This document shows, one piece after another, positions 1-64,000 of a DNA stretch of 64,000 nucleotides. Under the pieces are notes generated by a model. That model searched no databases, was not told the DNA's origin, and saw only the letters and a program-made list of their open reading frames with translations. The number at the start of each line of letters is the position of its first letter. Position 1 is the stretch's first letter. Source of the DNA: Torpedo marmorata (taxonomy: Eukaryota); contig OZ360228.1 of the NCBI GenBank assembly GCA_977017645.1, positions 87,420,001-87,484,000 on the forward strand. The letters are read 5' to 3'. A program made the translations under genes and the position numbers.

Positions 1-358
1 TCTCATTTTCCAACCTCATCTTTTTCAGCTCATATCTCCTATTTCTCTCATCGTTCTCGTATCTCTTTTGTTCCAATTCTGTGTCTAATTTCTTTTGTTC
101 CAATTCCGTGTCTAATTTCTTTATTTCCAACTGTATGTTTTCAGAAGGTTTACCCTTGGGAATCTGCTCTAACACGCTCTCCTCAAACCTTTTTTCTTTT
201 ATATAGTATTTGACAATTTTTCTCCCAATCTCTGCCTTTTTCATAAATGGTTTTACAGAAGCAATGCCCAACTCTATTGCTATAGCCACTAACTGTTCCT
301 TTTTCGTCTTTTTTAAAGTATCAGGTTCAGGTGATTCCAAAAAATGTTCTACATCCAT
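1..358 (-). CDS. Gag N-terminus of a Gypsy-type LTR retrotransposon (runs off window start)
   Basis: Hand translation from ATG at 358 (minus): MDVEHFLESPEPDTLKKTKKEQLVAIAIELGIASVKPFMKKAEIGRKIVKYYIKEKRFEESVLEQIPKGKPSENIQLEIKKLDTELEQKKLDTELEQKRYENDERNRRYELKKMRLENE, open to base 1. It starts about 110 bp downstream of a PBS and LTR; the coiled-coil-rich start resembles fish Gmr1-like Gypsy gag (from memory). Confidence 0.8.
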   Translation of the reverse strand, partial: MDVEHFLESPEPDTLKKTKKEQLVAIAIELGIASVKPFMKKAEIGRKIVKYYIKEKRFEESVLEQIPKGKPSENIQLEIKKLDTELEQKKLDTELEQKRYENDERNRRYELKKMRLENE

Positions 359-468
359 TGTTGCTGGTTTTTCGTTACACACACACTAGCTTTTAATTAG
401 CTTTACAAAAGGAATGTCTTAAACCAGAAGGGGATTCCTTCAATTACCAAGATGGATTTTTAATTCAA

Positions 469-486
469 ATCCCGGACGAGCCCCCA
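469..486 (-). other. Primer-binding site complementary to tRNA-Pro 3' end
   Basis: Minus strand reads ...TGTAACA-AAAT-TGGGGGCTCGTCCGGGAT; the 18-mer equals the canonical tRNA-Pro PBS and follows an LTR-like ...ACA end. Confidence 0.92.
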
Positions 487-490
487 ATTT

Positions 491-1457
491 TGTTACAAAT
501 TCAAACCAGCAACGACAGAAGATGCAATGCAAAAGGGGTAAAATTGAAATTTATATTTATTAAAAAGACAATTAAACATATAATTTCACAACAATTAACC
601 CCACTATAAACGTCTATAAACACTATTCTTATCTAAAAGGTGTGTGTGTGTGTAAAGCCCAGACCATTACAGTCTGTGCCCAACCCTCATGTAAAAATGG
701 AAAAACTTTCCCCAAAAACCCAAGGTCAGTCATAAAAACAAGTCAGTCAGAAAAAAAAATACAGTCCACAAAAATTCACTCTCTATGTTCAGGATCCAAA
801 TTCAGCTCTGTGTGCTGGCAAGAAGGACTTTTTAATGAACGTTGGAGACAGACAATGACTGTTTATGCTTACGAATACTTGGCTTGCTTTTCTTCTCTGA
901 TAACTTTCCTTTTTGGTAGAGATTCACGAGGATTGCGACTCCAAATCAGTATACCACTGATTGAGGCGTGTACTTGGATCTCACAGCTGGTCTCGCTGAT
1001 CTCACGCCTGTTCTCCACAAAAGTTGCTTTAACTCAGGATTTTGCTGAGACAGGAGGCCATCTGCTATTCTCCCAGCCTTTCTCCCTGGGATGCACAAGC
1101 CTGGATTTTGCTGTGTTCTCTAGCCTTTGAAATTCCAAAACTGAATGCTTTTTGCAGAGGTCTACACCTGCTTTTGCAAAAGTGCAACAAAGTATCTTTT
1201 CCACAGCCTGTCTCTCTCTCTGGTCTCTCTCTCTCTTTGGGTACACCAAGTCTGGGCAAGTTAACTCTTTCAGTACCTGGTCCCAGTGTGTACTCCAAAA
1301 GACTTCATCCTTCCTGCTGACCGTCCGCAGTCCAAATGGTCAGTCATGGTCCATGAACAAATCTCAATCCATATTTTACTGCACAGATAACTTCTAAAGA
1401 ACACTTTATATTCCATACTAATTACCTGCTGTATCAAATTTTTAAAAAATGATCACA
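491..1457 (-). mobile_element. 5' LTR of the Gypsy element (~970 bp)
   Basis: Inner end TGTTACA at 491 abuts the PBS; minus-strand AATAAA near 556-561; outer end taken at ...TGATCACA (1457), where SINE sequence begins. Outer boundary approximate because the partner LTR and TSD are outside the window. Confidence 0.7.
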
Positions 1458-1762
1458 GCACCAGTGACCTGGGTTAAATCCTGACGTCTGCTGCTGACTG
1501 TGTGGTATTTATACATTCCTCGTGTGACTGCGAGGGTTTCCTCATCCCACACCCCCAAAACGTGCCGGTTGGTAGACTAAATGGCCACTGCAAATTGCCC
1601 CTAGTGGGTAGACGAATGGTAAAATCTGAGGGAAGTTGATGGGAATGTGGGGAGAATAAAATGGGATTCATATAGGATCAGTAAATGCGTGCTTGGTGTT
1701 AGATCAGATTCAATGGGCCGAAGGCCCTTTTGCTGTGCTGTATTTCTCTGACTCTATGACTC
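1458..1762 (+). mobile_element. V-SINE (HE1-like) with CR1-type tail, apparently interrupted by the LTR element
   Basis: B-box-like GGGTTAAATCC, V-domain-like core (gtgtgactgcgagggtttcctc...aaattgcccctagtg), CR1-like 3' end gggccgaaggcc...gactctatgactct. Confidence 0.7.
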
Positions 1763-2536
1763 TTTAATTTGAATGCTGAAGACCAAAGCATAACATTCAG
1801 CTCTATAATCTCTCATCTTGGGCCAATAATTACAATAGAAATATGTCCAAACTGCAATTGCACAATAATTGAGATTTTATCGTAACTCAAAACTTGCTTT
1901 GCTTTACAATAGTACAAACTTACAATTATACATTTAATTCCTGTATATCGTTTGAAGCGTTATGCCAATTTCATGGACACTCTAAAATCATTTGTTAGTC
2001 TGCAATCTAAACAGCCAGGGGATCATGTTTTCAATTGTTTGATATCTGTTTTGTCAATTGGTTTCTGACAGTGTAAATTTGATTCAATTCGCCACCATCT
2101 CACAGAAATCTGCTTCCCATATTTAGAGAAATTTGTGGCATCTCCTTGCACATGCCTAGCAGCAGGGTCAAATCAAATGAATAACATAAATGCAGGGCAA
2201 AGTACAAATTATTATCTCTATTTATACAGTGCTCCATTACAAAAGTTTAATGGTATCAACTGCCTGAAGAAATGCTTTTAAAACCAAGTTATTTTGCCTT
2301 TGCAGAAGATCCAGAGAATTGCACCAACTCTAAAATAAAATCAGAAAAAAACTGAAAACAATCAACAGGTCAGGCAGCATTGCTAAAAGAGAAATACTTA
2401 ATGTTTCACGTCCAAGACCCTTTGGACACAAAATATTAATTCTGTTTCTCTGTCTGACTGACCTGTTGAAAATTTAGAGGATTTTGTTTCTATTTTGGAT
2501 TTATGGAATTCTTTTGATTTTAATTTACTAATATGC

Positions 2537-2916
2537 TGTGGCGGCCCGCCACCGCGGAGATCGAGCCGGCACATCGCGCGGCGCGCGCGGTAGGAAACAG
2601 CGGCATAACACACTGTAACGCGACCCTTAGCATAGCGAACCGGCGCGGTTGAAAGCTGGAGCAGTACAAGACCAGCAGCCCATAAATGGCGCTGGCCAAG
2701 CTGCCCAGCTAAAAGATCAATACCAGGCTGGGGAAGAAGGGTATTCATATGCAAGAACGTTCCCGCCCGCTATTGTTATTCATGCGGCTGATGTCAACCA
2801 ATCAACCAAACGATAGGAACTCCAACTATATAAAAGAAGCATTTCCAGCCTCAATAAAGGAGAGAGCTTAACCTTCCACACTGCGTGTGTGTGTTTCTTC
2901 GTAGCAGTCGGCTACA
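2537..2916 (+). mobile_element. Solo LTR (380 bp), Gypsy-type
   Basis: TGTGGC...GCTACA termini, exact 4-bp TSD ATGC (2533-2536 / 2917-2920), TATA box near 2827-2835, AATAAA near 2853; CpG-rich in AT-rich surroundings. Confidence 0.88.
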
Positions 2917-4363
2917 ATGCATCAATTCTACATTGGTGACAATGTAGATGTAACAATATAATATCCATTTTGACGTGACTGATATCCAGATTCATCTTCT
3001 CATAACTGAGATTTGTAATTTCTTCAGATTAAATTTTATATTTATTTACTATTCATTAAGTATTCATTAAATTGAATACTTAAATGTTCTCGATATACAC
3101 ATTTAGAAATGGAATAGTTTCATCTGAATGTGCTGGATCTTGCTCCCCTGATATGCAGCCCAGGTTCACTACCTGTGTTGCCTCTCTGCTCAAAGTCACC
3201 TGTTCCAGGTGAGGAGTGCGCAATACATTGACTCACGGGATCCAAGAAGGGTCCAGCATGGAAGAGTGGGCTCCAGGTGATGAGTAGGTCTGGGGCATCA
3301 AATCCTGAGGCCTTACCCTCCAAAGAGCTTGAAAAGTTCTCAGGATTTTTAAATATGTTTGATAATGGAAAGGATTTAAAGATTATTCAAATTGATTGAA
3401 ATATTAAAAATCTTTAAAATCAAAGTAACTACAGTAAATATATTAAAATAAAAACTAATAATTGAAAATAGTAATATAATACAACACACATGTTCTTACA
3501 ATTTCCCACAGGGTTGGCAGCAAAAATCCCTAAAACATTTTGCTAAAGCTGTGCTGTACTCTGTGACTCATATGGACCGCTTGGTCTGTGTTCTGCTGCC
3601 CAATGATCGATCCATTTGTAAGAGCAAGGTATTTCCTTATGGCTTATTCATTGATTTCATATCAGTGGAATATATGCCTCTGGAATGGAAACTAAGTACA
3701 AAACATTAAATCTCTTTAAATATATTTAAAAAACTTATTCTGCTAATAATGCTGCAATTATGTTGGTCTACAACAGTTTACATTACTAGAAATCAAATTT
3801 TTGCACAGACTGATAAGCAAGATAATTTTAAAGATTTTCAACACAAAATCAAATCAAAGTGGCTGAGAGGGTAACCAGTTAACTTAATGAAGTGCCACAC
3901 ATCAATTAATAGAATGAGTGTTCATGCCTATAACTCCTCTGATGGTGAAATTCTGGTCTCAATGGAGTGATTAATGACTGGCAGAGACCATATGGAAACT
4001 AATTGATATTTTCCCTCTCCGACGTAGCTTTACAACAATAAACTGAAAGCTCTAGATCAGACTGGTTAGCTTGTGTATAGTGTTTGCAGTGGAATTTGTC
4101 AAAATAGACGTGGAGAGAAAAAACAATCAATAAATGAGGTGATGAAAATGAGATTATGATAAATGGAAAATTGCCACCTTACCCCAATTCTCATCTACTG
4201 CTCAAACAAAAACGACATTTTTAATTAATATCAGTGGCCAAAGAACATGTACTTTATAGATGAAGATCAGGGAGCTATATGATACCACATCCTTTGAGGG
4301 TTGAAAGCCAGAAAATACTGCAGGTACTTGGCAGGTCAAGCAGCAACAATGGAGAGAGAGAGA

Positions 4364-4493
4364 AGTAAAACACAAAAGTCTGCAGACACCGTGGTTGAAG
4401 TAAAAACACAATGCCGGAGAAACTCTGCAGGTCAAACAGTGTCCTTTATATAGGAAAGATAAAGGCACATAACCAACGTTTCGGGCTTGAGCC
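4364..4493 (+). mobile_element. Short interspersed repeat (possibly Penelope-derived), nested in an older related repeat
   Basis: Reverse-complement homologue at 29898-30008 (gtaaaacac...ctgcagacaccgtggttgaagtaaaa...ggagaaactc..caggtcaaacagtgtc). Family assignment tentative. Confidence 0.55.
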
Positions 4494-5353
4494 GAGAAAC
4501 AGTTAACTTCCCTGGTCAACGAGCTGAGAAAAGTTGGAAATCAAACAGGTTTTATATTCCTTTTTTTTGTTTTTCAAAATGAATTGAGGTGTTTGAAATG
4601 ATCATCAATTGAGAGTGAAGCATCAATAATTTATTAATTACTATATCCCCTCAATCATAATCTCAGGATTATCATACCCCATCCCCAAAACTAGAAAAAT
4701 GATTACTGCATTCTAGCATACAGTATTACTGTATTCAGTTCCTATGAGTAAAACATATGGAACAAATTCTGAGTATATTCAAAACAGTTTATATTTATAA
4801 ATTGTAAAAAGGTTACAAAGCATGATACAATTTAGGAATAACAAATATTTCAAGCAATCCTATGCATTATTTGAACTTCCAAATTGTGCTGTGGTCAATA
4901 CCTAGCAGCAACCATTTTCAATGCTGTGCTCCTTAACTATTTCTACTTGCTTATCACTAGACACACTAAACACCAGTTGCATTATTAGAATGATTAATGA
5001 AGGATTATTTTCTAAATGACAATAAATTAACCAGCACTGATAACGAGTGAAGGGTGCCATTAACTATATCTGAGAGGTGAATCAGCATTTGACATATGTT
5101 TAAAAATAATTACCGTATATTTTGGCGTATAAGTCGACTCGCGGATAAGTCGACCCCCCTTTTTCAGCCTCATTTTAATGGTTTTATTGTATATCCGGCA
5201 TATAAGTCGACCCCCAATTTTCGGGCTGTCCGGGCCTCCCAGCAACAACCCAATATTTGTTACAACACCCCAATCGCCAAGTAACAAAGCTGTAAATTAA
5301 GCAAGTAAGTAAAAAAAACAGTAAAAAAAAAACCTTTGCTTCTGGCCGGGAAG

Positions 5354-5507
5354 ATGCCAAATGGAGCTGGGTCCAAGTCTTCAGCTTCGGCTGCAGCCAG
5401 AGTCGGCGATGGGCGACTCCATTCTCCACATCGGGTGCGGTGCTGTCCTCATTGAAGAAGTCGCCTCGCTGCCCAAGTGTGCTCGGTGCAGGAACCACGG
5501 CTACGTG
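5354..5507 (+). pseudogene. DMRT1: Captured, frameshifted 5' coding fragment of DMRT1 (N-terminus plus start of DM domain)
   Basis: Three successive frames: MPNGAGSKSSASAAARVGDGRLHS (ATG 5354) / TSGAVLSSLKKSPR (KK at 5455) / LPKCARCRNHGYV (5469-5507). Vertebrate DMRT1 starts MPN...SK and has KKSPRLPKCARCRNHGY. Two single-base deletions reconcile the frames; homology stops before SPLKGHKR. Confidence 0.85.
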
Positions 5508-5513
5508 TTGGCT

Positions 5514-5700
5514 CCCGGGCAGGAGCGGCGACCTCGTTCTCCCGGGCAGGTGCGGGGACCTCGTTCTCCCGGGCAGGTGCGGCGACATCGTTCTCCCGAG
5601 CAGGTGCGAGGACCTCGTTCTCCCAGGCAGGAGCGGCGACCTCGTTCTCCCGGGCAGGAGCGGCGACCTCAGGCTCCCGGGTAGGAGCGGGGACCTCGGA
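5514..5700 (+). repeat. GC-rich 27-bp minisatellite, ~7 copies
   Basis: Unit CCCGGGCAGG(A/T)GCGG(C/G)GACCTCGTTCT starting at 5514, 5541, 5568, 5595, 5622, 5649, 5676. Confidence 0.93.
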
Positions 5701-6313
5701 CTCTACAATTGTAGAATGTCTGGGTGGTTTATGCCGGCAGTGGGGAGGTGTCGGAGAGTGGCGGCGCCGGCGGTGGGGAGGTGCTTCCAGCGTCGACCTA
5801 TACGCTGAATCGGTTTTTCATGGGTCGACCTATACGCCAAATCGGGTTTTCAAGGGTCGACTTATACGCTGAATCGGCGTGGAGTAGTTTTTGAGCTGAT
5901 TTTAAGGTCTCAAAAGTATATCTGGCGTATAAGTCGACCCCCGTTTTTTGAGAGATTTTTGAGGGTTTCAAGACTCGACTTATACGCCGAAATATACGGT
6001 AAGTTAATTTATTTTCAAGAACATGCAAATCATATTAATAAATGTGAGTTGAATTTTGTTTACAATTAAATACTTAATACATTTTTCTTGAAATAGGTAT
6101 ACAAATGCATACGGTTTTTAAGAGAACATTTCCTTTTAATGTTCACTGCAAGATGCATTCCTAGAAATTGGTTATTAGGTAGTTTTGGCCTTTGATAGAT
6201 GGTGAGTGAATTGTGCAGTTTGGCCCTGGAGATCCTGAGACCTTGCGATCATTTGTCAGCACCAGGTTCACAGCTGAGGAGCTGCAGCTAGCAGTTCACA
6301 AGCTCCTTTCTCT

Positions 6314-7118
6314 CTCTTTTTTAAAAATATTTTATTTAAAATTTTTAAATCACACAGTACATAGTTTAAAATGCAAAATTATCAAATTACATGTGATACA
6401 TTTTCACCCCCCTCCCTCCCTCCCTCCCTCCCCTCCCTAACCCTCCTGAAAAGAAAGAAAGAAAGAAGAAAAAGATAAAGTAAGGAGAATGTCAATCTAA
6501 AAAAGAACAACTATAAACTAATTTTATTGTGGAACACAGGTTCGCCAGTCAGATCCGATATCCGGAGATCTTCAAATCCTTAAACCGACAGTTTTTATAC
6601 ATGGGCTCCATATTTTCAAAAAGAAATGATATTTATTACGTAAATTATAAGTAAATCTTTCTAATCCTAAATCTACATCAGATTTCCATGTAATAGCAAT
6701 GCATTTCTTAGAAACAGCTAAAGCAATTCGCAAAAATTCTGTTTGATACATATTTAATTTCATCTTAATACTAATTCTTTTAATATCTCCAAACAAAAAT
6801 ATCATAGGATCCATTGGGAGTGTAATTCTTAATACTTTGTCTAAAAACTTCTTAACTTTCAACCAAAAATCATATATCTTTGGACAAAGCCATGTAGAAT
6901 GTACAAAAGAACCTTCCTCTCTATTACATCTAAAACATAAACCAGATAATGTCAGATTGAATTTCTTTAATTTTTTAGGTGTTAAATATAATTGATGAAA
7001 AAAATTATATTGCACTAATCTATATCTAACGTTAATAATCTTCGTCATACTTTGTTTACATAATTCTTTCCAATGTTCTTCGTCTATTGTTACATTCAGA
7101 TCTGATTCCCCATTTAAT
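6314..7118 (-). mobile_element. 5'-truncated L1-clade LINE (ORF2 C-terminus plus 3' UTR)
   Basis: ORF 6572-7048 has the CCHC-like CFRC...HSTWLC region; 14-bp TSD AAGCTCCTTTCTCT (6300-6313 / 7119-7132); highly similar to the copy at 34526-37535. Confidence 0.9.
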
Positions 7119-8564
7119 AAGCTCCTTTCTCTTTACAATGAGCTGCAGCATAGATACTTTAAAATAAAAATTATGGTAAGATCTTTTTTTTGAAACAAAA
7201 CAAATCCAATTCATACACTGCTCACTACTTTATGTGCAATATATACCTGATTTAATTGTGAGTTATTTATAAAGGTTGTAAGTTACTGGACAAGATATTC
7301 TTGTGGATGCCAGGGTAGACTTAAAGGAAAGGGGAGCAGATTCCAGCAGCATTAGATGAGGTACTGCAATATTACACTATGCCATCAAAACCCACTGACA
7401 AGAGGTGAAAGAGGAATGACAGTATTCTGTTTATATTTGACTATGCTTTATTATAAATTCTTTTCAGAATACTCGTATTGCTCAAATGTTTTCTCATTGA
7501 GAGTTCTAAATATTCTTTTACACGTATAGTTAGTCACTCTCGTATAGCAGCTGCTGGTATTCTGCACGTCTTCAGACAACTAGCCTAGAAAGTTTGCCCA
7601 TGTCAGTGTACTCTGGAAAACCTTGATTGTTGCCAGAGAGCGATGGGTGCTTTAAAAATAAGTGTGACACCGCAGTATAACATGTGATTGTGAAATAATC
7701 TGACTGGTCCCTTTTGCTGACATGATATTCTGGCAATTATTGAGCAGGAGCTCCATTTTGGAACTTGCTCTTATCCTATGATGCTACTCCCTTACTTTTT
7801 CTGCACTTACAATGCTTAACATGACAACCTGTAACAGATTGACTCCTTCTAGTGGCTGAGAAAAATGAGCAGAGTTGCATGGTGAGATATCTGCTCCATG
7901 TTGCTCATTGTCTACCAACTTACTTTTTAGCAGATAATTGAAATCAACAGGAATACAAATAGAGAATTAGTCAACAGTGATTATTTGTATGGGTAAACAT
8001 GATACTACATTGATCTCATCCATTTGTTGGGAGGTGAGTAAAACCTGGTGCCTCTACCTCAGTGCTTATCCATTGTGTATCTTGAAATAGTTAACTAGAG
8101 AAAGGCTGAAAATTATCCCTATTAATGTCTACAAGGAATTTCCTATTGTTGACAGTGTGTGATTTTTTTTTTGCCTTGAAATGTTAGTCTTTCAATTATT
8201 TCACTACCAATATCATCAAAACATTTTTACCTTGTATAACTCTCAGCTGCATTGTCAAGAAAGGTGAATAAATAGCATCACTGCTGATTGGCATACTTAA
8301 GCAATCAAGTTCTGCAGAGATTTTAAAGAAGCTGTCACATATCAGGAAGTACAGAAGTGTACTCATTGGATCAGGGATTTATTCATTGCTGTGTTATAAT
8401 TGGTGTAAGTGATCTGTGATGCTCGATGCAAGGGAACATTATGCATCAAATGGGTTCTCTTAGCTGATTATTGGTGTGTAGCAGTGGCAGCAATGCAATG
8501 ATTTGGAACTGGAGAGGGGTACTTGGTTTGCTTTAAGTCTCAGCTGTGCAGAAGCTTTTGCTGA

Positions 8565-8806
8565 GGCCTCAGCACATCCCTCTGCAACTGGATCCTTGAC
8601 TTCCTGACCTGAAGACCACATTCAGTGAGGATTGGTGTCAACACCTCCTTCACAATAATCCTTAACACAGGTGTCCGGTAAAACTGCGTACTCAGCCTCT
8701 TACTATACTCCTTATACACTCATGACTATGAGACCAAATACTACTCTAATTTTAACTATACGTTTTCAGATGACTCTACTGTTGCAGGCTGGATCTCAAA
8801 CAATGA
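8565..8806 (+). mobile_element. Older decayed Rex1/Babar RT fragment, split by a younger antisense copy (resumes briefly at ~11277-11300)
   Basis: Translates as [22 protein letters not shown]...LNTG...CVLSLLLYSLYTHD...; the expected continuation DETEYSK appears right after 11280. Confidence 0.75.
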
Positions 8807-11276
8807 ATCAGAATAGGAATTTATTGTCATGAACAAGTCATGAAATTCAGTGTTTTGTGGCAGCATCATAATGCAATTAACATTCATATTAACCATCTTA
8901 CGACATTACTATAAAAATTATAAACAATAGTGCACGAAAAGTAAGGCAGTGTCTTTGGTTCATTGATTATTCAGGAATCTGATGGCAGCGGGGAAGAAGC
9001 TGTCCTTGTGCCATTGAGTGCTCGTCTTTAGGCTCCTGTACCTTTTTCCCGATGGAAGCAGAGTGAAGGGGGCATGGCCTGGGTGGTGGGGGTCTTTGAG
9101 GATAGAGGCTGCATTTTTAAGACACCGCCTCATGTAGATGTCCTTGATGGAGTGAAGTTTGGTGCCTGTGATGTCACAGGCCGAGTTAACAACCCTCTGG
9201 AGTTTACTCTTGTCCTGGGAGTTGGCGCCTCCATACCAGGCAGTGATGCAACCAGCCAGAATGCTCTCCACGGTACACCTGTAGAAGTTTACGAGAGTCT
9301 TCAGTGACATACCGAATCTCCGCAGACACCTCACAAAGTATAGCCGCTGACGAGCCTTCTTTGTGATTGCATCAACGTGGATGCTCCAGGACAGATCCTC
9401 GGAGATGTTGACACCCAGGAATTTGAAGTTCTTGACCCTCTCCACTACTGAGCCCTCGATGAGGACTGGGTCGTGTTCCCCTGACTTCCTCCTGAAGTCC
9501 ACAATCATCTCCTTGGTTTTGCTGACGTTGAGCTCAAGGTTGTTGTCATTACACCATTCAACGAGCTGATCTATCTCCCTCCTGTACACTTCCTCATTGC
9601 CGTTTGTGATTCTGCCGACAACTGTGGTGTCATTGGCAAACTTGTAGATGGCATTGGAATTGTGCCTGGCCACACAGTCATGGGTGTATAACGAGTAGAG
9701 CAGTGGACTAAGCACGCATCCTTGGGGTGCGCCTGTGTTGATAATCAGTGAGGAGGAGACGTTGTTTCCAATTCGTACTGACTGTGGTCTTCCGATGAGA
9801 AAGTCAAGGATCCAGTTGCAGAGTGGGGTACAGAGGCCTAGAGTTTGTAGCTTCTTGACCAGCACTAAGGGAATAATGGTATTGAAGGCCGAGCTGTAGT
9901 CGATGAAAAGCAGCCGTATGTATGAATTGCTGTTTTCGAGGTGATCCAGAGTTGAGTGGAGAGCCAGCGATATTGCATCTGCTGTGGAGCGATTGTGATG
10001 ATAGGTGAATTGCAGTGGGTCCAGATCTTTGCTTAGGTATGTGTTAATTCTGGCCATGACCAGCCTCTCAAAGCATTTCATCACAGTAGAAGTTAGTGCT
10101 ACTGGGCGGTAGTCGTTGAGGCAGCCCATACTACTCTTCTTGGGTACCGGGATGATTGATGCCCTTTTGAAGCAGGTGGGAACCTCTGACTGCCGCAATG
10201 AGAGATTGAAAATGTCCGTGAACACTCCGGCTAGTTGGTTGGTGCAGATTTTCAGTACCCTGCCAGGTACGCCGTCAGGGCCTGACGCCTTGCGAGCGTT
10301 CACCCTCTTGAATGATGTTCTGACGTCGCCCTCAGAGACAGATATCACAGGGTCCTCAGCCTTTTCAGGGATTCTAGTAGGCACTGTTTTGTTCTTCTTC
10401 TCAAAGCGGGCATAGAAGGTGTTCAGCTCATCGGGTAGTGAAGCATCACAGCCGTCTATAGTGTTCACCCTCGCTTTGTAGGCTGTAATGACCTGCACTC
10501 CCTGCCATAGCTGGCGTGTATCTGTCTCTGTCTCTAGCTTCCTCCGGAATAGCCACTTTGCTTCAGAGATGGCCTTCCGCAGGTCGTGCCTGGACATCTT
10601 GTAAAGGTCCCGGTCCCCGGCCTTAAACGCTCTTGTTCTCGTCCTCAGCAGGTTGCGAATTCTCTGATTCATCCAGAGCTTCTGGTTGGGGAACACCCGG
10701 TATTTGCGCGTGGGCACACACTCATCCACGCAGGTCTTGATGAAGTCGGTGACACCTGTTGCATATTCATTTATGTCTATGGCTGAGTGCTTGAATATGT
10801 TCCAGTCCACCGATTCAAAGCAGTCCTGCAGACGCTCCTCCGCCCCCCTCGACCATACTTTCGCCGTCCTCACCACTGGTGCTGTGGTCTTCAGTCTCTG
10901 CTTGTACGCCGGGAGTAGGGGTACAGCCAGGTGATCAGACTTGCTGAAGTGCGGCGTGGTATGGCTCGGTATGCGTTCTTCACGGTGGTGTAGCAGTGGT
11001 CGAGTGTGTTGGTTCCCCTGGTCTCGCATGTGATGTGTTATTAGTGACTTCTTCAGATTGACCTGATTGAAGTCTCCCACAATGATCGGGGAGGCATCAG
11101 GATGTGCTGTCTCATGGCTGTTTATCACAGTGCTCAGTCCCTCCAGTGCCAGCCTGATGTTAGCCTGCGGCAGAATGTACACTGCGACCGGGATGATGGC
11201 GGTGATCTCCCTCGGCAGATAGAATGGGCGACACTTGATCGCCAGATGTTCCAGGTCGGGGGAGCAGGACTGGGAC
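8807..11276 (-). mobile_element. Rex1/Babar-clade LINE, 5'-truncated; partial APE endonuclease plus reverse transcriptase (ORF 8960-11278)
   Basis: 772-aa ORF with GDFN and SDH endonuclease motifs, KASGPDG, YRPVALTS, GAPQGCVLSPLLYSLYT, and YKFAND in place of FADD; TTCTGA-like tail at ~8807-8820; ATGA repeated at 8803-8806 and 11277-11280. Confidence 0.9.
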
Positions 11277-12260
11277 ATGACGAGACAGAATACAGCAAGT
11301 GTGATTTGTGTACAAACCTGCGTGAGAAACTACACATGTAGAGAGTGGCCCATGTTCTATCCTTCAGGGTAGTGTTCGCTGGTGAAAATCTCTGGCAATA
11401 CAGACTATTTCAGGATGAAGGAATTGTGGGAGCTGCCTAGAAACAGCATTGGCTATTAAGAAACTTTCCTTTTGATTTACAATTACCGTAGCTGGAAAGT
11501 AATGGATTTATATCATAATTATAATCATAATTGTAAACATTTATTCCAATGAAAAGAGTTGAGTTAGTAATAGGATTTTTTCATGACCCAGGAATCCTGT
11601 CAATGGCAAAGGAATCTAGAAAATCTGGCATATGCTGATACTAAGAATGTTATTGCATTTCACTGCAATCAAAAAGGATGAATTCATGAATAAAGAAAAC
11701 CAGTGACCAGCATGATGCTGCAGTGAGCATTGAATTGAGAAATATGGCAGAGATTTACTGTGGCTACTGAGAATGAATCAGTGGTCGAGAAGCTAAGTGA
11801 CCAAGAACTTGACCTCCACAGAGAGAGAGAGCTGTGTAGGTACAAAAGCATGGATGAAAGGTGTCCCAGAGACTGTCACTTATTTTTGGAATAAAGTTAT
11901 ACTGCAATATTTCCATTTACATAATGAGGAATTATACCTCAAATACTTATTTCAAATTAATGCTTTGTGGAAAATGTTTATAATATTTTCACGAAAAATA
12001 TTTTTAGGAATTTCCAATATTCAGAGCAAGAGTCATGCTTATAATACTCTGACATTTGCATCATATGACACTGACTAAAGTTTTCTTCTACAATTTTCAA
12101 GTTGCACATAAGATGATATTTATATTTTATTGTGATTACACACTTAAGTTGTGGAGAAAAGATTTATTGCTCAAATATTTATGTATCTGAGGCTGTTGAA
12201 CAGCTGGCCTCGAAATGTTATATCTCATCTCTATAAAACATTTGTTTGAATATTGTCATC

Positions 12261-12399
12261 TTTTGATTATGCACGTACGATTATGATTATGCACGTACGA
12301 TTATGATTATGCACGTACGATTATGATTATGCACGTACGTTTATGATTATGCACGTACGATTATGATTATGCACGTACGATTATGATTATGCACGTACG
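12261..12399. repeat. 20-bp minisatellite, 7 copies
   Basis: (TTATGATTATGCACGTACGA)x7, near perfect. Confidence 0.95.
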
Positions 12400-12499
12400 C
12401 TGTTTCAGAATATGAGGTGAAGGATTCAGTGCTATAAAACATCAACAGTAGATAGATTTCCAATACCAACAGGTGGTTCTAAACTCATTGAAGCTGAAG

Positions 12500-12800
12500 C
12501 TGCTTGATTTCCATGATTGGGGGTATCAAAAGCAAGAAGGCAGAGGTTTAAGGTATACGAGTTTTAAAGGGGATCTGAGAAGTTTTTTACCCGGAGATAG
12601 GTTGATATCTGGAATGCGCTGCCAGAGAAGGTGGTGGAATCAGATGCAATTACTACAATTAAGCGACATTTAAGTTGAGCTTAGATAGATGGCAGAGAAG
12701 GATATGGTCTTAACATGGGTAAATGCGATAAACTGTGGATGGGCAAAAAGATTGGCATGGGTATGGTGGGTCAAAAGCTGTACAACTCTATGACTCTATC
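12500..12800 (+). mobile_element. CR1 LINE 3' end relic
   Basis: tggaatgcgctgccagagaaggtggtggaa (WNALPEKVVE) and actctatgactctat tail. Confidence 0.7.
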
Positions 12801-13339
12801 TTAAAATATTATTTCTCGTGTTTCTGCAACTATTCATGGGCAAAAGAGTAATGATTCTCATAAAATAAAATGCACTCTTTATTTCAGAAGAATGTATCCC
12901 TCCTCCTTAGATCATGCATCAATTATTTTAGGTTAATTGGGCGTAATTGGGCGGCATGGGCTTGTGGGCCGAAATGGCCTGTTACTGTGCTGTATGTCTA
13001 AATTTATATAAATTAAAAAAAAAATTATATATAAAAAAGTAAGCCTTTTGATCTGAGAGGGAAAACAAGCTACCATTATAATAATCATAGTTTCTAGAGA
13101 TCATATGTTTTCAAAGCAATTTTGTGTATGAACAAGTTGCACCTCAATGTTTTAATTTTAAGTCAACAAGCTCTTGCCTGGTAGATTAATGAACTAGAAA
13201 TTAGTGACCATATTAGAAACAGGACAGAGTTATTTTATGTGGAGTGCCAAAACCATTATGATATAACTCCTATTTCTTTCTGCAGGTTTTGCATCACCTT
13301 ATATGATTATTAAGTATTATGAATTTAATGCTATTGCAG

Positions 13340-13392
13340 GTTCAGTCCAATGCTTAAAAGATGCTGAGACACATCCTGGAGAACATGATTCT
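13340..13392 (+). CDS. AHNAK2: AHNAK2-like coding exon (equivalent of exon 2)
   Basis: ttgcAG|...|GTaagt; 53 nt, phase 1 to 0; (G)SVQCLKDAETHPGEHDS, resembling human GSV...DDHS; phase fits the next exon. Confidence 0.65.
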
Positions 13393-14354
13393 GTAAGTAA
13401 TAAAGATAAAATAAATTGTCAGATATCTTAATTTGCCTTAGAGGTTATGTTTTATAATTTTAGCTGTGCACCATACACAGATTAGTTAGGTTAAAAAATA
13501 AATGCAAGACAATTTATCATCATAACATTTGAAATTAAATTTAACAAGTTTATTGTGAATTATATGATTTGAGAGTACACATTTACATAAATATAAATGA
13601 AAAATAACACACATGACAGAAATCTGAAAGAAAACAGAAACTGCGGTTTGACCTTCTGAGCATATCTGGCATTGCATTTCATATTTCCTTACATCACAGG
13701 TGGTTATTCAGCCCTAACCCTAATGCTAAATGACAGCTCTCAGAGCAACCCTTCCCCATTTATTTTTCTGTAATCTATTTTCTCTTTCATAACCATTATC
13801 TACTGCCTGATTCTCTTACCACCCACCTACACTAAGCGTAATTGACAGAAGCCAATTAACTAATTGGCATATTTTGGGAGCTGTGGGAAGAAATCTAGAT
13901 GAAACCCACAAGGGCACAAGGAGAACATGCAACTTTCATGCAGTGAGCAGCAGAAGTCAAGTCAGGACTGAACTCAGCCTTGATGGAGTTCTGTTTACTA
14001 TGCGACTGTGCCACCGTGTAATTACATTTAGATGAAATCATTTGCATTTTGTGTTAATTTCAGTCTATTATTTTGTTGAATATTTAACACCATTCTAGAA
14101 GTGGTGTGAAGAAGTGGCATGTAAACTTAAAAATTCATACATTGTCAGTCCTGTCAGTGATAGTTTTCAAGTTAATTTGATATTGCATTGAAATGTATAA
14201 AAAGCTTAATTTATAGATAATCTATTTCAAGATTCTGTTCACACTATCACATTTGCATGCTGTATGATCACATTTATTTTTTGAGGGTAGTTAGCATTTA
14301 ATTGAAAAGTATTCCACTTTACATATTAAGTAATGGTACATTATTTCTTCGCAG

Positions 14355-14459
14355 GTGTGTGAGTTGCCAACAGAATTTGTAGAAACTGTTAGACCAAGGC
14401 CTCAAGGATCTTCACCAGTATATGACTACTCACTGACTGAAGAATACAAGGACAGAAAC
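14355..14459 (+). CDS. AHNAK2: AHNAK2-like coding exon (exon 3 equivalent)
   Basis: cttcgcAG|...|GTatgt; 105 nt; VCELPTEFVETVRPRPQGSSPVYDYSLTEEYKDRN contains the RPRPQGSSPVY motif of the AHNAK2 N-terminus. Confidence 0.9.
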
Positions 14460-14761
14460 GTATGTATATAACAGAAAGCTGGAGCAATGAGAAGAAAACT
14501 GGTTAAAATGGGATAATCAGCAATCTGACCATGGATACAAAATCAAAGTCTATTTGCTAATGTTTTCCTTACTGTGTATTCTGTGAATAGTGATTTGTCC
14601 CAAGAACAACACATTTCGGGGGGACGTCACGTGATGGAGTAGAGTCAGGACGTAGAAACCCGACTCTCCTGGGACTGCTAAAAAAAGTTTAATTAAAAAG
14701 CGGTTTTTCAAAGTTTAAACTTCTTTAAAAGTAATATTAAAGTACTAAGGAAAAAACAAGA

Positions 14762-15882
14762 ATGCCTCCGAAGAAAGAAAAAACAATTAAAGACTTACCG
14801 AAAGCCCAACGAAGAGAGAAGACCTCGACTGCAAAAAGGCCTCGACAACAGGGAGCTGGAGTACAAACGGAGCCCCAGGAAGAGGCTCCGTTGATGGGAA
14901 CAGCTGCAGGCACCGATCCCTCCCGACGGCAAAAACATGGTGCCGGTGAGGAAATCGGGCCTGAATCGCGCATGCGCGAAACTCTGCAATTTACATCGGA
15001 AACAACGACCTCAGATCAGGGAGACACGAGCAGCTCCGATCTGGAAGACGAGGGAGACCAGCTGGAGGCCGAGGCAGTACAACAACAACCGCCGGAGAAA
15101 TTACAACAAGCATTTAAAGGTAAAGCATCAAGCACTGCAGCTATATTAGCAGCACTCAATGAATTAAAGGAAGACATGAAATATGTTAAAAAGGTGATTG
15201 ATGACATGAAAGGCTTGAAGTTAAAAGTGAACAAGATTGAAAATAAAGTTAAGAAAATAAAAGCAGAAGTGGAAACTACTGAAGAAGAGTGGAGGTAATG
15301 GAAAATAATTATACTGTTTTAGAAATGGAAAATAAGAAGCTTAAGCAGCAAATGGACATATTGGAAAATTTTAGTGGAAGAAATAATGTAAAGATCGTTG
15401 GTCTTAAAGAAGGAGAGGAGGGACAGGATATGATTGCATTTATGAAGGCTTGGATACCTGAGGTGTTGGGTGCAGATAAGTTTGAACATGAAATTGAAAT
15501 CGAAAGAGCCCACAGGGCCTTAAGAGCAAGACCATCACAAGATCAACATCCGCGTTCTATATTGGTCAAATTTTTACGATATCAAGATAGGGAGCGAGTT
15601 CTGCAGATGGCAATGGAGACGGCAAGACAGAGAGGAGGTCCTTTGATTTATAAAGCAGCCAAAGTTCTTTTCTACCCTGACATAAGTTCCGATTTGATGA
15701 AGAGGAGGAAAGAATTTAATCCAGTTAAAAAGACTCTGTGGGAGAAGGGATACAGATTTGTGCTGCGACACCCAGCGACCTTGAAGATCTTCATACCAGA
15801 CCAACAAAATAAATTCTTTACAGACTACACTTTAGCAGAGGAATTTGCTAATGAGCTGCCGCTGATTAGGGATGAGCGTTGA
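14762..15882 (+). pseudogene. L1 ORF1p (coiled coil plus RRM/CTD), one frameshift near 15290
   Basis: Track ORFs 14762-15298 and 15289-15882; motifs LENFSGRNNVKIVGL, IERAHR, PRSILVKFLRYQDRE, FYPD, PATL. Confidence 0.9.
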
Positions 15883-16309
15883 AAAATGAATGTTTTTCAT
15901 ATTGGTTAATGGAGTGATATATATCAGTTTGTAACTTGGTAAAAATGATGATAAAAGAATGTTTATGTTAAAAATGTTATACCAGGGGGGTTGGGGGGAG
16001 GAGGATGAGATCCTGATCTCTGCTACAATCATGTGTACCTTTGCGGCCAAGGTCGCGACCCGTAAAATAGAGGGGGGTAGCGCTGTATATATTAATAGCG
16101 CTAATGGGGTTGTAGTTAGACTATGTTTTCTTTTTCGCAGAGAGGGGGGAATGTATTTATCAATTGTATATTTTTCTTATATTAACTGTGTGTATTGTTG
16201 GAAGGAACACATATTGGCTCGATGGAGATTGAAGAAAGAAGTTGCGGAGGGTGAGACGGGGGTCTGGGATGGAAGGGGTAACATTAACAGGAATGAAACA
16301 TAACTAAAA

Positions 16310-19300
16310 ATGAGCAATATATTAAGATTTTTGAATTTTAATATTAATGGGATAAATGGACCAATTAAGAGGAAAAGAGTTTTAAGGATATATTAATAAA
16401 TTGGGTGTTGATGTGGCTTTTTTGCAAGAGACACATTTAACAGAGAAGGAACATTTGAAATTAAAAAGGGACTGGGTGGGGTATGTAATGGCTTCTTCAT
16501 TTAATAGTAAGGCAAGGGGTGTGGCAATTTTAATAAAAAAGAATCTTCCAATTAAGATACAAAATGTTGTGACAGACCCTGCAGGGAGATATGTAATGAT
16601 TAATTGTCAGATATATTCTGAATTTTGGACCTTTTTGAATATATATGCTCCTAATACGGACGATGATAAATTTATTCAAGAGACCTTTCTTAACTTAGCG
16701 GAAGCGCATGAAAATATTATAATAGGGGGAGATTTCAACTTTTGCTTAGATCCGGTTTTGGACAAATCTACAAGAGGAGGGAGGAGAACTAAAGCAGCAA
16801 AAGCTACTTTGGTATTAATGAATGATCTAAATTTGATTGATGCCTGGAGGAGAACTCACCCTAGAGACAAAGATTTTTCATTTTATTCTACTAGACATGA
16901 CTCTTATTCTAGAATTGATTTATTTTTAGTCTCAGCTCAAATACAAGATAGAATTTTGGAAATAGAATATAAAGCTAGAATCTTGTCTGATCACTCACCT
17001 TTATTGATGACAGTGGTTACACCTGATAAAGAGAAATCGATATACAGATGGAGACTAAATCCTTTGTTATTAAAAAGAACAGACTTTTGTGATTTTATCA
17101 GGAGGCAAATTCAAATATTTTGTGAAACAAATTTGAATTAAGTGACTGACAAATTTGTAATATGGGAAACTTTAAAAGTATTTTTAAGAGGTCAAATTAT
17201 AAGTTACTCTTCAAAAATTAAAAAAGATTACATGAAAGAAATAGATAAATTAGAAAAAGAGATAACGATTTTAGAAAAGGACTTGCAAAGGAGGAGTTCT
17301 ATAGATAAATGTAGACAATTAACTAATAAAAAGTTACAGTATAATATGTTACAGACTTATAGAATTGAAAAAACTATTACAAGAACTAAGCAAAGATATT
17401 ATGAGTTAGGTGAACGTGCACATAAAGTATTAGCAAGGCAATTAAAAACGGAGCAGGTATCAAGAACAATTAATGCAGTTAAAACTGAGGCTGATGTCAT
17501 TAGTTATAAACCTCAAACAATAAACGATTCTTTAAAAATTTTTTATTCTGATTTATATAAATCAGAATCTTTACAAGATGATAGTAAAATTGATAGTTAT
17601 TTATCACAGATAAATTTACCAAGATTAAATGCACAAGAGCGATTAGAACTAAGCACACAGTTTACACAACGGGAAGTAAAGGATGCAATTAGCTCATTAC
17701 AAAGTAATAAAGCACCGGGAGAGGATGGTTTTCCACCAGAGTTTTATAAAGAATTTAAGGAATTATTAATTCCCATTTTTATGCAAGCATCAGTGACCCA
17801 TACACTTCCAGAATCTTTCTCCATTGCAATAATTACAGTAATACCAAAGAAAGATAGAGATCCATTGAAACCTTCATCATATCGACCAATTTCATTATTG
17901 AACACTGATTATAAGATTGTGGCAAAAATTCTGGCAAATAGGATAACAAAATTTTTGCCAAAATTAGTAAATATGGATCAAACAGGCTTCATAAAAAAAG
18001 ACAAGCAGCAGATAATGTAGCAAGATTACTTAGTATCATGTATTTAGCCCAAAAAAGAAAAGTACCAAGTGTAGCAGTGGCATTAGATGCAGAGAAATCT
18101 TTTGACAGGTTGGAATGGGACTTTTTATTTAAAGTTTTGGAGAAATTTGGATTTGGGAAGACTTACATAGATTGGATTAAAGCATTATATAATGCTCCAA
18201 AAGCTAAAGTAGTGACAAATGGACAAATATCAACCCCTTTTTGTTTAACAAGATCTAGTCGGCAAGGGTGCCCATTGTCACCAGCTTTATTTGTATTAGC
18301 TATAGAACTGTTAGCAGAGGCGATTAGCAGTGATTTGGCAATCAAAGGATTTACAGTTGGTCAAGAGCAACATAAAATTAGTCTATTTGCGGATGATGTT
18401 TTAATATATTTGACAGAACCTGAGACTTCTTTGCAAAAGTTACATTTCAAACTGGAGGAATATGGAAAAGTCTCTGGATATAAGATAAATTGGGATAAAA
18501 GTGAAGTTATGCCTCTTACAGAGGGAGACTACACTGTATGTAAAAGAACTACTCAGTTTAAATGGCCACATAATGGAATAAAATATCTTGGAGTTCGGAC
18601 AGATAATAAATTAAAACATTTATATAAATGGAACTATGTACCACTACTTAATAAGATTAAGGAGGATTTAGAGAAATGGATTAATTTACCAATCACATTG
18701 ATAGGAAGAGTTAACTGTATTAAAATGAATATATTTCCAAGGATACAGTATTTGTATCAGACTATACCTATTTCATTACCACAGGTATTTTTTCAAGACT
18801 TAAATAAACAGGTGCGAAAATTTTTATGGAAAGGCAAAATGTCAAGAGTTTTGATGGAATGTTTAACATGGAAATATGAATTGGGAGGTTTGCAACTCCC
18901 TAATTTTAAGAATTATTACCGAGCGGCACAAATGCGTTTTATTGCCTCTTTTTTTGAAACTGAAGAAAGGCCTGCGTGGGTTGGAATAGAACTTGGAGAA
19001 ATAGGAGAAAAGGTACCACAAGAATTTATATATAAATGGAATTCAAAACTATTGACAGGTGTTAAAGAAACGCCATTATTAAAACATTTGATTAACGTTT
19101 GGAATAAGGTTAATGATGACATAGGGTTGAAAGGAAGTATATCACCCAAAGTGCCTTTGATACAGAATAATCTTATACCATTTACAAAAGAGAATCCTTT
19201 TTTAAATACTTGGTCATTAAAAGGAATAAAGAAGATAGAAGATTGCTATGAAGGAAATCAAATGATGTCATTTATACAATTACAGAATAAATATGGAATA

Positions 19301-20077
19301 CCTAATAATACACTTTTTTGTTATTTTCAATTAAAAGCTTATTTAAGAGAAAAACTAGGTCCGGGCTTGTTGTTACAAGATTGTAGTGAGGTAGAAACTC
19401 TCATTAGGAAAGGAAATATTAAGAAGTTTACTTCTATAGTGTATTCTTTGTTACAGAGGGGAGCTTTAAAATGAGGGCTTCATAAATCTAGACAAAGATG
19501 GGAACAAGATCTTAATGTTATAATTGATGAAACAAGATGGTCGAATCTATGTTTAGATAGTATGACCAACACTGCTAATGTAAGATATAGACTGGTACAA
19601 TACAACTTTTTACATCAATTATATTTCACACCACAAAAATTGAATAAGATAAACTCCGCGATATCAAATAGATGTTTTAGATGTGGTGAAGAAGAGGGAA
19701 CCTTTTTACATTCAACATGGTCATGTTCAAAAGTTAAAGGTTTTTGGACAGAGTTAGGAAACCGGTTAAAACAAATTACAGGTGTTACATTCCCTCAGAA
19801 TCCTGACTTATTTTTATTGGGAAACGTAGAAGGAACTAGACCAAAATTGAAATTATCTATATGGCAATTAAAATTTGTAAAAATTGCATTAGCAGTAGCA
19901 AGGAAATGTATAGCAGTAACTTGGAAGTCGGATACAAACTTAAGTATGGATAGATGGAACTCAGAGATACAGAGTTGTATTCCATTGGAAAGAATAACGT
20001 ACAACATGAGGAATAAATATGGGCTATTTTTGCAAATTTGGCGCCCATTTATCCAATTATTAGGAATGAATATTTGA
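16310..20077 (+). pseudogene. L1 ORF2p (APE endonuclease, RT, C-terminal zinc knuckle), disrupted
   Basis: Starts MSNILRFLNFNINGIN at 16310; LQETH, GGDFN, SRID, SDH; KAPGEDGF, YRPISLLN, RQGCPLSP, LFADD; CFRC..HSTWSC. Frameshifts near 16390 and 18000; in-frame stops ending at 17141 and 19474. Confidence 0.93.
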
Positions 20078-20699
20078 ATGTGTTGCCCTACATCCCAGAC
20101 CCTGCTGACTCTCTTAAATTTAAATTTAAAGAATGAACACTGTTGAACTTATTGCACCGAGCCGTGGACCTGTACAGATATATTTTCTTCCTCTCTCTCT
20201 TCTTCCTTATTCTTAGTGAGGGGAGGGGATAAGGGATGGGAAGGGTGGAGGGTGGGTTGTTTTAGTAAGGGTGGGTTTAGATGGGGTTAGAACCACGGTA
20301 ATACAAAATCTGTATGTATTGAATTTATTATTGTTCACTTTGTACCTTGTATTATTTTGTATTATTGTGAAAAATTTGAAAATTTAAAATAAAATATTAA
20401 AAAAAAAGAACAACACGTTTTGGAATTCACTCAGAAATCTGGATTGTCAGACTGTTTTGCAGTGATATTCTGGCATGCATACCAATGTGACTAAATTTCA
20501 CCAGACTAATGAGATGCTTCTATCACACTCAGGTGACTGAAAATGTTTATGCAATGGCAGAAAACTAAGGAGTCAATAGCGGCTATACTGTATAGTGAAG
20601 CAACATTTTTTTGATACACAGTATGTATTAATTTAGATCGGTTCAAAGCCTGATTAAGGTGAAGATTAATATGAGTGTTTTGGGTGCCTCTCCTGTAAA

Positions 20700-22850
20700 A
20701 TCAAATAGGACAGAAAGGGACCATTCAACCTATTGTGTCTGTTGCAACCAAGGCTGTGATGACGTTTGGAGCCGAGTGGTCTGGGCAAAACTGAGCATCA
20801 GTGAGTAGGCTTACATGAGAAAATTCCCCATGATAATACTGCCACCAACTGCTTCCATCACATGGCTGATGATTCAGAGTACACTAATTGGACCATAATT
20901 CGCCGGACTGTATTTGTCATACTTTTTGTGAACAGAACATACCTGAGCAATTTATAACATTGTTCAGTGGAAGGCAATGTTGTAACTGTATTGTAAGAAC
21001 TTATGTAGTGTCCAAGTTAGTTCTGGAACGCAATTCTTCAGTACTACAGATGTATTGTTGTCTGGGCCTGTCGTCTTTACTGTATTCAGTGTCTTTAGCC
21101 ATTTCTTGATATAATTTGGCATCAGTTAAATTGGCTGAAGACTGGTATCTGCGATGGCAGAGATCTCAGGAGGAAGCTGAGATGGATCATCCATTCAATA
21201 CTTTAAATACTCAGACTTGCCCTTTGAACTCATATGCTGGGCCCTGCCATCAAGGGGGATGGGGAACTTCTTGGATCCTCTTCCTCCCATTTGCTGTTTT
21301 ATTAGCCTCCACCATTACCAGACATTACTAGGAGTGGTAGGTCTGCAGAGCCATGATCTCTTCCATTGATTGTGAGATGGCTATGCTCTGTCTATTGCTT
21401 AAAGGCAACCACCCGTGTGTTATGGCCATTTGATACTGGTAATTCATTGCTACAAAATTTATGTCACTGCCCAAAAATATGATATACGGAATAAAATTTG
21501 CACTAACAGAACAGGTGAAAATGGTAAATAAATAAACATCTTTTTTCCAACTCACATTTCTTGATGCATGTACAGATAATGTAGCTTCGCATTACAGAAA
21601 ATCACAACATGGGCTATTTTCTAGGCAAGCAACCCCTTCGTAGTGCAGGGGTTGCCTGTACTGCTTTTGTTTTCAGTATTGAAATAGTCTAGGATTGTAG
21701 CTTCACTCGGTTGGCAGTCATCATTTTTAGTTATATACTGCTCCTAGCAAGTATTCTACACTCTTCAATAAACCATGGTTGAATCTTGGGTTGATAGTAA
21801 TTGTGGAGTGTTGTAGAGTGAGTAATATGCCAAACCATAAGAATACAGATTGTGGTTCTGTATATTTCTGCTGTTGCCAGTGGTCCACAGCACCTCATGA
21901 ATGCCCAGTTCTGAGCTCCATAAGTATGGTGCAATGGTCACTTCTACCACTGCTATCATGGACACTTGCATATGCCAAAGCTAGACTGACAAGGACAAGA
22001 TCATGTAGGATTATTCCTCATCTTGGTTAACTGACTACATACCGCAAGCTCAGTATGGTAGCTATATCTTTAATGACCTGGCCAGATCAGTCCATGATGA
22101 TATTATAAGCTACTCTTGATGACAGAAATCAAAGCCCCTCCTTGCCACCCCCTCCCAAAGTATATTCTGTGTCCTTGCTACTTTCAGTACTTCTGTGTTG
22201 TGGAACATGGCAGAGGACAGATGCATCTATGAACTGTTGTGGAGTTTGGAGCAATTCTGCGAAGTCCAAGAAATACTCTGTCCCATTTATATATTGCTAC
22301 GTTGTCATCTCTTGAGAGTTAGTTCTGGCAGCAGGATAAGATGTACCCAGGAACTGTAGGAGTCTGACACGTTGTCTATAAGGTATGATCCTATGAGTAG
22401 ATAATGGTAGAGCTCCCCCAAGTCCTCGGATTTTTATGAGGAAGACTTTACAAGGTCAACTGAGCTGGGAGTGGCTTGCCATATCTGAATTTGGTGCCTA
22501 GGTTGACAGTGGGTGATGTGTCCAGCTTTATCTGTATTAAACATTGTGCAACTGATATGCCTGACTGGCTTGTAAGGTTACTTCAGAGGGCATTTAAGAG
22601 TTAGCTACATGAAGTGGGTCAAGAGTCACATGGAGCCTGGCTTTGTAAAAAGGGCAGAATTTTTCCCGTGAAGAGCATTAGTGAGCCTGATGGGTTTTTA
22701 CAATAATCCAGTAGTATTTCATCATCTTTACAAAGAATAGTTGTGTTTTATCTTCATATTCCAAATGATTAATTAATATTAAATTCCACATCTGCCAAAT
22801 AGGGATTATGAGTCGAGGTCTTCGGTCTGGCAATTTAATTACTGCAGCAT
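20700..22850 (-). mobile_element. Old, highly decayed CR1/L2-like LINE remnants
   Basis: Patchy resemblance to antisense endonuclease/RT sequence; no long ORF; boundaries vague. Confidence 0.35.
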
Positions 22851-23525
22851 ACTTTACCCCCTGAAGGAATCCTCTCTGGACAGACAGCAGAGGAGAAAAT
22901 AACAATGTTATTTGCCATTATATCATTCGTTAATTAATTTGTATGATGCCAGAATCTGACAAAGTGTAAAACCTTTGTAATCACTGTTGTTGTGAATGTA
23001 AACATAGCAGCCATAAAAAAGTCCCATAATAAAATTAATTATTGGATAAAATATTTTATAAATATTTTGAATATGTCAAAGCAATTTTTAACTATCTCAT
23101 TTGGAATTTGAGATCTTAGTATCAGGTTGTGCCGCACAGAGTGACATCTTTGGTAAGGCATCATTCCCTTAGTACCACAATATTAGATAAGTTGATCAAG
23201 AGTTTGGAATGAAGCTAAAACAATCTACCTCCTTAAGATGTAGAAATACTACCACAGCTAACAGTCGGTGGTGATATGAAACTTACATACAGTATTTAAA
23301 TGTATTAATCTGCAGAAATCTGATTTAACAACACAGACTGTATATAATTTGTGTTTAGTTACCCTTATCAGACCACAATTTAAATTAATTCAATATATAC
23401 ATGCTAACTACAAATTAAAATGACATCAGTATAAAAAAATCAATTATGACCAGACTTTTTAACATGTAGGTTTGAAGTTTCCCTCTTATTTCAAATGGTT
23501 ACTGAATTCTCTTGTGTTTGTGCAG

Positions 23526-23633
23526 GTGCTAGAGGAAATACCAGCCAAAGTATCTACTGATATTACAGACCATAAGCAAGAATTAGAAAATTTGTCAAAG
23601 AAACAATTTCCTGCAAACATGAGTAGCAAAGTG
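23526..23633 (+). CDS. AHNAK2: AHNAK2-like coding exon (exon 4 equivalent)
   Basis: tgtgcAG|...|GTaggt; 108 nt, phase 0-0; VLEEIPAKVSTDITDHKQELENLSKKQFPANMSSKV. Confidence 0.8.
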
Positions 23634-23762
23634 GTAGGTTTATTTCATTTGCTGTCTATAATTTTCAAAGCATTGTTTCATTTGGAGACAAATGACAAAA
23701 AAAGAATGAAAATAGTGCCTCACCATTTATAGGCATTTAAACTATTTTGGGTTTTTTTTCAG

Positions 23763-23919
23763 GACGAAAAGGAAGAGGATGTTGTGGAAGTATTTGTGAA
23801 CACAGATGTTGAAAAGGGTGCAAGTGGCTTCAGTGTTAAAGGTGGAGAAAAGGATGGGATATTTATTAAACATGTTCTGAAAGAATCTCCTGCTGCAAAA
23901 CGTCTAAGTATGAGAGAAG
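23763..23919 (+). CDS. AHNAK2: AHNAK2-like exon, first half of PDZ-like domain (exon 5 equivalent)
   Basis: ttttttcAG|...|GTaaaa; 157 nt, phase 0-1; DEKEEDVVEVFVNTDVEKGASGFSVKGGEKDGIFIKHVLKESPAAKRLSMRE-G matches the periaxin/AHNAK2 PDZ pattern (GASGYSVTGGG..GIFVKQVLKDS.AAK). Confidence 0.95.
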
Positions 23920-23994
23920 GTAAAACATGGAATTTAAAATCTCAAAATAGTTTATAACCAGAAGAAATGAAGTGCTCATTTAATAGCTAAATGG

Positions 23995-24230
23995 ACTGTC
24001 CAATCCTGACTTCTGGCGCTGTCTGTGTTGAGTTTACATATTTTCACTGTAACTGCGTGGATTTTCCAGTTTCCTCCCACACCCCAAAAATTGGTTGTAG
24101 GCATGTGACTAGTGTACATTACCATTAATATTTAGGGAACTAGGTCAAGAGAAATAATTGATTAAATGGTATTGATGGAAATGCTCTGAGAGCCAGCATA
24201 GATTTCAAATAACCTCTTTTTATGTCATAA
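23995..24230 (+). mobile_element. Decayed V-SINE
   Basis: gctgtctgtgttgagtttacat...actgcgtggattttccagtttcctcccacaccccaaa, similar to 1458-1762. Confidence 0.55.
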
Positions 24231-24764
24231 GAAACTATCAGAAATATGGGATGTTGGGAATTGATACCACATACAAGCAAGGGCAATTAATTTCTGCACA
24301 GCATGCCCCATGAACAATAAGAAACCAGTCGATTTCTTTATGGCAGTTTTTGAACTGTGCTGCAGAATAAATGATGTATTTCTGAATGGACAGTAGGAGC
24401 CCTGGTGTAAAGTTCCGAGGCATCTTAAACCAATGCAGTAATGTGTTGTTGGCTGTAATTATGTAATTATATCCAGGATCAGACTTGAATTTGCCTTCTG
24501 AGCTGGAGGCAATATTGTTACTATTGAAATCTCAACTAAGTATCAGTTTGGTTATTGGACATCAATGCTACTGGCAAAACAGGATATTTTAAAACTTTCA
24601 GAGGCTACAACGTAGTTCATATTCATATTGTCCACAAACAGTATGGATTAGTGCCACTTAGTCATGCCAAATGATGTAAGATTTAACAAAGACAGTGAAA
24701 GCTTTTAATTAATTTCAGGATCTCATCACCATATAACCAAATTTATGAATTTGTTTTCCATCAG

Positions 24765-24934
24765 GTGATCAACTTATCAGTGCTACAATCTATTTTGATA
24801 ATGTCAAATATGAAGATGCACTGAAGATTTTGCAGTACTCAGAACCATACAAAATGCAATATTGCCTGAAACGAACAATATCTGGTACTATAGTATCTGA
24901 GGCAGCTGAAGGAAAAGGAATGAAGACTAATGCG
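24765..24934 (+). CDS. AHNAK2: AHNAK2-like exon, second half of PDZ-like domain (exon 6 equivalent)
   Basis: ccatcAG|...|GTaggt; 170 nt, phase 1-0; [57 protein letters not shown] ([16 protein letters not shown] as in AHNAK2). Confidence 0.95.
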
Positions 24935-25679
24935 GTAGGTTTACTTTCCGTAACAAGTCAAATATTCACTCTCTCCATTAATAGTATTATTTTCTTAGAA
25001 ACATACATCCATCGATACAATTAAGAATATTTTGCTTGCAATGTACAAAAACTTGTATTACAGGAAAGAAAAGGCGCTGAAAGGAACAGAGAGTTAAGTA
25101 GTATATGCAGACAACACCCTAAAGTATTTCACTGTTTTAAAGCTAAGTTTGCTCATTAAATATCGTCACTTATTCACACAGTGTTTAGGTTTATGTTGCC
25201 TAAATCAGTAGGAGGAAGGTTTGGTGCTGTGAATGACCACACAGACGTGTTTTCATGGAGTGAAGGATCACTGCTTTTAGACAGTGTCAGTGTATTGAAC
25301 AAACCGCTAGAAAAAAATTGCTGCAAAAACGTTGTAGAGATCAAGAGAGCTGGTTAGGTTTGACAGAAAGAAGAGGGGGAAACATGCTAGTATTGAAAGG
25401 TTTTGCATGAACATCAAGCCTTACAAACTGTACACATAGAGGAGCCCTGCAGAGCTGGCTCGAGCGGACACTTACCATAACTTTAGAACATCGCATTGTT
25501 CAAGTATTATTAGGTTTTTAAAAAGAAGTATGAACACTTAAGCCTAATGCTAACCACTCCCCCTTTAATGTGGTCTTGGCTCCAAAAAAATATATAACAT
25601 GGTTAATATGAAACAGCACATTCGGCCGCTTTAGGCTATAATCTTAAAGAAAGGTGTTTTCATTTGAGAAAGCAAATTT

Positions 25680-28600
25680 ACACAAGAATACAAGAACATT
25701 AGAAAATAGGAGCAGTAGGCCACACCTATTATTCAATATGATCAGGGCTGATCCACACTGGCCTCAAATCCTCTTCCGTGTCAGTTCCCCACAGCTCTCA
25801 ATTCCCCAAACTTTCAAAATAAATACCTACCTCCACTTTAAATACTTATCTAGCCTCCACAACTCCCTGGGGTAGAGAATTCCAGAGATTTGCTGCCCTC
25901 TGTGAAAAGAAATTTTTACACACCTCCTTTTTAAATGACGCCCTTTATTTTATAACTATGTTCCACTGGTGAAAATACCTCAACATCTACCCTATCCTGC
26001 CCCCTAAAGATCTTATGTGTTTTCATGAGGCCACCTCTCATTCTTCTAAATCCCAAAGAATATGGACCCAAACCTGTTAGGCTTGATGGGACCCTCTCTT
26101 ATCCCAACAATTAACTTGGTGAATCTCCTTTTGGATTTACTCCAACGTTAGGCAAGTTGGCTAAAACTGTGGGCAGTATTCTAGGTGTGGCCTCACCAAC
26201 ACCTTGTATCATTGTAATAAATCCTTTTGATTTTTAAACTCCAAATGGTTTGTAATAAATTACAGAATGCATGTTGGACCTGCTTGCTAACTTTTTGTGA
26301 TTCATGCATTTAAAAACACACAGATCCGTCTCTACTTCACTCATTTAAAAACACCCAGATCCCTCTCTACATCAATCATTTAAAAACACCCAGATCCCTC
26401 TCTACTTCACTCATTTAAAAACACCCAGATCCCTCTCTACTTCACTCATTTAAAAACACCCAGATCCCTCTCTACTTCAATCATTTAAAAACACCCAGAT
26501 CCCTCTCTACTTCAATCATTTAAAAACACCCAGATCCCTCTCTACTTCAATCATTTAAAAACACCCAGATCCCTCTCTACTTCAATCATTTTAAAACACC
26601 CAGATCCCTCTCTACTTCAATCATTTAAAAACACCCAGATCCCTCTCTACTTCACTCATTTAAAAGCACCCAGATCTCTCTCTACTTCAATCATTTAAAA
26701 ACACCCAGATCCCTCTCTACTTCAATCATTTAAAAACACCCAGATCCCTCTCTACTTCAATCATTTAAAAACACCCAGATCCCTCTCTACTTCAATCATT
26801 TAAAAACACCCAGATCCCTCTCTACTTCAATCATTTAAAAACACCCAGATCCCTCTCTACTTCAATCATTTAAAAACACCCAGATCCCTCTCTACTTCAC
26901 TCATTTAAAAACACCCAGATCCCTCTCTACTTCAATCATTTTAAAACACCCAGATCCCTCTCTACTTCACTCATTTAAAAACACCCAGATCCCTCTCTAC
27001 TTCAATCATTTAAAAGCACCCAGATCTCTCTCTACTTCACTCATTTAAAAACACCCAGATCCCTCTCTACTTCAATCATTTAAAAACACCCAGATCCCTC
27101 TCTACTTCAATCATTTAAAAACACCCAGATCCCTCTCTACTTCAATCATTTTAAAACACCCAGATCCCTCTCTACTTCACTCATTTAAAAACACCCAGAT
27201 CCCTCTCTACTTCAATCATTTTAAAACACCCAGATCCCTCTCTACTTCACTCATTTAAAAACACCCAGATCCCTCTCTACTTCAATCATTTAAAAACACC
27301 CAGATCCCTCTCTACTTCAATCATTTAAAAACACCCAGATCCCTCTCTACTTCAATCATTTAAAAACACCCAGATCCCTCTCTACTTCACTCATTTAAAA
27401 ACACCCAGATCCCTCTCTACTTCAATCATTTTAAAACACCCAGATCCCTCTCTACTTCACTCATTTAAAAACACCCAGATCCCTCTCTACTTCAATCATT
27501 TTAAAACACCCAGATCCCTCTCTACTTCACTCATTTAAAAACACCCAGATCCCTCTCTACTTCACTCATTTAAAAACACCCAGATCCCTCTCTACTTCAC
27601 TCATTTAAAAACACCCAGATCCCTCTCTACTTCAATCATTTTAAAACACCCAGATCCCTCTCTACTTCAATCATTTTAAAACACCCAGATCCCTCTCTAC
27701 TTCAATCATTTTAAAACACCCAGATCCCTCTCTACTTCAATCATTTAAAAACACCCAGATCCCTCTCTACTTCACTCATTTAAAAACACCCAGATCCCTC
27801 TCTACTTCAATCATTTAAAAACACCCAGATCCCTCTCTACTTCACTCATTTAAAAACACCCAGATCCCTCTCTACTTCACTCATTTAAAAACACCCACAT
27901 CCCTCTCTACTTCAATCATTTAAAAACACCCAGATCCCTCTCTACTTCAATCATTTAAAAACACCCAGATCCCTCTCCACTCATTTAAAAACACCCAGAT
28001 CCCTCTCTACTTCAATCATTTTAAAACACCCAGATCCCTCTCTACTTCACTCATTTAAAAACACCCAGATCCCTCTCTACTTCACTCATTTAAAAACACC
28101 CAGATCCCTCTCTACTTCAATCATTTAAAAACACCCAGATCCCTCTCTACTTCAATCATTTAAAAACACCCAGATCCCTCTCTACTTCAATCATTTAAAA
28201 ACACACAGATCTCTCTCTACTTCAATCATTTAAAAACACACAGATCCCTCTCTACTTCAATCATTTAAAAACACCCAGATCCCTCTCTACTTCAATCATT
28301 TAAAAACACCCAGATCCCTCTCTACTTCAATCATTTTAAAACACCCAGATCCCTCTCTACTTCAATCATTTAAAAACACCCAGATCCCTCTCTACTTCAA
28401 TCATTTAAAAACACCCAGATCCCTCTCTACTTCAATCATTTAAAAACACACAGATCTCTCTCTACTTCAATCATTTAAAAACACACAGATCCCTCTCTAC
28501 TTCAATCATTTAAAAACACCCAGATCCCTCTCTACTTCAATCATTTAAAAACACCCAGATCCCTCTCTACTTCAATCATTTAAAAACACACAGATCTCTC

Positions 28601-29045
28601 TCTACTTCAATCATTTAAAAACACACAGATCCCTCTCTACTTCAATCATTTAAAAACACCCAGATCCCTCTCTACTTCAATCATTTAAAAACACCCAGAT
28701 CCCTCTCTACTTCAATCATTTAAAAACACCCAGATCCCTCTCTACTTCAATCATTTAAAAACACCCAGATCCCTCTCTACTTCACTCATTTAAAAACACC
28801 CAGATCCCTCTCTACTTCACTCATTTTCTGTCACACTCCACTTTGATACTAATCTGCCTTTTGATTTCTCATGTGAAGTGCATGACCTCAGATTTTCCCA
28901 CACTTTAAACAACCTTTTTCCTTCTACCACCTTATGATATGTCTTTTCCATTAGTTATCAGAACTTTATTGGGATAAATTTCAATGGGCTGAACCTTACT
29001 GGCCAAAGCCTGCCCAGTATCCCATTTGCAATCTCCCTGTGACCT
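25680..29045 (-). mobile_element. Decayed CR1 LINE 3' portion, split by an internal satellite
   Basis: CR1-like tail (acaagaatacaagaacattagaaaataggagc) at the left; antisense ORF2 C-terminal remnants (aactgtgggcagtattctaggtgtggcctcacc) continue on both sides of the satellite. Confidence 0.65.
26306..28826. repeat. 35-bp tandem satellite, ~72 copies
   Basis: Unit TCATTTAAAAACACCCAGATCCCTCTCTACTTCA(A/C); few variant sites; one short deletion near 27978. Confidence 0.97.
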
Positions 29046-29718
29046 TGCAGAGCTTCTACTGTTCCTACCCAAGGCAGTCCAGTCAACAGTGTCATTGTCT
29101 GAGAAGCAGCAGGGCCTCAAATGATACACTAAAAAACTCTCCATTGCCAAAACATTATTGCAAGCTTTGACAGCTGGGAAAGCCTTGTTTCCAGCTATGC
29201 CAATTATAAAAGCTATGTAGGTTTTAAATTTCTCAAAATTTCTCCAATATCCAGAAGTATTGAAATTATGTTAAAAATGAGATGTAAATTAAAAAAAAAC
29301 AAGAACCATTTAAAGTTAAAGGACTGAAATAATCTAAAATGTCCCTAAACGTTACAAACAATTAAAACATTAAAGTAGTGTAACATTTAAAATAAAGAAA
29401 TCTGCCTTCGTCCCCTTTACTGTATCACCCACAGTTCTTATGTTCTGAGGTTGCAGAACCCATGCTCTGTTTTGCCTGAAACGGAATCCAAACCTGATTT
29501 CCCAAGATAAATGTAGGAAGCTCAGGCAAATGAGCTCCAGTTCTGGATTCCAGAGGGATTCCATCTAGAGAGCAAACTGTAATATTGTTTAACTACATAT
29601 GTATAGAAGTTATAAATTTGCTTCCATTTAGTAAAATAAACAGCAGTTATTCCAAATAGAAATATATTGCTTACATATCAAGAAGGGCTCATGATATTGA
29701 TCTAACAGTACTGTATTC

Positions 29719-30070
29719 CAGCCATTCTCAACAGGGGCCATACGCATCCCCCTCCCCCCGGGGGCCACAGCACATTTAAGGGGGGGCCACAGACTAAAAT
29801 CATGAAATATTCTTTATATGTAGTCGATAGGAGGGAAGTACAGAAAAAAGACAACTAAAATTAACTGCTTCACAGGGAAGGGGGCCCATAAATTGGATAT
29901 GTATTTCTCCCTTTGCTACATAAAAGACACTGTTTGACCTGCTGAGTTCTCCAGCATTTGTGTTTTTTACTTCAACCACGGTGTCTACAGATTTTCGTGT
30001 TTTACTTTGCCCATAAACTGGAGCAGAGTCCTCAGGGGGCCATAGCCAAAAAAAAGGTTGAGAATGGCTG
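29719..30070. mobile_element. hAT-type MITE with a nested short insertion (29898-30008)
   Basis: 14-bp TIR CAGCCATTCTCAAC / GTTGAGAATGGCTG; 8-bp TSD CTGTATTC / CTGTAATC; inner insert flanked by GCCCATAAA(T/C)TGGA duplication. Confidence 0.88.
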
Positions 30071-31089
30071 CTGTAATCCATGTTTGAGTTGGATGTGCAA
30101 TCATGTGACAAATTTTATTTGGGGGCTACTGATATGACTTTCATGCCTGTTTAAAAAAAACACATGGAGAAATTTAGTGGGTTTTCAGGAATTTGCTCTG
30201 GCCAAATATGCAGTTGGTCACAAACAGGTGAAATCTGTAAACAAAATTCCTTCACATTGACCTAATGGAGAAGCAGTACTCCTGGTTTTCCACCCACTGT
30301 AATTCACAGTTGACAATCCTGTTCTTCCACCTATGTCAATACCATCCTCACCCCAGCAAGGAATTAATACTTGAACTATTTCTGCTAAGGAAAGGGATCC
30401 AAATTTCATCAGGTCACAAATCTGTGCTGCCTCCTGAGGTTCATTTCTGAGCCTTGGGCTTCCAGTTTCAGGTTGTACCAAGTATGCAATAGATAATATA
30501 GTGCCCATATCAGCTATGTTAGAATATATGCTCAGCACTTATTATTTAATGCAGAAACACCATAATTGTGTTAATTAAGTATAGCAGGAGATATCACAGT
30601 TGTTCTTAATTTTAGAGGTAAAATTAACATTAAAAGGGCTTTGACTAAGAGATGCAATTTCATATGGGTAGTAATGTTGCAGTTATTCATATCCAACCAA
30701 ACTTGTGTGTGTACTAAATCCCTTGATGTGTCAAAGGAAGATTTAACTAAGATAACGGAGGTTGAGAAATTCAACACAGGTCCAAAACAACACAAGTTGG
30801 CAGGTTGAAGGAACCATCCAATCTAAGACTAGAGTCAAATTGATTTTCAGCCCTTGTATAGATGCTCTGAGTGAGCTGTAAGTGCAAAATCGGTGCATTG
30901 TTATGACTGGTACTTTACATTCAAAGCAGGTTTGAATGTAACAAGAAAGGAAATCCAGAGGAAAATTAACATCATTTGTAAGACAAAGTGAAAACAGAAA
31001 TACTCAGTCAATGTGCATCTGCAGACAGGGACAGGTCACATTGTAGGTCAATAATATAAAATGTTAAGTTTTTTTACAATGAGCTGTGA

Positions 31090-33130
31090 CATATAAGGAG
31101 ACCTGGGTGTCCTAGTCCATCATTCACAGAAGTTTAGAATGCATATACCTGTATTGCAAATAATTAGGAAAACTAACAGAATGTTATCACTTATTTTGCT
31201 AAGGGAAATGAATGATGATAATGAGTTTAGTATGCATTAAATAATCCCACTACAGAAAGCGATAATAAATATATTGTTTTGCGGCAGCATCACAGTGCAA
31301 ACATTTATTTGAACCATCTTACAAAATAAATAAAAAAAAGTGCAAGAAAAAGTCAAAGTAAGGCAGTGTCTGTGGTTCATTGAGGTTCTTGAGGCAGTGC
31401 CTCACACAGATGTCTTCAATGGATGGGATGTCAGAGCCAGTGATGAACCTGGCTATGTTTGCTATGTTCTGCAGGCTTCAGCATTCCTGGATACTTGAAT
31501 TACTAAACTAGGCCAGTAGGGATGATAACAGTGGGGAAATAATTAATCAATTATATTGGGCAAAACCATATCTGGAGTAATGTATCCAGTATTTGTATCC
31601 TTATTTAAGGAAGAATGTACGTAAATTGATTGGCAACGGATCAGAGATTTTCTAGACCGATACCTGGAATGAGTGAATGTGCCTATGAGAAAAACATTGC
31701 ACAGTCTAGGTTTATATCTGTTGGAATTTAGAGCAAGAGGTGAGTTGACTGGAACATATAAAATTCCAAAATAATTTGACAGAGTGAATGGGGAAAAGAT
31801 TTTGATGGGAAATCTTTTTCAATATTTTTATTGACATTGAAATTCCACATCAAAAAATACAGAGTACATAAGGATACATGTTAAAAGTGAAAAAGATACA
31901 TTACATTTAAATCATATAATTTCATCCAAGGTACCCCACATTCTCAATCAAACAAATTATATTATATTAATATAATCTAAGTATTCAGTTTTTAATAAGC
32001 AGTCACTCATTTAAGACAGCGGAGGTGATTTTTTTTTCTCTCAGAAGGGCATGTGTCTTTGGAACTGTTTTCCTCAATGGGGAGTGGAAACAGAGTCATT
32101 GGATATTTTAATGGAGAGGGAGATAGATTCTTGATAAGCAAGTTTACTGATAGGTGGGAATGTGAAGCTACAATCATATCACATTCACCCATGATCTTAT
32201 TGAATAACGAAGCAGTTTCAAGTACCAAGAATCTTAAACCAGCTCCTGATTCACACATTCATATGTTTGTTGATGCTGCATGATCTGCTCAATGTTTCTC
32301 ACAGTTTCCATTTTCATTGAAGATTTTTACGATCGAGATTATTTTTCTTGAGGCGTTTAACACGTTAGAGCCATGTGACCCCTTAACATGTTTCAACGTG
32401 TAAAACTTGGGCTCTCAGTTTAAGGCCATAGAATTAAACATGTAAGGTGCCAGTACTTTGGATTCCTTTGAGTCCTGAAACGATTTTTTCATTTGTTCCC
32501 ATATTCTCCAAATGCTTGGAATTGAGTTCACGATCTACCATCAGGCATGTGTATTTGGGAATTGTGTACAAATCCATAAGTTGGAGAGTTGGGTGAAGGC
32601 TTCAAGAGAAATTTGTCTACAAATAGTACTGGCATGTTTATAGCAGCAATCAGCACTAATTACATTATTGGATTATTTTAATGCTGATACATGTCCCTCA
32701 AAATTTGGCATGGCCATCGCCAATTAGAGATTTCTAGGGATAATGTTCAATATAAGTTTATTACCAGAGATATAAGCACAATGTACAGATACACCAACAT
32801 TCTTACTTGCTGCAGCCAAACAGATACATGAGATCCAGTAACTACAATAGCAAAAATTTAAATGACCACAAATGCAAGTCATAAAAAGATAATAAATATC
32901 AAAGGATTGATAAATAACTATTCACAGCTGCAGTTAGTGTAAAAAAAAAAGTGATGTCTCAGTTGTGCAGACAGATATTTTGGTGGTCCAAGGGTAGTTT
33001 ATAGCTCGGGCTAGAGTAGTACAGGAAGGTTCAAGAGCCTGAGAATTGTTGAATAAAAACTGTTCTTAAACCTGGTGGTCCTGGACTTCAGGCCTTTGTA
33101 CCTTCTGCCTGAAGGGAGCAGCAAACCCAA
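31090..33130. mobile_element. Cluster of short CR1, Rex1 and L1 3'-end relics
   Basis: CR1-like DLGVLVH near 31100 and further CR1 sequence at 31550-31810; Rex1 3'-UTR homologue (cf. 8850-8970) at 31275-31385; Rex1-like LLPSGRRYKGLKSRTTRFKNSFY on the minus strand at 33011-33130. Confidence 0.55.
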
Positions 33131-33511
33131 AGTTGACCCTTTTAATGGGGAGGTGCTTGTAGCTATAAATGGCTTCCTACTGACAGTGAATGATACAAGT
33201 ACCACATAGAGTGGGGAATCTCACATGGCAAATTATTGAGAATCAGTGGTGTGTGCCTGGGCAAGGGAAGAGTAGTCCAAATACAATTAACAGTCACAAA
33301 TGCCAGATAATGAGCTTTTCCAACAAGATAAATTCTAATCAGCTGATCTTGACATTCAATGGCATTTCCATCACCATATACCTTACCAGCAACACCCCGG
33401 AGATCACCATCAACTAAACATTTGATTAAATTAGCAACATAAACATTCAGTGGCTGAGTATTCTGCAACGGGCAATGATCCCCTTCACCTCCAAAGCCTT
33501 TCCACTATCTA

Positions 33512-33876
33512 TTACGTTTTTTAGACTGAAGTACCGAGATTTTACCGTCATCAATATGCATACTTACCCTCCGGAGTGGCCGTTCACACAAGATGGACGT
33601 TTATACTAACCTCATGCGTTGCGGTGATTCCGGAGGGTGGATGTGGGTCGACGTCGATTCGGACGTACACAGGTACGTCGTATACATTAACCCATTTTTG
33701 CGGACCGCCTGCAGTTCAGTTTAGACTGCAGGCAGTCCGCAAAAATGTCTAGGACTGCTGCAGGAAAAATGTCATGACGGAAATTAGTTACTAATTTCCG
33801 TCACGACATTTTTACACAGCCAGCATAACGGGAAATTTCCAAGATTTTCCCGTTATGCAGCGGCTGTGTAAAAGTC
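33512..33876. mobile_element. Hairpin-rich MITE (possibly PIF/Harbinger-type)
   Basis: CpG-rich block with three adjacent inverted repeats (33693-33747, 33765-33813, 33810-33873) and repeated TTT(T)AGACTG / TTTTACACAG motifs; termini imperfect. Confidence 0.55.
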
Positions 33877-34127
33877 ATGTATAAGACAAAAGCCAGTAAT
33901 AAGATGAATACTCATTCCTTTGTTTCGGCAACAGAACAAAACATTCCATTTGATTTAGAAAACACCCTTCTGGACTGCACCTTGATGGAACAGTTTGAGC
34001 TTCTACCGCAGCACTCAAACATTGGATGGTTTCTGTTTGTGATGAAATTGAAGCAGAGATATCAGCCATCTGATGCACATTATAGTTTGGTCTGCAAATA
34101 GTGAAATGGTCATCATTTTCCGACCGG

Positions 34128-34313
34128 AAATTCTTTCCCTCCGCCATCAGATTCCTGAATGAACAATGAACCACAGACACTGCCTTACTTTGACTTTTTC
34201 TTGCGCTATTTTTATTTATTTTGGAAGGTGGTTTATATAAATGTTTGCACTGTGATGCTGCCGCAAAACCATGAATTTCGTGACATGTTCATGACAATAA
34301 ATTCTGATTCTGA
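34128..34313 (+). mobile_element. Rex1/Babar 3'-end fragment
   Basis: Reverse-complement homologue of 8807-9000, ending aataaattctgattctga. Confidence 0.8.
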
Positions 34314-34525
34314 GCTGTACTAGCTGTCCTTCACATTGCACACAGGAATTTTGGCAGGTTAACCAATACCCCATTTGATTGTGATGAGGAAGAGTTTCTT
34401 CCATTGGAGGGTTGTGAGTCTATTATTTATTTAATATTTCTATTCCAGGCAGAAGTTGCTGCTAAGTCATTAAATATATTTAATGCTAAGACAGATTTTT
34501 TGTTTATAGGGAAATCAAATGTTTT

Positions 34526-37500
34526 TTAAAAAATATTTTATTTAAAAATTTTAAATCACAAAATACATAAAATAAAATATGAAATGATCAAAATACTTGT
34601 GATACATTTTCATCCCCCCCTCCCTCCCTCCCCTCCCCAACCCTCCCAACCCCACTAATCTAATAAAATAATTAAAAAAAAGAAGAAAGAGAAAAGGACA
34701 AGGTAAGGAGAATGTCAATCTAATAAATACATCTATAAACTAATTCTATTATGGAGGTTAGGTAGCCAGTAGATCCAATGTCCAGAGATCTTCAAATCCT
34801 TAAGCCAACAGCTTTCATATATGGGCTCCATATTTTTAAAAAGAGATGATATTTATTCCATAAGTTATGTAATTTCTTCAAGTGGTATACATGAACGAAG
34901 TTCTGCATGCCATCTTTCTAACCCTAAATCTACGTCAGATTTCCAAGTAATAGCAATACATTTCTTTGAAACAGCTAAAGCAATTCGCAGAAATTCTATT
35001 TGATACATATTTAATTTCATCTTAATACTAAATTTTCTAATATCTCCAAACAAAAATATCATAGGATCCATTGGAAATGTAATCTTAAATACTTTATCTA
35101 AAATTTTTTTAACTTTCAACCAGAAATCATACATTTTTGGACAAAACCATGTAGAATGTACAAAAGAACCTTCCTCTTTATTACATCTAAAACATAAACC
35201 TGATAATGTCGGATTAAATTTCTTTAGTTTTTTAGGTATTAAATATAATTGATGAAAAAAATTGTATTGTACTAATCTATATCTAACATTAATAATCTTC
35301 GTCATACTTAATTTACATAATTCTTTCCAATGATTTTCATCTATTGTTACATTCAAATCTAATTCCCATTTTAATCTTGATTTATGAATTACTACTTTAG
35401 GAATTTTCCTCTGAAACAATTTATACATTTGAGAAATAAGTTTATTTACATCTCCTTTAGTAACTAATAATTCTAATTCATTCTGTCTTGGTAAAATCAA
35501 AACATAACCTAATTTCTCAATCAGAAAAGCTCTAATTTGATAATAAGCAAAAAGTGTATTATATAATATATTAAATTTATCTTTCATTCTTTGAAAAGTA
35601 ATAAATTTTCCAGCTTCAAAACAATCATTTATTTTCTTAATTCCTTTTTGAAACCAAATTTTAAATAATTGATTATTAATAGTAAATGGAATAAGTTGAT
35701 TTTGATATAAAGGCATCCTTGAAGAAATCAATCCTTTTCCTCCTATTTCCTTATCCGTCTTATTCCATATTTCTAACAAATGTTTAAGAATAGGCAAATT
35801 TTTCTTTCTTGTTGATATTAATTTAGAATCCCATTTATAAATAACTTCTTCTTTGGAATCTTCTCCTATATTATTTAGTTCTATTTTAATCCAAGCAGAA
35901 GATTTAGTTGAATCAAAAAGTTCATTAACAAATTTTAATTGAGCTGCTTTATAATAATTTTGGAAATTAGGAAGTTGTAAACCACCCATTTCATAATTCC
36001 AAGTTAATTTTTCCATACCTACTCTTGCTAACTTTTCTTTTCTTAAAAATTTTCTAATAACTGAATTTAAATCTTTGAAAAATTTTTGAGGAATTTCATA
36101 AGGAATTGATTGAAAAAGATATTGAATTCTTGGAAAAACATTCATTTTAATACAATTTACTCTTCCCATTAAAGTTATAGGTAAATCTTTCCAATTTTCT
36201 AAATCCTTTTTTATTTTCACAAATAATGGTAAATAATTTAATTTATATAAATTAGCCAATTTTGTGTCAATCCTTATTCCCAAATATTTAATTCCTTCCT
36301 TTGCCCATTTAAATTGTGTAATTTCTTTACATTTACTATAATCACCTTGTGATAATGCCATAATTTCACTTTTATCAGAATTAATTTTATATCCAGATAT
36401 TTCCCCATATTCTTTCAATAACGCAGACAATTGTACTAAAGATGTAGTAGATTTTGTCATATATATCAATACATCATCTGCAAATAAACTAATTTTATGT
36501 TCTTCCATTCCAACTTTAATACCAACTATTTTAGGATCTTTTCTAACTAATTCTGTCAAAGGTTCTATCGCCAAAATAAATAACGCTGGTGACAAAGGAC
36601 ATCCTTGTCTAGTAGATCGAGTCAAAGGAAATCTTGAAGAAATTTGTTCATTTGTAACTACTTTAGCAGATGGTTCTTTATATATAGTTTTAATCCAATT
36701 AATAAATGTAATTCCAAAACCAAATTTCTCCAATACCTTAAATAAAAAATTCCACTCTAATCTATCAAAAGCCTTTTCGGCCTCTAGCGTTAATACTAAA
36801 ATGGTAAATCTTCCTTCTTTTTTTGTAAATTAATTAAACTAATTAATCTAGCTATATTATCTTTTGAATATCTATTCTTAATGAAACCAGCTTGATCTAC
36901 ATGAATTAAATCTGGTAAATAATTAGCCATTCTATTTGCTAAAATTTTTGCCATTATCTTATAATCTACATTTAACAATGAAATAGGTCTATATGATTCA
37001 GTTTTCAATACATCTCTATCTTTTTTAGGTATAACTGTAATTATTGCATTTAAAAATGTGTCCGGTAATGAATGGGTTTCCGTAATTTGATTTAATACAT
37101 CCATATACGGAGGTATCAATAAATCTTTAAGCTCTTTGTAAAATTATGCTGGAAATCCATCATCACCTGGAGATTTACCACTCGTTAAGGAAGTAAGAAC
37201 TTCATTAACTTCCCTCATTGAGAAAGGTAAATCTAAAGCTTCTCCACTTTGAATATTTAGTTTAGGTAATGTAATTTTAGATAAAAATCTATTAATTTTA
37301 GAGTTATCTTGATCAATCTGAGATTTATATAAATTTAAATAATAATCCTTAAAAGAATCATTTATTTCTCGAAGTTTATAAGTTATTTCCTTAGAATTCT
37401 TTTTCCTAATAGCATTTATAGTTCTAGAAGCTTGATCTTTTTTTAATTGCCATGCCAAAACTTTATGTGCTCTTTCCCCTAACTCATAATATCTTTGTTT

Positions 37501-37535
37501 AGTTCTTTCAATTAATTTTTCCATTTTGTATGTTT
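34526..37535 (-). mobile_element. 5'-truncated L1-clade LINE (RT plus C-terminus), disrupted
   Basis: Track ORFs 37144-37524, 36796-37119 and 34865-36733 with KSPGDDGFP, YRPISLLN, RQGCPLSP, LFADD; 15-bp TSD GAAATCAAA(T/C)GTTTT (34511-34525 / 37536-37550). Confidence 0.93.
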
Positions 37536-37725
37536 GAAATCAAACGTTTTGCCATGTTTTACAAGATACATTAAGTATGCCAAAAGTTGTTGGTCTATTC
37601 TAATAAATAAGATAAGTTTTACATTCAATAACTAGACAATGACTACTTGTACCTGTCTGTCTGTCTACCTCATGAATTAACTTCAGACAAAAAGAGAGAA
37701 AATAACTGTCCATATCTTCTCCTAG

Positions 37726-40700
37726 GGAGCTGAAGAAGACTTTTTTATGAAACTCTATGGAAGTAAATCAAAAACAAGAGATATTTCTGAAGAATTTAAT
37801 GCAGAAGAAGGTCCAGAAATTCAAGAAATCATTCAGAAGGGAAAGATAAAGAAGGAAGAAGGACACGATGTCACCTTTTCTTGCCCCAAGTTTTCAGCTT
37901 TCAAAAAGTCAAAGGAACTAGAGAGATCTCACAGATTATCGGAACCAGAAGAACGTGATGAACATGGCATTACCACTACGTGCACAGATAGCGAATATCA
38001 TTTAAAATCAATGGAAACACCCCAAAAAGTGAAAAAAGGAAGAAAAATAAAACTACCACAAATTGGTAGAAGAGAGATAAACACAGGGAAAAAAGAAGCT
38101 TCTGAAGATGAAAAACAAGAAATTTTGATTGGAATCAAGGATTCTACTGCTGCAGAATGTGACACGCAAATAAATGTGGATGTTACACCACTAAAATCAA
38201 TAGACACCTTAATGATAACCACAAAACAAAATAAACAAATACTGGATAATCAAAGTGAACAAATGGATTGGGACAATGTGAACAGTAAATCCAAAGTCAT
38301 ATTGCCAAAACTCAAAATAGCTAAATTTGTACTTCCAGAACCAATTCTTACAACACAAGATATTGCAACCAAATTACCAGAGGAGAGAACATGCTCTCAA
38401 ACAATGCGACAGGATATTTCACAAAAAGAATTTAGCATTACAGATGTAAAAGATGAGGTCATTCCATTACCAAAGAAACATGAAGCAAGCGTCACTGATA
38501 TTTCAATTCAAACATCTGAAACAAAAAACAAAAAAGACAAGATTGAGAGGCAACAGAAAATAAAAGAACCCAAAATGAAAAAACCCAAAGGGAAAACATC
38601 TGCAACTCAGTCCAAGTCTTCTACCCTTGCAATTGATGTCAGTCTAATGAAAGTTAGCATTTCAAAACCAAGCACAGATAATGTGACAACAGAAGTGAAA
38701 ACAGTGACAAGAACGATGGAGAGTGAAAGCAAGAGTGGACCAAATGAGCAGCAAACCACTGTTCGAAGCGTGGATATCAGTAAGAAGAAACAGAACGGCA
38801 GAATTTCACAGAGCAACGTTCAAGGTGATATCAGAGAGAGAGAGCTGATGACAGCAGGACAAGAAACCAACAAATATGCAAACAATTCAAAAGAAATTCC
38901 AAGTAAAGAAACCAAGAGAGGAAGTAGAAGCCAAAAATCAAAAAATATAAAGCACAAACACGAATTTTCCCAATTTGAACAACAGGATACAAAAATGCAC
39001 TTACAAGCCAAGCCAGATGAAATTCTAAGCGGAACAAAATTGGGAATTACTCTGTCCGATATAACAACTCCAAATATTACTTTGATTCCCAGCCTGCCTA
39101 AATGTGTCACTAGTCAAGCAAAACTTGACAAAGATGTGAAGTTGATTGAACAAGATGACGATGAAAGCAAATTTCAAACAGAAATCTGTGCCAGAAGCAA
39201 ACATGTGGAGGAGCCAGAAGATGGTTTAAAAGTACCCAAGATTGAAAAGCCATCAATAGACAATGCACTTCCAAAGGTGGAAGGTAAATTGGATGTTGAT
39301 GTAGGGGTGTCAAAGCCTGAAATGGATGTTTCAGCTCCCAAACTCACAGTGGACATGAAGGTTCCAGGGACAGACATCCATGCCCCAACAATAGATGTGG
39401 ATATTGACTCAGGTGACATGATGATGAAATATCACGGTGGGAAGTTCAAACATCCGTCGACGAAAATGCCATCACATGGAATAACACTTCCCAAATTGAA
39501 AGGTGGAGATGCAGATGTGGGTTTGAAGAAGCCAGAAGCTGATCTCACTGCTGGAGGTATAGATGTGTCAGGGCCAGAAGCAGGTCTTAAAATGCCCAAG
39601 AAAAAGATACCATCAATTGATATTGAACTTCCAAAGGTGGAAGATAATTTAGATGTTGATGTGTGTATGTCAAAACATGAAATGAATGTTTCAGTTCCAG
39701 AACTGACAGTGGACATGAAAGTTCCAGGGACAGTCAGCCATGCACCAACAACAGATGCAGATGTTAAGGCAGACGACGTAACAATGAAAGAACATGGCAG
39801 TAAGTTCAAAATTCCGTCCATGAAAATGCCGTCATTTGGATTTACTCTTCCCAAGTTCAAAGGTAAAGATGTGGATGTGGGTCTGAAGAAGCCAGATGTG
39901 GACTTATCACTGAAAAAGCCAGATGTTGATATTTCACTGAAAAAGCCTGAAGTGGACACAAAGAGTGAAATGCTGGATGTTGCTGCTACAGAGGATGATG
40001 ATGAGATGTTGACTGCAGATGTTGCAATTAAAAGCAAAGGAAAGAACATCAAAATACCTAAATTTAAAGGGCCATTAATTGGGATTACGGCACCTGATTT
40101 GACACCTCCGAAAATGAGCCTTGACGTGAGCCTGCCCAAGATTGACATTTCTCTCTCTAAAAAAGATGGAGATTTCAAGATGCCAGAAGGAGATATAAAA
40201 GCGGGCAAGTTAGAAGCTGATCTCGAGGCGAGAGTCAAAGATGTTTCAGGCCCAGAAATGGGTTATAAAATGCCCAAGATTGAGAAACAATCCATTGAAA
40301 TGGAACTTCCAAAGGTGGAAGGTAAATTGGATGTTGATGTGGGGATGTCGAAGCCTGATCTGGATGATTCAGCTCCAGAACTGACAGTGGACATGAATGC
40401 TCCGGTAACTCACATCCATGCACCAACAATAGACGCAGATGTTGACACAGCCGACCTAAAACTGAAAGTTCATGGCGGTAAGTTTAAACTTCCATCCATG
40501 AAAATGCCGTCATTAGGGATTAATCTTCCCACCTTCAAAGGTAAAGATGTGGATGTGGGACTGAAAAAGCCAGATGTAGACATTTCACTGAAAAAGCCAG
40601 ATGTGGACATTTCACTGCATAAGCCTGAAGAGGAAGTAAAGAGTGAAATACTGGATGTGGCTGCTACAGAGGGTGATGTTGACATGTTCACTGCCGATTT

Positions 40701-43700
40701 TAATATTAAAGACAAAGGAAAGAAAATAAAAATACCTAAATTTGAAGGGCCATCACTTGGGATTACTGCACCTCATCTGAAATCTCAGGAAATGAGCCTT
40801 GATGTGAGCCTACCCAAAGTTGACATTTCTCTCCCTAAAACAGATGTGGATATCAAGTTGCCAGAAGGGGATATAAAAGCGGGCAAGTTAGAAGCTAATC
40901 TCGAGGCAAGAGTCAAAGATGTTTCAGGCCAGGAAACGGGTTATAAAATGCCCAAGATTGAGAAACAATCCATTGAAATGGTACTTCCAACGGTGGAAGG
41001 TAAATTTGATGTTGATTTGGGTACATCGAAACCTGAACTGGATGTTTCAGGTCCAGAACTGACAGTGGACATGAATGCTCCGGTGACTTACATCCATGCA
41101 CCAACAATAGACGCAGATGTTGACACAGCCGACCTAACAATGAAAGAACATGGCAGTAAGTTTAAAATTCCGTCCATGAAAATGCCATCATTTGAATTTA
41201 CTCTTCCCAAGTTCAAAGGTAAAGATGTGGATGTGGGTCTGAAGAAGGCAGATGTGGATTTATCACTGGAAAAGTCAGATGTGGATATTTCACTGAAAAA
41301 GCCTAAAGTGGACACAAAGAGTGAAATGCTGGATGTTGCTGCTACAGAGGATGATGATGAGATGTTGACTGCAGATGTTGATATTAAAAGCAAAGGAAAG
41401 AAAATCAAAATACCTAAATTTAAAGGGCCATTAATTGGGATTACTGCACCTGATTTGACACCTCCGAAAATGAGCCTTGATGTGAGACTGCCCAAGATGG
41501 ACATTTCTCTCTCTAAAACAGATGGAGATTTCAAGATGCCAGAAGGAGATATAAAAGCGGGCAAGTTAGAAGCTGATCTCGTGGCGAGAGTCAAAGATGT
41601 TTCAGGCCCAGAAATGGGTTATAAAATGCCCAAGATTGAGAAACAATCCATTGAAATGGAACTTCCAAAGGTGGAAGGTAAATTGGATGTTGATGTGGGG
41701 ATGTCGAAGCCTGATCTGGATGATTCAGCTCCAGAACTGACAGTGGACATGAATGCTCCGGTGACTCACATCCATGCACCAACAATAGACGAGGATGTTG
41801 ACACAGCCGACCTAAAAATGAAAGATCATGTCGGTAAGTTTAAACTTCCATCCATGAAAATGCTGTCATTTGGGATTAATCTTCCCACCTTCAAAGGTAA
41901 AGATGTGGATGTGGGACTGAAAAAGCCAGATGTGGACATTTCACTGAAAAAGCCAGATGTGGACATTTCACTGCATAAGCCTGAAGCGTACGTAAAGAGT
42001 GAAATGCTGGATGTGGCTGCTACAGAGGGTGATGATGACATGTTCACTGCAGATTTTAATATTAAAGGCAAAGGAAAGAAAATCAAAATACCTAAATTTG
42101 AAGGGCCATCACTTGGGATTAATGCACCTCATCTGAAATTTCAGGAAATGAGCCTTGATGTAAGTCTGCCCAAGGTTGACATTTCTCTCCCTAAAACAGA
42201 TGGGGATTTCAAGTTGCCAGAAGGAGATATAAAAGCGGACAAGTTAGAAGCTGATCTCGAGGCGAGAGTCAAAGATGTTTCAGGCCCAGAAATTGGTTAT
42301 AAAATGCCCAAGATTGAGAAACAATCCATTGAAATGGAACTTCCAAAGGTGGAAGGTAAATTGGATGTTGATGTGGGGATGTTGAAGCCTGATCTGGATG
42401 ATTCAGCTCCAGAACTGACAGTGGACATGAATGCTCCGGTAACTCACATCCATGCACCAACAATAGACGCAGATGTTGACACAGCCGACCTAAAACTGAA
42501 AGATTATGGCGGTAAGTTTAAACTTCCATCCATGAAAATGCCGTCATTAGGGATTAATCTTCCCACCTTCAAAGGTAAAGATGTGGATGTGGGACTGAAA
42601 AAGCCAGATGTGGACATTTCACTGAAAAAGCCAGATGTGGACATTTCACTGAAAAAGCCTGAAGAGTACGTAAAGAGTGAAATACTGGATGTGGCTGCTA
42701 CAGAGGGTGATGTTGACATGTTCACTGCCGATTTTAATATTAAAGGCAAAGGAAAGAAAATAAAAATACCTAAATTTGAAGGGCCATCACTTGGGATTAC
42801 TGCACCTCATCTGAAATCTCAGGAAATGAGCCTTGATGTGAGCCTGCCCAAAGTTGACATTTCTCTCCCTAAAACAGATGTGGATATCAAGTTGCCAGAA
42901 GGGGATATAAAAGCGGGCAAGTTAGAAGCTAATCTCGAGGCAAGAGTCAAAGATGTTTCAGGCCAGGAAACGGGTTATAAAATGCCCAAGATTGAGAAAC
43001 AATCCATTGAAATGGTACTTCCAACGGTGGAAGGTAAATTTGATGTTGATTTGGGTACATCGAAACCTGAACTGGATGTTTCAGGTCCAGAACTGACAGT
43101 GGACATGAATGCTCCGGTGACTTACATCCATGCACCAACAATAGACGCAGATGTTGACACAGCCGACCTAACAATGAAAGAACATGGCAGTAAGTTTAAA
43201 ATTCCGTTCATGAAAATGCCATCATTTGAATTTACTCTTCCCAAGTTCAAAGGTAAAGATGTGGATGTGGGTCTGAAGAAGGCAGATGTGGACTTATCAC
43301 TGGAAAAGTCAGATGTGGATATTTCACTGAAAAAGCCTAAAGTGGACACAAAGAGTGAAATGCTGGATGTTGCTGCTACAGAGGATGATGATGAGATGTT
43401 GACTGCAGATGTTGATATTAAAAGCAAAGGAAAGAAAATCAAAATACCTAAATTTAAAGGGCCATTAATTGGGATTACTGCACCTGATTTGACACCTCCG
43501 AAAATGAGCCTTGATGTGAGACTGCCCAAGATGGACATTTCTCTCTCTAAAACAGATGGAGATTTCAAGATGCCAGAAGGAGATATAAAAGCGGGCAAGT
43601 TAGAAGCTGATCTCGTGGCGAGAGTCAAAGATGTTTCAGTACCAGAAATGGGTTATAAAATGCCCAAGATTGAGAAACAATCCATTGAAATGGAACTTCC

Positions 43701-46700
43701 AAAGGTGGAAGGTAAATTGGATGTTGATGTGGGGATGTCGAAGCCTGATCTGGATGATTCAGCTCCAGAACTGACAGTGGACATGAATGCTCCGGTAACT
43801 CACATCCATGCACCAACAATAGACGCAGATGTTGACACAGCCGACCTAAAAATGAAAGATCATGGCGGTAAGTTTAAACTTCCATCCATGAAAATGCTAT
43901 CATTTGGGATTAATCTTCCCACCTTCAAAGGTAAAGATGTGGATGTGGGACTGAAAAAGCCAGATGTGGACATTTCACTGAATAAGCCAGATGTGGACAT
44001 TTCACTGCATAAGCCTGAAGCGTACGTAAAGAGTGAAATGCTGGATGTGGCTGCTACAGAGGGTGATGTTGACATGTTCACTGCAGATTTTAATATTAAA
44101 GGCAAAGGAAAGAAAATCAAAATACCTAAATTTGAAGGGCCATCACTTGGGATTACTGCACCTCATCTGAAATTTCAGGAAATGAGCCTTGATGTAAGTC
44201 TGCCCAAGGTTGACATTGCTCTCCCTAAAACAGATGGGGATTTCAAGTTGCCAGAAGGAGATATAAAAGCGGACAAGTTAGAAGCTGATCTCGAGGTGAG
44301 AGTCAAAGATGTTTCAGGCCCAGAAATTGGTTATAAAATGCCCAAGATTGAGAAACAATCCATTGAAATGGAACTTCCAAAGGTGGAAGGTAAATTGGAT
44401 GTTGATGTGGGGATTTCGAAGCCTGATCTGGATGATTCAGCTCCAGAACTGACAGTGGACATTGATGCTCCGGTGACTCACATCCACGCACCACCAATAG
44501 ACGCAGATGTTGACACAGCCGACCTAAAAGTGAAAGATCATGGCGGTAAGTTTAAACTTCCATCCATGAAAATACCGTCATTTGGGATTAATCTTCCCAA
44601 GTTCAAAGGTAAAGATGTGGATGTGGGACTGAAAAAGCCAGATGTGGACATTTCACTGAAAAAGCCAGATGTGGACATTTCACTGCATAAGCCTGAAGAG
44701 TACGTAAAGAGTGAAATGCTGGATGTTGCTGCTACAGAGGATGATGATGAGATGTTGACTGCAGATGTTGATATTAAAAGCAAAGGAAAGAAAATCAAAA
44801 TACCTAAATTTAAAGGGCCATTAATTGGGATTACTGCACCTGATTTGACACCTCCGAAAATGAGCCTTGATGTGAGCCTGACCAAGATTGACATTTCTCT
44901 CTCTAAAAAAGATGGAGATTTCAAGATGCCAGAAGGAGATATAAAAGAGGGCAAGTTAGAAGCTGATCTCGAGGCGAGAGTCAAAGATGTTTCAGGCCCA
45001 GAAATGGGTTATAAAATGCACATGATTGAGAAACAATCCATTGAAATGGAACTTCCAAAGGTGGAAGGTAAATTGGATGTTGATGTGGGGATGTTGAAGC
45101 CTGATCTGGATGATTCAGCTCCAGAACTGACAGTGGACATGAATGCTCCGGTGACTCACATCCATGCACCAACAATAGACGCAGATGTTGACATAGCCGA
45201 CCTAAAAATGAAAGATCATGGCGGTAAGTTTAAACTTCCATCCATGAAAATGCTGTCATTTGGGATTAATCTTCCCACCTTCAAAGGTAAAGATGTGGAT
45301 GTGGGACTGAAAAAGCCAGATGTGGACATTTCACTGAAAAAGCCAGATGTGGACATTTCACTGCATAAGCCTGAAGCGTACGTAAAGAGTGAAATGCTGG
45401 ATGTGGCTGCTACAGAGGGTGATGATGACATGTTCACTGCAGATTTTAATATTAACGGCAAAGGAAAGAAAATCAAAATACCTAAATTTGAAGGGCCATC
45501 ACTTGGGATTACTGCACCTCATCTGAAATTTCAGGAAATGAGCCTTGATGTAAGTCTGCCCAAGGTTGACATTTCTCTCCCTAAAACAGATGGGGATTTC
45601 AAGTTGCCAGAAGGAGATATAAAAGCGGACAAGTTAGAAGCTGATCTCGAGGCGAGAGTCAAAGATGTTTCAGGCCCAGAAATTGGTTATAAAATGCCCA
45701 AGATTGAGAAACAATCCATTGAAATGGAACTTCCAAAGGTGGAAGGTAAATTGGATGTTGATGTGGGGATGTCGAAGCCTGATCTGGATGATTCAGCTCC
45801 AGAACTGACAGTGGACATGAATGCTCCGGTAACTCACATCCATGCACCAACAATAGACGCAGATGTTGACACAGCCGACCTAAAACTGAAAGATCATGGC
45901 GGTAAGTTTAAACTTCCATCCATGAAAATGCCGTCATTAGGGATTAATCTTCCCACCTTCAAAGGTAAAGATGTGGATGTGGGACTGAAAAAGCCAGATG
46001 TGGACATTTCACTGAAAAAGCCAGATGTGGACATTTCACTGCATAAGCCTGAAGAGGAAGTAAAGAGTGAAATACTGGATGTGGCTGCTACAGAGGGTGA
46101 TGTTGACATGTTCACTGCCGATTTTAATATTAAAGGCAAAGGAAAGAAAATAAAAATACCTAAATTTGAAGGGCCATCACTTGGGATTACTGCACCTCAT
46201 CTGAAATCTCAGGAAATGAGCCTTGATGTGAGCCTGCCCAAAGTTGACATTTCTCTCCCTAAAACAGATGTGGATATCAAGTTGCCAGAAGGGGATATAA
46301 AAGCGGGCAAGTTAGAAGCTAATCTCGAGGCAAGAGTCAAAGATGTTTCAGGCCAGGAAACGGGTTATAAAATGCCAAAGATTGAGAAACAATCCATTGA
46401 AATGGTACTTCCAACGGTGGAAGGTAAATTTGATGTTGATTTGGGTACATCGAAACCTGAACTGGATGTTTCACATCCAGAACTGACAGTGGACATGAAT
46501 GCTCCGGTGACTTACATCCATGCACCAACAATAGACGCAGATGTTGACACAGCCGACCTAACAATGAAAGAACATGGCAGTAAGTTTAAAATTCCGTTCA
46601 TGAAAATGCCATCATTTGAATTTACTCTTCCCAAGTTCAAAGGTAAAGATGTGGATGTGGGTCTGAAGAAGGCAGATGTGGACTTATCACTGGAAAAGTC

Positions 46701-49700
46701 AGATGTGGATATTTCACTGAAAAAGCCTAAAGTGGACACAAAGAGTGAAATGCTGGATGTTGCTGCTACAGAGGATGATGATGAGATGTTGACTGCAGAT
46801 GTTGATATTAAAAGCAAAGGAAAGAAAATCAAAATACCTAAATTTAAAGGGCCATTAATTGGGATTACTGCACCTGATTTGACACCTCCGAAAATGAGCC
46901 TTGATGTGAGACTGCCCAAGATGGACATTTCTCTCTCTAAAACAGATGGAGATTTCAAGATGCCAGAAGGAGATATAAAAGCGGGCAAGTTAGAAGCTGA
47001 TCTCGTGGCGAGAGTCAAAGATGTTTCAGTACCAGAAATGGGTTATAAAATGCCCAAGATTGAGAAACAATCCATTGAAATGGAACTTCCAAAGGTGGAA
47101 GGTAAATTGGATGTTGATGTGGGGATGTCGAAGCCTGATCTGGATGATTCAGCTCCAGAACTGACAGTGGACATGAATGCTCCGGTAACTCACATCCATG
47201 CACCAACAATAGACGCAGATGTTGACACAGCCGACCTAAAAATGAAAGATCATGGCGGTAAGTTTAAACTTCCATCCATGAAAATGCTATCATTTGGGAT
47301 TAATCTTCCCACCTTCAAAGGTAAAGATGTGGATGTGGGACTGAAAAAGCCAGATGTGGACATTTCACTGAATAAGCCAGATGTGGACATTTCACTGCAT
47401 AAGCCTGAAGCGTACGTAAAGAGTGAAATGCTGGATGTGGCTGCTACAGAGGGTGATGTTGACATGTTCACTGCAGATTTTAATATTAAAGGCAAAGGAA
47501 AGAAAATCAAAATACCTAAATTTGAAGGGCCATCACTTGGGATTACTGCACCTCATCTGAAATTTCAGGAAATGAGCCTTGATGTAAGTCTGCCCAAGGT
47601 TGACATTGCTCTCCCTAAAACAGATGGGGATTTCAAGTTGCCAGAAGGAGATATAAAAGCGGACAAGTTAGAAGCTGATCTCGAGGCGAGAGTCAAAGAT
47701 GTTTCAGGCCCAGAAATTGGTTATAAAATGCCCAAGATTGAGAAACAATCCATTGAAATGGAACTTCCAAAGGTGGAAGGTAAATTGGATGTTGATGTGG
47801 GGATTTCGAAGCCTGATCTGGATGATTCAGCTCCAGAACTGACAGTGGACATTGATGCTCCGGTGACTCACATCCACGCACCACCAATAGACGCAGATGT
47901 TGACACAGCCGACCTAAAAGTGAAAGATCATGGCGGTAAGTTTAAACTTCCATCCATGAAAATACCGTCATTTGGGATTAATCTTCCCAAGTTCAAAGGT
48001 AAAGATGTGGATGTGGGACTGAAAAAGCCAGATGTGGACATTTCACTGAAAAAGCCAGATGTGGACATTTCACTGCATAAGCCTGAAGAGTACGTAAAGA
48101 GTGAAATGCTGGATGTTGCTGCTACAGAGGATGATGATGAGATGTTGACTGCAGATGTTGATATTAAAAGCAAAGGAAAGAAAATCAAAATACCTAAATT
48201 TAAAGGGCCATTAATTGGGATTACTGCACCTGATTTGACACCTCCGAAAATGAGCCTTGATGTGAGCCTGACCAAGATTGACATTTCTCTCTCTAAAAAA
48301 GATGGAGATTTCAAGATGCCAGAAGGAGATATAAAAGAGGGCAAGTTAGAAGCTGATCTCGAGGCGAGAGTCAAAGATGTTTCAGGCCCAGAAATGGGTT
48401 ATAAAATGCACAAGATTGAGAAACAATCCATTGAAATGGAACTTCCAAAGGTGGAAGGTAAATTGGATGTTGATGTGGGGATGTTGAAGCCTGATCTGGA
48501 TGATTCAGCTCCAGAACTGACAGTGGACATGAATGCTCCGGTGACTCACATCCATGCACCAACAATAGACGCAGATGTTGACATAGCCGACCTAAAAATG
48601 AAAGATCATGGCGGTAAGTTTAAACTTCCATCCATGAAAATGCTGTCATTTGGGATTAATCTTCCCACCTTCAAAGGTAAAGATGTGGATGTGGGACTGA
48701 AAAAGCCAGATGTGGACATTTCACTGAAAAAGCCAGATGTGGACATTTCACTGCATAAGCCTGAAGCGTACGTAAAGAGTGAAATGCTGGATGTGACTGC
48801 TACAGAGGGTGATGATGACATGTTCACTGCAGATTTTAATATTAACGGCAAAGGAAAGAAAATCAAAATACCTAAATTTGAAGGGCCATCACTTGGGATT
48901 ACTGCACCTCATCTGAAATTTCAGGAAATGAGCCTTGATGTAAGTCTGCCCAAGGTTGACATTTCTCTCCCTAAAACAGATGGGGATTTCAAGTTGCCAG
49001 AAGGAGATATAAAAGCGGACAAGTTAGAAGCTGATCTCGAGGCGAGAGTCAAAGATGTTTCAGGCCCAGAAATTGGTTATAAAATGCCCAAGATTGAGAA
49101 ACAATCCATTGAAATGGAACTTCCAAAGGTGGAAGGTAAATTGGATGTTGATGTGGGGATGTCGAAGCCTGATCTGGATGATTCAGCTCCAGAACTGACA
49201 GTGGACATGAATGCTCCGGTAACTCACATCCATGCACCAACAATAGACGCAGATGTTGACACAGCCGACCTAAAACTGAAAGATCATGGCGGTAAGTTTA
49301 AACTTCCATCCATGAAAATGCCGTCATTAGGGATTAATCTTCCCACCTTCAAAGGTAAAGATGTGGATGTGGGACTGAAAAAGCCAGATGTGGACATTTC
49401 ACTGAAAAAGCCAGATGTGGACATTTCACTGCATAAGCCTGAAGAGGAAGTAAAGAGTGAAATACTGGATGTGGCTGCTACAGAGGGTGATGTTGACATG
49501 TTCACTGCCGATTTTAATATTAAAGGCAAAGGAAAGAAAATAAAAATACCTAAATTTGAAGGGCCATCACTTGGGATTACTGCACCTCATCTGAAATCTC
49601 AGGAAATGAGCCTTGATGTGAGCCTGCCCAAAGTTGACATTTCTCTCCCTAAAACAGATGTGGATATCAAGTTGCCAGAAGTGGATATAAAAGCGGGCAA

Positions 49701-52700
49701 GTTAGAAGCTAATCTCGAGGCAAGAGTCAAAGATGTTTCAGGCCAGGAAACGGGTTATAAAATGCCCAAGATTGAGAAACAATCCATTGAAATGGTACTT
49801 CCAACGGTGGAAGGTAAATTTGATGTTGATTTGGGTACATCGAAACCTGAACTGGATGTTTCACATCCAGAACTGACAGTGGACATGAAAGCTCCAGGGA
49901 CTTACATCCATGCACCAACAATAGATGCAGATGTTGAAACAGCCGACCAAACAATGAAAGAACATGGCAGTAAGTTTAAAATTCCGTCCATGAAAATGCC
50001 ATCATTTGGATTTACTCTTCCTAAGTTCAAAGGTAAAGATGTGGATGTGGGTCTGAAGAAGCCAGATGTGGACTTATCACTGGAAAAGCCAGATGTGGAC
50101 ATTTCACTGCATAAGCCTGAAGCGTACGTCAAGAGTGAAATGCTGGATGTGGCTGCTACAGAGGGTGATGTTGACATGTTCACTGCAGATTTTAATATTA
50201 AAGGCAAAGGAAAGAAAATAAAAATACCTAAATTTAAAGGGCCATTAATTGGGATTACTGCACCTGATTTGACACCTCCGAAAATGAGCCTTGATGTGAG
50301 ACTGCCCAAGATGGACATTTCTCTCTCTAAAACAGATGGAGATTTCAAGATGCCAGAAGGAGATATAAAAGCGGGCAAGTTAGAAGCTGATCTCGTGGCG
50401 AGAGTCAAAGATGTTTCAGGCCCAGAAATGGGTTATAAAATGCCCAAGATTGAGAAACAATCCATTGAAATGGAACTTCCAAAGGTGGAAGGTAAATTGG
50501 ATGTTGATGTGGGGATGTCGAAGCCTGATCTGGATGATTCAGCTCCAGAACTGACAGTGGACATGAATGCTCCGGTAACTCACATCCATGCACCAACAAT
50601 AGACGCAGATGTTGACACAGCCGACCTAAAAATGAAAGATCATGGCGGTAAGTTTAAACTTCCATCCATGAAAATGCTGTCATTTGGGATTAATCTTCCC
50701 ACCTTCAAAGGTAAAGATGTGGATGTGGGACTGAAAAAGCCAGATGTGGACATTTCACTGAAAAAGCCAGATGTGGACATTTCACTGCATAAGCCTGAAG
50801 CGTACGTAAAGAGTGAAATGCTGGATGTGGCTGCTACAGAGGGTGATGTTGACATGTTCACTGCAGATTTTAATATTAAAGGCAAAGGAAAGAAAATCAA
50901 AATACCTAAATTTGAAGGGCCATCACTTGGGATTACTGCACCTCATCTGAAATTTCAGGAAATGATCCTTGATGTAAGTCTGCCCAAGGTTGACATTTCT
51001 CTCCCTAAAACAGATGGGGATTTCAAGTTGCCAGAAGGAGATATAAAAGCGGACAAGTTAGAAGCTGATCTCGAGGCGAGAGTCAAAGATGTTTCAGGCC
51101 CAGAAATTGGTTATAAAATGCCCAAGATTGAGAAACAATCCATTGAAATGGAACTTCCAAAGGTGGAAGGTAAATTGGATGTTGATATGGGGATTTCGAA
51201 GCCTGATCTGGATGATTCAGCTCCAGAACTGACAGTGGACATTGATGCTCCGGTGACTCACATCCACGCACCACCAATAGACGCAGATGTTGACACAGCC
51301 GACCTAAAAATGAAAGATCATGGCGGTAAGTTTAAACTTCCATCCATGAAAATACCGTCATTTGGGATTAATCATCCCAAGTTCAAAGGTAAAGATGTGG
51401 ATGTGGGACTGAAAAAGCCAGATGTGGACATTTCACTGAAAAAGCCAGATGTGGACATTTCACTGCATAAGCCTGAAGAGTACGTAAAGAGTGAAATGCT
51501 GGATGTTGCTGCTACAGAGGATGATGATGAGATGTTGACTGCAGATGTTGATATTAAAAGCAAAGGAAAGAAAATCAAAATACCTAAATTTAAAGGGCCA
51601 TTATTTGGGATTACTGCACCTGATTTGACACCTCCGAAAATGAGCCTTGATGTGAGCCTGCCCAAGATTGACATTTCTCTCTCTAAAAAAGATGGAGATT
51701 TCAAGATGCCAGAAGGAGATATAAAAGAGGGCAAGTTAGAAGCTGATCTCGAGGCGAGAGTCAAAGATGTTTCAGGCCCAGAAATGGGTTATAAAATGCA
51801 CAAGATTGAGAAACAATCCATTGAAATGGAACTTCCAAAGGTGGAAGGTAAATTGGATGTTGATGTGGGGATGTCGAAGCCTGATCTGGATGATTCAGCT
51901 CCAGAACTGACAGTGGACATGAATGCTCCGGTGACTCACATCCATGCACCAACAATAGACGCAGATGTTGACACAGCCGACCTAACAATGAAAGAACATG
52001 GCAGTAAGTTTAAAATTCCGTCCATGAAAATGCCATCATTTGAATTTACTCTTCCCAAGTTCAAAGGTAAAGATGTGGAGGTGGGTCTGAAGAAGGCAGA
52101 TGTGGACTTATCACTGGAAAAGCCAGATGTGGACATTTCACTGAAAAAGCCAGATGTGGACATTTCACTGAAAAAGCCAGATGTGGACATTTCACTGCAA
52201 AAGCCTGAAGAGGTCGTAAAGAGTGAAATGCTGGATGTGGCTGCTACAGAGGATGATGTTGACATGTTCACTGCAGAATTTGATATTAAAGGCAAAGGAA
52301 AGAAAATAAAAATACCTAAATTTGAAGGGCCATCACTTGGGATTACTGCACCTCACCTGAAATCTCAGAAACTGACCCTTGATGTGAGCATGCCCAAGGT
52401 TGACCTTTCTCTCCCTAAAACAGATGGGGATTTCAAGTTGCCTGAAGGAGATATAAAAGCGGACAAGTTAGAAGCTGATCTAGAGGCGAGAGTCAAAGAT
52501 GTTTCAGGCCCAGAAATTGGTTATAAAATGCCCAAGATTGAGAAACAATCCATTGAAATGGAACTTCCAAAGGTGGAAGGTAAATTGGATGTTGATGTGG
52601 GGATTTCGAAGCCTGATCTGGTTGATTCAGCTCCAGAACTGACAGTGGACATGAATGCTCCGGTAACTCACATCCACGCACCAACAATAGACGCAGATGT

Positions 52701-55700
52701 TGACACAGCAGACCTAACAATGAAAGAACATGGCAGTAAGTTTAAAATTCCGTCCATGAAAATGCCATCATTTGAATTTACTCTTCCCAAGTTCAAAGGT
52801 AAAGATGTGGATGTGGGTCTGAAGAAGGCAGATGTGGACTTATCACTGGAAAAGCCAGATGTGGATATTTCACTGAAAAAGCCTGAAGTGGACACAAAGA
52901 ATGAAATGCTGGATGTTGCTGCTACAGAGGATGATGATGAGATGTTGACTGCAGATGTTGATATTAAAAGCAAAGGAAAGAAAATCAAAATACCTAAATT
53001 TAAAGGGCCATTAATTGGGATTACAGCACCTGATTTGACACCTCCGAAAATGAGCCTTGATGTGAGCCTGCCCAAGATGGACATTTTTCTCTCTAAAACA
53101 GATGGAGATTTCAAGATGCCAGAAGGAGATATAAAAGCGGGCAAGTTAGAAGCTGATCTCGAGGCGAGAGTCAAAGATGTTTCAGGCCCAGAAATGGGTT
53201 ATAAAATGCCCAAGATTGAGAAACAATCCATTGAAATGGAACTTCCAAAGGTGGAAGGTAAATTGGATGTTGATGTGGGGATGTCGAAGCCTGATCTGGA
53301 TGATTCAGCTCCAGAACTGACAGTGGACATGAATGCTCCGGTGACTCACATCCATGCACCATCAATAGACGCAGATATTGACAAAGCCGACCTAAAAATG
53401 AAAGATCATGGCGGTAAGTTTAAACTTCCATCCATGAAAATACCGTCATTTGGGATTAATCTTCCCAAGTTCAAAGGTAAAGATGTGGATGTGGGACTGA
53501 AAAAGCCAGATGTGGACATTTCACTGAAAAAGACAGATGTGGACATTTCACTGCATAAGCCTGAAGAGTACGTAAAGAGTGAAATGCTGGATGTTGCTGC
53601 TACAGAGGATGATGATGAGATGTTGACTGCAGATGTTGATATTAAAAGCAAAGGAAAGAAAATCAAAATACCTAAATTTAAAGGGCCATTAATTGGGATT
53701 ACTGCACCTGATTTGACACCTCCGAAAATGAGCCTTGACGTGACCCTGTCCAAGATTGACATTTCTCTCTCTAAAACAGATGGAGATTTCAAGATGCCAG
53801 AAGGAGATATAAAAGCGGGCAAGTTAGAAGCTGATCTCGAGGCGAGAGTCAAAGATGTTTCAGGCCCAGAAATGGGTTATAAAATGCCCAAGATTGAGAA
53901 ACAATCCATTGAAATGGAACTTCCAAAGGTGGAAGGTAAATTGGATGTTGATGTGGGGATGTCGAAGCCTGATCTGGATGATTCAGCTCCAGAACTGACA
54001 GTGGACATGAATGCTCCGGTAACTCACATCCATGCACCATCAATAGACGCAGATGTTGACACAGCCGACCTAACAATGAAAGATCAAGGCGGTAAGTTTA
54101 AACTTCCATCCATGAAAATGCCATCATTAGGGATTAATCTTCCCAAGTTCAAAGGTAAAGATGTGGAGGTCGGTCTGAAGAAGGCAGATGTGGACTTATC
54201 ACTGGAAAAGCCAGATGTGGACATTTCACTGAAAAAGCCAGATGTGGACATTTCACTGCAAAAGCCTGAAGAGGTCGTAAAGAGTGAAATGCTGGATGTG
54301 GCTGCTACAGAGGATGATGTTGACATGTTCACTGCAGAATTTGATATTAAAGGCAAAGGAAAGAAAATAAAAATACCTAAATTTGAAGGGCCATCACTTG
54401 GGATTACTGCACCTCACCTGAAATCTCAGAAACTGAGCCTTGATGTGAGCCTGCCCAAGGTTGACCTTTCTCTCCCTAAAACAGATGGGGATTTCAAGTT
54501 GCCTGAAGGAGATATAAAAGCGGACAAGTTAGAAGCTGATCTAGAGGCGAGAGTCAAAGATGTTTCAGGCCCAGAAATTGGTTATAAAATGCCCAAGATT
54601 GAGAAACAATCCATTGAAATGGAACTTCCAAAGGTGGAAGGTAAATTGGATGTTGATGTGGGGATATCGAAGCCTGATCTGGATGATTCAGCTCCAGAAC
54701 TGACAGTGGACATGAATGCTCCGGTGACTCACATCCATGCACCAACAATAGACGCAGATGTTGACACAGCCGACCTAACAATGAAAGAACATGGCAGTAA
54801 GTTTAAAATTCCGTCCATGAAAATGCCATCATTTGAATTTACTCTTCCCAAGTTCAAAGGTAAAGATGTGGATGTGGGTCTGAAGAAGGCAGATGTGGAC
54901 TTATCACTGAAAAAGTCAGATGTGGATATTTCACTGAAAAAGCCTGAAGTGGACACAAAGAGTGAAATGCTGGATGTTGCTGCTACAGAGGATGATGATG
55001 AGATGTTGACTGCAGATGTTGATATTAAAAGCAAAGGAAAGAAAATCAAAATACCTAAATTTAAAGGGCCATTAATTGGGATTACAGCACCTGATCTGAC
55101 ACCTCCGAAAATGAGCCTTGATGTGAGCCTGCCCAAGATGGACATTTCTCTCTCTAAAACAGATGGAGATTTCAAGATGCCAGAAGGAGATATAAAAGCG
55201 GGCAAGTTAGAAGCTGATCTCGAGGCGAGAGTCAAAGATGTTTCAGGCCCAGAAATGGGTTATAAAATGCCCAAGATTGAGAAACAATCCATTGAAATGG
55301 AACTTCCAAAGGTGGAAGGTAAATTGGATGTTGATGTGGGGATGTCGAAGCCTGATCTGGATGATTCAGCTCCAGAACTGACAGTGGACATGAATGCTCC
55401 GGTGACTCACATCCATGCACCATCAATAGACGCAGATGTTGACACAGCCGACCTAAAAATGAAAGATCATGGCGGTAAGTTTAAACTTCCATCCATGAAA
55501 ATGCCGTCATTTGGGATTAATCTTCCCAAGTTCAAAGGTAAAGATGTGGATGTGGGACTGAATAAGCCAGATGTGGACATTTCACTGAAAAAGCCAGATG
55601 TGGACATTTCACTGCATAAGCCTGAAGAGTACGTAAAGAGTGAAATGCTGGATGTTGCTGCTACAGAGGATGATGATGAGATGTTGACTGCAGATGTTGA

Positions 55701-58700
55701 TATTAAAAGCAAAGGAAAGAAAATCAAAATACCTAAATTTAAAGGGCCATTAATTGGGATTACTGCAAGTGATTTGACACCTCCGAAAATGAGCCTTGAC
55801 GTGAGCCTGCCCAAGATTGACATTTCTCTCTCTAAAACAGATGGAGATTTCAAGATGCCAGAAGGAGATATAAAAGCGGGCAAGTTAGAAGCTGATCTCG
55901 AGGCGAGAGTCAAAGATGTTTCAGGCCCAGAAATGGGTTATAAAATGCACAAGATTGAGAAACAATCCATTGAAATGGAACTTCCAAAGGTGGAAGGTAA
56001 ATTGGATGTTGATGTGGGGATGTCGAAGCCTGATCTGGATGATTCAGCTCCAGAACTGACAGTGGACATGAATGCTCCGGTGACTCACATCCATGCACCA
56101 ACAATAGACGCAGATGTTGACACAGCCGACCTAAAACTGAAAGATCATGGCGGTAAGTTTAAAATTCCGTCCATGAAAATGCCATCATTTGAATTTACTC
56201 TTCCCAAGTTCAAAGGTAAAGATGTGGAGGTGGGTCTGAAGAAGGCAGATGTGGACTTATCACTGGAAAAGCCAGATGTGGACATTTCACTGAAAAAGCC
56301 AGATGTGGACATTTCACTGAAAAAGCCAGATGTGGACATTTCACTGAAAAAGCCAGATGTGGACATTTCACTGCAAACGCCTGAAGAGGTCGTAAAGAGT
56401 GAAATGCTGGATGTGGCTGCTACAGAGGATGATGTTGACATGTTCACTGCAGAATTTGATATTAAAGGCAAAGGAAAGAAAATAAAAATACCTAAATTTG
56501 AAGGGCCATCACTTGGGATTACTGCACCTCACCTGAAATCTCAGGAAATGAGCCTTGATGTGAGCCTGCCCAAGGTTGACCTTTCTCTCCCTAAAACAGA
56601 TGGGGATTTCAAGTTGCCAGAAGGAGATATAAAAGCGGACAAGTTAGTAGCTGATCTAGAGGCGAGAGTCAAAGATGTTTCAGGCCCAGAAATTGGTTAT
56701 AAAATGCCCAAGATTGAGAAACAATCCATTGAAATGGAACTTCCAAAGGTGGAAGGTAAATTGTATGTTGATGTGGGGATATCGAAGCCTGATCTGGATG
56801 ATTCAGCTCCAGAACTGACAGTGGACATGAATGCTCCGGTAACTCACATCCATGCACCAACAATAGACGCAGATGTTGACACAGCCGACCTAACAATGAA
56901 AGAACATGGCAGTAAGTTTAAAATTCCGTCCATGAAAATGCCATCATTTGAATTTACTCTTCCCAAGTTCAAAGGTAAAGATGTGGATGTGGGTCTGATG
57001 AAGGCAGGTGTGGACTTATCACTGGAAAAGCCAGATGTGGATATTTCTCTGAAAAAGCCTGAAGTGGACACAAAGAGTGAAATGCTGGATGTTGCTGCTA
57101 CAGAGGATGATGATGAGATGTTGACTGCAGATGTTGATATTAAAAGCAAAGGAAAGAAAATCAAAATACCTAAATTTAAAGGGCCATTAATTGGGATTAC
57201 AGCACCTGATTTGACACCTCCGAAAATGAGCCTTGATGTGAGCCTGCCCAAGATGGACATTTCTCTCTCTAAAACAGATGGAGATTTCAAGATGCCAGAA
57301 GGAGATATAAAAGCGGGCAAGTTAGAAGCTGATCTCGAGGCGAGAGTCAAAGATGTTTCAGGCCCAGAAATGGGTTATAAAATGCCCAAGATTGAGAAAC
57401 AATCCATTGAAATGGAACTTCCAAAGGTGGAAGATAAATTGGATGTTGATGTGGGGATGTCGAAGCCTGATCTGGATGATTCAGCTCCAGAACTGACAGT
57501 GGACATGAATGCTCCGGTGACTCACATCCATGCACCATCAATAGACGCAGATGTTGACACAGCCGACCTAAAAATGAAAGATCATGGCGGTAAGTTTAAA
57601 CTTCCATCCATGAAAATGCCGTCATTTGGGATTAATCTTCCCAAGTTCAAAGGTAAAGATGTGGATGTGGGACTGAATAAGCCAGATGTGGACATTTCAC
57701 TGAAAAAGCCAGATGTGGACATTTCACTGCATAAGCCTGAAGAGTACGTAAAGAGTGAAATGCTGGATGTTGCTGCTACAGAGGATGATGATGAGATGTT
57801 GACTGCAGATGTTGATATTAAAAGCAAAGGAAAGAAAATCAAAATACCTAAATTTAAAGGGCCATTAATTGGGATTACTGCAACTGATTTGACACCTCCG
57901 AAAATGAGCCTTGACGTGAGCCTGCCCAAGATTGACATTTCTCTCTCTAAAACAGATGGAGATTTCAAGATGCCAGAAGGAGATATAAAAGCGGGCAAGT
58001 TAGAAGCTGATCTCGAGGCGAGAGTCAAAGATGTTTCAGGCCCAGAAATGGGTTATAAAATGCACAAGATTGAGAAACAATCCATTGAAATGGAACTTCC
58101 AAAGGTGGAAGGTAAATTGGATGTTGATGTGGGGATGTCGAAGCCTGATCTGGATGATTCAGCTCCAGAACTGACAGTGGACATAAATGCTCCGGTGACT
58201 CACATCCATGCACCATCAATAGACGCAGATGTTGACACAGCCGACCTAAAAATGAAAGATCATGGCGGTAAGTTTAAACTTCCATCCATGAAAATGCCGT
58301 CATTTGGGATTAATCTTCCCACCTTCAAAGGTCAAGATGTGGATGTGGGACTGAAAAAGCTAGATGTGGACATTTCACTGAAAACGCCAGATGTGGACAT
58401 TTCACTGAAAAAGCCAAATGTGGACATTTCACTGAAAAAGCCTGAAGAGGACGTAAAGAGTGAAATGCTGGAGGTGGCTGCTACAGAGGATGATGTTGAC
58501 ATGTTCACTGCAGATTTTGATATTAAAGGCAAAGGAAAGAAAATAAAAATATCTAAATTTAAAGGGCCATCACTTGGGATTACTGCACCTCATCTGAAAT
58601 CTCAGGAAATGAGCCTTGATGTGAGCGTGCCCAAGGTTGACATTTCTTTCCCTAAAACAGATGTGGATATCAAGTTGCCAGAAGGGGATATAAAAGCGGG

Positions 58701-61700
58701 CAAGTTAGAAGCTGATCTCGAGGCTAGAGTCAAAGATGTTTCAGGCCCAGAAACGGGTTATAAAATGCCCAAGATTGAGAAACAATCCATTGAAATGGTA
58801 CTTCCAACGGTGGAAGGTAAATTTGATGTTGATTTGGGGATGTCGAAGCCTGATCTGGATGATTCAGCTCCAGAACTGACAGTGGACATGAATGCTCCGG
58901 TAACTCACATCCATGCACCAACAATAGACGCAGATGTTGACACAGCCGACCTAACAATGAAAGAACATGGCAGTAAGTTTAAAATTCCGTCCATGAAAAT
59001 GCCATCATTTGAATTCACTCTTCCCAAGTTCAAAGGTAAAGATGTGGATGTGGGTCTGAAGAAGCCAGATGTGGACTTATCACTGGAAAAGCCAGATGTG
59101 GATATTTCACTGAAAAAGCCTGAAGTGGACACAAAGAGTGAAATGCTGGATGTTGCTGCTACAGAGGATGATGATGAGATGTTGACTGCAGATGTTGATA
59201 TTAAAAGCAAAGGAAAGAAAATCAAAATACCTAAATTTAAAGGGCCATTAATTGGGATTACTGCACCTGATTTGACACCTCCGAAAATGAGCCTTGATGT
59301 GAGCCTGCCCAAAATGGACATTTCTCTCTCTAAAATAGATGGAGATTTCAAGATGCCAGAAGGAGATATAAAAGCGGGCAAGTTAGAAGCTGATGTCGAA
59401 GCTAGAGTCAAAGATGTTTCAGGCCCAGAAACGAGTTATAAAATGCCCAAGATTGAGAAACAATCCATTGAAATGGAACTTCCAACGGTGGAAGGTAAAT
59501 TTGATGTTGATTTGGGTACATCGAAACCTGAACTGGATGTTTCACATCCAGAACTGACAGTGCACATGAAAGCTCCAGGGACTTACAACCATGCACCAAC
59601 AATAGATGCAGATGTTGAAACAGCCGACCAAACAATGAAAGTACATGGCAGTAAGTTTAAAATTCCGTCCATAAAAATGCCATCATTTGGATTTACTCTT
59701 CCCAAGTTCAAAGGTAAAGATGTGGATGTAGGACAGAAAAAGCCTGATGTGGACATTTCACTGAAAAAGCCAGATGTGGACATTTCACTGCATAAGCCTG
59801 AAGAGTACGAAAAGAGTGAAATGCTGGATGTGCCTGCTACAGAGGGTGATGTTGACATGTTCACTGCCGATTTTAATATTAAAGGCAAAGGAAAGAAAAT
59901 AAAAATACCTAAATTTGAAGGGCCATCACTTGGGATTACCGCACCTCATCTGAAATCTCAGAAACTGAGCCTTGATGTAAGCCTGCCCAAGGTTGACATT
60001 TCTCTCCATAAAACAGATGGGGATTTCAAGTTGCCAGAAGGAGATATAAAAGCGGACAAGTTAGATGCTGATCTCGAGGCGAGAGTCAAAGATGTTTCAG
60101 GCCCAGAAATGGGTTATAAAATGCCCAAGATTGAGAAACAATCCATTGAAATGGAACTTCCAAAGGTGGAAGCTAAATTGGATGTTGATGTGGGGATGTC
60201 GAAGCCTGATCTGGATGATTCAGCTCCAGAACTGACAGTGGACATGAATGCTCCGGTGACTCACATCCATGCACCAACAATAGACGCAGATGTTGACACA
60301 GCCGACCTAACAATGAAAGAACATGGCAGTAAGTTTAAAATTCCGTCCATGAAAATGCCATCATTTGAATTTACTCTCCCCAAGTTCAAAGGTAAAGATG
60401 TGGATGTGGGTCTGAAAAAGCCAGATGTGGACTTATCACTGGAAAAGCCAGATGTGGATATTTCACTGAAAAAGCCTGAAGTGGACACAAAGAGTGAAAT
60501 GCTGGATGTTGCTGCTACAGAGGATGATGATGAGATGTTGACTGCAGATGTTGATATTAAAAGCAAAGGAAAGAAAATCAAAATACCTAAATTTAAAGGG
60601 CCATTAATTGGGATTACTGCACCTGATTTGACACCTCCGAAAATGAGCCTTGACTTGAGCCTGCCCAAGATTGACAGTTCTCTCTCTAAAACAGATGGAG
60701 ATTTCAAGATGCCAAAAGGAGATATAAAAGCGGGCAAGTTAGAAGCTGATCTCGAGGCGAGAGTCAAAGATGTTTCAGGCCCAGAAATGGGTTATAAAAT
60801 GCACAAGATTGAGAAACAATCCATTGAAATGGAACTTCCAAAGGTGGAAGGTAAATTGGATGTTGATGTTGGGATCTCGAAGCCTGATCTGGATGATTCA
60901 GCACCAGAAATGACAGTGGACATGAATGCTCCGGTGAGTCACATCCATGCACCAACAATAGACGAGGATGTTGACACAGCCGACCTAACAATGAAAGAAC
61001 ATGGCAGTAAGTTTAAAATTCTGTCCATGAAAATGCCATCATTTGAATTTACTCTTCCCAAGTTCAAAGGTAAAGATGTGGATGTGAGTCTGAAGAAGGC
61101 AGATGTGGACTTATCACTGGAAAAGCCAGATGTGGACATTTCACTGAAAAAGCCAGATGTGGACATTTCACTGAAAAAGCCAGATGTGGACATTTCACTG
61201 CAAAAGCCTGAAGAGGACGTAAAGAGTGAAATGCTGGATGTGGCTGCTACAGAGGATGATGTTGACATGTTCACTGCAGATTTTGATATTAAAGGCAAAG
61301 GAAAGAAAATAAAAATATCTAAATTTAAAGGGCCATCACTTGGGATTACTGCACCTCAACTGAAATCTCAGGAAATGAGCCTTGATGTGAGCCTGCCCAA
61401 GGTTGACATTTCTCTCCCTAAAACAGATGGGGATTTCAAGTTGCCAGAAGGGCAAATAAAAGCGGGCAAGTTAGAAGCTGATCTCGAAGCTAGAGTCAAA
61501 GATGTTTCAGGCCCAGAAACGAGTTATAAAATGCCCAAGATTGAGAAACAATCCATTGAAATGGTACTTCCAACGGTGGAAGGTAAATTTGATGTTGATT
61601 TGGGTACATCGAAACCTGAACTGGATGTTTCACATCCAGAACTGACAGTGGACATGAATGCTCCGGTGACTCACATCCATGCACCATCAATAGATGCAGA

Positions 61701-64000
61701 TGTTGAAACAGCCGACCAAACAATGAAAGTACATGGCAGTAAGTTTAAAATTCCGTCCATGAAAATGCCATCATTTGGATTTACTCTTCCCAAGTTCAAA
61801 GGTAAAGATGTGGGTCTGATGAAGCCAGATGTGGACTTATCTCTGGAAAAGCCAGATGTGGATATTTCAATGAAAAAGCCTGAAGTGGACACAAAGAGTG
61901 AAATGCTGGATGTTGCTGCTACAGAGGATGATGATGAGATGTTGACTGCAGATGTTGATATTAAAAGCAAAGGAAAGAAAATCAAAATACCTAAATTTAA
62001 AGGGCAATTAATTGGGATTACTGCACCTGATCTGACACCTCCGAAAATGAGCCTTGATGTGAGATTGCCCCAGGTTGACATTTCCCTCCATAAAACAGAT
62101 GTGGATTTCAAGTTGCCAGAAGGGCATAAGAAAGCCGATAAGTTAGAAGTTGATCTCCAGGCTGGAGTCATAGATGTGTCAGGCCCAGAAATGGTTCATA
62201 AAATGCACAAGATTGATAAATCATCCATTGAAATGGAACTTCCAAAGGTGGAAGGTAAATTTGATGTTGATGTGGGTATGTCGAAACCTGAACTGGATGT
62301 TTCAGGTCCAGAACTGACAGTGGACATGGAGGCTCCAGGGACTTACATCCATGCACCAACAATAGACGCAGATGTTGACACAGCCGACCTAACAATGAAA
62401 GAACATGGCAGTAAGTTTAAAATTCCGTCCATGAAAATGCCATCATTTGAATTTACTCTTCCCAAGTTCAAAGGTAAAGATGTGGATGTGGGTCTGAAGA
62501 AGGCAGATGTGGACTTATCACTGGAAAAGCCAGATGTGGATATTTCACTGAAAAAGCCTGAAGTGGACACAAAGAATGAAATGCTGGATGTTGCTGCTAC
62601 AGAGGATGATGATGAGATGTTGACTGCAGATGTTGATATTAAAAGCAAAGGAAAGAAAATCAAAATACCTGAATTTAAAGGGCCATCAATGGGGTATACT
62701 CCACCCGATGTGACAACTCCGAAAATGAGCCTGCCCAAGATTGACATTTCTCTCCCTAAAACAGATGTGGGTATCAAGTTTCCAGAAGGAGATATAAAAG
62801 CGGGCAAGTTAGAAGCTGATGTCGAGGCTGGAGTCAAAGATATTTCAGGCCCAGAAATGGCTTATAAAATGCCTAAGATTGAGAAACAATCCATTGAAAT
62901 GGAACTTCCAAAAGTGGAAGTTAAATTGGATGTTGATGTGGGGATGTCAAAGCCTGATCTGGATGTTTCAGCTCCAGAACTGACAGTGGACATGAATGCT
63001 CCGGTGACTCACATCCATGCATCAACAATAGACGCAGATGTTGACATAGCCGACCAAAAAATGAAAGATCATGGCGGTAAGTTTAAACTTCCATCCATGA
63101 AAATGAAATCATTTGGAATTAATGTTCCCACCTTCAAAGGTAAAGATGTGGATGTGAGTCTGAAGAAACCAGATGTGGACCTATCACTGAAAAAGCCAGA
63201 TGTGGACAGTTCACTGAAAAAGCCTGAACTGGACGTTCAGGCCGAAATGAATGATATCACTGCTCCAGAAGGTAATGTTGAGATGGACACTCCTGCCCAT
63301 TTTATGAAAAGCAGAGGAAAGAAATTCAAAATACCTAAATTTATAAGGCCACCAATTGGGTTTAAAGCGCCTGATCTGAAATCTCCAAAAATGAGCCTTG
63401 ATGTGAGCCTGCCCAAGGTTGATATTTCTCTCCCTAAAACAGATGTGGATTTCAAGTTGCCAGAAGGGGATATAAAAACAGAGAAGTTTGAAGCTGATAT
63501 CGTTGCTGGTGCCATGCATGTGACAGGTCCAGATTCAGGTCTTCAAATGCCCAAAATTGAAACGTCATCAATAGATATTGCCCCTCCAAAGGTGGAAGGT
63601 AAATTGGATGTTGCTGTGGGTGTTTCAAAGCCTGCACATGATGAATCAGCTCCTGAACGTTCAGTGGACATCACTGCGCCAAACTCTGATATCCATTCTC
63701 CAACAATCGATGCTGATATTGACTTGTCTGAACAGAAGACGAAAGGTAAATTCAAACTTCCATCTATTAACTTTCCATCATTTGGATTCTCTGTTCCCAA
63801 ATTCAAAGATCCTGATGTGGCTGTGGACATTAAGAAGCCCAATGTTGGTGTTTCATGTACAAACAATGACATGGAGGTAAAAGGTGATATTCTTAATGTA
63901 AGTGCTGCGGAGTGTGAGGTGAATTTAAACACACTGGATGCGGATATTGAAGGGAAAAGTGTGAAAATAAACCTTCCTAAATCTAAAGTTCCAATATCTG
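37726..64000 (+). CDS. AHNAK2: AHNAK2-like giant exon (exon 7 equivalent), open to window end, >8,750 codons
   Basis: cttctcctAG|GGA GCT GAA, phase 0 matching the preceding exon, frame +1. Early FSCPKFSAFKKSKELERSHRLSEPEERDEHGITTTCTDSE parallels AHNAK2 LSWPKF...RSHSSSE...DVSPTSTDTE, followed by KFKLPSMKMPSFG / PKVDISLP repeats. The track lists no frame +1 ORF here, which implies no stop; the last line still reads VKINLPKSKVPIS. Confidence 0.95.
39200..63900 (+). repeat. Coding tandem array, ~35 units of 678 bp (226 aa) plus degenerate ends
   Basis: Marker gtcaaagatgtttcaggcc recurs near 40235, 40913, 41591, 42269 and onward in steps of 678, with steps of 705/732/759 where the 27-bp KKPDVDISL sub-repeat is expanded and ~672/666 near the 3' end. 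Confidence 0.97.

What the first reader, a model, noticed from the sequence alone, without database searches (positions are those of the whole stretch)
5113..5999. DNA transposon carrying a captured 5' fragment of the sex-determination gene DMRT1
Seen: a TA-flanked element with matching ~25-bp TIRs and no transposase. Its interior (5354-5507) reads, across two 1-nt frameshifts, MPNGAGSKSSASAAARVGDGRLHS/TSGAVLSSLKKSPR/LPKCARCRNHGYV and then breaks into a 27-bp minisatellite. Known: DMRT1 begins MPN...SK and enters its DM domain with KKSPRLPKCARCRNHGY; DMRT1 duplicates became master sex determiners in medaka (dmrt1bY) and Xenopus (dm-W). Inference: Pack-MULE-like gene capture by a Tc2/pogo-like element in a vertebrate. 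If the family is multi-copy, it has spread DMRT1 exon-1 sequence around the genome, a possible source of sense/antisense small RNAs against dmrt1, of new chimeric DM genes, and of false dmrt1 hits. The interior retains many CpGs, suggesting a young insertion. This copy cannot encode a complete DM domain.
Basis: partly seen in the sequence, partly recalled or inferred. Interest (0 to 1): 0.9.

Follow-up and report, generated by a model that had tools for sequence, protein, structure and literature searches.

The report
Jumping DNA multiplied a DMRT1 fragment
In a cartilaginous fish, a small jumping DNA element picked up the start of the testis gene DMRT1 and spread broken pieces of it to more than 10,000 places in the genome; the pieces are likely passengers, but the scale is far above the few copies reported for this kind of gene capture in vertebrates.

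Summary
Window 5113-5999 is one copy of a non-autonomous Passer (pogo-superfamily) DNA transposon whose interior comes from the genome's single dmrt1 locus: upstream leader, part of exon 1 and the start of intron 1, so genomic DNA was captured, not mRNA. Genome-wide motif counts give 10,546 copies of the leader and 3,271 of this copy's deletion junction, among 38,960 terminal-repeat ends. An autonomous partner with the same ends and open DD35D transposase frames exists, and so does an older cargo-free progenitor family. Subfamilies form a series in which nested deletions removed more and more coding sequence; the commonest keeps only the leader, start codon and minisatellite. No copy found has a complete DM domain, and copies decay like methylated repeats. 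The window copy is young, but the capture is older and appears shared with related species. Separately, a hAT-type element captured the full DM exon of DMRTA1 (at least 56 copies), while a Forkhead control shows no such spread. Best reading: a neutral, very high-copy Pack-TIR. Small-RNA or regulatory effects on dmrt1 are untested.

The parts
5111..5112 (+). Left TA target site
   Evidence: 29 of 29 left ends found among 30 loci are preceded by TA
5113..5140 (+). Left terminal inverted repeat
   Evidence: 26 of 28 match to the right end
5113..5217 (+). Left Passer end, shared with the autonomous transposase-bearing partner
   Evidence: 92-96% identity over 105 bp to transposase-type copies
5214..5222 (+). 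9-bp remnant of the original left capture junction (native L043 1168-1176); the next 45 bp of donor sequence were later deleted
   Evidence: sequence comparison; older copies cover the donor from 1165
5227..5353 (+). dmrt1 upstream leader, presumed 5' UTR (native L043 1222-1350)
   Evidence: 10,546 genome-wide matches to a 22-mer from it, control 0
5354..5430 (+). dmrt1 exon 1 from the start codon (native 1351-1420); keeps 6 bp that the native gene lacks and has a 1-base insertion near 5410
5430..5431 (+). Junction of the 44-bp deletion (native 1421-1464 lost)
   Evidence: 3,271 genome-wide matches, control 0
5431..5514 (+). Rest of the exon-1 fragment (native 1465-1549) with a 1-base deletion at 5468/5469; encodes the first three of eight zinc ligands of the DM domain
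   Evidence: Pfam DM positions 3-14 of 47, 17.7 bits, below cut-off
5512..5698 (+). 27-bp minisatellite, 6.9 copies, likely derived from the array in dmrt1 intron 1 (30-bp unit, 22.7 copies); joined to the exon through a 6-bp repeat
5699..5784 (+). Sequence resembling the 3' untranslated part of the older Passer, followed by a GC-rich block of uncertain origin
   Evidence: the block also occurs in a second TIR family
5785..5999 (+). Right Passer end with 32-bp subterminal repeats (5785-5877), shared with the autonomous partner
   Evidence: 89-93% identity over 208-215 bp
5972..5999 (-). Right terminal inverted repeat
6000..6001 (+). Right TA target site
   Evidence: 28 of 28 right ends found among 30 loci are followed by TA

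Best explanation
This is a non-autonomous Passer (pogo) DNA transposon that carries a genomic piece of dmrt1 and has spread to more than 10,000 sites, likely moved by the transposase of its autonomous partner and likely as a neutral passenger. Shown: donor, ends, target sites, copy numbers, autonomous partner, cargo-free progenitor and the series of subfamilies. Inferred: one founder arose when repair of a broken older Passer switched template to the dmrt1 CpG island, replacing the transposase gene with at least 550 bp running from about 185 bp upstream of the start codon into the intron-1 minisatellite. Its ends then changed step by step towards those of the younger transposase family. Deletions that run from the exon into the repeat at short shared sequences removed the recognition tail and splice donor, then 44 bp, then most of the zinc module, and finally everything after the start codon. 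Each new master copy amplified, and inserted copies decay under CpG methylation.
For: Donor: best match by far among 9 DM loci; single Dmrt1-domain exon 2 kb downstream; nearest named proteins are ray DMRT1. Genomic capture: older copies hold unique intron-1 sequence (native 1676-1700) and upstream sequence. Mobility: TA on 29 of 29 and 28 of 28 ends found in 30 loci, and on 19 of 20 left and 17 of 17 right ends in a second sample. Counts 38,960, 10,546, 3,271 and 389, each with control 0. [quoted passage not shown] Progenitor: 29 of 30 loci with old-type ends lack dmrt1 exon sequence, and 12 of 30 hit the transposase at 62-84%. Series: the tree separates native plus old types from the window type (100/100) and nests the start-codon-only type inside it. 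Decay: CpG transitions run 3.1 to 9.0 times non-CpG in all seven sets; 1 of 19 window-type copies read has the DM piece in frame.
Against: Neutrality is inferred from decay, not from expression or chromatin data. The DM piece in window-type copies showed 6 non-synonymous against 10 synonymous changes (omega about 0.25, p 0.01); this is one of six tests, on 16 changes that include shared ones, in a piece that is out of frame in nearly all copies. CpG decay is slightly lower in the cargo than in the ends (39 of 632 against 70 of 744, p 0.03), though subfamily variants inflate the ends. All 9 non-transposase elements among the first 20 sampled carry the cargo. A second TIR family shares the 27-bp unit, so the array's direction of transfer is not proven. 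Overlap at the left junction is short (2 exact bases, 6 of 7 imperfect). Transposition in trans was not assayed, and no empty site was recovered.
Confidence: 0.75

Rival explanations
1. The cargo is not neutral for the element. The dmrt1 leader or GC-rich repeat would keep copies more open or less methylated in germ cells, so cargo-bearing elements out-transposed cargo-free ones, while the coding part was dispensable.
For: The leader is kept in 30 of 30 copies (by construction of that sample) while coding sequence was lost in several independent ways. 9 of 9 non-transposase elements in a sample picked by ends carry it. Slightly lower CpG decay in the cargo. Bat Helitrons with captured promoters, 5' UTRs or first exons reach higher copy numbers than others (PMC4224331, passages). 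Both captures here are 5' exons of CpG-rich genes.
Against: CpG transitions in the cargo are still 3-4 times non-CpG. Deletions running into an adjacent tandem repeat would remove the exon first with no selection. In the older family cargo-free ends were about as common as cargo copies (448 against 389 matches, different patterns). One successful founder explains the sample equally well.
Confidence: 0.15
2. The copies regulate the host gene. Read-through from some of the 10,000 copies would feed piRNA or siRNA pathways, and antisense small RNAs would then target the dmrt1 leader and exon 1.
For: Window-type copies share a median of 28 exact 21-mers and 71 26-mers at up to 2 mismatches with the native region (20 copies). 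Strands are balanced (1,642 and 1,629). CpG decay shows the copies are methylated, as silenced repeats are. PMC8277862 raises sense/antisense pairing for Pack-TIRs (passage).
Against: The commonest type shares 0 exact 21-mers with the native region in 17 of 17 copies, and the window copy shares only 7. The native exon keeps a CpG-island profile and a short branch in the tree (0.02), so it does not look silenced.
Confidence: 0.1
3. Some copies are new DM-domain genes, like medaka dmrt1bY or Xenopus dm-W, acting as truncated or dominant-negative factors.
For: One old copy (L063) has a 199-codon frame from the dmrt1 start codon through Pfam DM positions 3-43 of 47. 9 of 27 older copies read have the DM piece in frame. 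In the separate hAT family 8 of 37 loci keep all eight zinc ligands without a stop.
Against: Only 4 non-native loci hold the second half of the zinc module, and all stop 61-63 bases into the 150-base query, before the recognition tail. L063 has lost the first cysteine, L064 stops just after the module, and L065 has no start codon and an internal stop. None of the 8 intact hAT copies has an in-frame methionine upstream. Omega for hAT DM copies is 0.70-0.81, not significant. A protein search with an in-frame copy returned only 3 native DMRT1 proteins among 121 candidates (weak evidence by the tool's own note).
Confidence: 0.04
4. The match is a retrocopy, a segmental duplication or an assembly artefact and not transposon capture.
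For: None specific. Repeat-rich assemblies can inflate counts.
Against: Intron and upstream sequence are present; every copy has different flanks with TA at the ends; native dmrt1 appears once; the element is also in contigs of four other coded organisms.
Confidence: 0.01

Closest known systems
Multicopy Pack-TIRs of animals (PMC8277862; passages read; supplements not read)
   Same: TIR DNA transposon ends around a host fragment with an identifiable parent, far from the parent, with separate target sites and GC-rich cargo.
   Different: That survey found 4 multicopy cases (1.4%), with examples of three and five copies. Here there are at least 10,546 copies, several subfamilies, and both the progenitor and the partner transposase are in the genome. 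The main text has no mention of sharks or DMRT.
Bat Helitrons carrying promoter, 5' UTR, first exon and part of intron 1, e.g. HelibatN3-NUBPL (PMC4224331; passages)
   Same: Same kind of cargo, amplified to about a thousand copies; 5' cargo linked to higher copy number.
   Different: Rolling-circle element, not cut-and-paste. Here one gene reaches about ten times that number.
Passer family of the pogo superfamily (PMC7386202; passages)
   Same: TA target site, short TIR, BrkDBD plus HTH_Tnp_Tc5, DD35D.
   Different: The vertebrate classes listed for Passer in the passages read do not include cartilaginous fish, and no captured host gene is described there.
Xenopus dm-W (PMC9250109; abstract) and medaka dmrt1bY with Izanagi (PMC2820524; passages)
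   Same: dmrt1-derived sequence joined to DNA-transposon sequence.
   Different: Those are single functional duplicates to which a transposon added an exon or a binding site. Here the transposon carries the gene fragment, and the domain is broken.
Platyfish texim genes carried by a Helitron (PMC4021074; abstract)
   Same: A testis-related gene captured and moved by a DNA transposon in a fish.
   Different: Whole expressed genes in few copies, Helitron carrier.

Membership tests
Passer (pogo superfamily) | TA target site | tested here: met
   29 of 29 and 28 of 28 ends found
Passer (pogo superfamily) | TIR of 40 bp or less | tested here: met
   26 of 28 match
Passer (pogo superfamily) | Transposase with BrkDBD plus HTH_Tnp_Tc5 and DDE_1 (tested on the partner with the same ends) | tested here: met
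   L101, all three over the Pfam cut-offs
Passer (pogo superfamily) | DD35D catalytic spacing | tested here: met
   D173, D280, D316 in the 441-aa frame
Passer (pogo superfamily) | Placement in the Passer clade of a transposase tree | not tested
   No reference transposases fetched
Multicopy Pack-TIR | Transposon sequence on both sides of a non-transposon host fragment | tested here: met
Multicopy Pack-TIR | Identifiable parental locus | tested here: met
   L043, G000:C2 near 246.43 Mb
Multicopy Pack-TIR | Repeated transposition to distal sites with separate flanks | tested here: met
   no blastn hit to the element in about 10 kb on either side of the donor exon
Multicopy Pack-TIR | Microhomology at the capture breakpoints | tested here: inconclusive
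   Left: 2 exact bases, 6 of 7 imperfect; right junction lies in a repeat; no significance test run
Multicopy Pack-TIR | Empty orthologous site in an outgroup | tested here: inconclusive
   Organism B's flank contig ends at 5066, before the insertion point
Processed retrocopy | No intron sequence | tested here: not met
   Intron-1 and upstream sequence present in older copies
dmrt1-derived sex determiner (dmrt1bY, dm-W type) | Complete DM domain in frame | tested here: not met
dmrt1-derived sex determiner (dmrt1bY, dm-W type) | Sex linkage and gonadal expression | not testable with these tools
   No sexed reads; no run on record as RNA
hAT superfamily (second, DMRTA1-carrying family) | 8-bp target-site duplication and short TIR | tested here: met
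   Matching 8-bp flanks read by eye in most copies with both ends, e.g. L040, L046, L048, L053, L054, L059; assignment of this signature to hAT is recalled
hAT superfamily (second, DMRTA1-carrying family) | hAT transposase partner | not tested
   Not searched

The most novel reading that the evidence does not exclude
DMRT-family 5' CpG islands are preferred and useful cargo for DNA transposons in the germ line of these fish. Two unrelated superfamilies each captured a DMRT gene, and the dmrt1 leader helped its carrier become the dominant non-autonomous Passer, shedding the coding part and a candidate DMRT1 binding site on the way. With thousands of near-identical antisense templates, the transposon-silencing system now reaches dmrt1 itself.
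Probability: 0.15. Interest if true: 0.88.

Novelty: new variant of a known kind. Interest (0 to 1): 0.63.

Why it matters
It shows gene capture by a cut-and-paste transposon in a vertebrate reaching five figures of copies, where a survey of 100 animal genomes reported examples of three to five. Progenitor, founder-like copies, intermediate deletions and the partner transposase all survive in one genome, so the birth and erosion of a Pack element can be followed step by step. The family also makes two open questions directly testable: whether captured 5' gene regions help an element spread, and whether transposon silencing spills over onto the donor gene. In practice, DM-domain or dmrt1 searches, PCR markers and read mapping in these fish will hit thousands of decoys.

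Tried and rejected
Expression: no RNA holder listed; run X8 is only guessed to be RNA, so its cover is not used as evidence. Empty-site test: inconclusive, the flank contig of organism B stops about 45 bp short. The 6-bp marker shared by the native gene and Narcine is weak because it lies in a slippage-prone microrepeat: of 26 older copies scored, 20 keep the long form, 2 lost 6 bp, 2 lost 9 bp and 2 gained 6 bp; 3 could not be scored. Methylation escape by the cargo: not supported beyond a small difference. Selection on hAT-borne DM domains: not significant in three tests. A carrier element next to the donor gene: no blastn hit in L107 or L108, only two 5-mismatch terminal-repeat look-alikes in L108. 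Source of the GC-rich block in the dmrt1 locus or the autonomous element: none found. Annotated proteins from the element: none. General spread of transcription-factor exons: not seen for Forkhead, 82 candidates and 60 matches; this is one control only. A scan of the rest of the window for further family members was not completed. Literature: five searches listed no report of a transposon-borne DMRT fragment; the library is open-access only, repeat databases were not searchable, and the supplementary list of 370 Pack-TIRs in PMC8277862 was not read. Earlier findings by sequence and by genome: nothing.

Full report
Observation. The element is real at 5113-5999: TA on both sides, inverted repeats matching at 26 of 28 positions, no transposase frame and a 27-bp array at 5512-5698. 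The window lies at G000:C40:87,420,001-87,484,000 in a 6.2-Gb assembly.

The donor. A DM-profile search scored 150 of 3,769 candidates and gave 87 matches. The only Dmrt1 C-terminal domain hit lies 2 kb behind locus L043 on C2. L043 is followed on the same strand by two more DM genes that I read as dmrt3 and dmrt2 (names from recalled peptides and gene order). Its exon is closest to DMRT1 of rays: 94% to Pristis over 84% of the query and 88% to Narcine over all of it. The host is therefore a cartilaginous fish, probably a ray. Window 5227-5514 aligns to L043 1222-1549 at 239 bits, against at most 37 bits for the other 8 DM loci tested, with 23 mismatches in 274 aligned bases. The cargo includes about 130 bp upstream of the start codon. 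The exon ends at a 6-bp repeat that also opens the minisatellite in native intron 1.

Copy number. Motif counts over the whole assembly, each with a reversed-pattern control of 0: 38,960 terminal-repeat ends, 10,546 copies of a leader 22-mer, 3,271 copies of the 44-bp deletion junction in the window's form and 389 copies of an upstream stretch kept only by older types, native included. These are lower bounds at 1-2 mismatches. The first 30 ends on C1 belong to 20 elements by my pairing: 9 carry dmrt1 leader plus minisatellite and 11 are transposase-type. Of the first 30 exact leader matches, 18 run from the start codon straight into the minisatellite, 8 keep the DM piece (two of them in one element) and 4 have other deletions. 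TA flanks 29 of 29 left and 28 of 28 right ends found in 30 top-scoring loci, and 19 of 20 and 17 of 17 in a second sample.

The carrier. Ten long elements with the same ends were fetched; 4 have unbroken transposase frames. L101 encodes 441 aa with BrkDBD, HTH_Tnp_Tc5 and DDE_1 and DD35D spacing, the features given for Passer in PMC7386202 (passages). A search for the oldest end type gave 448 matches. Of 30 loci, 29 lack dmrt1 exon sequence and 12 hit the present transposase at 62-84% identity. This older Passer is the likely progenitor: it shares the first 100 bp with the founder-like copies at about 90% and supplies their right end. That the partner's transposase moved the cargo copies is inferred from shared ends, not assayed.

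History. Only four non-native loci hold the second half of the zinc module. Three (L063-L065) cover the donor from 1165 to 1613, lack 62 bp with the recognition tail and splice donor, and resume in unique intron-1 sequence before the array. This shows capture of genomic DNA. The fourth adds the 44-bp deletion. Among 29 older copies, one branch then lost the whole DM piece and another lost one base and the second half of the module. The ends change gradually between types. A tree of 49 rows separates native plus old types from the window type with full support and nests the start-codon-only type in the window type; 23 of 46 inner branches are unresolved. Mean distance to the column majority is 4.1% for old cargo, 2.9% for the window type (this copy 1.1%), 2.0% for the shortest type and 1.8% for transposase copies; samples were picked by short motifs, which biases these down. 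Contigs of four coded organisms cover the element (4 of 15 listed runs laid). In organisms B and F the commonest alleles at 5386 and 5427 are the older ones, and loose ends show the 44-bp junction; in C and E both alleles occur. Organism B's flank differs by 31 letters and 11 gap positions in 466 bp. So the capture likely predates those splits, and later expansions were partly separate. The copies keep two residues that the native gene and Narcine both lack and six other sharks and rays keep. This hints at capture before the split from Narcine, but the site is slippage-prone. I could not calibrate any date.

Function. The window copy keeps three of eight zinc ligands (Pfam 3-14 of 47). Of 19 window-type copies read, 1 has the DM piece in frame (2 of 20 fetched copies could not be read); of 27 older copies read, 9 do (2 not read). 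None has the C-terminal tail, which PMC1931443 describes as mediating high-affinity DNA recognition (passages). The three longest copies carry a lost cysteine, an early stop or a lost start. CpG transitions exceed non-CpG transitions 3.1- to 9.0-fold in all seven sets, as expected for methylated repeats. Against plain neutrality: the DM piece gave omega 0.25 on 16 changes (p 0.01, one of six tests), and cargo CpGs decay a little less than end CpGs (p 0.03); both are weak. For the small-RNA idea, window-type copies share a median of 28 exact 21-mers with the native region, but the commonest type shares none. No expression data were obtained.

A second capture. Most other full DM hits belong to a different element with 8-bp target duplications and short inverted repeats, a hAT signature by recall. 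It carries about 0.7-1.0 kb of exon 1 and intron 1 of L034 at about 87-93% identity; L034 is DMRTA1. A 22-mer finds 57 sites including the native gene. Of 37 loci examined, 8 keep all eight ligands without a stop and none of those has an upstream in-frame methionine; 21 of the 37 were picked by DM score, which favours intact ones. Omega is 0.70-0.81, not significant. A Forkhead control gave 82 candidates and 60 matches, no comparable spread. One control cannot show a DMRT bias.

A caveat on the minisatellite. A further TA-flanked family (677 matches) carries the same 27-bp unit and the GC-rich block; 20 of 25 loci had at least one unit by a strict count. The native array has a 30-bp unit. Colinear unique intron sequence in the oldest copies favours a native origin, with later transfer between elements, but the direction is not proven.

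Comparison and verdict. This is a multicopy Pack-TIR in the sense of PMC8277862 (passages), where only 4 multicopy cases were found, with examples of three and five copies. The closest match in cargo and scale is bat Helitron capture of promoter-to-intron-1 fragments (PMC4224331, passages), a different mechanism. It differs from dm-W (PMC9250109, abstract) and dmrt1bY (PMC2820524, passages), where a transposon adds to a working duplicate. Five literature searches listed no report of this family; repeat databases and closed journals were not covered. Verdict: a new, very high-copy variant of a known kind, most likely a neutral passenger. Interest 0.63.

Noticed in passing
L034 (G000:C2:256,476,865-256,480,005, minus strand) and copies such as L036, L040, L046, L048: A hAT-type element of about 1.5-1.9 kb carries the full DM exon and part of intron 1 of DMRTA1; at least 56 copies, 8 of 37 examined with an intact DM domain but no start codon.
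   Followed up: partly
L217 and L248-L272: A TA-flanked, Tigger-like family of about 0.6-0.9 kb (677 matches) carries the same 27-bp unit and GC-rich block as the dmrt1 element, so the repeat may have moved between transposon families. The Tigger-like label is recalled.
   Followed up: partly
L043:1426-1438 (native dmrt1 exon 1): A stretch sharing a 9-base core with the medaka Dmrt1 site quoted in PMC2820524 lies inside the 44-bp deletion. Founder-like copies keep it and all amplified types lack it. It is coding sequence and the overlap could be chance.
   Followed up: partly
L097, L100, L101, L104: Passer copies with unbroken transposase frames, 1.8% from their column majority, so the family may still be active.
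   Followed up: partly
window 37726-64000, + strand: One open frame of at least 8,758 codons built of a roughly 226-codon repeat, running off the window; resembles the giant exon of AHNAK2 by recall.
   Followed up: no
L057 (G000:C2:256,448,128-256,448,268, minus strand): A divergent DM domain that stops just after the helix, 30 kb from DMRTA1; possibly a decayed tandem paralogue.
   Followed up: no
G000:C22 158.07-158.18 Mb (L055, L031, L038): A second three-gene DM cluster mirroring the C2 cluster.
   Followed up: no
window 26307-28826: 35-bp minisatellite, 72 copies, 96% matches.
   Followed up: no
window 14741-20074 (+), 34868-36829 (-), 6575-7132 (-), 8963-11329 (-): LINE-type reverse-transcriptase remains, including a near full-length element with both frames (class by recall).
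   Followed up: no

Follow-up and report, generated by a model that had tools for sequence, protein, structure and literature searches.

What kind of gene and exon could account for a reading frame that enters a 64,000-nucleotide stretch of Torpedo marmorata DNA (the window) at position 37726 and leaves it without a stop? The first-pass annotation had claimed an uninterrupted frame from a splice acceptor at 37726 to the window end, and computational translation confirmed it. Frame +1 over 37726–63999 comprises 8,758 codons with 0 stops, while the remaining two plus-strand frames contain 634 and 963 stops. Beyond the window, the first in-frame stop of frame +1 is found at window coordinate 64903, with none earlier, which brings the frame to 9,059 codons in total. 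With the frame stopping only 903 nt beyond the window end, the minimum of ~8,950 aa proposed earlier comes near the true size. A canonical acceptor (TAG/G) directly precedes 37726 and an in-frame stop lies immediately 5' of it; therefore the giant-exon frame starts at this acceptor. Given the base composition, the probability that even one 226-codon repeat unit is free of stops by chance is about 1e-7. No N bases are present in the window or in the 100 kb fetched on either side.

We consider it probable that the locus is a single AHNAK2 gene in which a 27,145-nt stretch is likely one internal exon, and that the predicted 9,507-residue protein is likely a long flexible scaffold. The closest known proteins are those of Heptranchias perlo (XP_067847768.1, here P0002; 7,526 aa, named "AHNAK-like" by its source) and the skate Amblyraja radiata (AHNAK2, here P0003; 7,146 aa). 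The features are listed below in window coordinates, or with the prefix C40 on the contig that carries the window.

C40:87362827-87362881, upstream of the window: coding part of exon 1 (ATG, 55 nt), 86% identical to residues 1-21 of P0003
13340..13392, + strand: exon 2 (53 nt), AG/GT ends, 85% identical to P0003
14355..14459, + strand: exon 3 (105 nt), 92% identical to P0003
23526..23633, + strand: exon 4 (108 nt), from the exon model
23763..23919, + strand: exon 5 (157 nt), coding for the first half of the PDZ domain (AHNAK2/periaxin-type), 46.7 bits to 4cn0
24765..24934, + strand: exon 6 (170 nt), coding for the second half of the PDZ domain and ending in a phase-0 donor, 53.9 bits to 4cn0
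37726..64000, + strand, clipped at the window end: exon 7, most likely a giant internal coding exon, from the open frame and splice contigs
C40:87457726-87484870, + strand: exon 7 as a whole (27,145 nt), reaching 870 nt past the window to a phase-1 donor at 64870
37726..39591, + strand: start of exon 7, comprising a basic, non-repetitive part (~500 aa) as well as a degenerate partial unit
39592..64000, + strand: array of 36 tandem units, the final one ending 188 nt beyond the window
42670..49766, + strand: youngest duplication, a pair of neighbouring copies offset by 3,390 nt (5 units)
C40:87497603-87498333, beyond the window: exon 8, 243 codons to TAA, with conserved AHNAK2 C-terminal motifs

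All seven introns of this model (7/7) have GT-AG ends. Exons 2-6 sum to 593 nt or 197.7 codons, in agreement with the ~197 codons claimed for them, and the full spliced model predicts a protein of 9,507 aa and about 1.04 MDa. The stretch that holds exons 6 and 7 also includes a 2.5-kb minisatellite.

The two ends of exon 7 were placed by different kinds of evidence. The 5' acceptor was placed by homology only: the 24934/37726 junction is read through in register by four database proteins (P0002, P0003, P0091 and P0092), and the start of the exon is 51% identical over 318 aa to Heptranchias P0002. At the 3' end, use of the donor is seen in a related species (~94% identical), whose spliced contigs join the exon 7 donor exactly to the exon 8 acceptor. 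Runs X3 and X4 each contain one contig that stops at L001:872 and carries a loose end; compared by eye, this end agrees with the exon 8 start at 26/30 letters. Contigs with matching lengths and depths start at L002:3600. These runs come from one study of another species and are not recorded as RNA, and the RNA-like cover spans ~1.1 kb at the 3' end of exon 7. Exon 8 lies 12.7 kb downstream of the donor at 64870, which is itself just before the frame stop at 64903. It is single-copy in the genome and has 50% identity with the final ~360 aa of P0002, and the exon 7/8 junction is in register in the shark proteins P0002 and P0091. Because the donor at 64870 and the exon 8 acceptor are joined in the relative's spliced contigs, exon 7 is most likely an internal exon of 27,145 nt with the C-terminus on a separate exon. 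As no read or contig crosses the array, we infer one uninterrupted exon from its two ends.

Human AHNAK2 carries its C-terminal block on the giant exon, which is the last exon. The first-pass annotation had assumed the same single-giant-exon layout; the giant exon is present here, but an intron and a last exon with the C-terminal block follow it. This is a more unusual point than the length relative to human.

The array consists of units that are mostly 226 aa long (28/36 measure 678 nt; range 642-759 nt, every length a multiple of 3), arranged in nested 3-unit and 5-unit higher-order repeats with a variable 27-nt sub-repeat. Mean identity between units is 90.6%, identical pairs amount to 1/630, and the most diverged units are at the array edges. 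The youngest duplication shows 7 mismatches in ~3.7 kb (99.8% identical) with a longest exact match of 1,211 nt, and no block other than this 5-unit one is a plausible candidate for an assembly duplication. Allelic mis-joining of two haplotypes could give such a value, in which case the true exon would be ~23.8 kb and the protein ~8,400 aa; there is a precedent in Ahnak2 of the mouse, whose repeat number is mis-assembled even in the reference GRCm39 (PMC12903361). We regard this over-count as unlikely, since the remaining duplications are all older and nested, the unique 5' and 3' parts of the gene are single-copy in the genome, and the 27-kb frame is free of indel error. Even the reduced exon of 23,755 nt would still exceed MUC16 exon 3 (>21,000 nt).

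Whichever the exact unit number, the array keeps its frame. Among 222 distinct single-base codon variants, 0 stops were found against 7.5 expected (P ~ 5e-4). The omega of the array is 0.91 (0.80-1.04 along a spanning tree), a value inflated by the undercounting of recurrent synonymous changes among distinct variants, and the replacements show no excess of conservative changes over random expectation (mean BLOSUM62 -0.21 to -0.54 versus -0.37 expected). As stops are missing where ~7.5 are expected while amino-acid change is near-neutral, frame and length, not sequence, seem to be under selection. The repeats are 34% charged with a net charge of -0.05 per residue and Trp is absent from the array, a composition in keeping with disorder; exon 7 is A-rich (35% A, 18% C).

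The same gene structure could instead encode folded modules, such as stacked beta-propellers, to which every added unit would contribute a folded domain. A propeller model of AHNAK has been published as a prediction and described as experimentally unproven (PMC8833689); the units here alternate hydrophobic and acidic residues and retain 52% identity to the Heptranchias units. An omega near 1 and replacements that are not conservative argue against a fold, as does a dominant repeat period that varies by lineage between 146 aa and at least 386 aa. Pfam found no family in the first 1,000 aa of the giant exon, and its four weak matches in the last 900 aa form no significant stretch and were dismissed as compositional. 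AlphaFold predicted no fold for one unit (pLDDT 42, pTM 0.11), although this run drew on 17 similar sequences and its low confidence is weak evidence for disorder. Folded modules thus appear improbable: near-neutral change together with a strictly kept frame favours flexible spacers over propellers.

Could the array not be one exon in the main transcript, through in-frame internal splicing or internal polyadenylation, or could exon 7 be a terminal exon that reads through to 64903 (9,275 aa)? Donor-like motifs occur in most units (45 GTRAGT and 22 G/GTRAG in the array), the exon holds 17 AATAAA, and further AATAAA sites lie 735-1,282 nt beyond the read-through stop. Over the whole exon, the picture for depletion of such signals is mixed: observed and expected counts are 1 versus 11.9 for AG/GTRAG, 46 versus 13 for GTRAGT and 17 versus 12.7 for AATAAA, where the 36 unit copies are non-independent. 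The GTRAGT, G/GTRAG and AATAAA counts show no depletion against synonymous shuffles, so shorter transcripts from these internal sites are possible. Database AHNAK models of Genypterus and Mustelus also have isoforms that differ by whole units. On the other hand, no strong pyrimidine-tract acceptor was found within the exon (0, with 0.08 expected), which speaks against internal splicing, and P0002 and P0091 run into exon 8 sequence in register. The 3' end is represented in X3 and X4 by the spliced form alone, and neither run extends beyond the donor, while run X1 continues across it to 1119. Since rare forms are lost from contigs, a minor read-through form is possible. As the main transcript, such forms are very unlikely, and a single internal exon is the likely reading.

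The identity of the gene as an AHNAK2 orthologue, as first proposed, is well supported by sequence comparison. Its PDZ domain is 91% identical to those of skate AHNAK2 and Heptranchias P0002, 68-72% identical to tetrapod AHNAK2 and 40-54% identical to proteins named AHNAK, and a PDZ tree separates the gene from the AHNAK clade by a 100/100 split. Against solved structures, human AHNAK2 (4cn0) is the best match of both exon 5 (46.7 bits, periaxin 42.7 bits) and exon 6 (53.9 bits, periaxin 51.5 bits). Two further AHNAK2 features are present: a central array of long Lys/Asp/Pro/Val-rich repeats, whose top matches are AHNAK2 models, and several small exons before one giant exon, here with an additional intron and last exon. 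Both C-terminal motifs of exon 8 recur in AHNAK2 of turtle, bird and marsupial; the two AHNAK proteins examined lack them.

The other family members are found elsewhere in the genome. AHNAK (desmoyokin) and periaxin resemble this gene in PDZ type and giant-exon plan, but they occupy separate loci: an AHNAK orthologue on contig C62 shares 85-94% identity with AHNAK of Mobula, and contig C74 carries a periaxin-like gene whose best match, 4cmz, favours periaxin. The PDZ tree, which holds no named periaxins, does not separate the C74 paralogue from the AHNAK2 rows. The neighbourhood also agrees. Human AHNAK2, CDCA4, PLD4 and CEP170B lie within one 422-kb interval (PMC6822181). In Torpedo, SERTA genes lie 180-340 kb upstream of exon 1, and a PLD gene 130 kb downstream is followed by a CEP170-family gene. 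The synteny with PLD4 and CDCA4 suggested earlier, and that with CEP170B, therefore holds at the level of gene families. Naming the PLD neighbour by best match proved uninformative, as human PLD3 outscores PLD4 for the PLD exons on C40 and on C74 alike, and the label PLD4 is at most putative here. PLD3 is the usual neighbour of periaxin. Because of the PDZ identity of 91%, the AHNAK and periaxin-like genes at other loci and the matching neighbourhood, we assign the gene to AHNAK2. That it is periaxin or AHNAK instead is hardly credible: the narrow PDZ margins over periaxin, the PLD3 score and the source label of P0002 could be cited for it, but the AHNAK-type PDZ and N-terminus are absent, the C-terminal motifs are those of AHNAK2, AHNAK and a periaxin-like gene have loci of their own, and the CEP170-family gene is at the C40 locus, with none on C74 among the matches listed.

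How extreme, then, is the length? Human AHNAK2 has 5,795 aa, 24 units of ~165 aa and a large exon of ~17,559 bp (PMC8833689, PMC10682155). The Torpedo gene shares with it the tripartite plan of PDZ domain, repeats and C-terminal block, the neighbourhood and a giant exon preceded by six small ones, but differs in its unit, in a protein 1.64x as long and in an exon 1.55x as long; the earlier claim of at least 1.5 times the human length thus holds. Human is a short yardstick, however. Among long AHNAK-family matches, 27/89 have at least 7,000 aa and the longest has 7,914 aa; the longest among 150 of 380 matches listed has 7,526 aa; and turtle and bird AHNAK2 reach up to 7,975 aa, the length of the two longest of 53 cluster members. 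The predicted Torpedo protein is about 19-26% longer than the longest retrievable relatives, the upper figure applying to P0002. As two members share 7,975 aa and the Natator cluster has an isoform X2 without the longer isoform X1, the protein database seems to have a length cap near 8,000 aa, and we do not claim the longest AHNAK-family protein known. Truncation in annotation, which had been predicted for such an exon, is consistent with chicken AHNAK2 records of 4,240 aa (older) and 7,168 aa (newer) and with the skate model P0003, which stops within the repeats and lacks the C-terminal motifs. Assembly, and probably length caps too, limit database AHNAK2 lengths, and the size range of the family is under-counted as a result. 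Inflation of giant exons throughout the genome was ruled out, as the AHNAK giant frame of the same genome is ordinary (5,485 codons); the expansion is therefore specific to AHNAK2.

Very large internal exons are known in human, where MUC16 exon 3 exceeds 21,000 nt, a TTN exon exceeds 17,000 nt and other mucins also have them (PMC3467050, a human-only survey of 2012). Exon 7 is likewise coding and far above the usual size, and penultimate as many large exons of that survey are; it differs in being larger (27,145 nt), non-mucin and A-rich. No human internal exon in the survey reaches its length. If it is spliced whole, it would be a natural test of exon definition across 27 kb, a distance above the survey's human maximum. 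A search of the open-licence literature returned no paper on AHNAK2 in cartilaginous fish and none on a vertebrate-wide exon record.

A possible course of events can be proposed. The array would have grown by unequal crossing-over in 1-, 3- and 5-unit steps, which would keep the frame because every unit length is a multiple of 3 nt. Selection would purge stops and frameshifts and tolerate most amino-acid changes, and chain length and charge pattern would matter more than exact sequence. Human AHNAK2 and periaxin form domain-swapped PDZ homodimers, and the AHNAK2/periaxin family combines a dimer with a disordered tail (PMC7072810). By analogy, the Torpedo PDZ domain would dimerise by domain swapping and hold two long, mostly unfolded, charge-balanced tails, each with repeated short binding or modification sites (predicted) followed by the conserved C-terminal motifs. 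Short isoforms of AHNAK and periaxin exist (PMC10682155, PMC7072810), and skipping of exon 7 would shift the frame to give a predicted 227-aa PDZ-only form like short periaxin. A broader reading, which we put forward only tentatively, would combine three points: exon 7 would be among the largest known vertebrate internal coding exons (27.1 kb, bounded by an ordinary acceptor and a donor of modest strength even though dozens of donor-like and poly(A)-like sites lie within); internal AHNAK2 exons of >21 kb would be general but unremarked in sharks and rays; and the post-array intron would make exon 7 a cassette whose skipping yields a PDZ-only regulator. If Heptranchias has an intron after the array, its exon would be ~21.1 kb. 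The Torpedo locus is an unusual extreme of a known gene, neither a new gene family nor a new mechanism.

Against the chondrichthyan models P0002 and P0003, the high PDZ identity is accompanied by 51-52% identity in the flanks and repeats, and the unit measures 226 aa here and about 217 aa there. The C-terminus after the exon 7/8 junction is about 137 aa shorter than in the shark proteins (243 versus 380 aa): their last ~137 aa are lost in Torpedo through an earlier TAA, and decayed sequence lies behind it.

Translated from the exon acceptor at 37726, the plus strand reads through 8,758 codons without a stop, up to the window end (G000:C40:87,420,001-87,484,000, in a genome of 6.22 Gb), as the first-pass annotation had claimed; the other two plus-strand frames contain 634 and 963 stops. 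With 100 kb added on each side, the frame runs on to a stop at 64903, 9,059 codons in total (positions above 64000 are counted onward from the first base of the window), and neither the window nor the added sequence contains N bases. A tblastn search with the terminal parts of four AHNAK2-type proteins from the database located five small exons within the window and the first coding exon 57 kb upstream of the window start; it put the conserved C-terminal block at 77,602-78,570, beyond the giant frame. The 3' part of the resulting eight-exon model comprises:

37726-64870 (+), exon 7, the giant coding exon, 27,145 nt
39,592-64,188 (+), tandem array of 36 full units
64870 (+), donor CAG/GTACTG, 33 nt ahead of the read-through stop
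77603 (+), acceptor of the last exon (exon 8), which keeps the frame

All seven introns are GT-AG, and the predicted product has 9,507 aa (about 1,040 kDa); exons 2-6 supply 197.7 codons, in line with the roughly 197 proposed earlier. Four database proteins stay in register from exon 6 into exon 7, and two (Heptranchias and Rhincodon) from exon 7 into exon 8. Read-through of the 64870 donor is predicted to yield 9,275 aa, and skipping of exon 7 to shift the frame and leave 227 aa.

Part of the exon 7 start is present in four public runs (X1-X4), none recorded as RNA; X3 and X4 belong to one study, and their source, organism B, is a relative about 94% identical. X3 and X4 each hold one long contig on the last exon starting at L002:3600, 3 bases before the acceptor, and these bases are CAG, common to the intron end and the exon 7 end. 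X1 and X2 continue across this acceptor. On the exon 7 end, the X3 and X4 contigs (2,741 and 2,790 nt) equal the last-exon contigs in length and depth and end at L001:872, leaving 74 and 91 letters on the exon 7 side; compared by eye, their loose ends match the exon 8 start in 26 of 30 letters. Past the 64870 donor, no cover was found in X3 or X4, and X1 extends to 1119. Because the X3/X4 contigs join the exon 7 end to exon 8 without cover past the donor, exon 7 is, as read from these contigs, an internal exon in organism B; we infer the RNA nature of both runs from the splice itself. The giant coding exon is thus most likely internal.

The gene is genuinely an orthologue of AHNAK2, and its coding exon is exceptionally large; the orthology proposed at first pass is well supported by the PDZ domain, homologues, tree, separate paralogue loci and neighbourhood. 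For each of the two PDZ exons, human AHNAK2 (4cn0) is a slightly closer match than periaxin. Of 89 long homologues, the two best come from cartilaginous fishes, at 51-52% identity (Heptranchias, 7,526 aa; Amblyraja AHNAK2, 7,146 aa), and the others show 25-35%, which suggests that the source is a shark or ray. A PDZ tree of 29 rows, without a named periaxin and without Gadus P0033, which had no PDZ match, pairs the window with skate AHNAK2 (92/94) and splits off AHNAK (100/100); the paralogue on contig C74 falls on an unsettled branch of this tree. The same genome carries AHNAK on C62, with a frame of 5,485 codons, and a periaxin-like gene on C74.

We take the human gene order to be CEP170B, PLD4, AHNAK2, CDCA4. 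These four genes lie within one 422-kb interval (PMC6822181). The suggested synteny with the PLD4 and CDCA4 neighbourhood was recovered at family level, as SERTA, PLD and CEP170-family genes surround the locus. A PLD gene lies 130 kb downstream of AHNAK2, tail-to-tail, with a CEP170-family gene beyond it. Two SERTA-domain genes upstream (C40:87022446 and C40:87181316) are in tandem on the same strand, 160 kb apart. The PLD exon near AHNAK2 scores best to PLD3, which counts against the AHNAK2/PLD4 reading, but the test is uninformative since the C74 PLD exon also scores best to PLD3. AHNAK (C62:18.18-18.30 Mb) and the periaxin-like gene (C74:33.39-33.47 Mb) each have a PLD-family gene beside them in tail-to-tail orientation, so that all three family members in this genome have kept a PLD neighbour.

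The giant exon of human AHNAK2 is terminal. Human AHNAK2 has 5,795 aa and a large exon of about 17,559 bp (PMC8833689, PMC10682155); the exon here is 1.55 times longer and the protein 1.64 times, which upholds the predicted factor of at least 1.5. Among the 89 long family matches 27 reach at least 7,000 aa, and the longest retrievable proteins have 7,914-7,975 aa; set against the longest of these relatives, the excess comes to about 19-26%. Longer family proteins probably cannot be displayed by the protein database, a ceiling we suspect because nothing above 7,975 aa is among the matches listed and the Natator cluster comes without its longer isoform X1. Length also depends on assembly: the chicken AHNAK2 record grew from 4,240 to 7,168 aa, and mouse Ahnak2 copy number is described as wrong in GRCm39 (PMC12903361). 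Exon size is the stronger point of unusualness. In a 2012 survey, where large exons were often penultimate, the largest human internal exon was MUC16 exon 3, of more than 21,000 nt (PMC3467050), compared with 27,145 nt for the exon here, also penultimate. The Heptranchias exon would be about 21.1 kb if the intron after the array is shared, and therefore a very large internal AHNAK2 exon may be general in the group. A literature search, covering main text and few subscription papers, found no paper on this exon or on a vertebrate-wide exon record. As an extreme, the exon bears on how exons are defined and on the question of spacer versus fold in the repeats.

In the array, 28 of the 36 units are exactly 678 nt and all unit lengths are multiples of three, the others varying chiefly in how many copies of a 27-nt sub-repeat they contain. 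Mean unit identity is 90.6%, with 1 identical pair among 630; the types of unit come back in blocks of three and of five, and divergence is highest in the units at the edges, a pattern that would be expected from unequal crossing-over. The youngest event is a duplication of 5 units whose copies differ at 7 positions over about 3.7 kb. It may be genuine and recent, or it may come from the joining of two haplotypes; without this block the exon has 23,755 nt and the protein about 8,380 aa. Among 34 units (the last two, most diverged, left out), the 222 distinct single-base codon variants comprise 56 synonymous, 166 non-synonymous and no stops, against 7.5 stops expected; 38 multi-base variants were not classed. 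Omega is 0.91, with no significant synonymous excess (P = 0.30), and 0.80-1.04 along a minimum spanning tree of the units; amino-acid replacements are not more conservative than random ones. Therefore the frame is kept although the residues drift. Identity to Heptranchias is 51-52% in the repeats and in the non-repeat flanks alike, and 91% in the PDZ. The dominant period varies widely among 30 proteins examined (for example 217 aa in Heptranchias, 366 aa in chicken, 386 aa in turtles and 146 aa in a cichlid), and therefore each lineage homogenises its own unit.

Exon 8 ends after 243 codons at a TAA (L002:4331-4333), where Heptranchias, Rhincodon and the protein P0273 read on. Homology persists past this stop but in a shifted frame, so that compared with Heptranchias the tail lacks about 137 aa.

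The protein plan is a PDZ, a charge-rich near-neutral repeat chain (34% charged residues, net charge -0.05) and conserved C-terminal motifs. The PDZ domains of periaxin and AHNAK2 are described as intertwined dimers and the periaxin tail as predicted disordered (PMC7072810); short isoforms are reported for periaxin and AHNAK (PMC7072810, PMC10682155). The propeller model of AHNAK repeats is an unproven prediction, and SMYD2 methylates the repeats (PMC8833689). AlphaFold on one unit, with a shallow alignment, gave no fold (pLDDT 42, pTM 0.11), which hints at a flexible chain. The protein likely works as a dimeric, long, flexible multivalent scaffold, whose length could change by whole units at small cost.

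Mobile elements and satellites were also seen around the gene:

5114-6000, young MITE-like element; its terminal inverted repeats are long, and it contains a 27-bp tandem array
8963-11329 (-), reverse-transcriptase frame, 789 codons
14741-20074 (+), near full-length LINE, intron 3, same orientation as the gene, about 280 nt past exon 3
26307-28826, 35-bp minisatellite in intron 6, 72 copies, 96% matches, strongly C-skewed
34868-36829 (-), reverse-transcriptase frame, 654 codons, about 900 nt upstream of the exon 7 acceptor

The MITE-like element has 1,543 candidate copies in the genome, the 40 scored being 98-100% identical, and holds a 12-codon fragment like the DMRT DM domain start (PF00751, E 0.0034, below cut-off); a transposon may have captured this piece of DMRT and multiplied it. 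Stops break the endonuclease and reverse-transcriptase frames of the LINE, which we take to be L1-like. Past the 3' end of the gene lie two open frames, related to each other (L003:901-4896 and L009:6728-L010:687, +; 1,332 and 1,320 codons), that resemble retroelement polyproteins.
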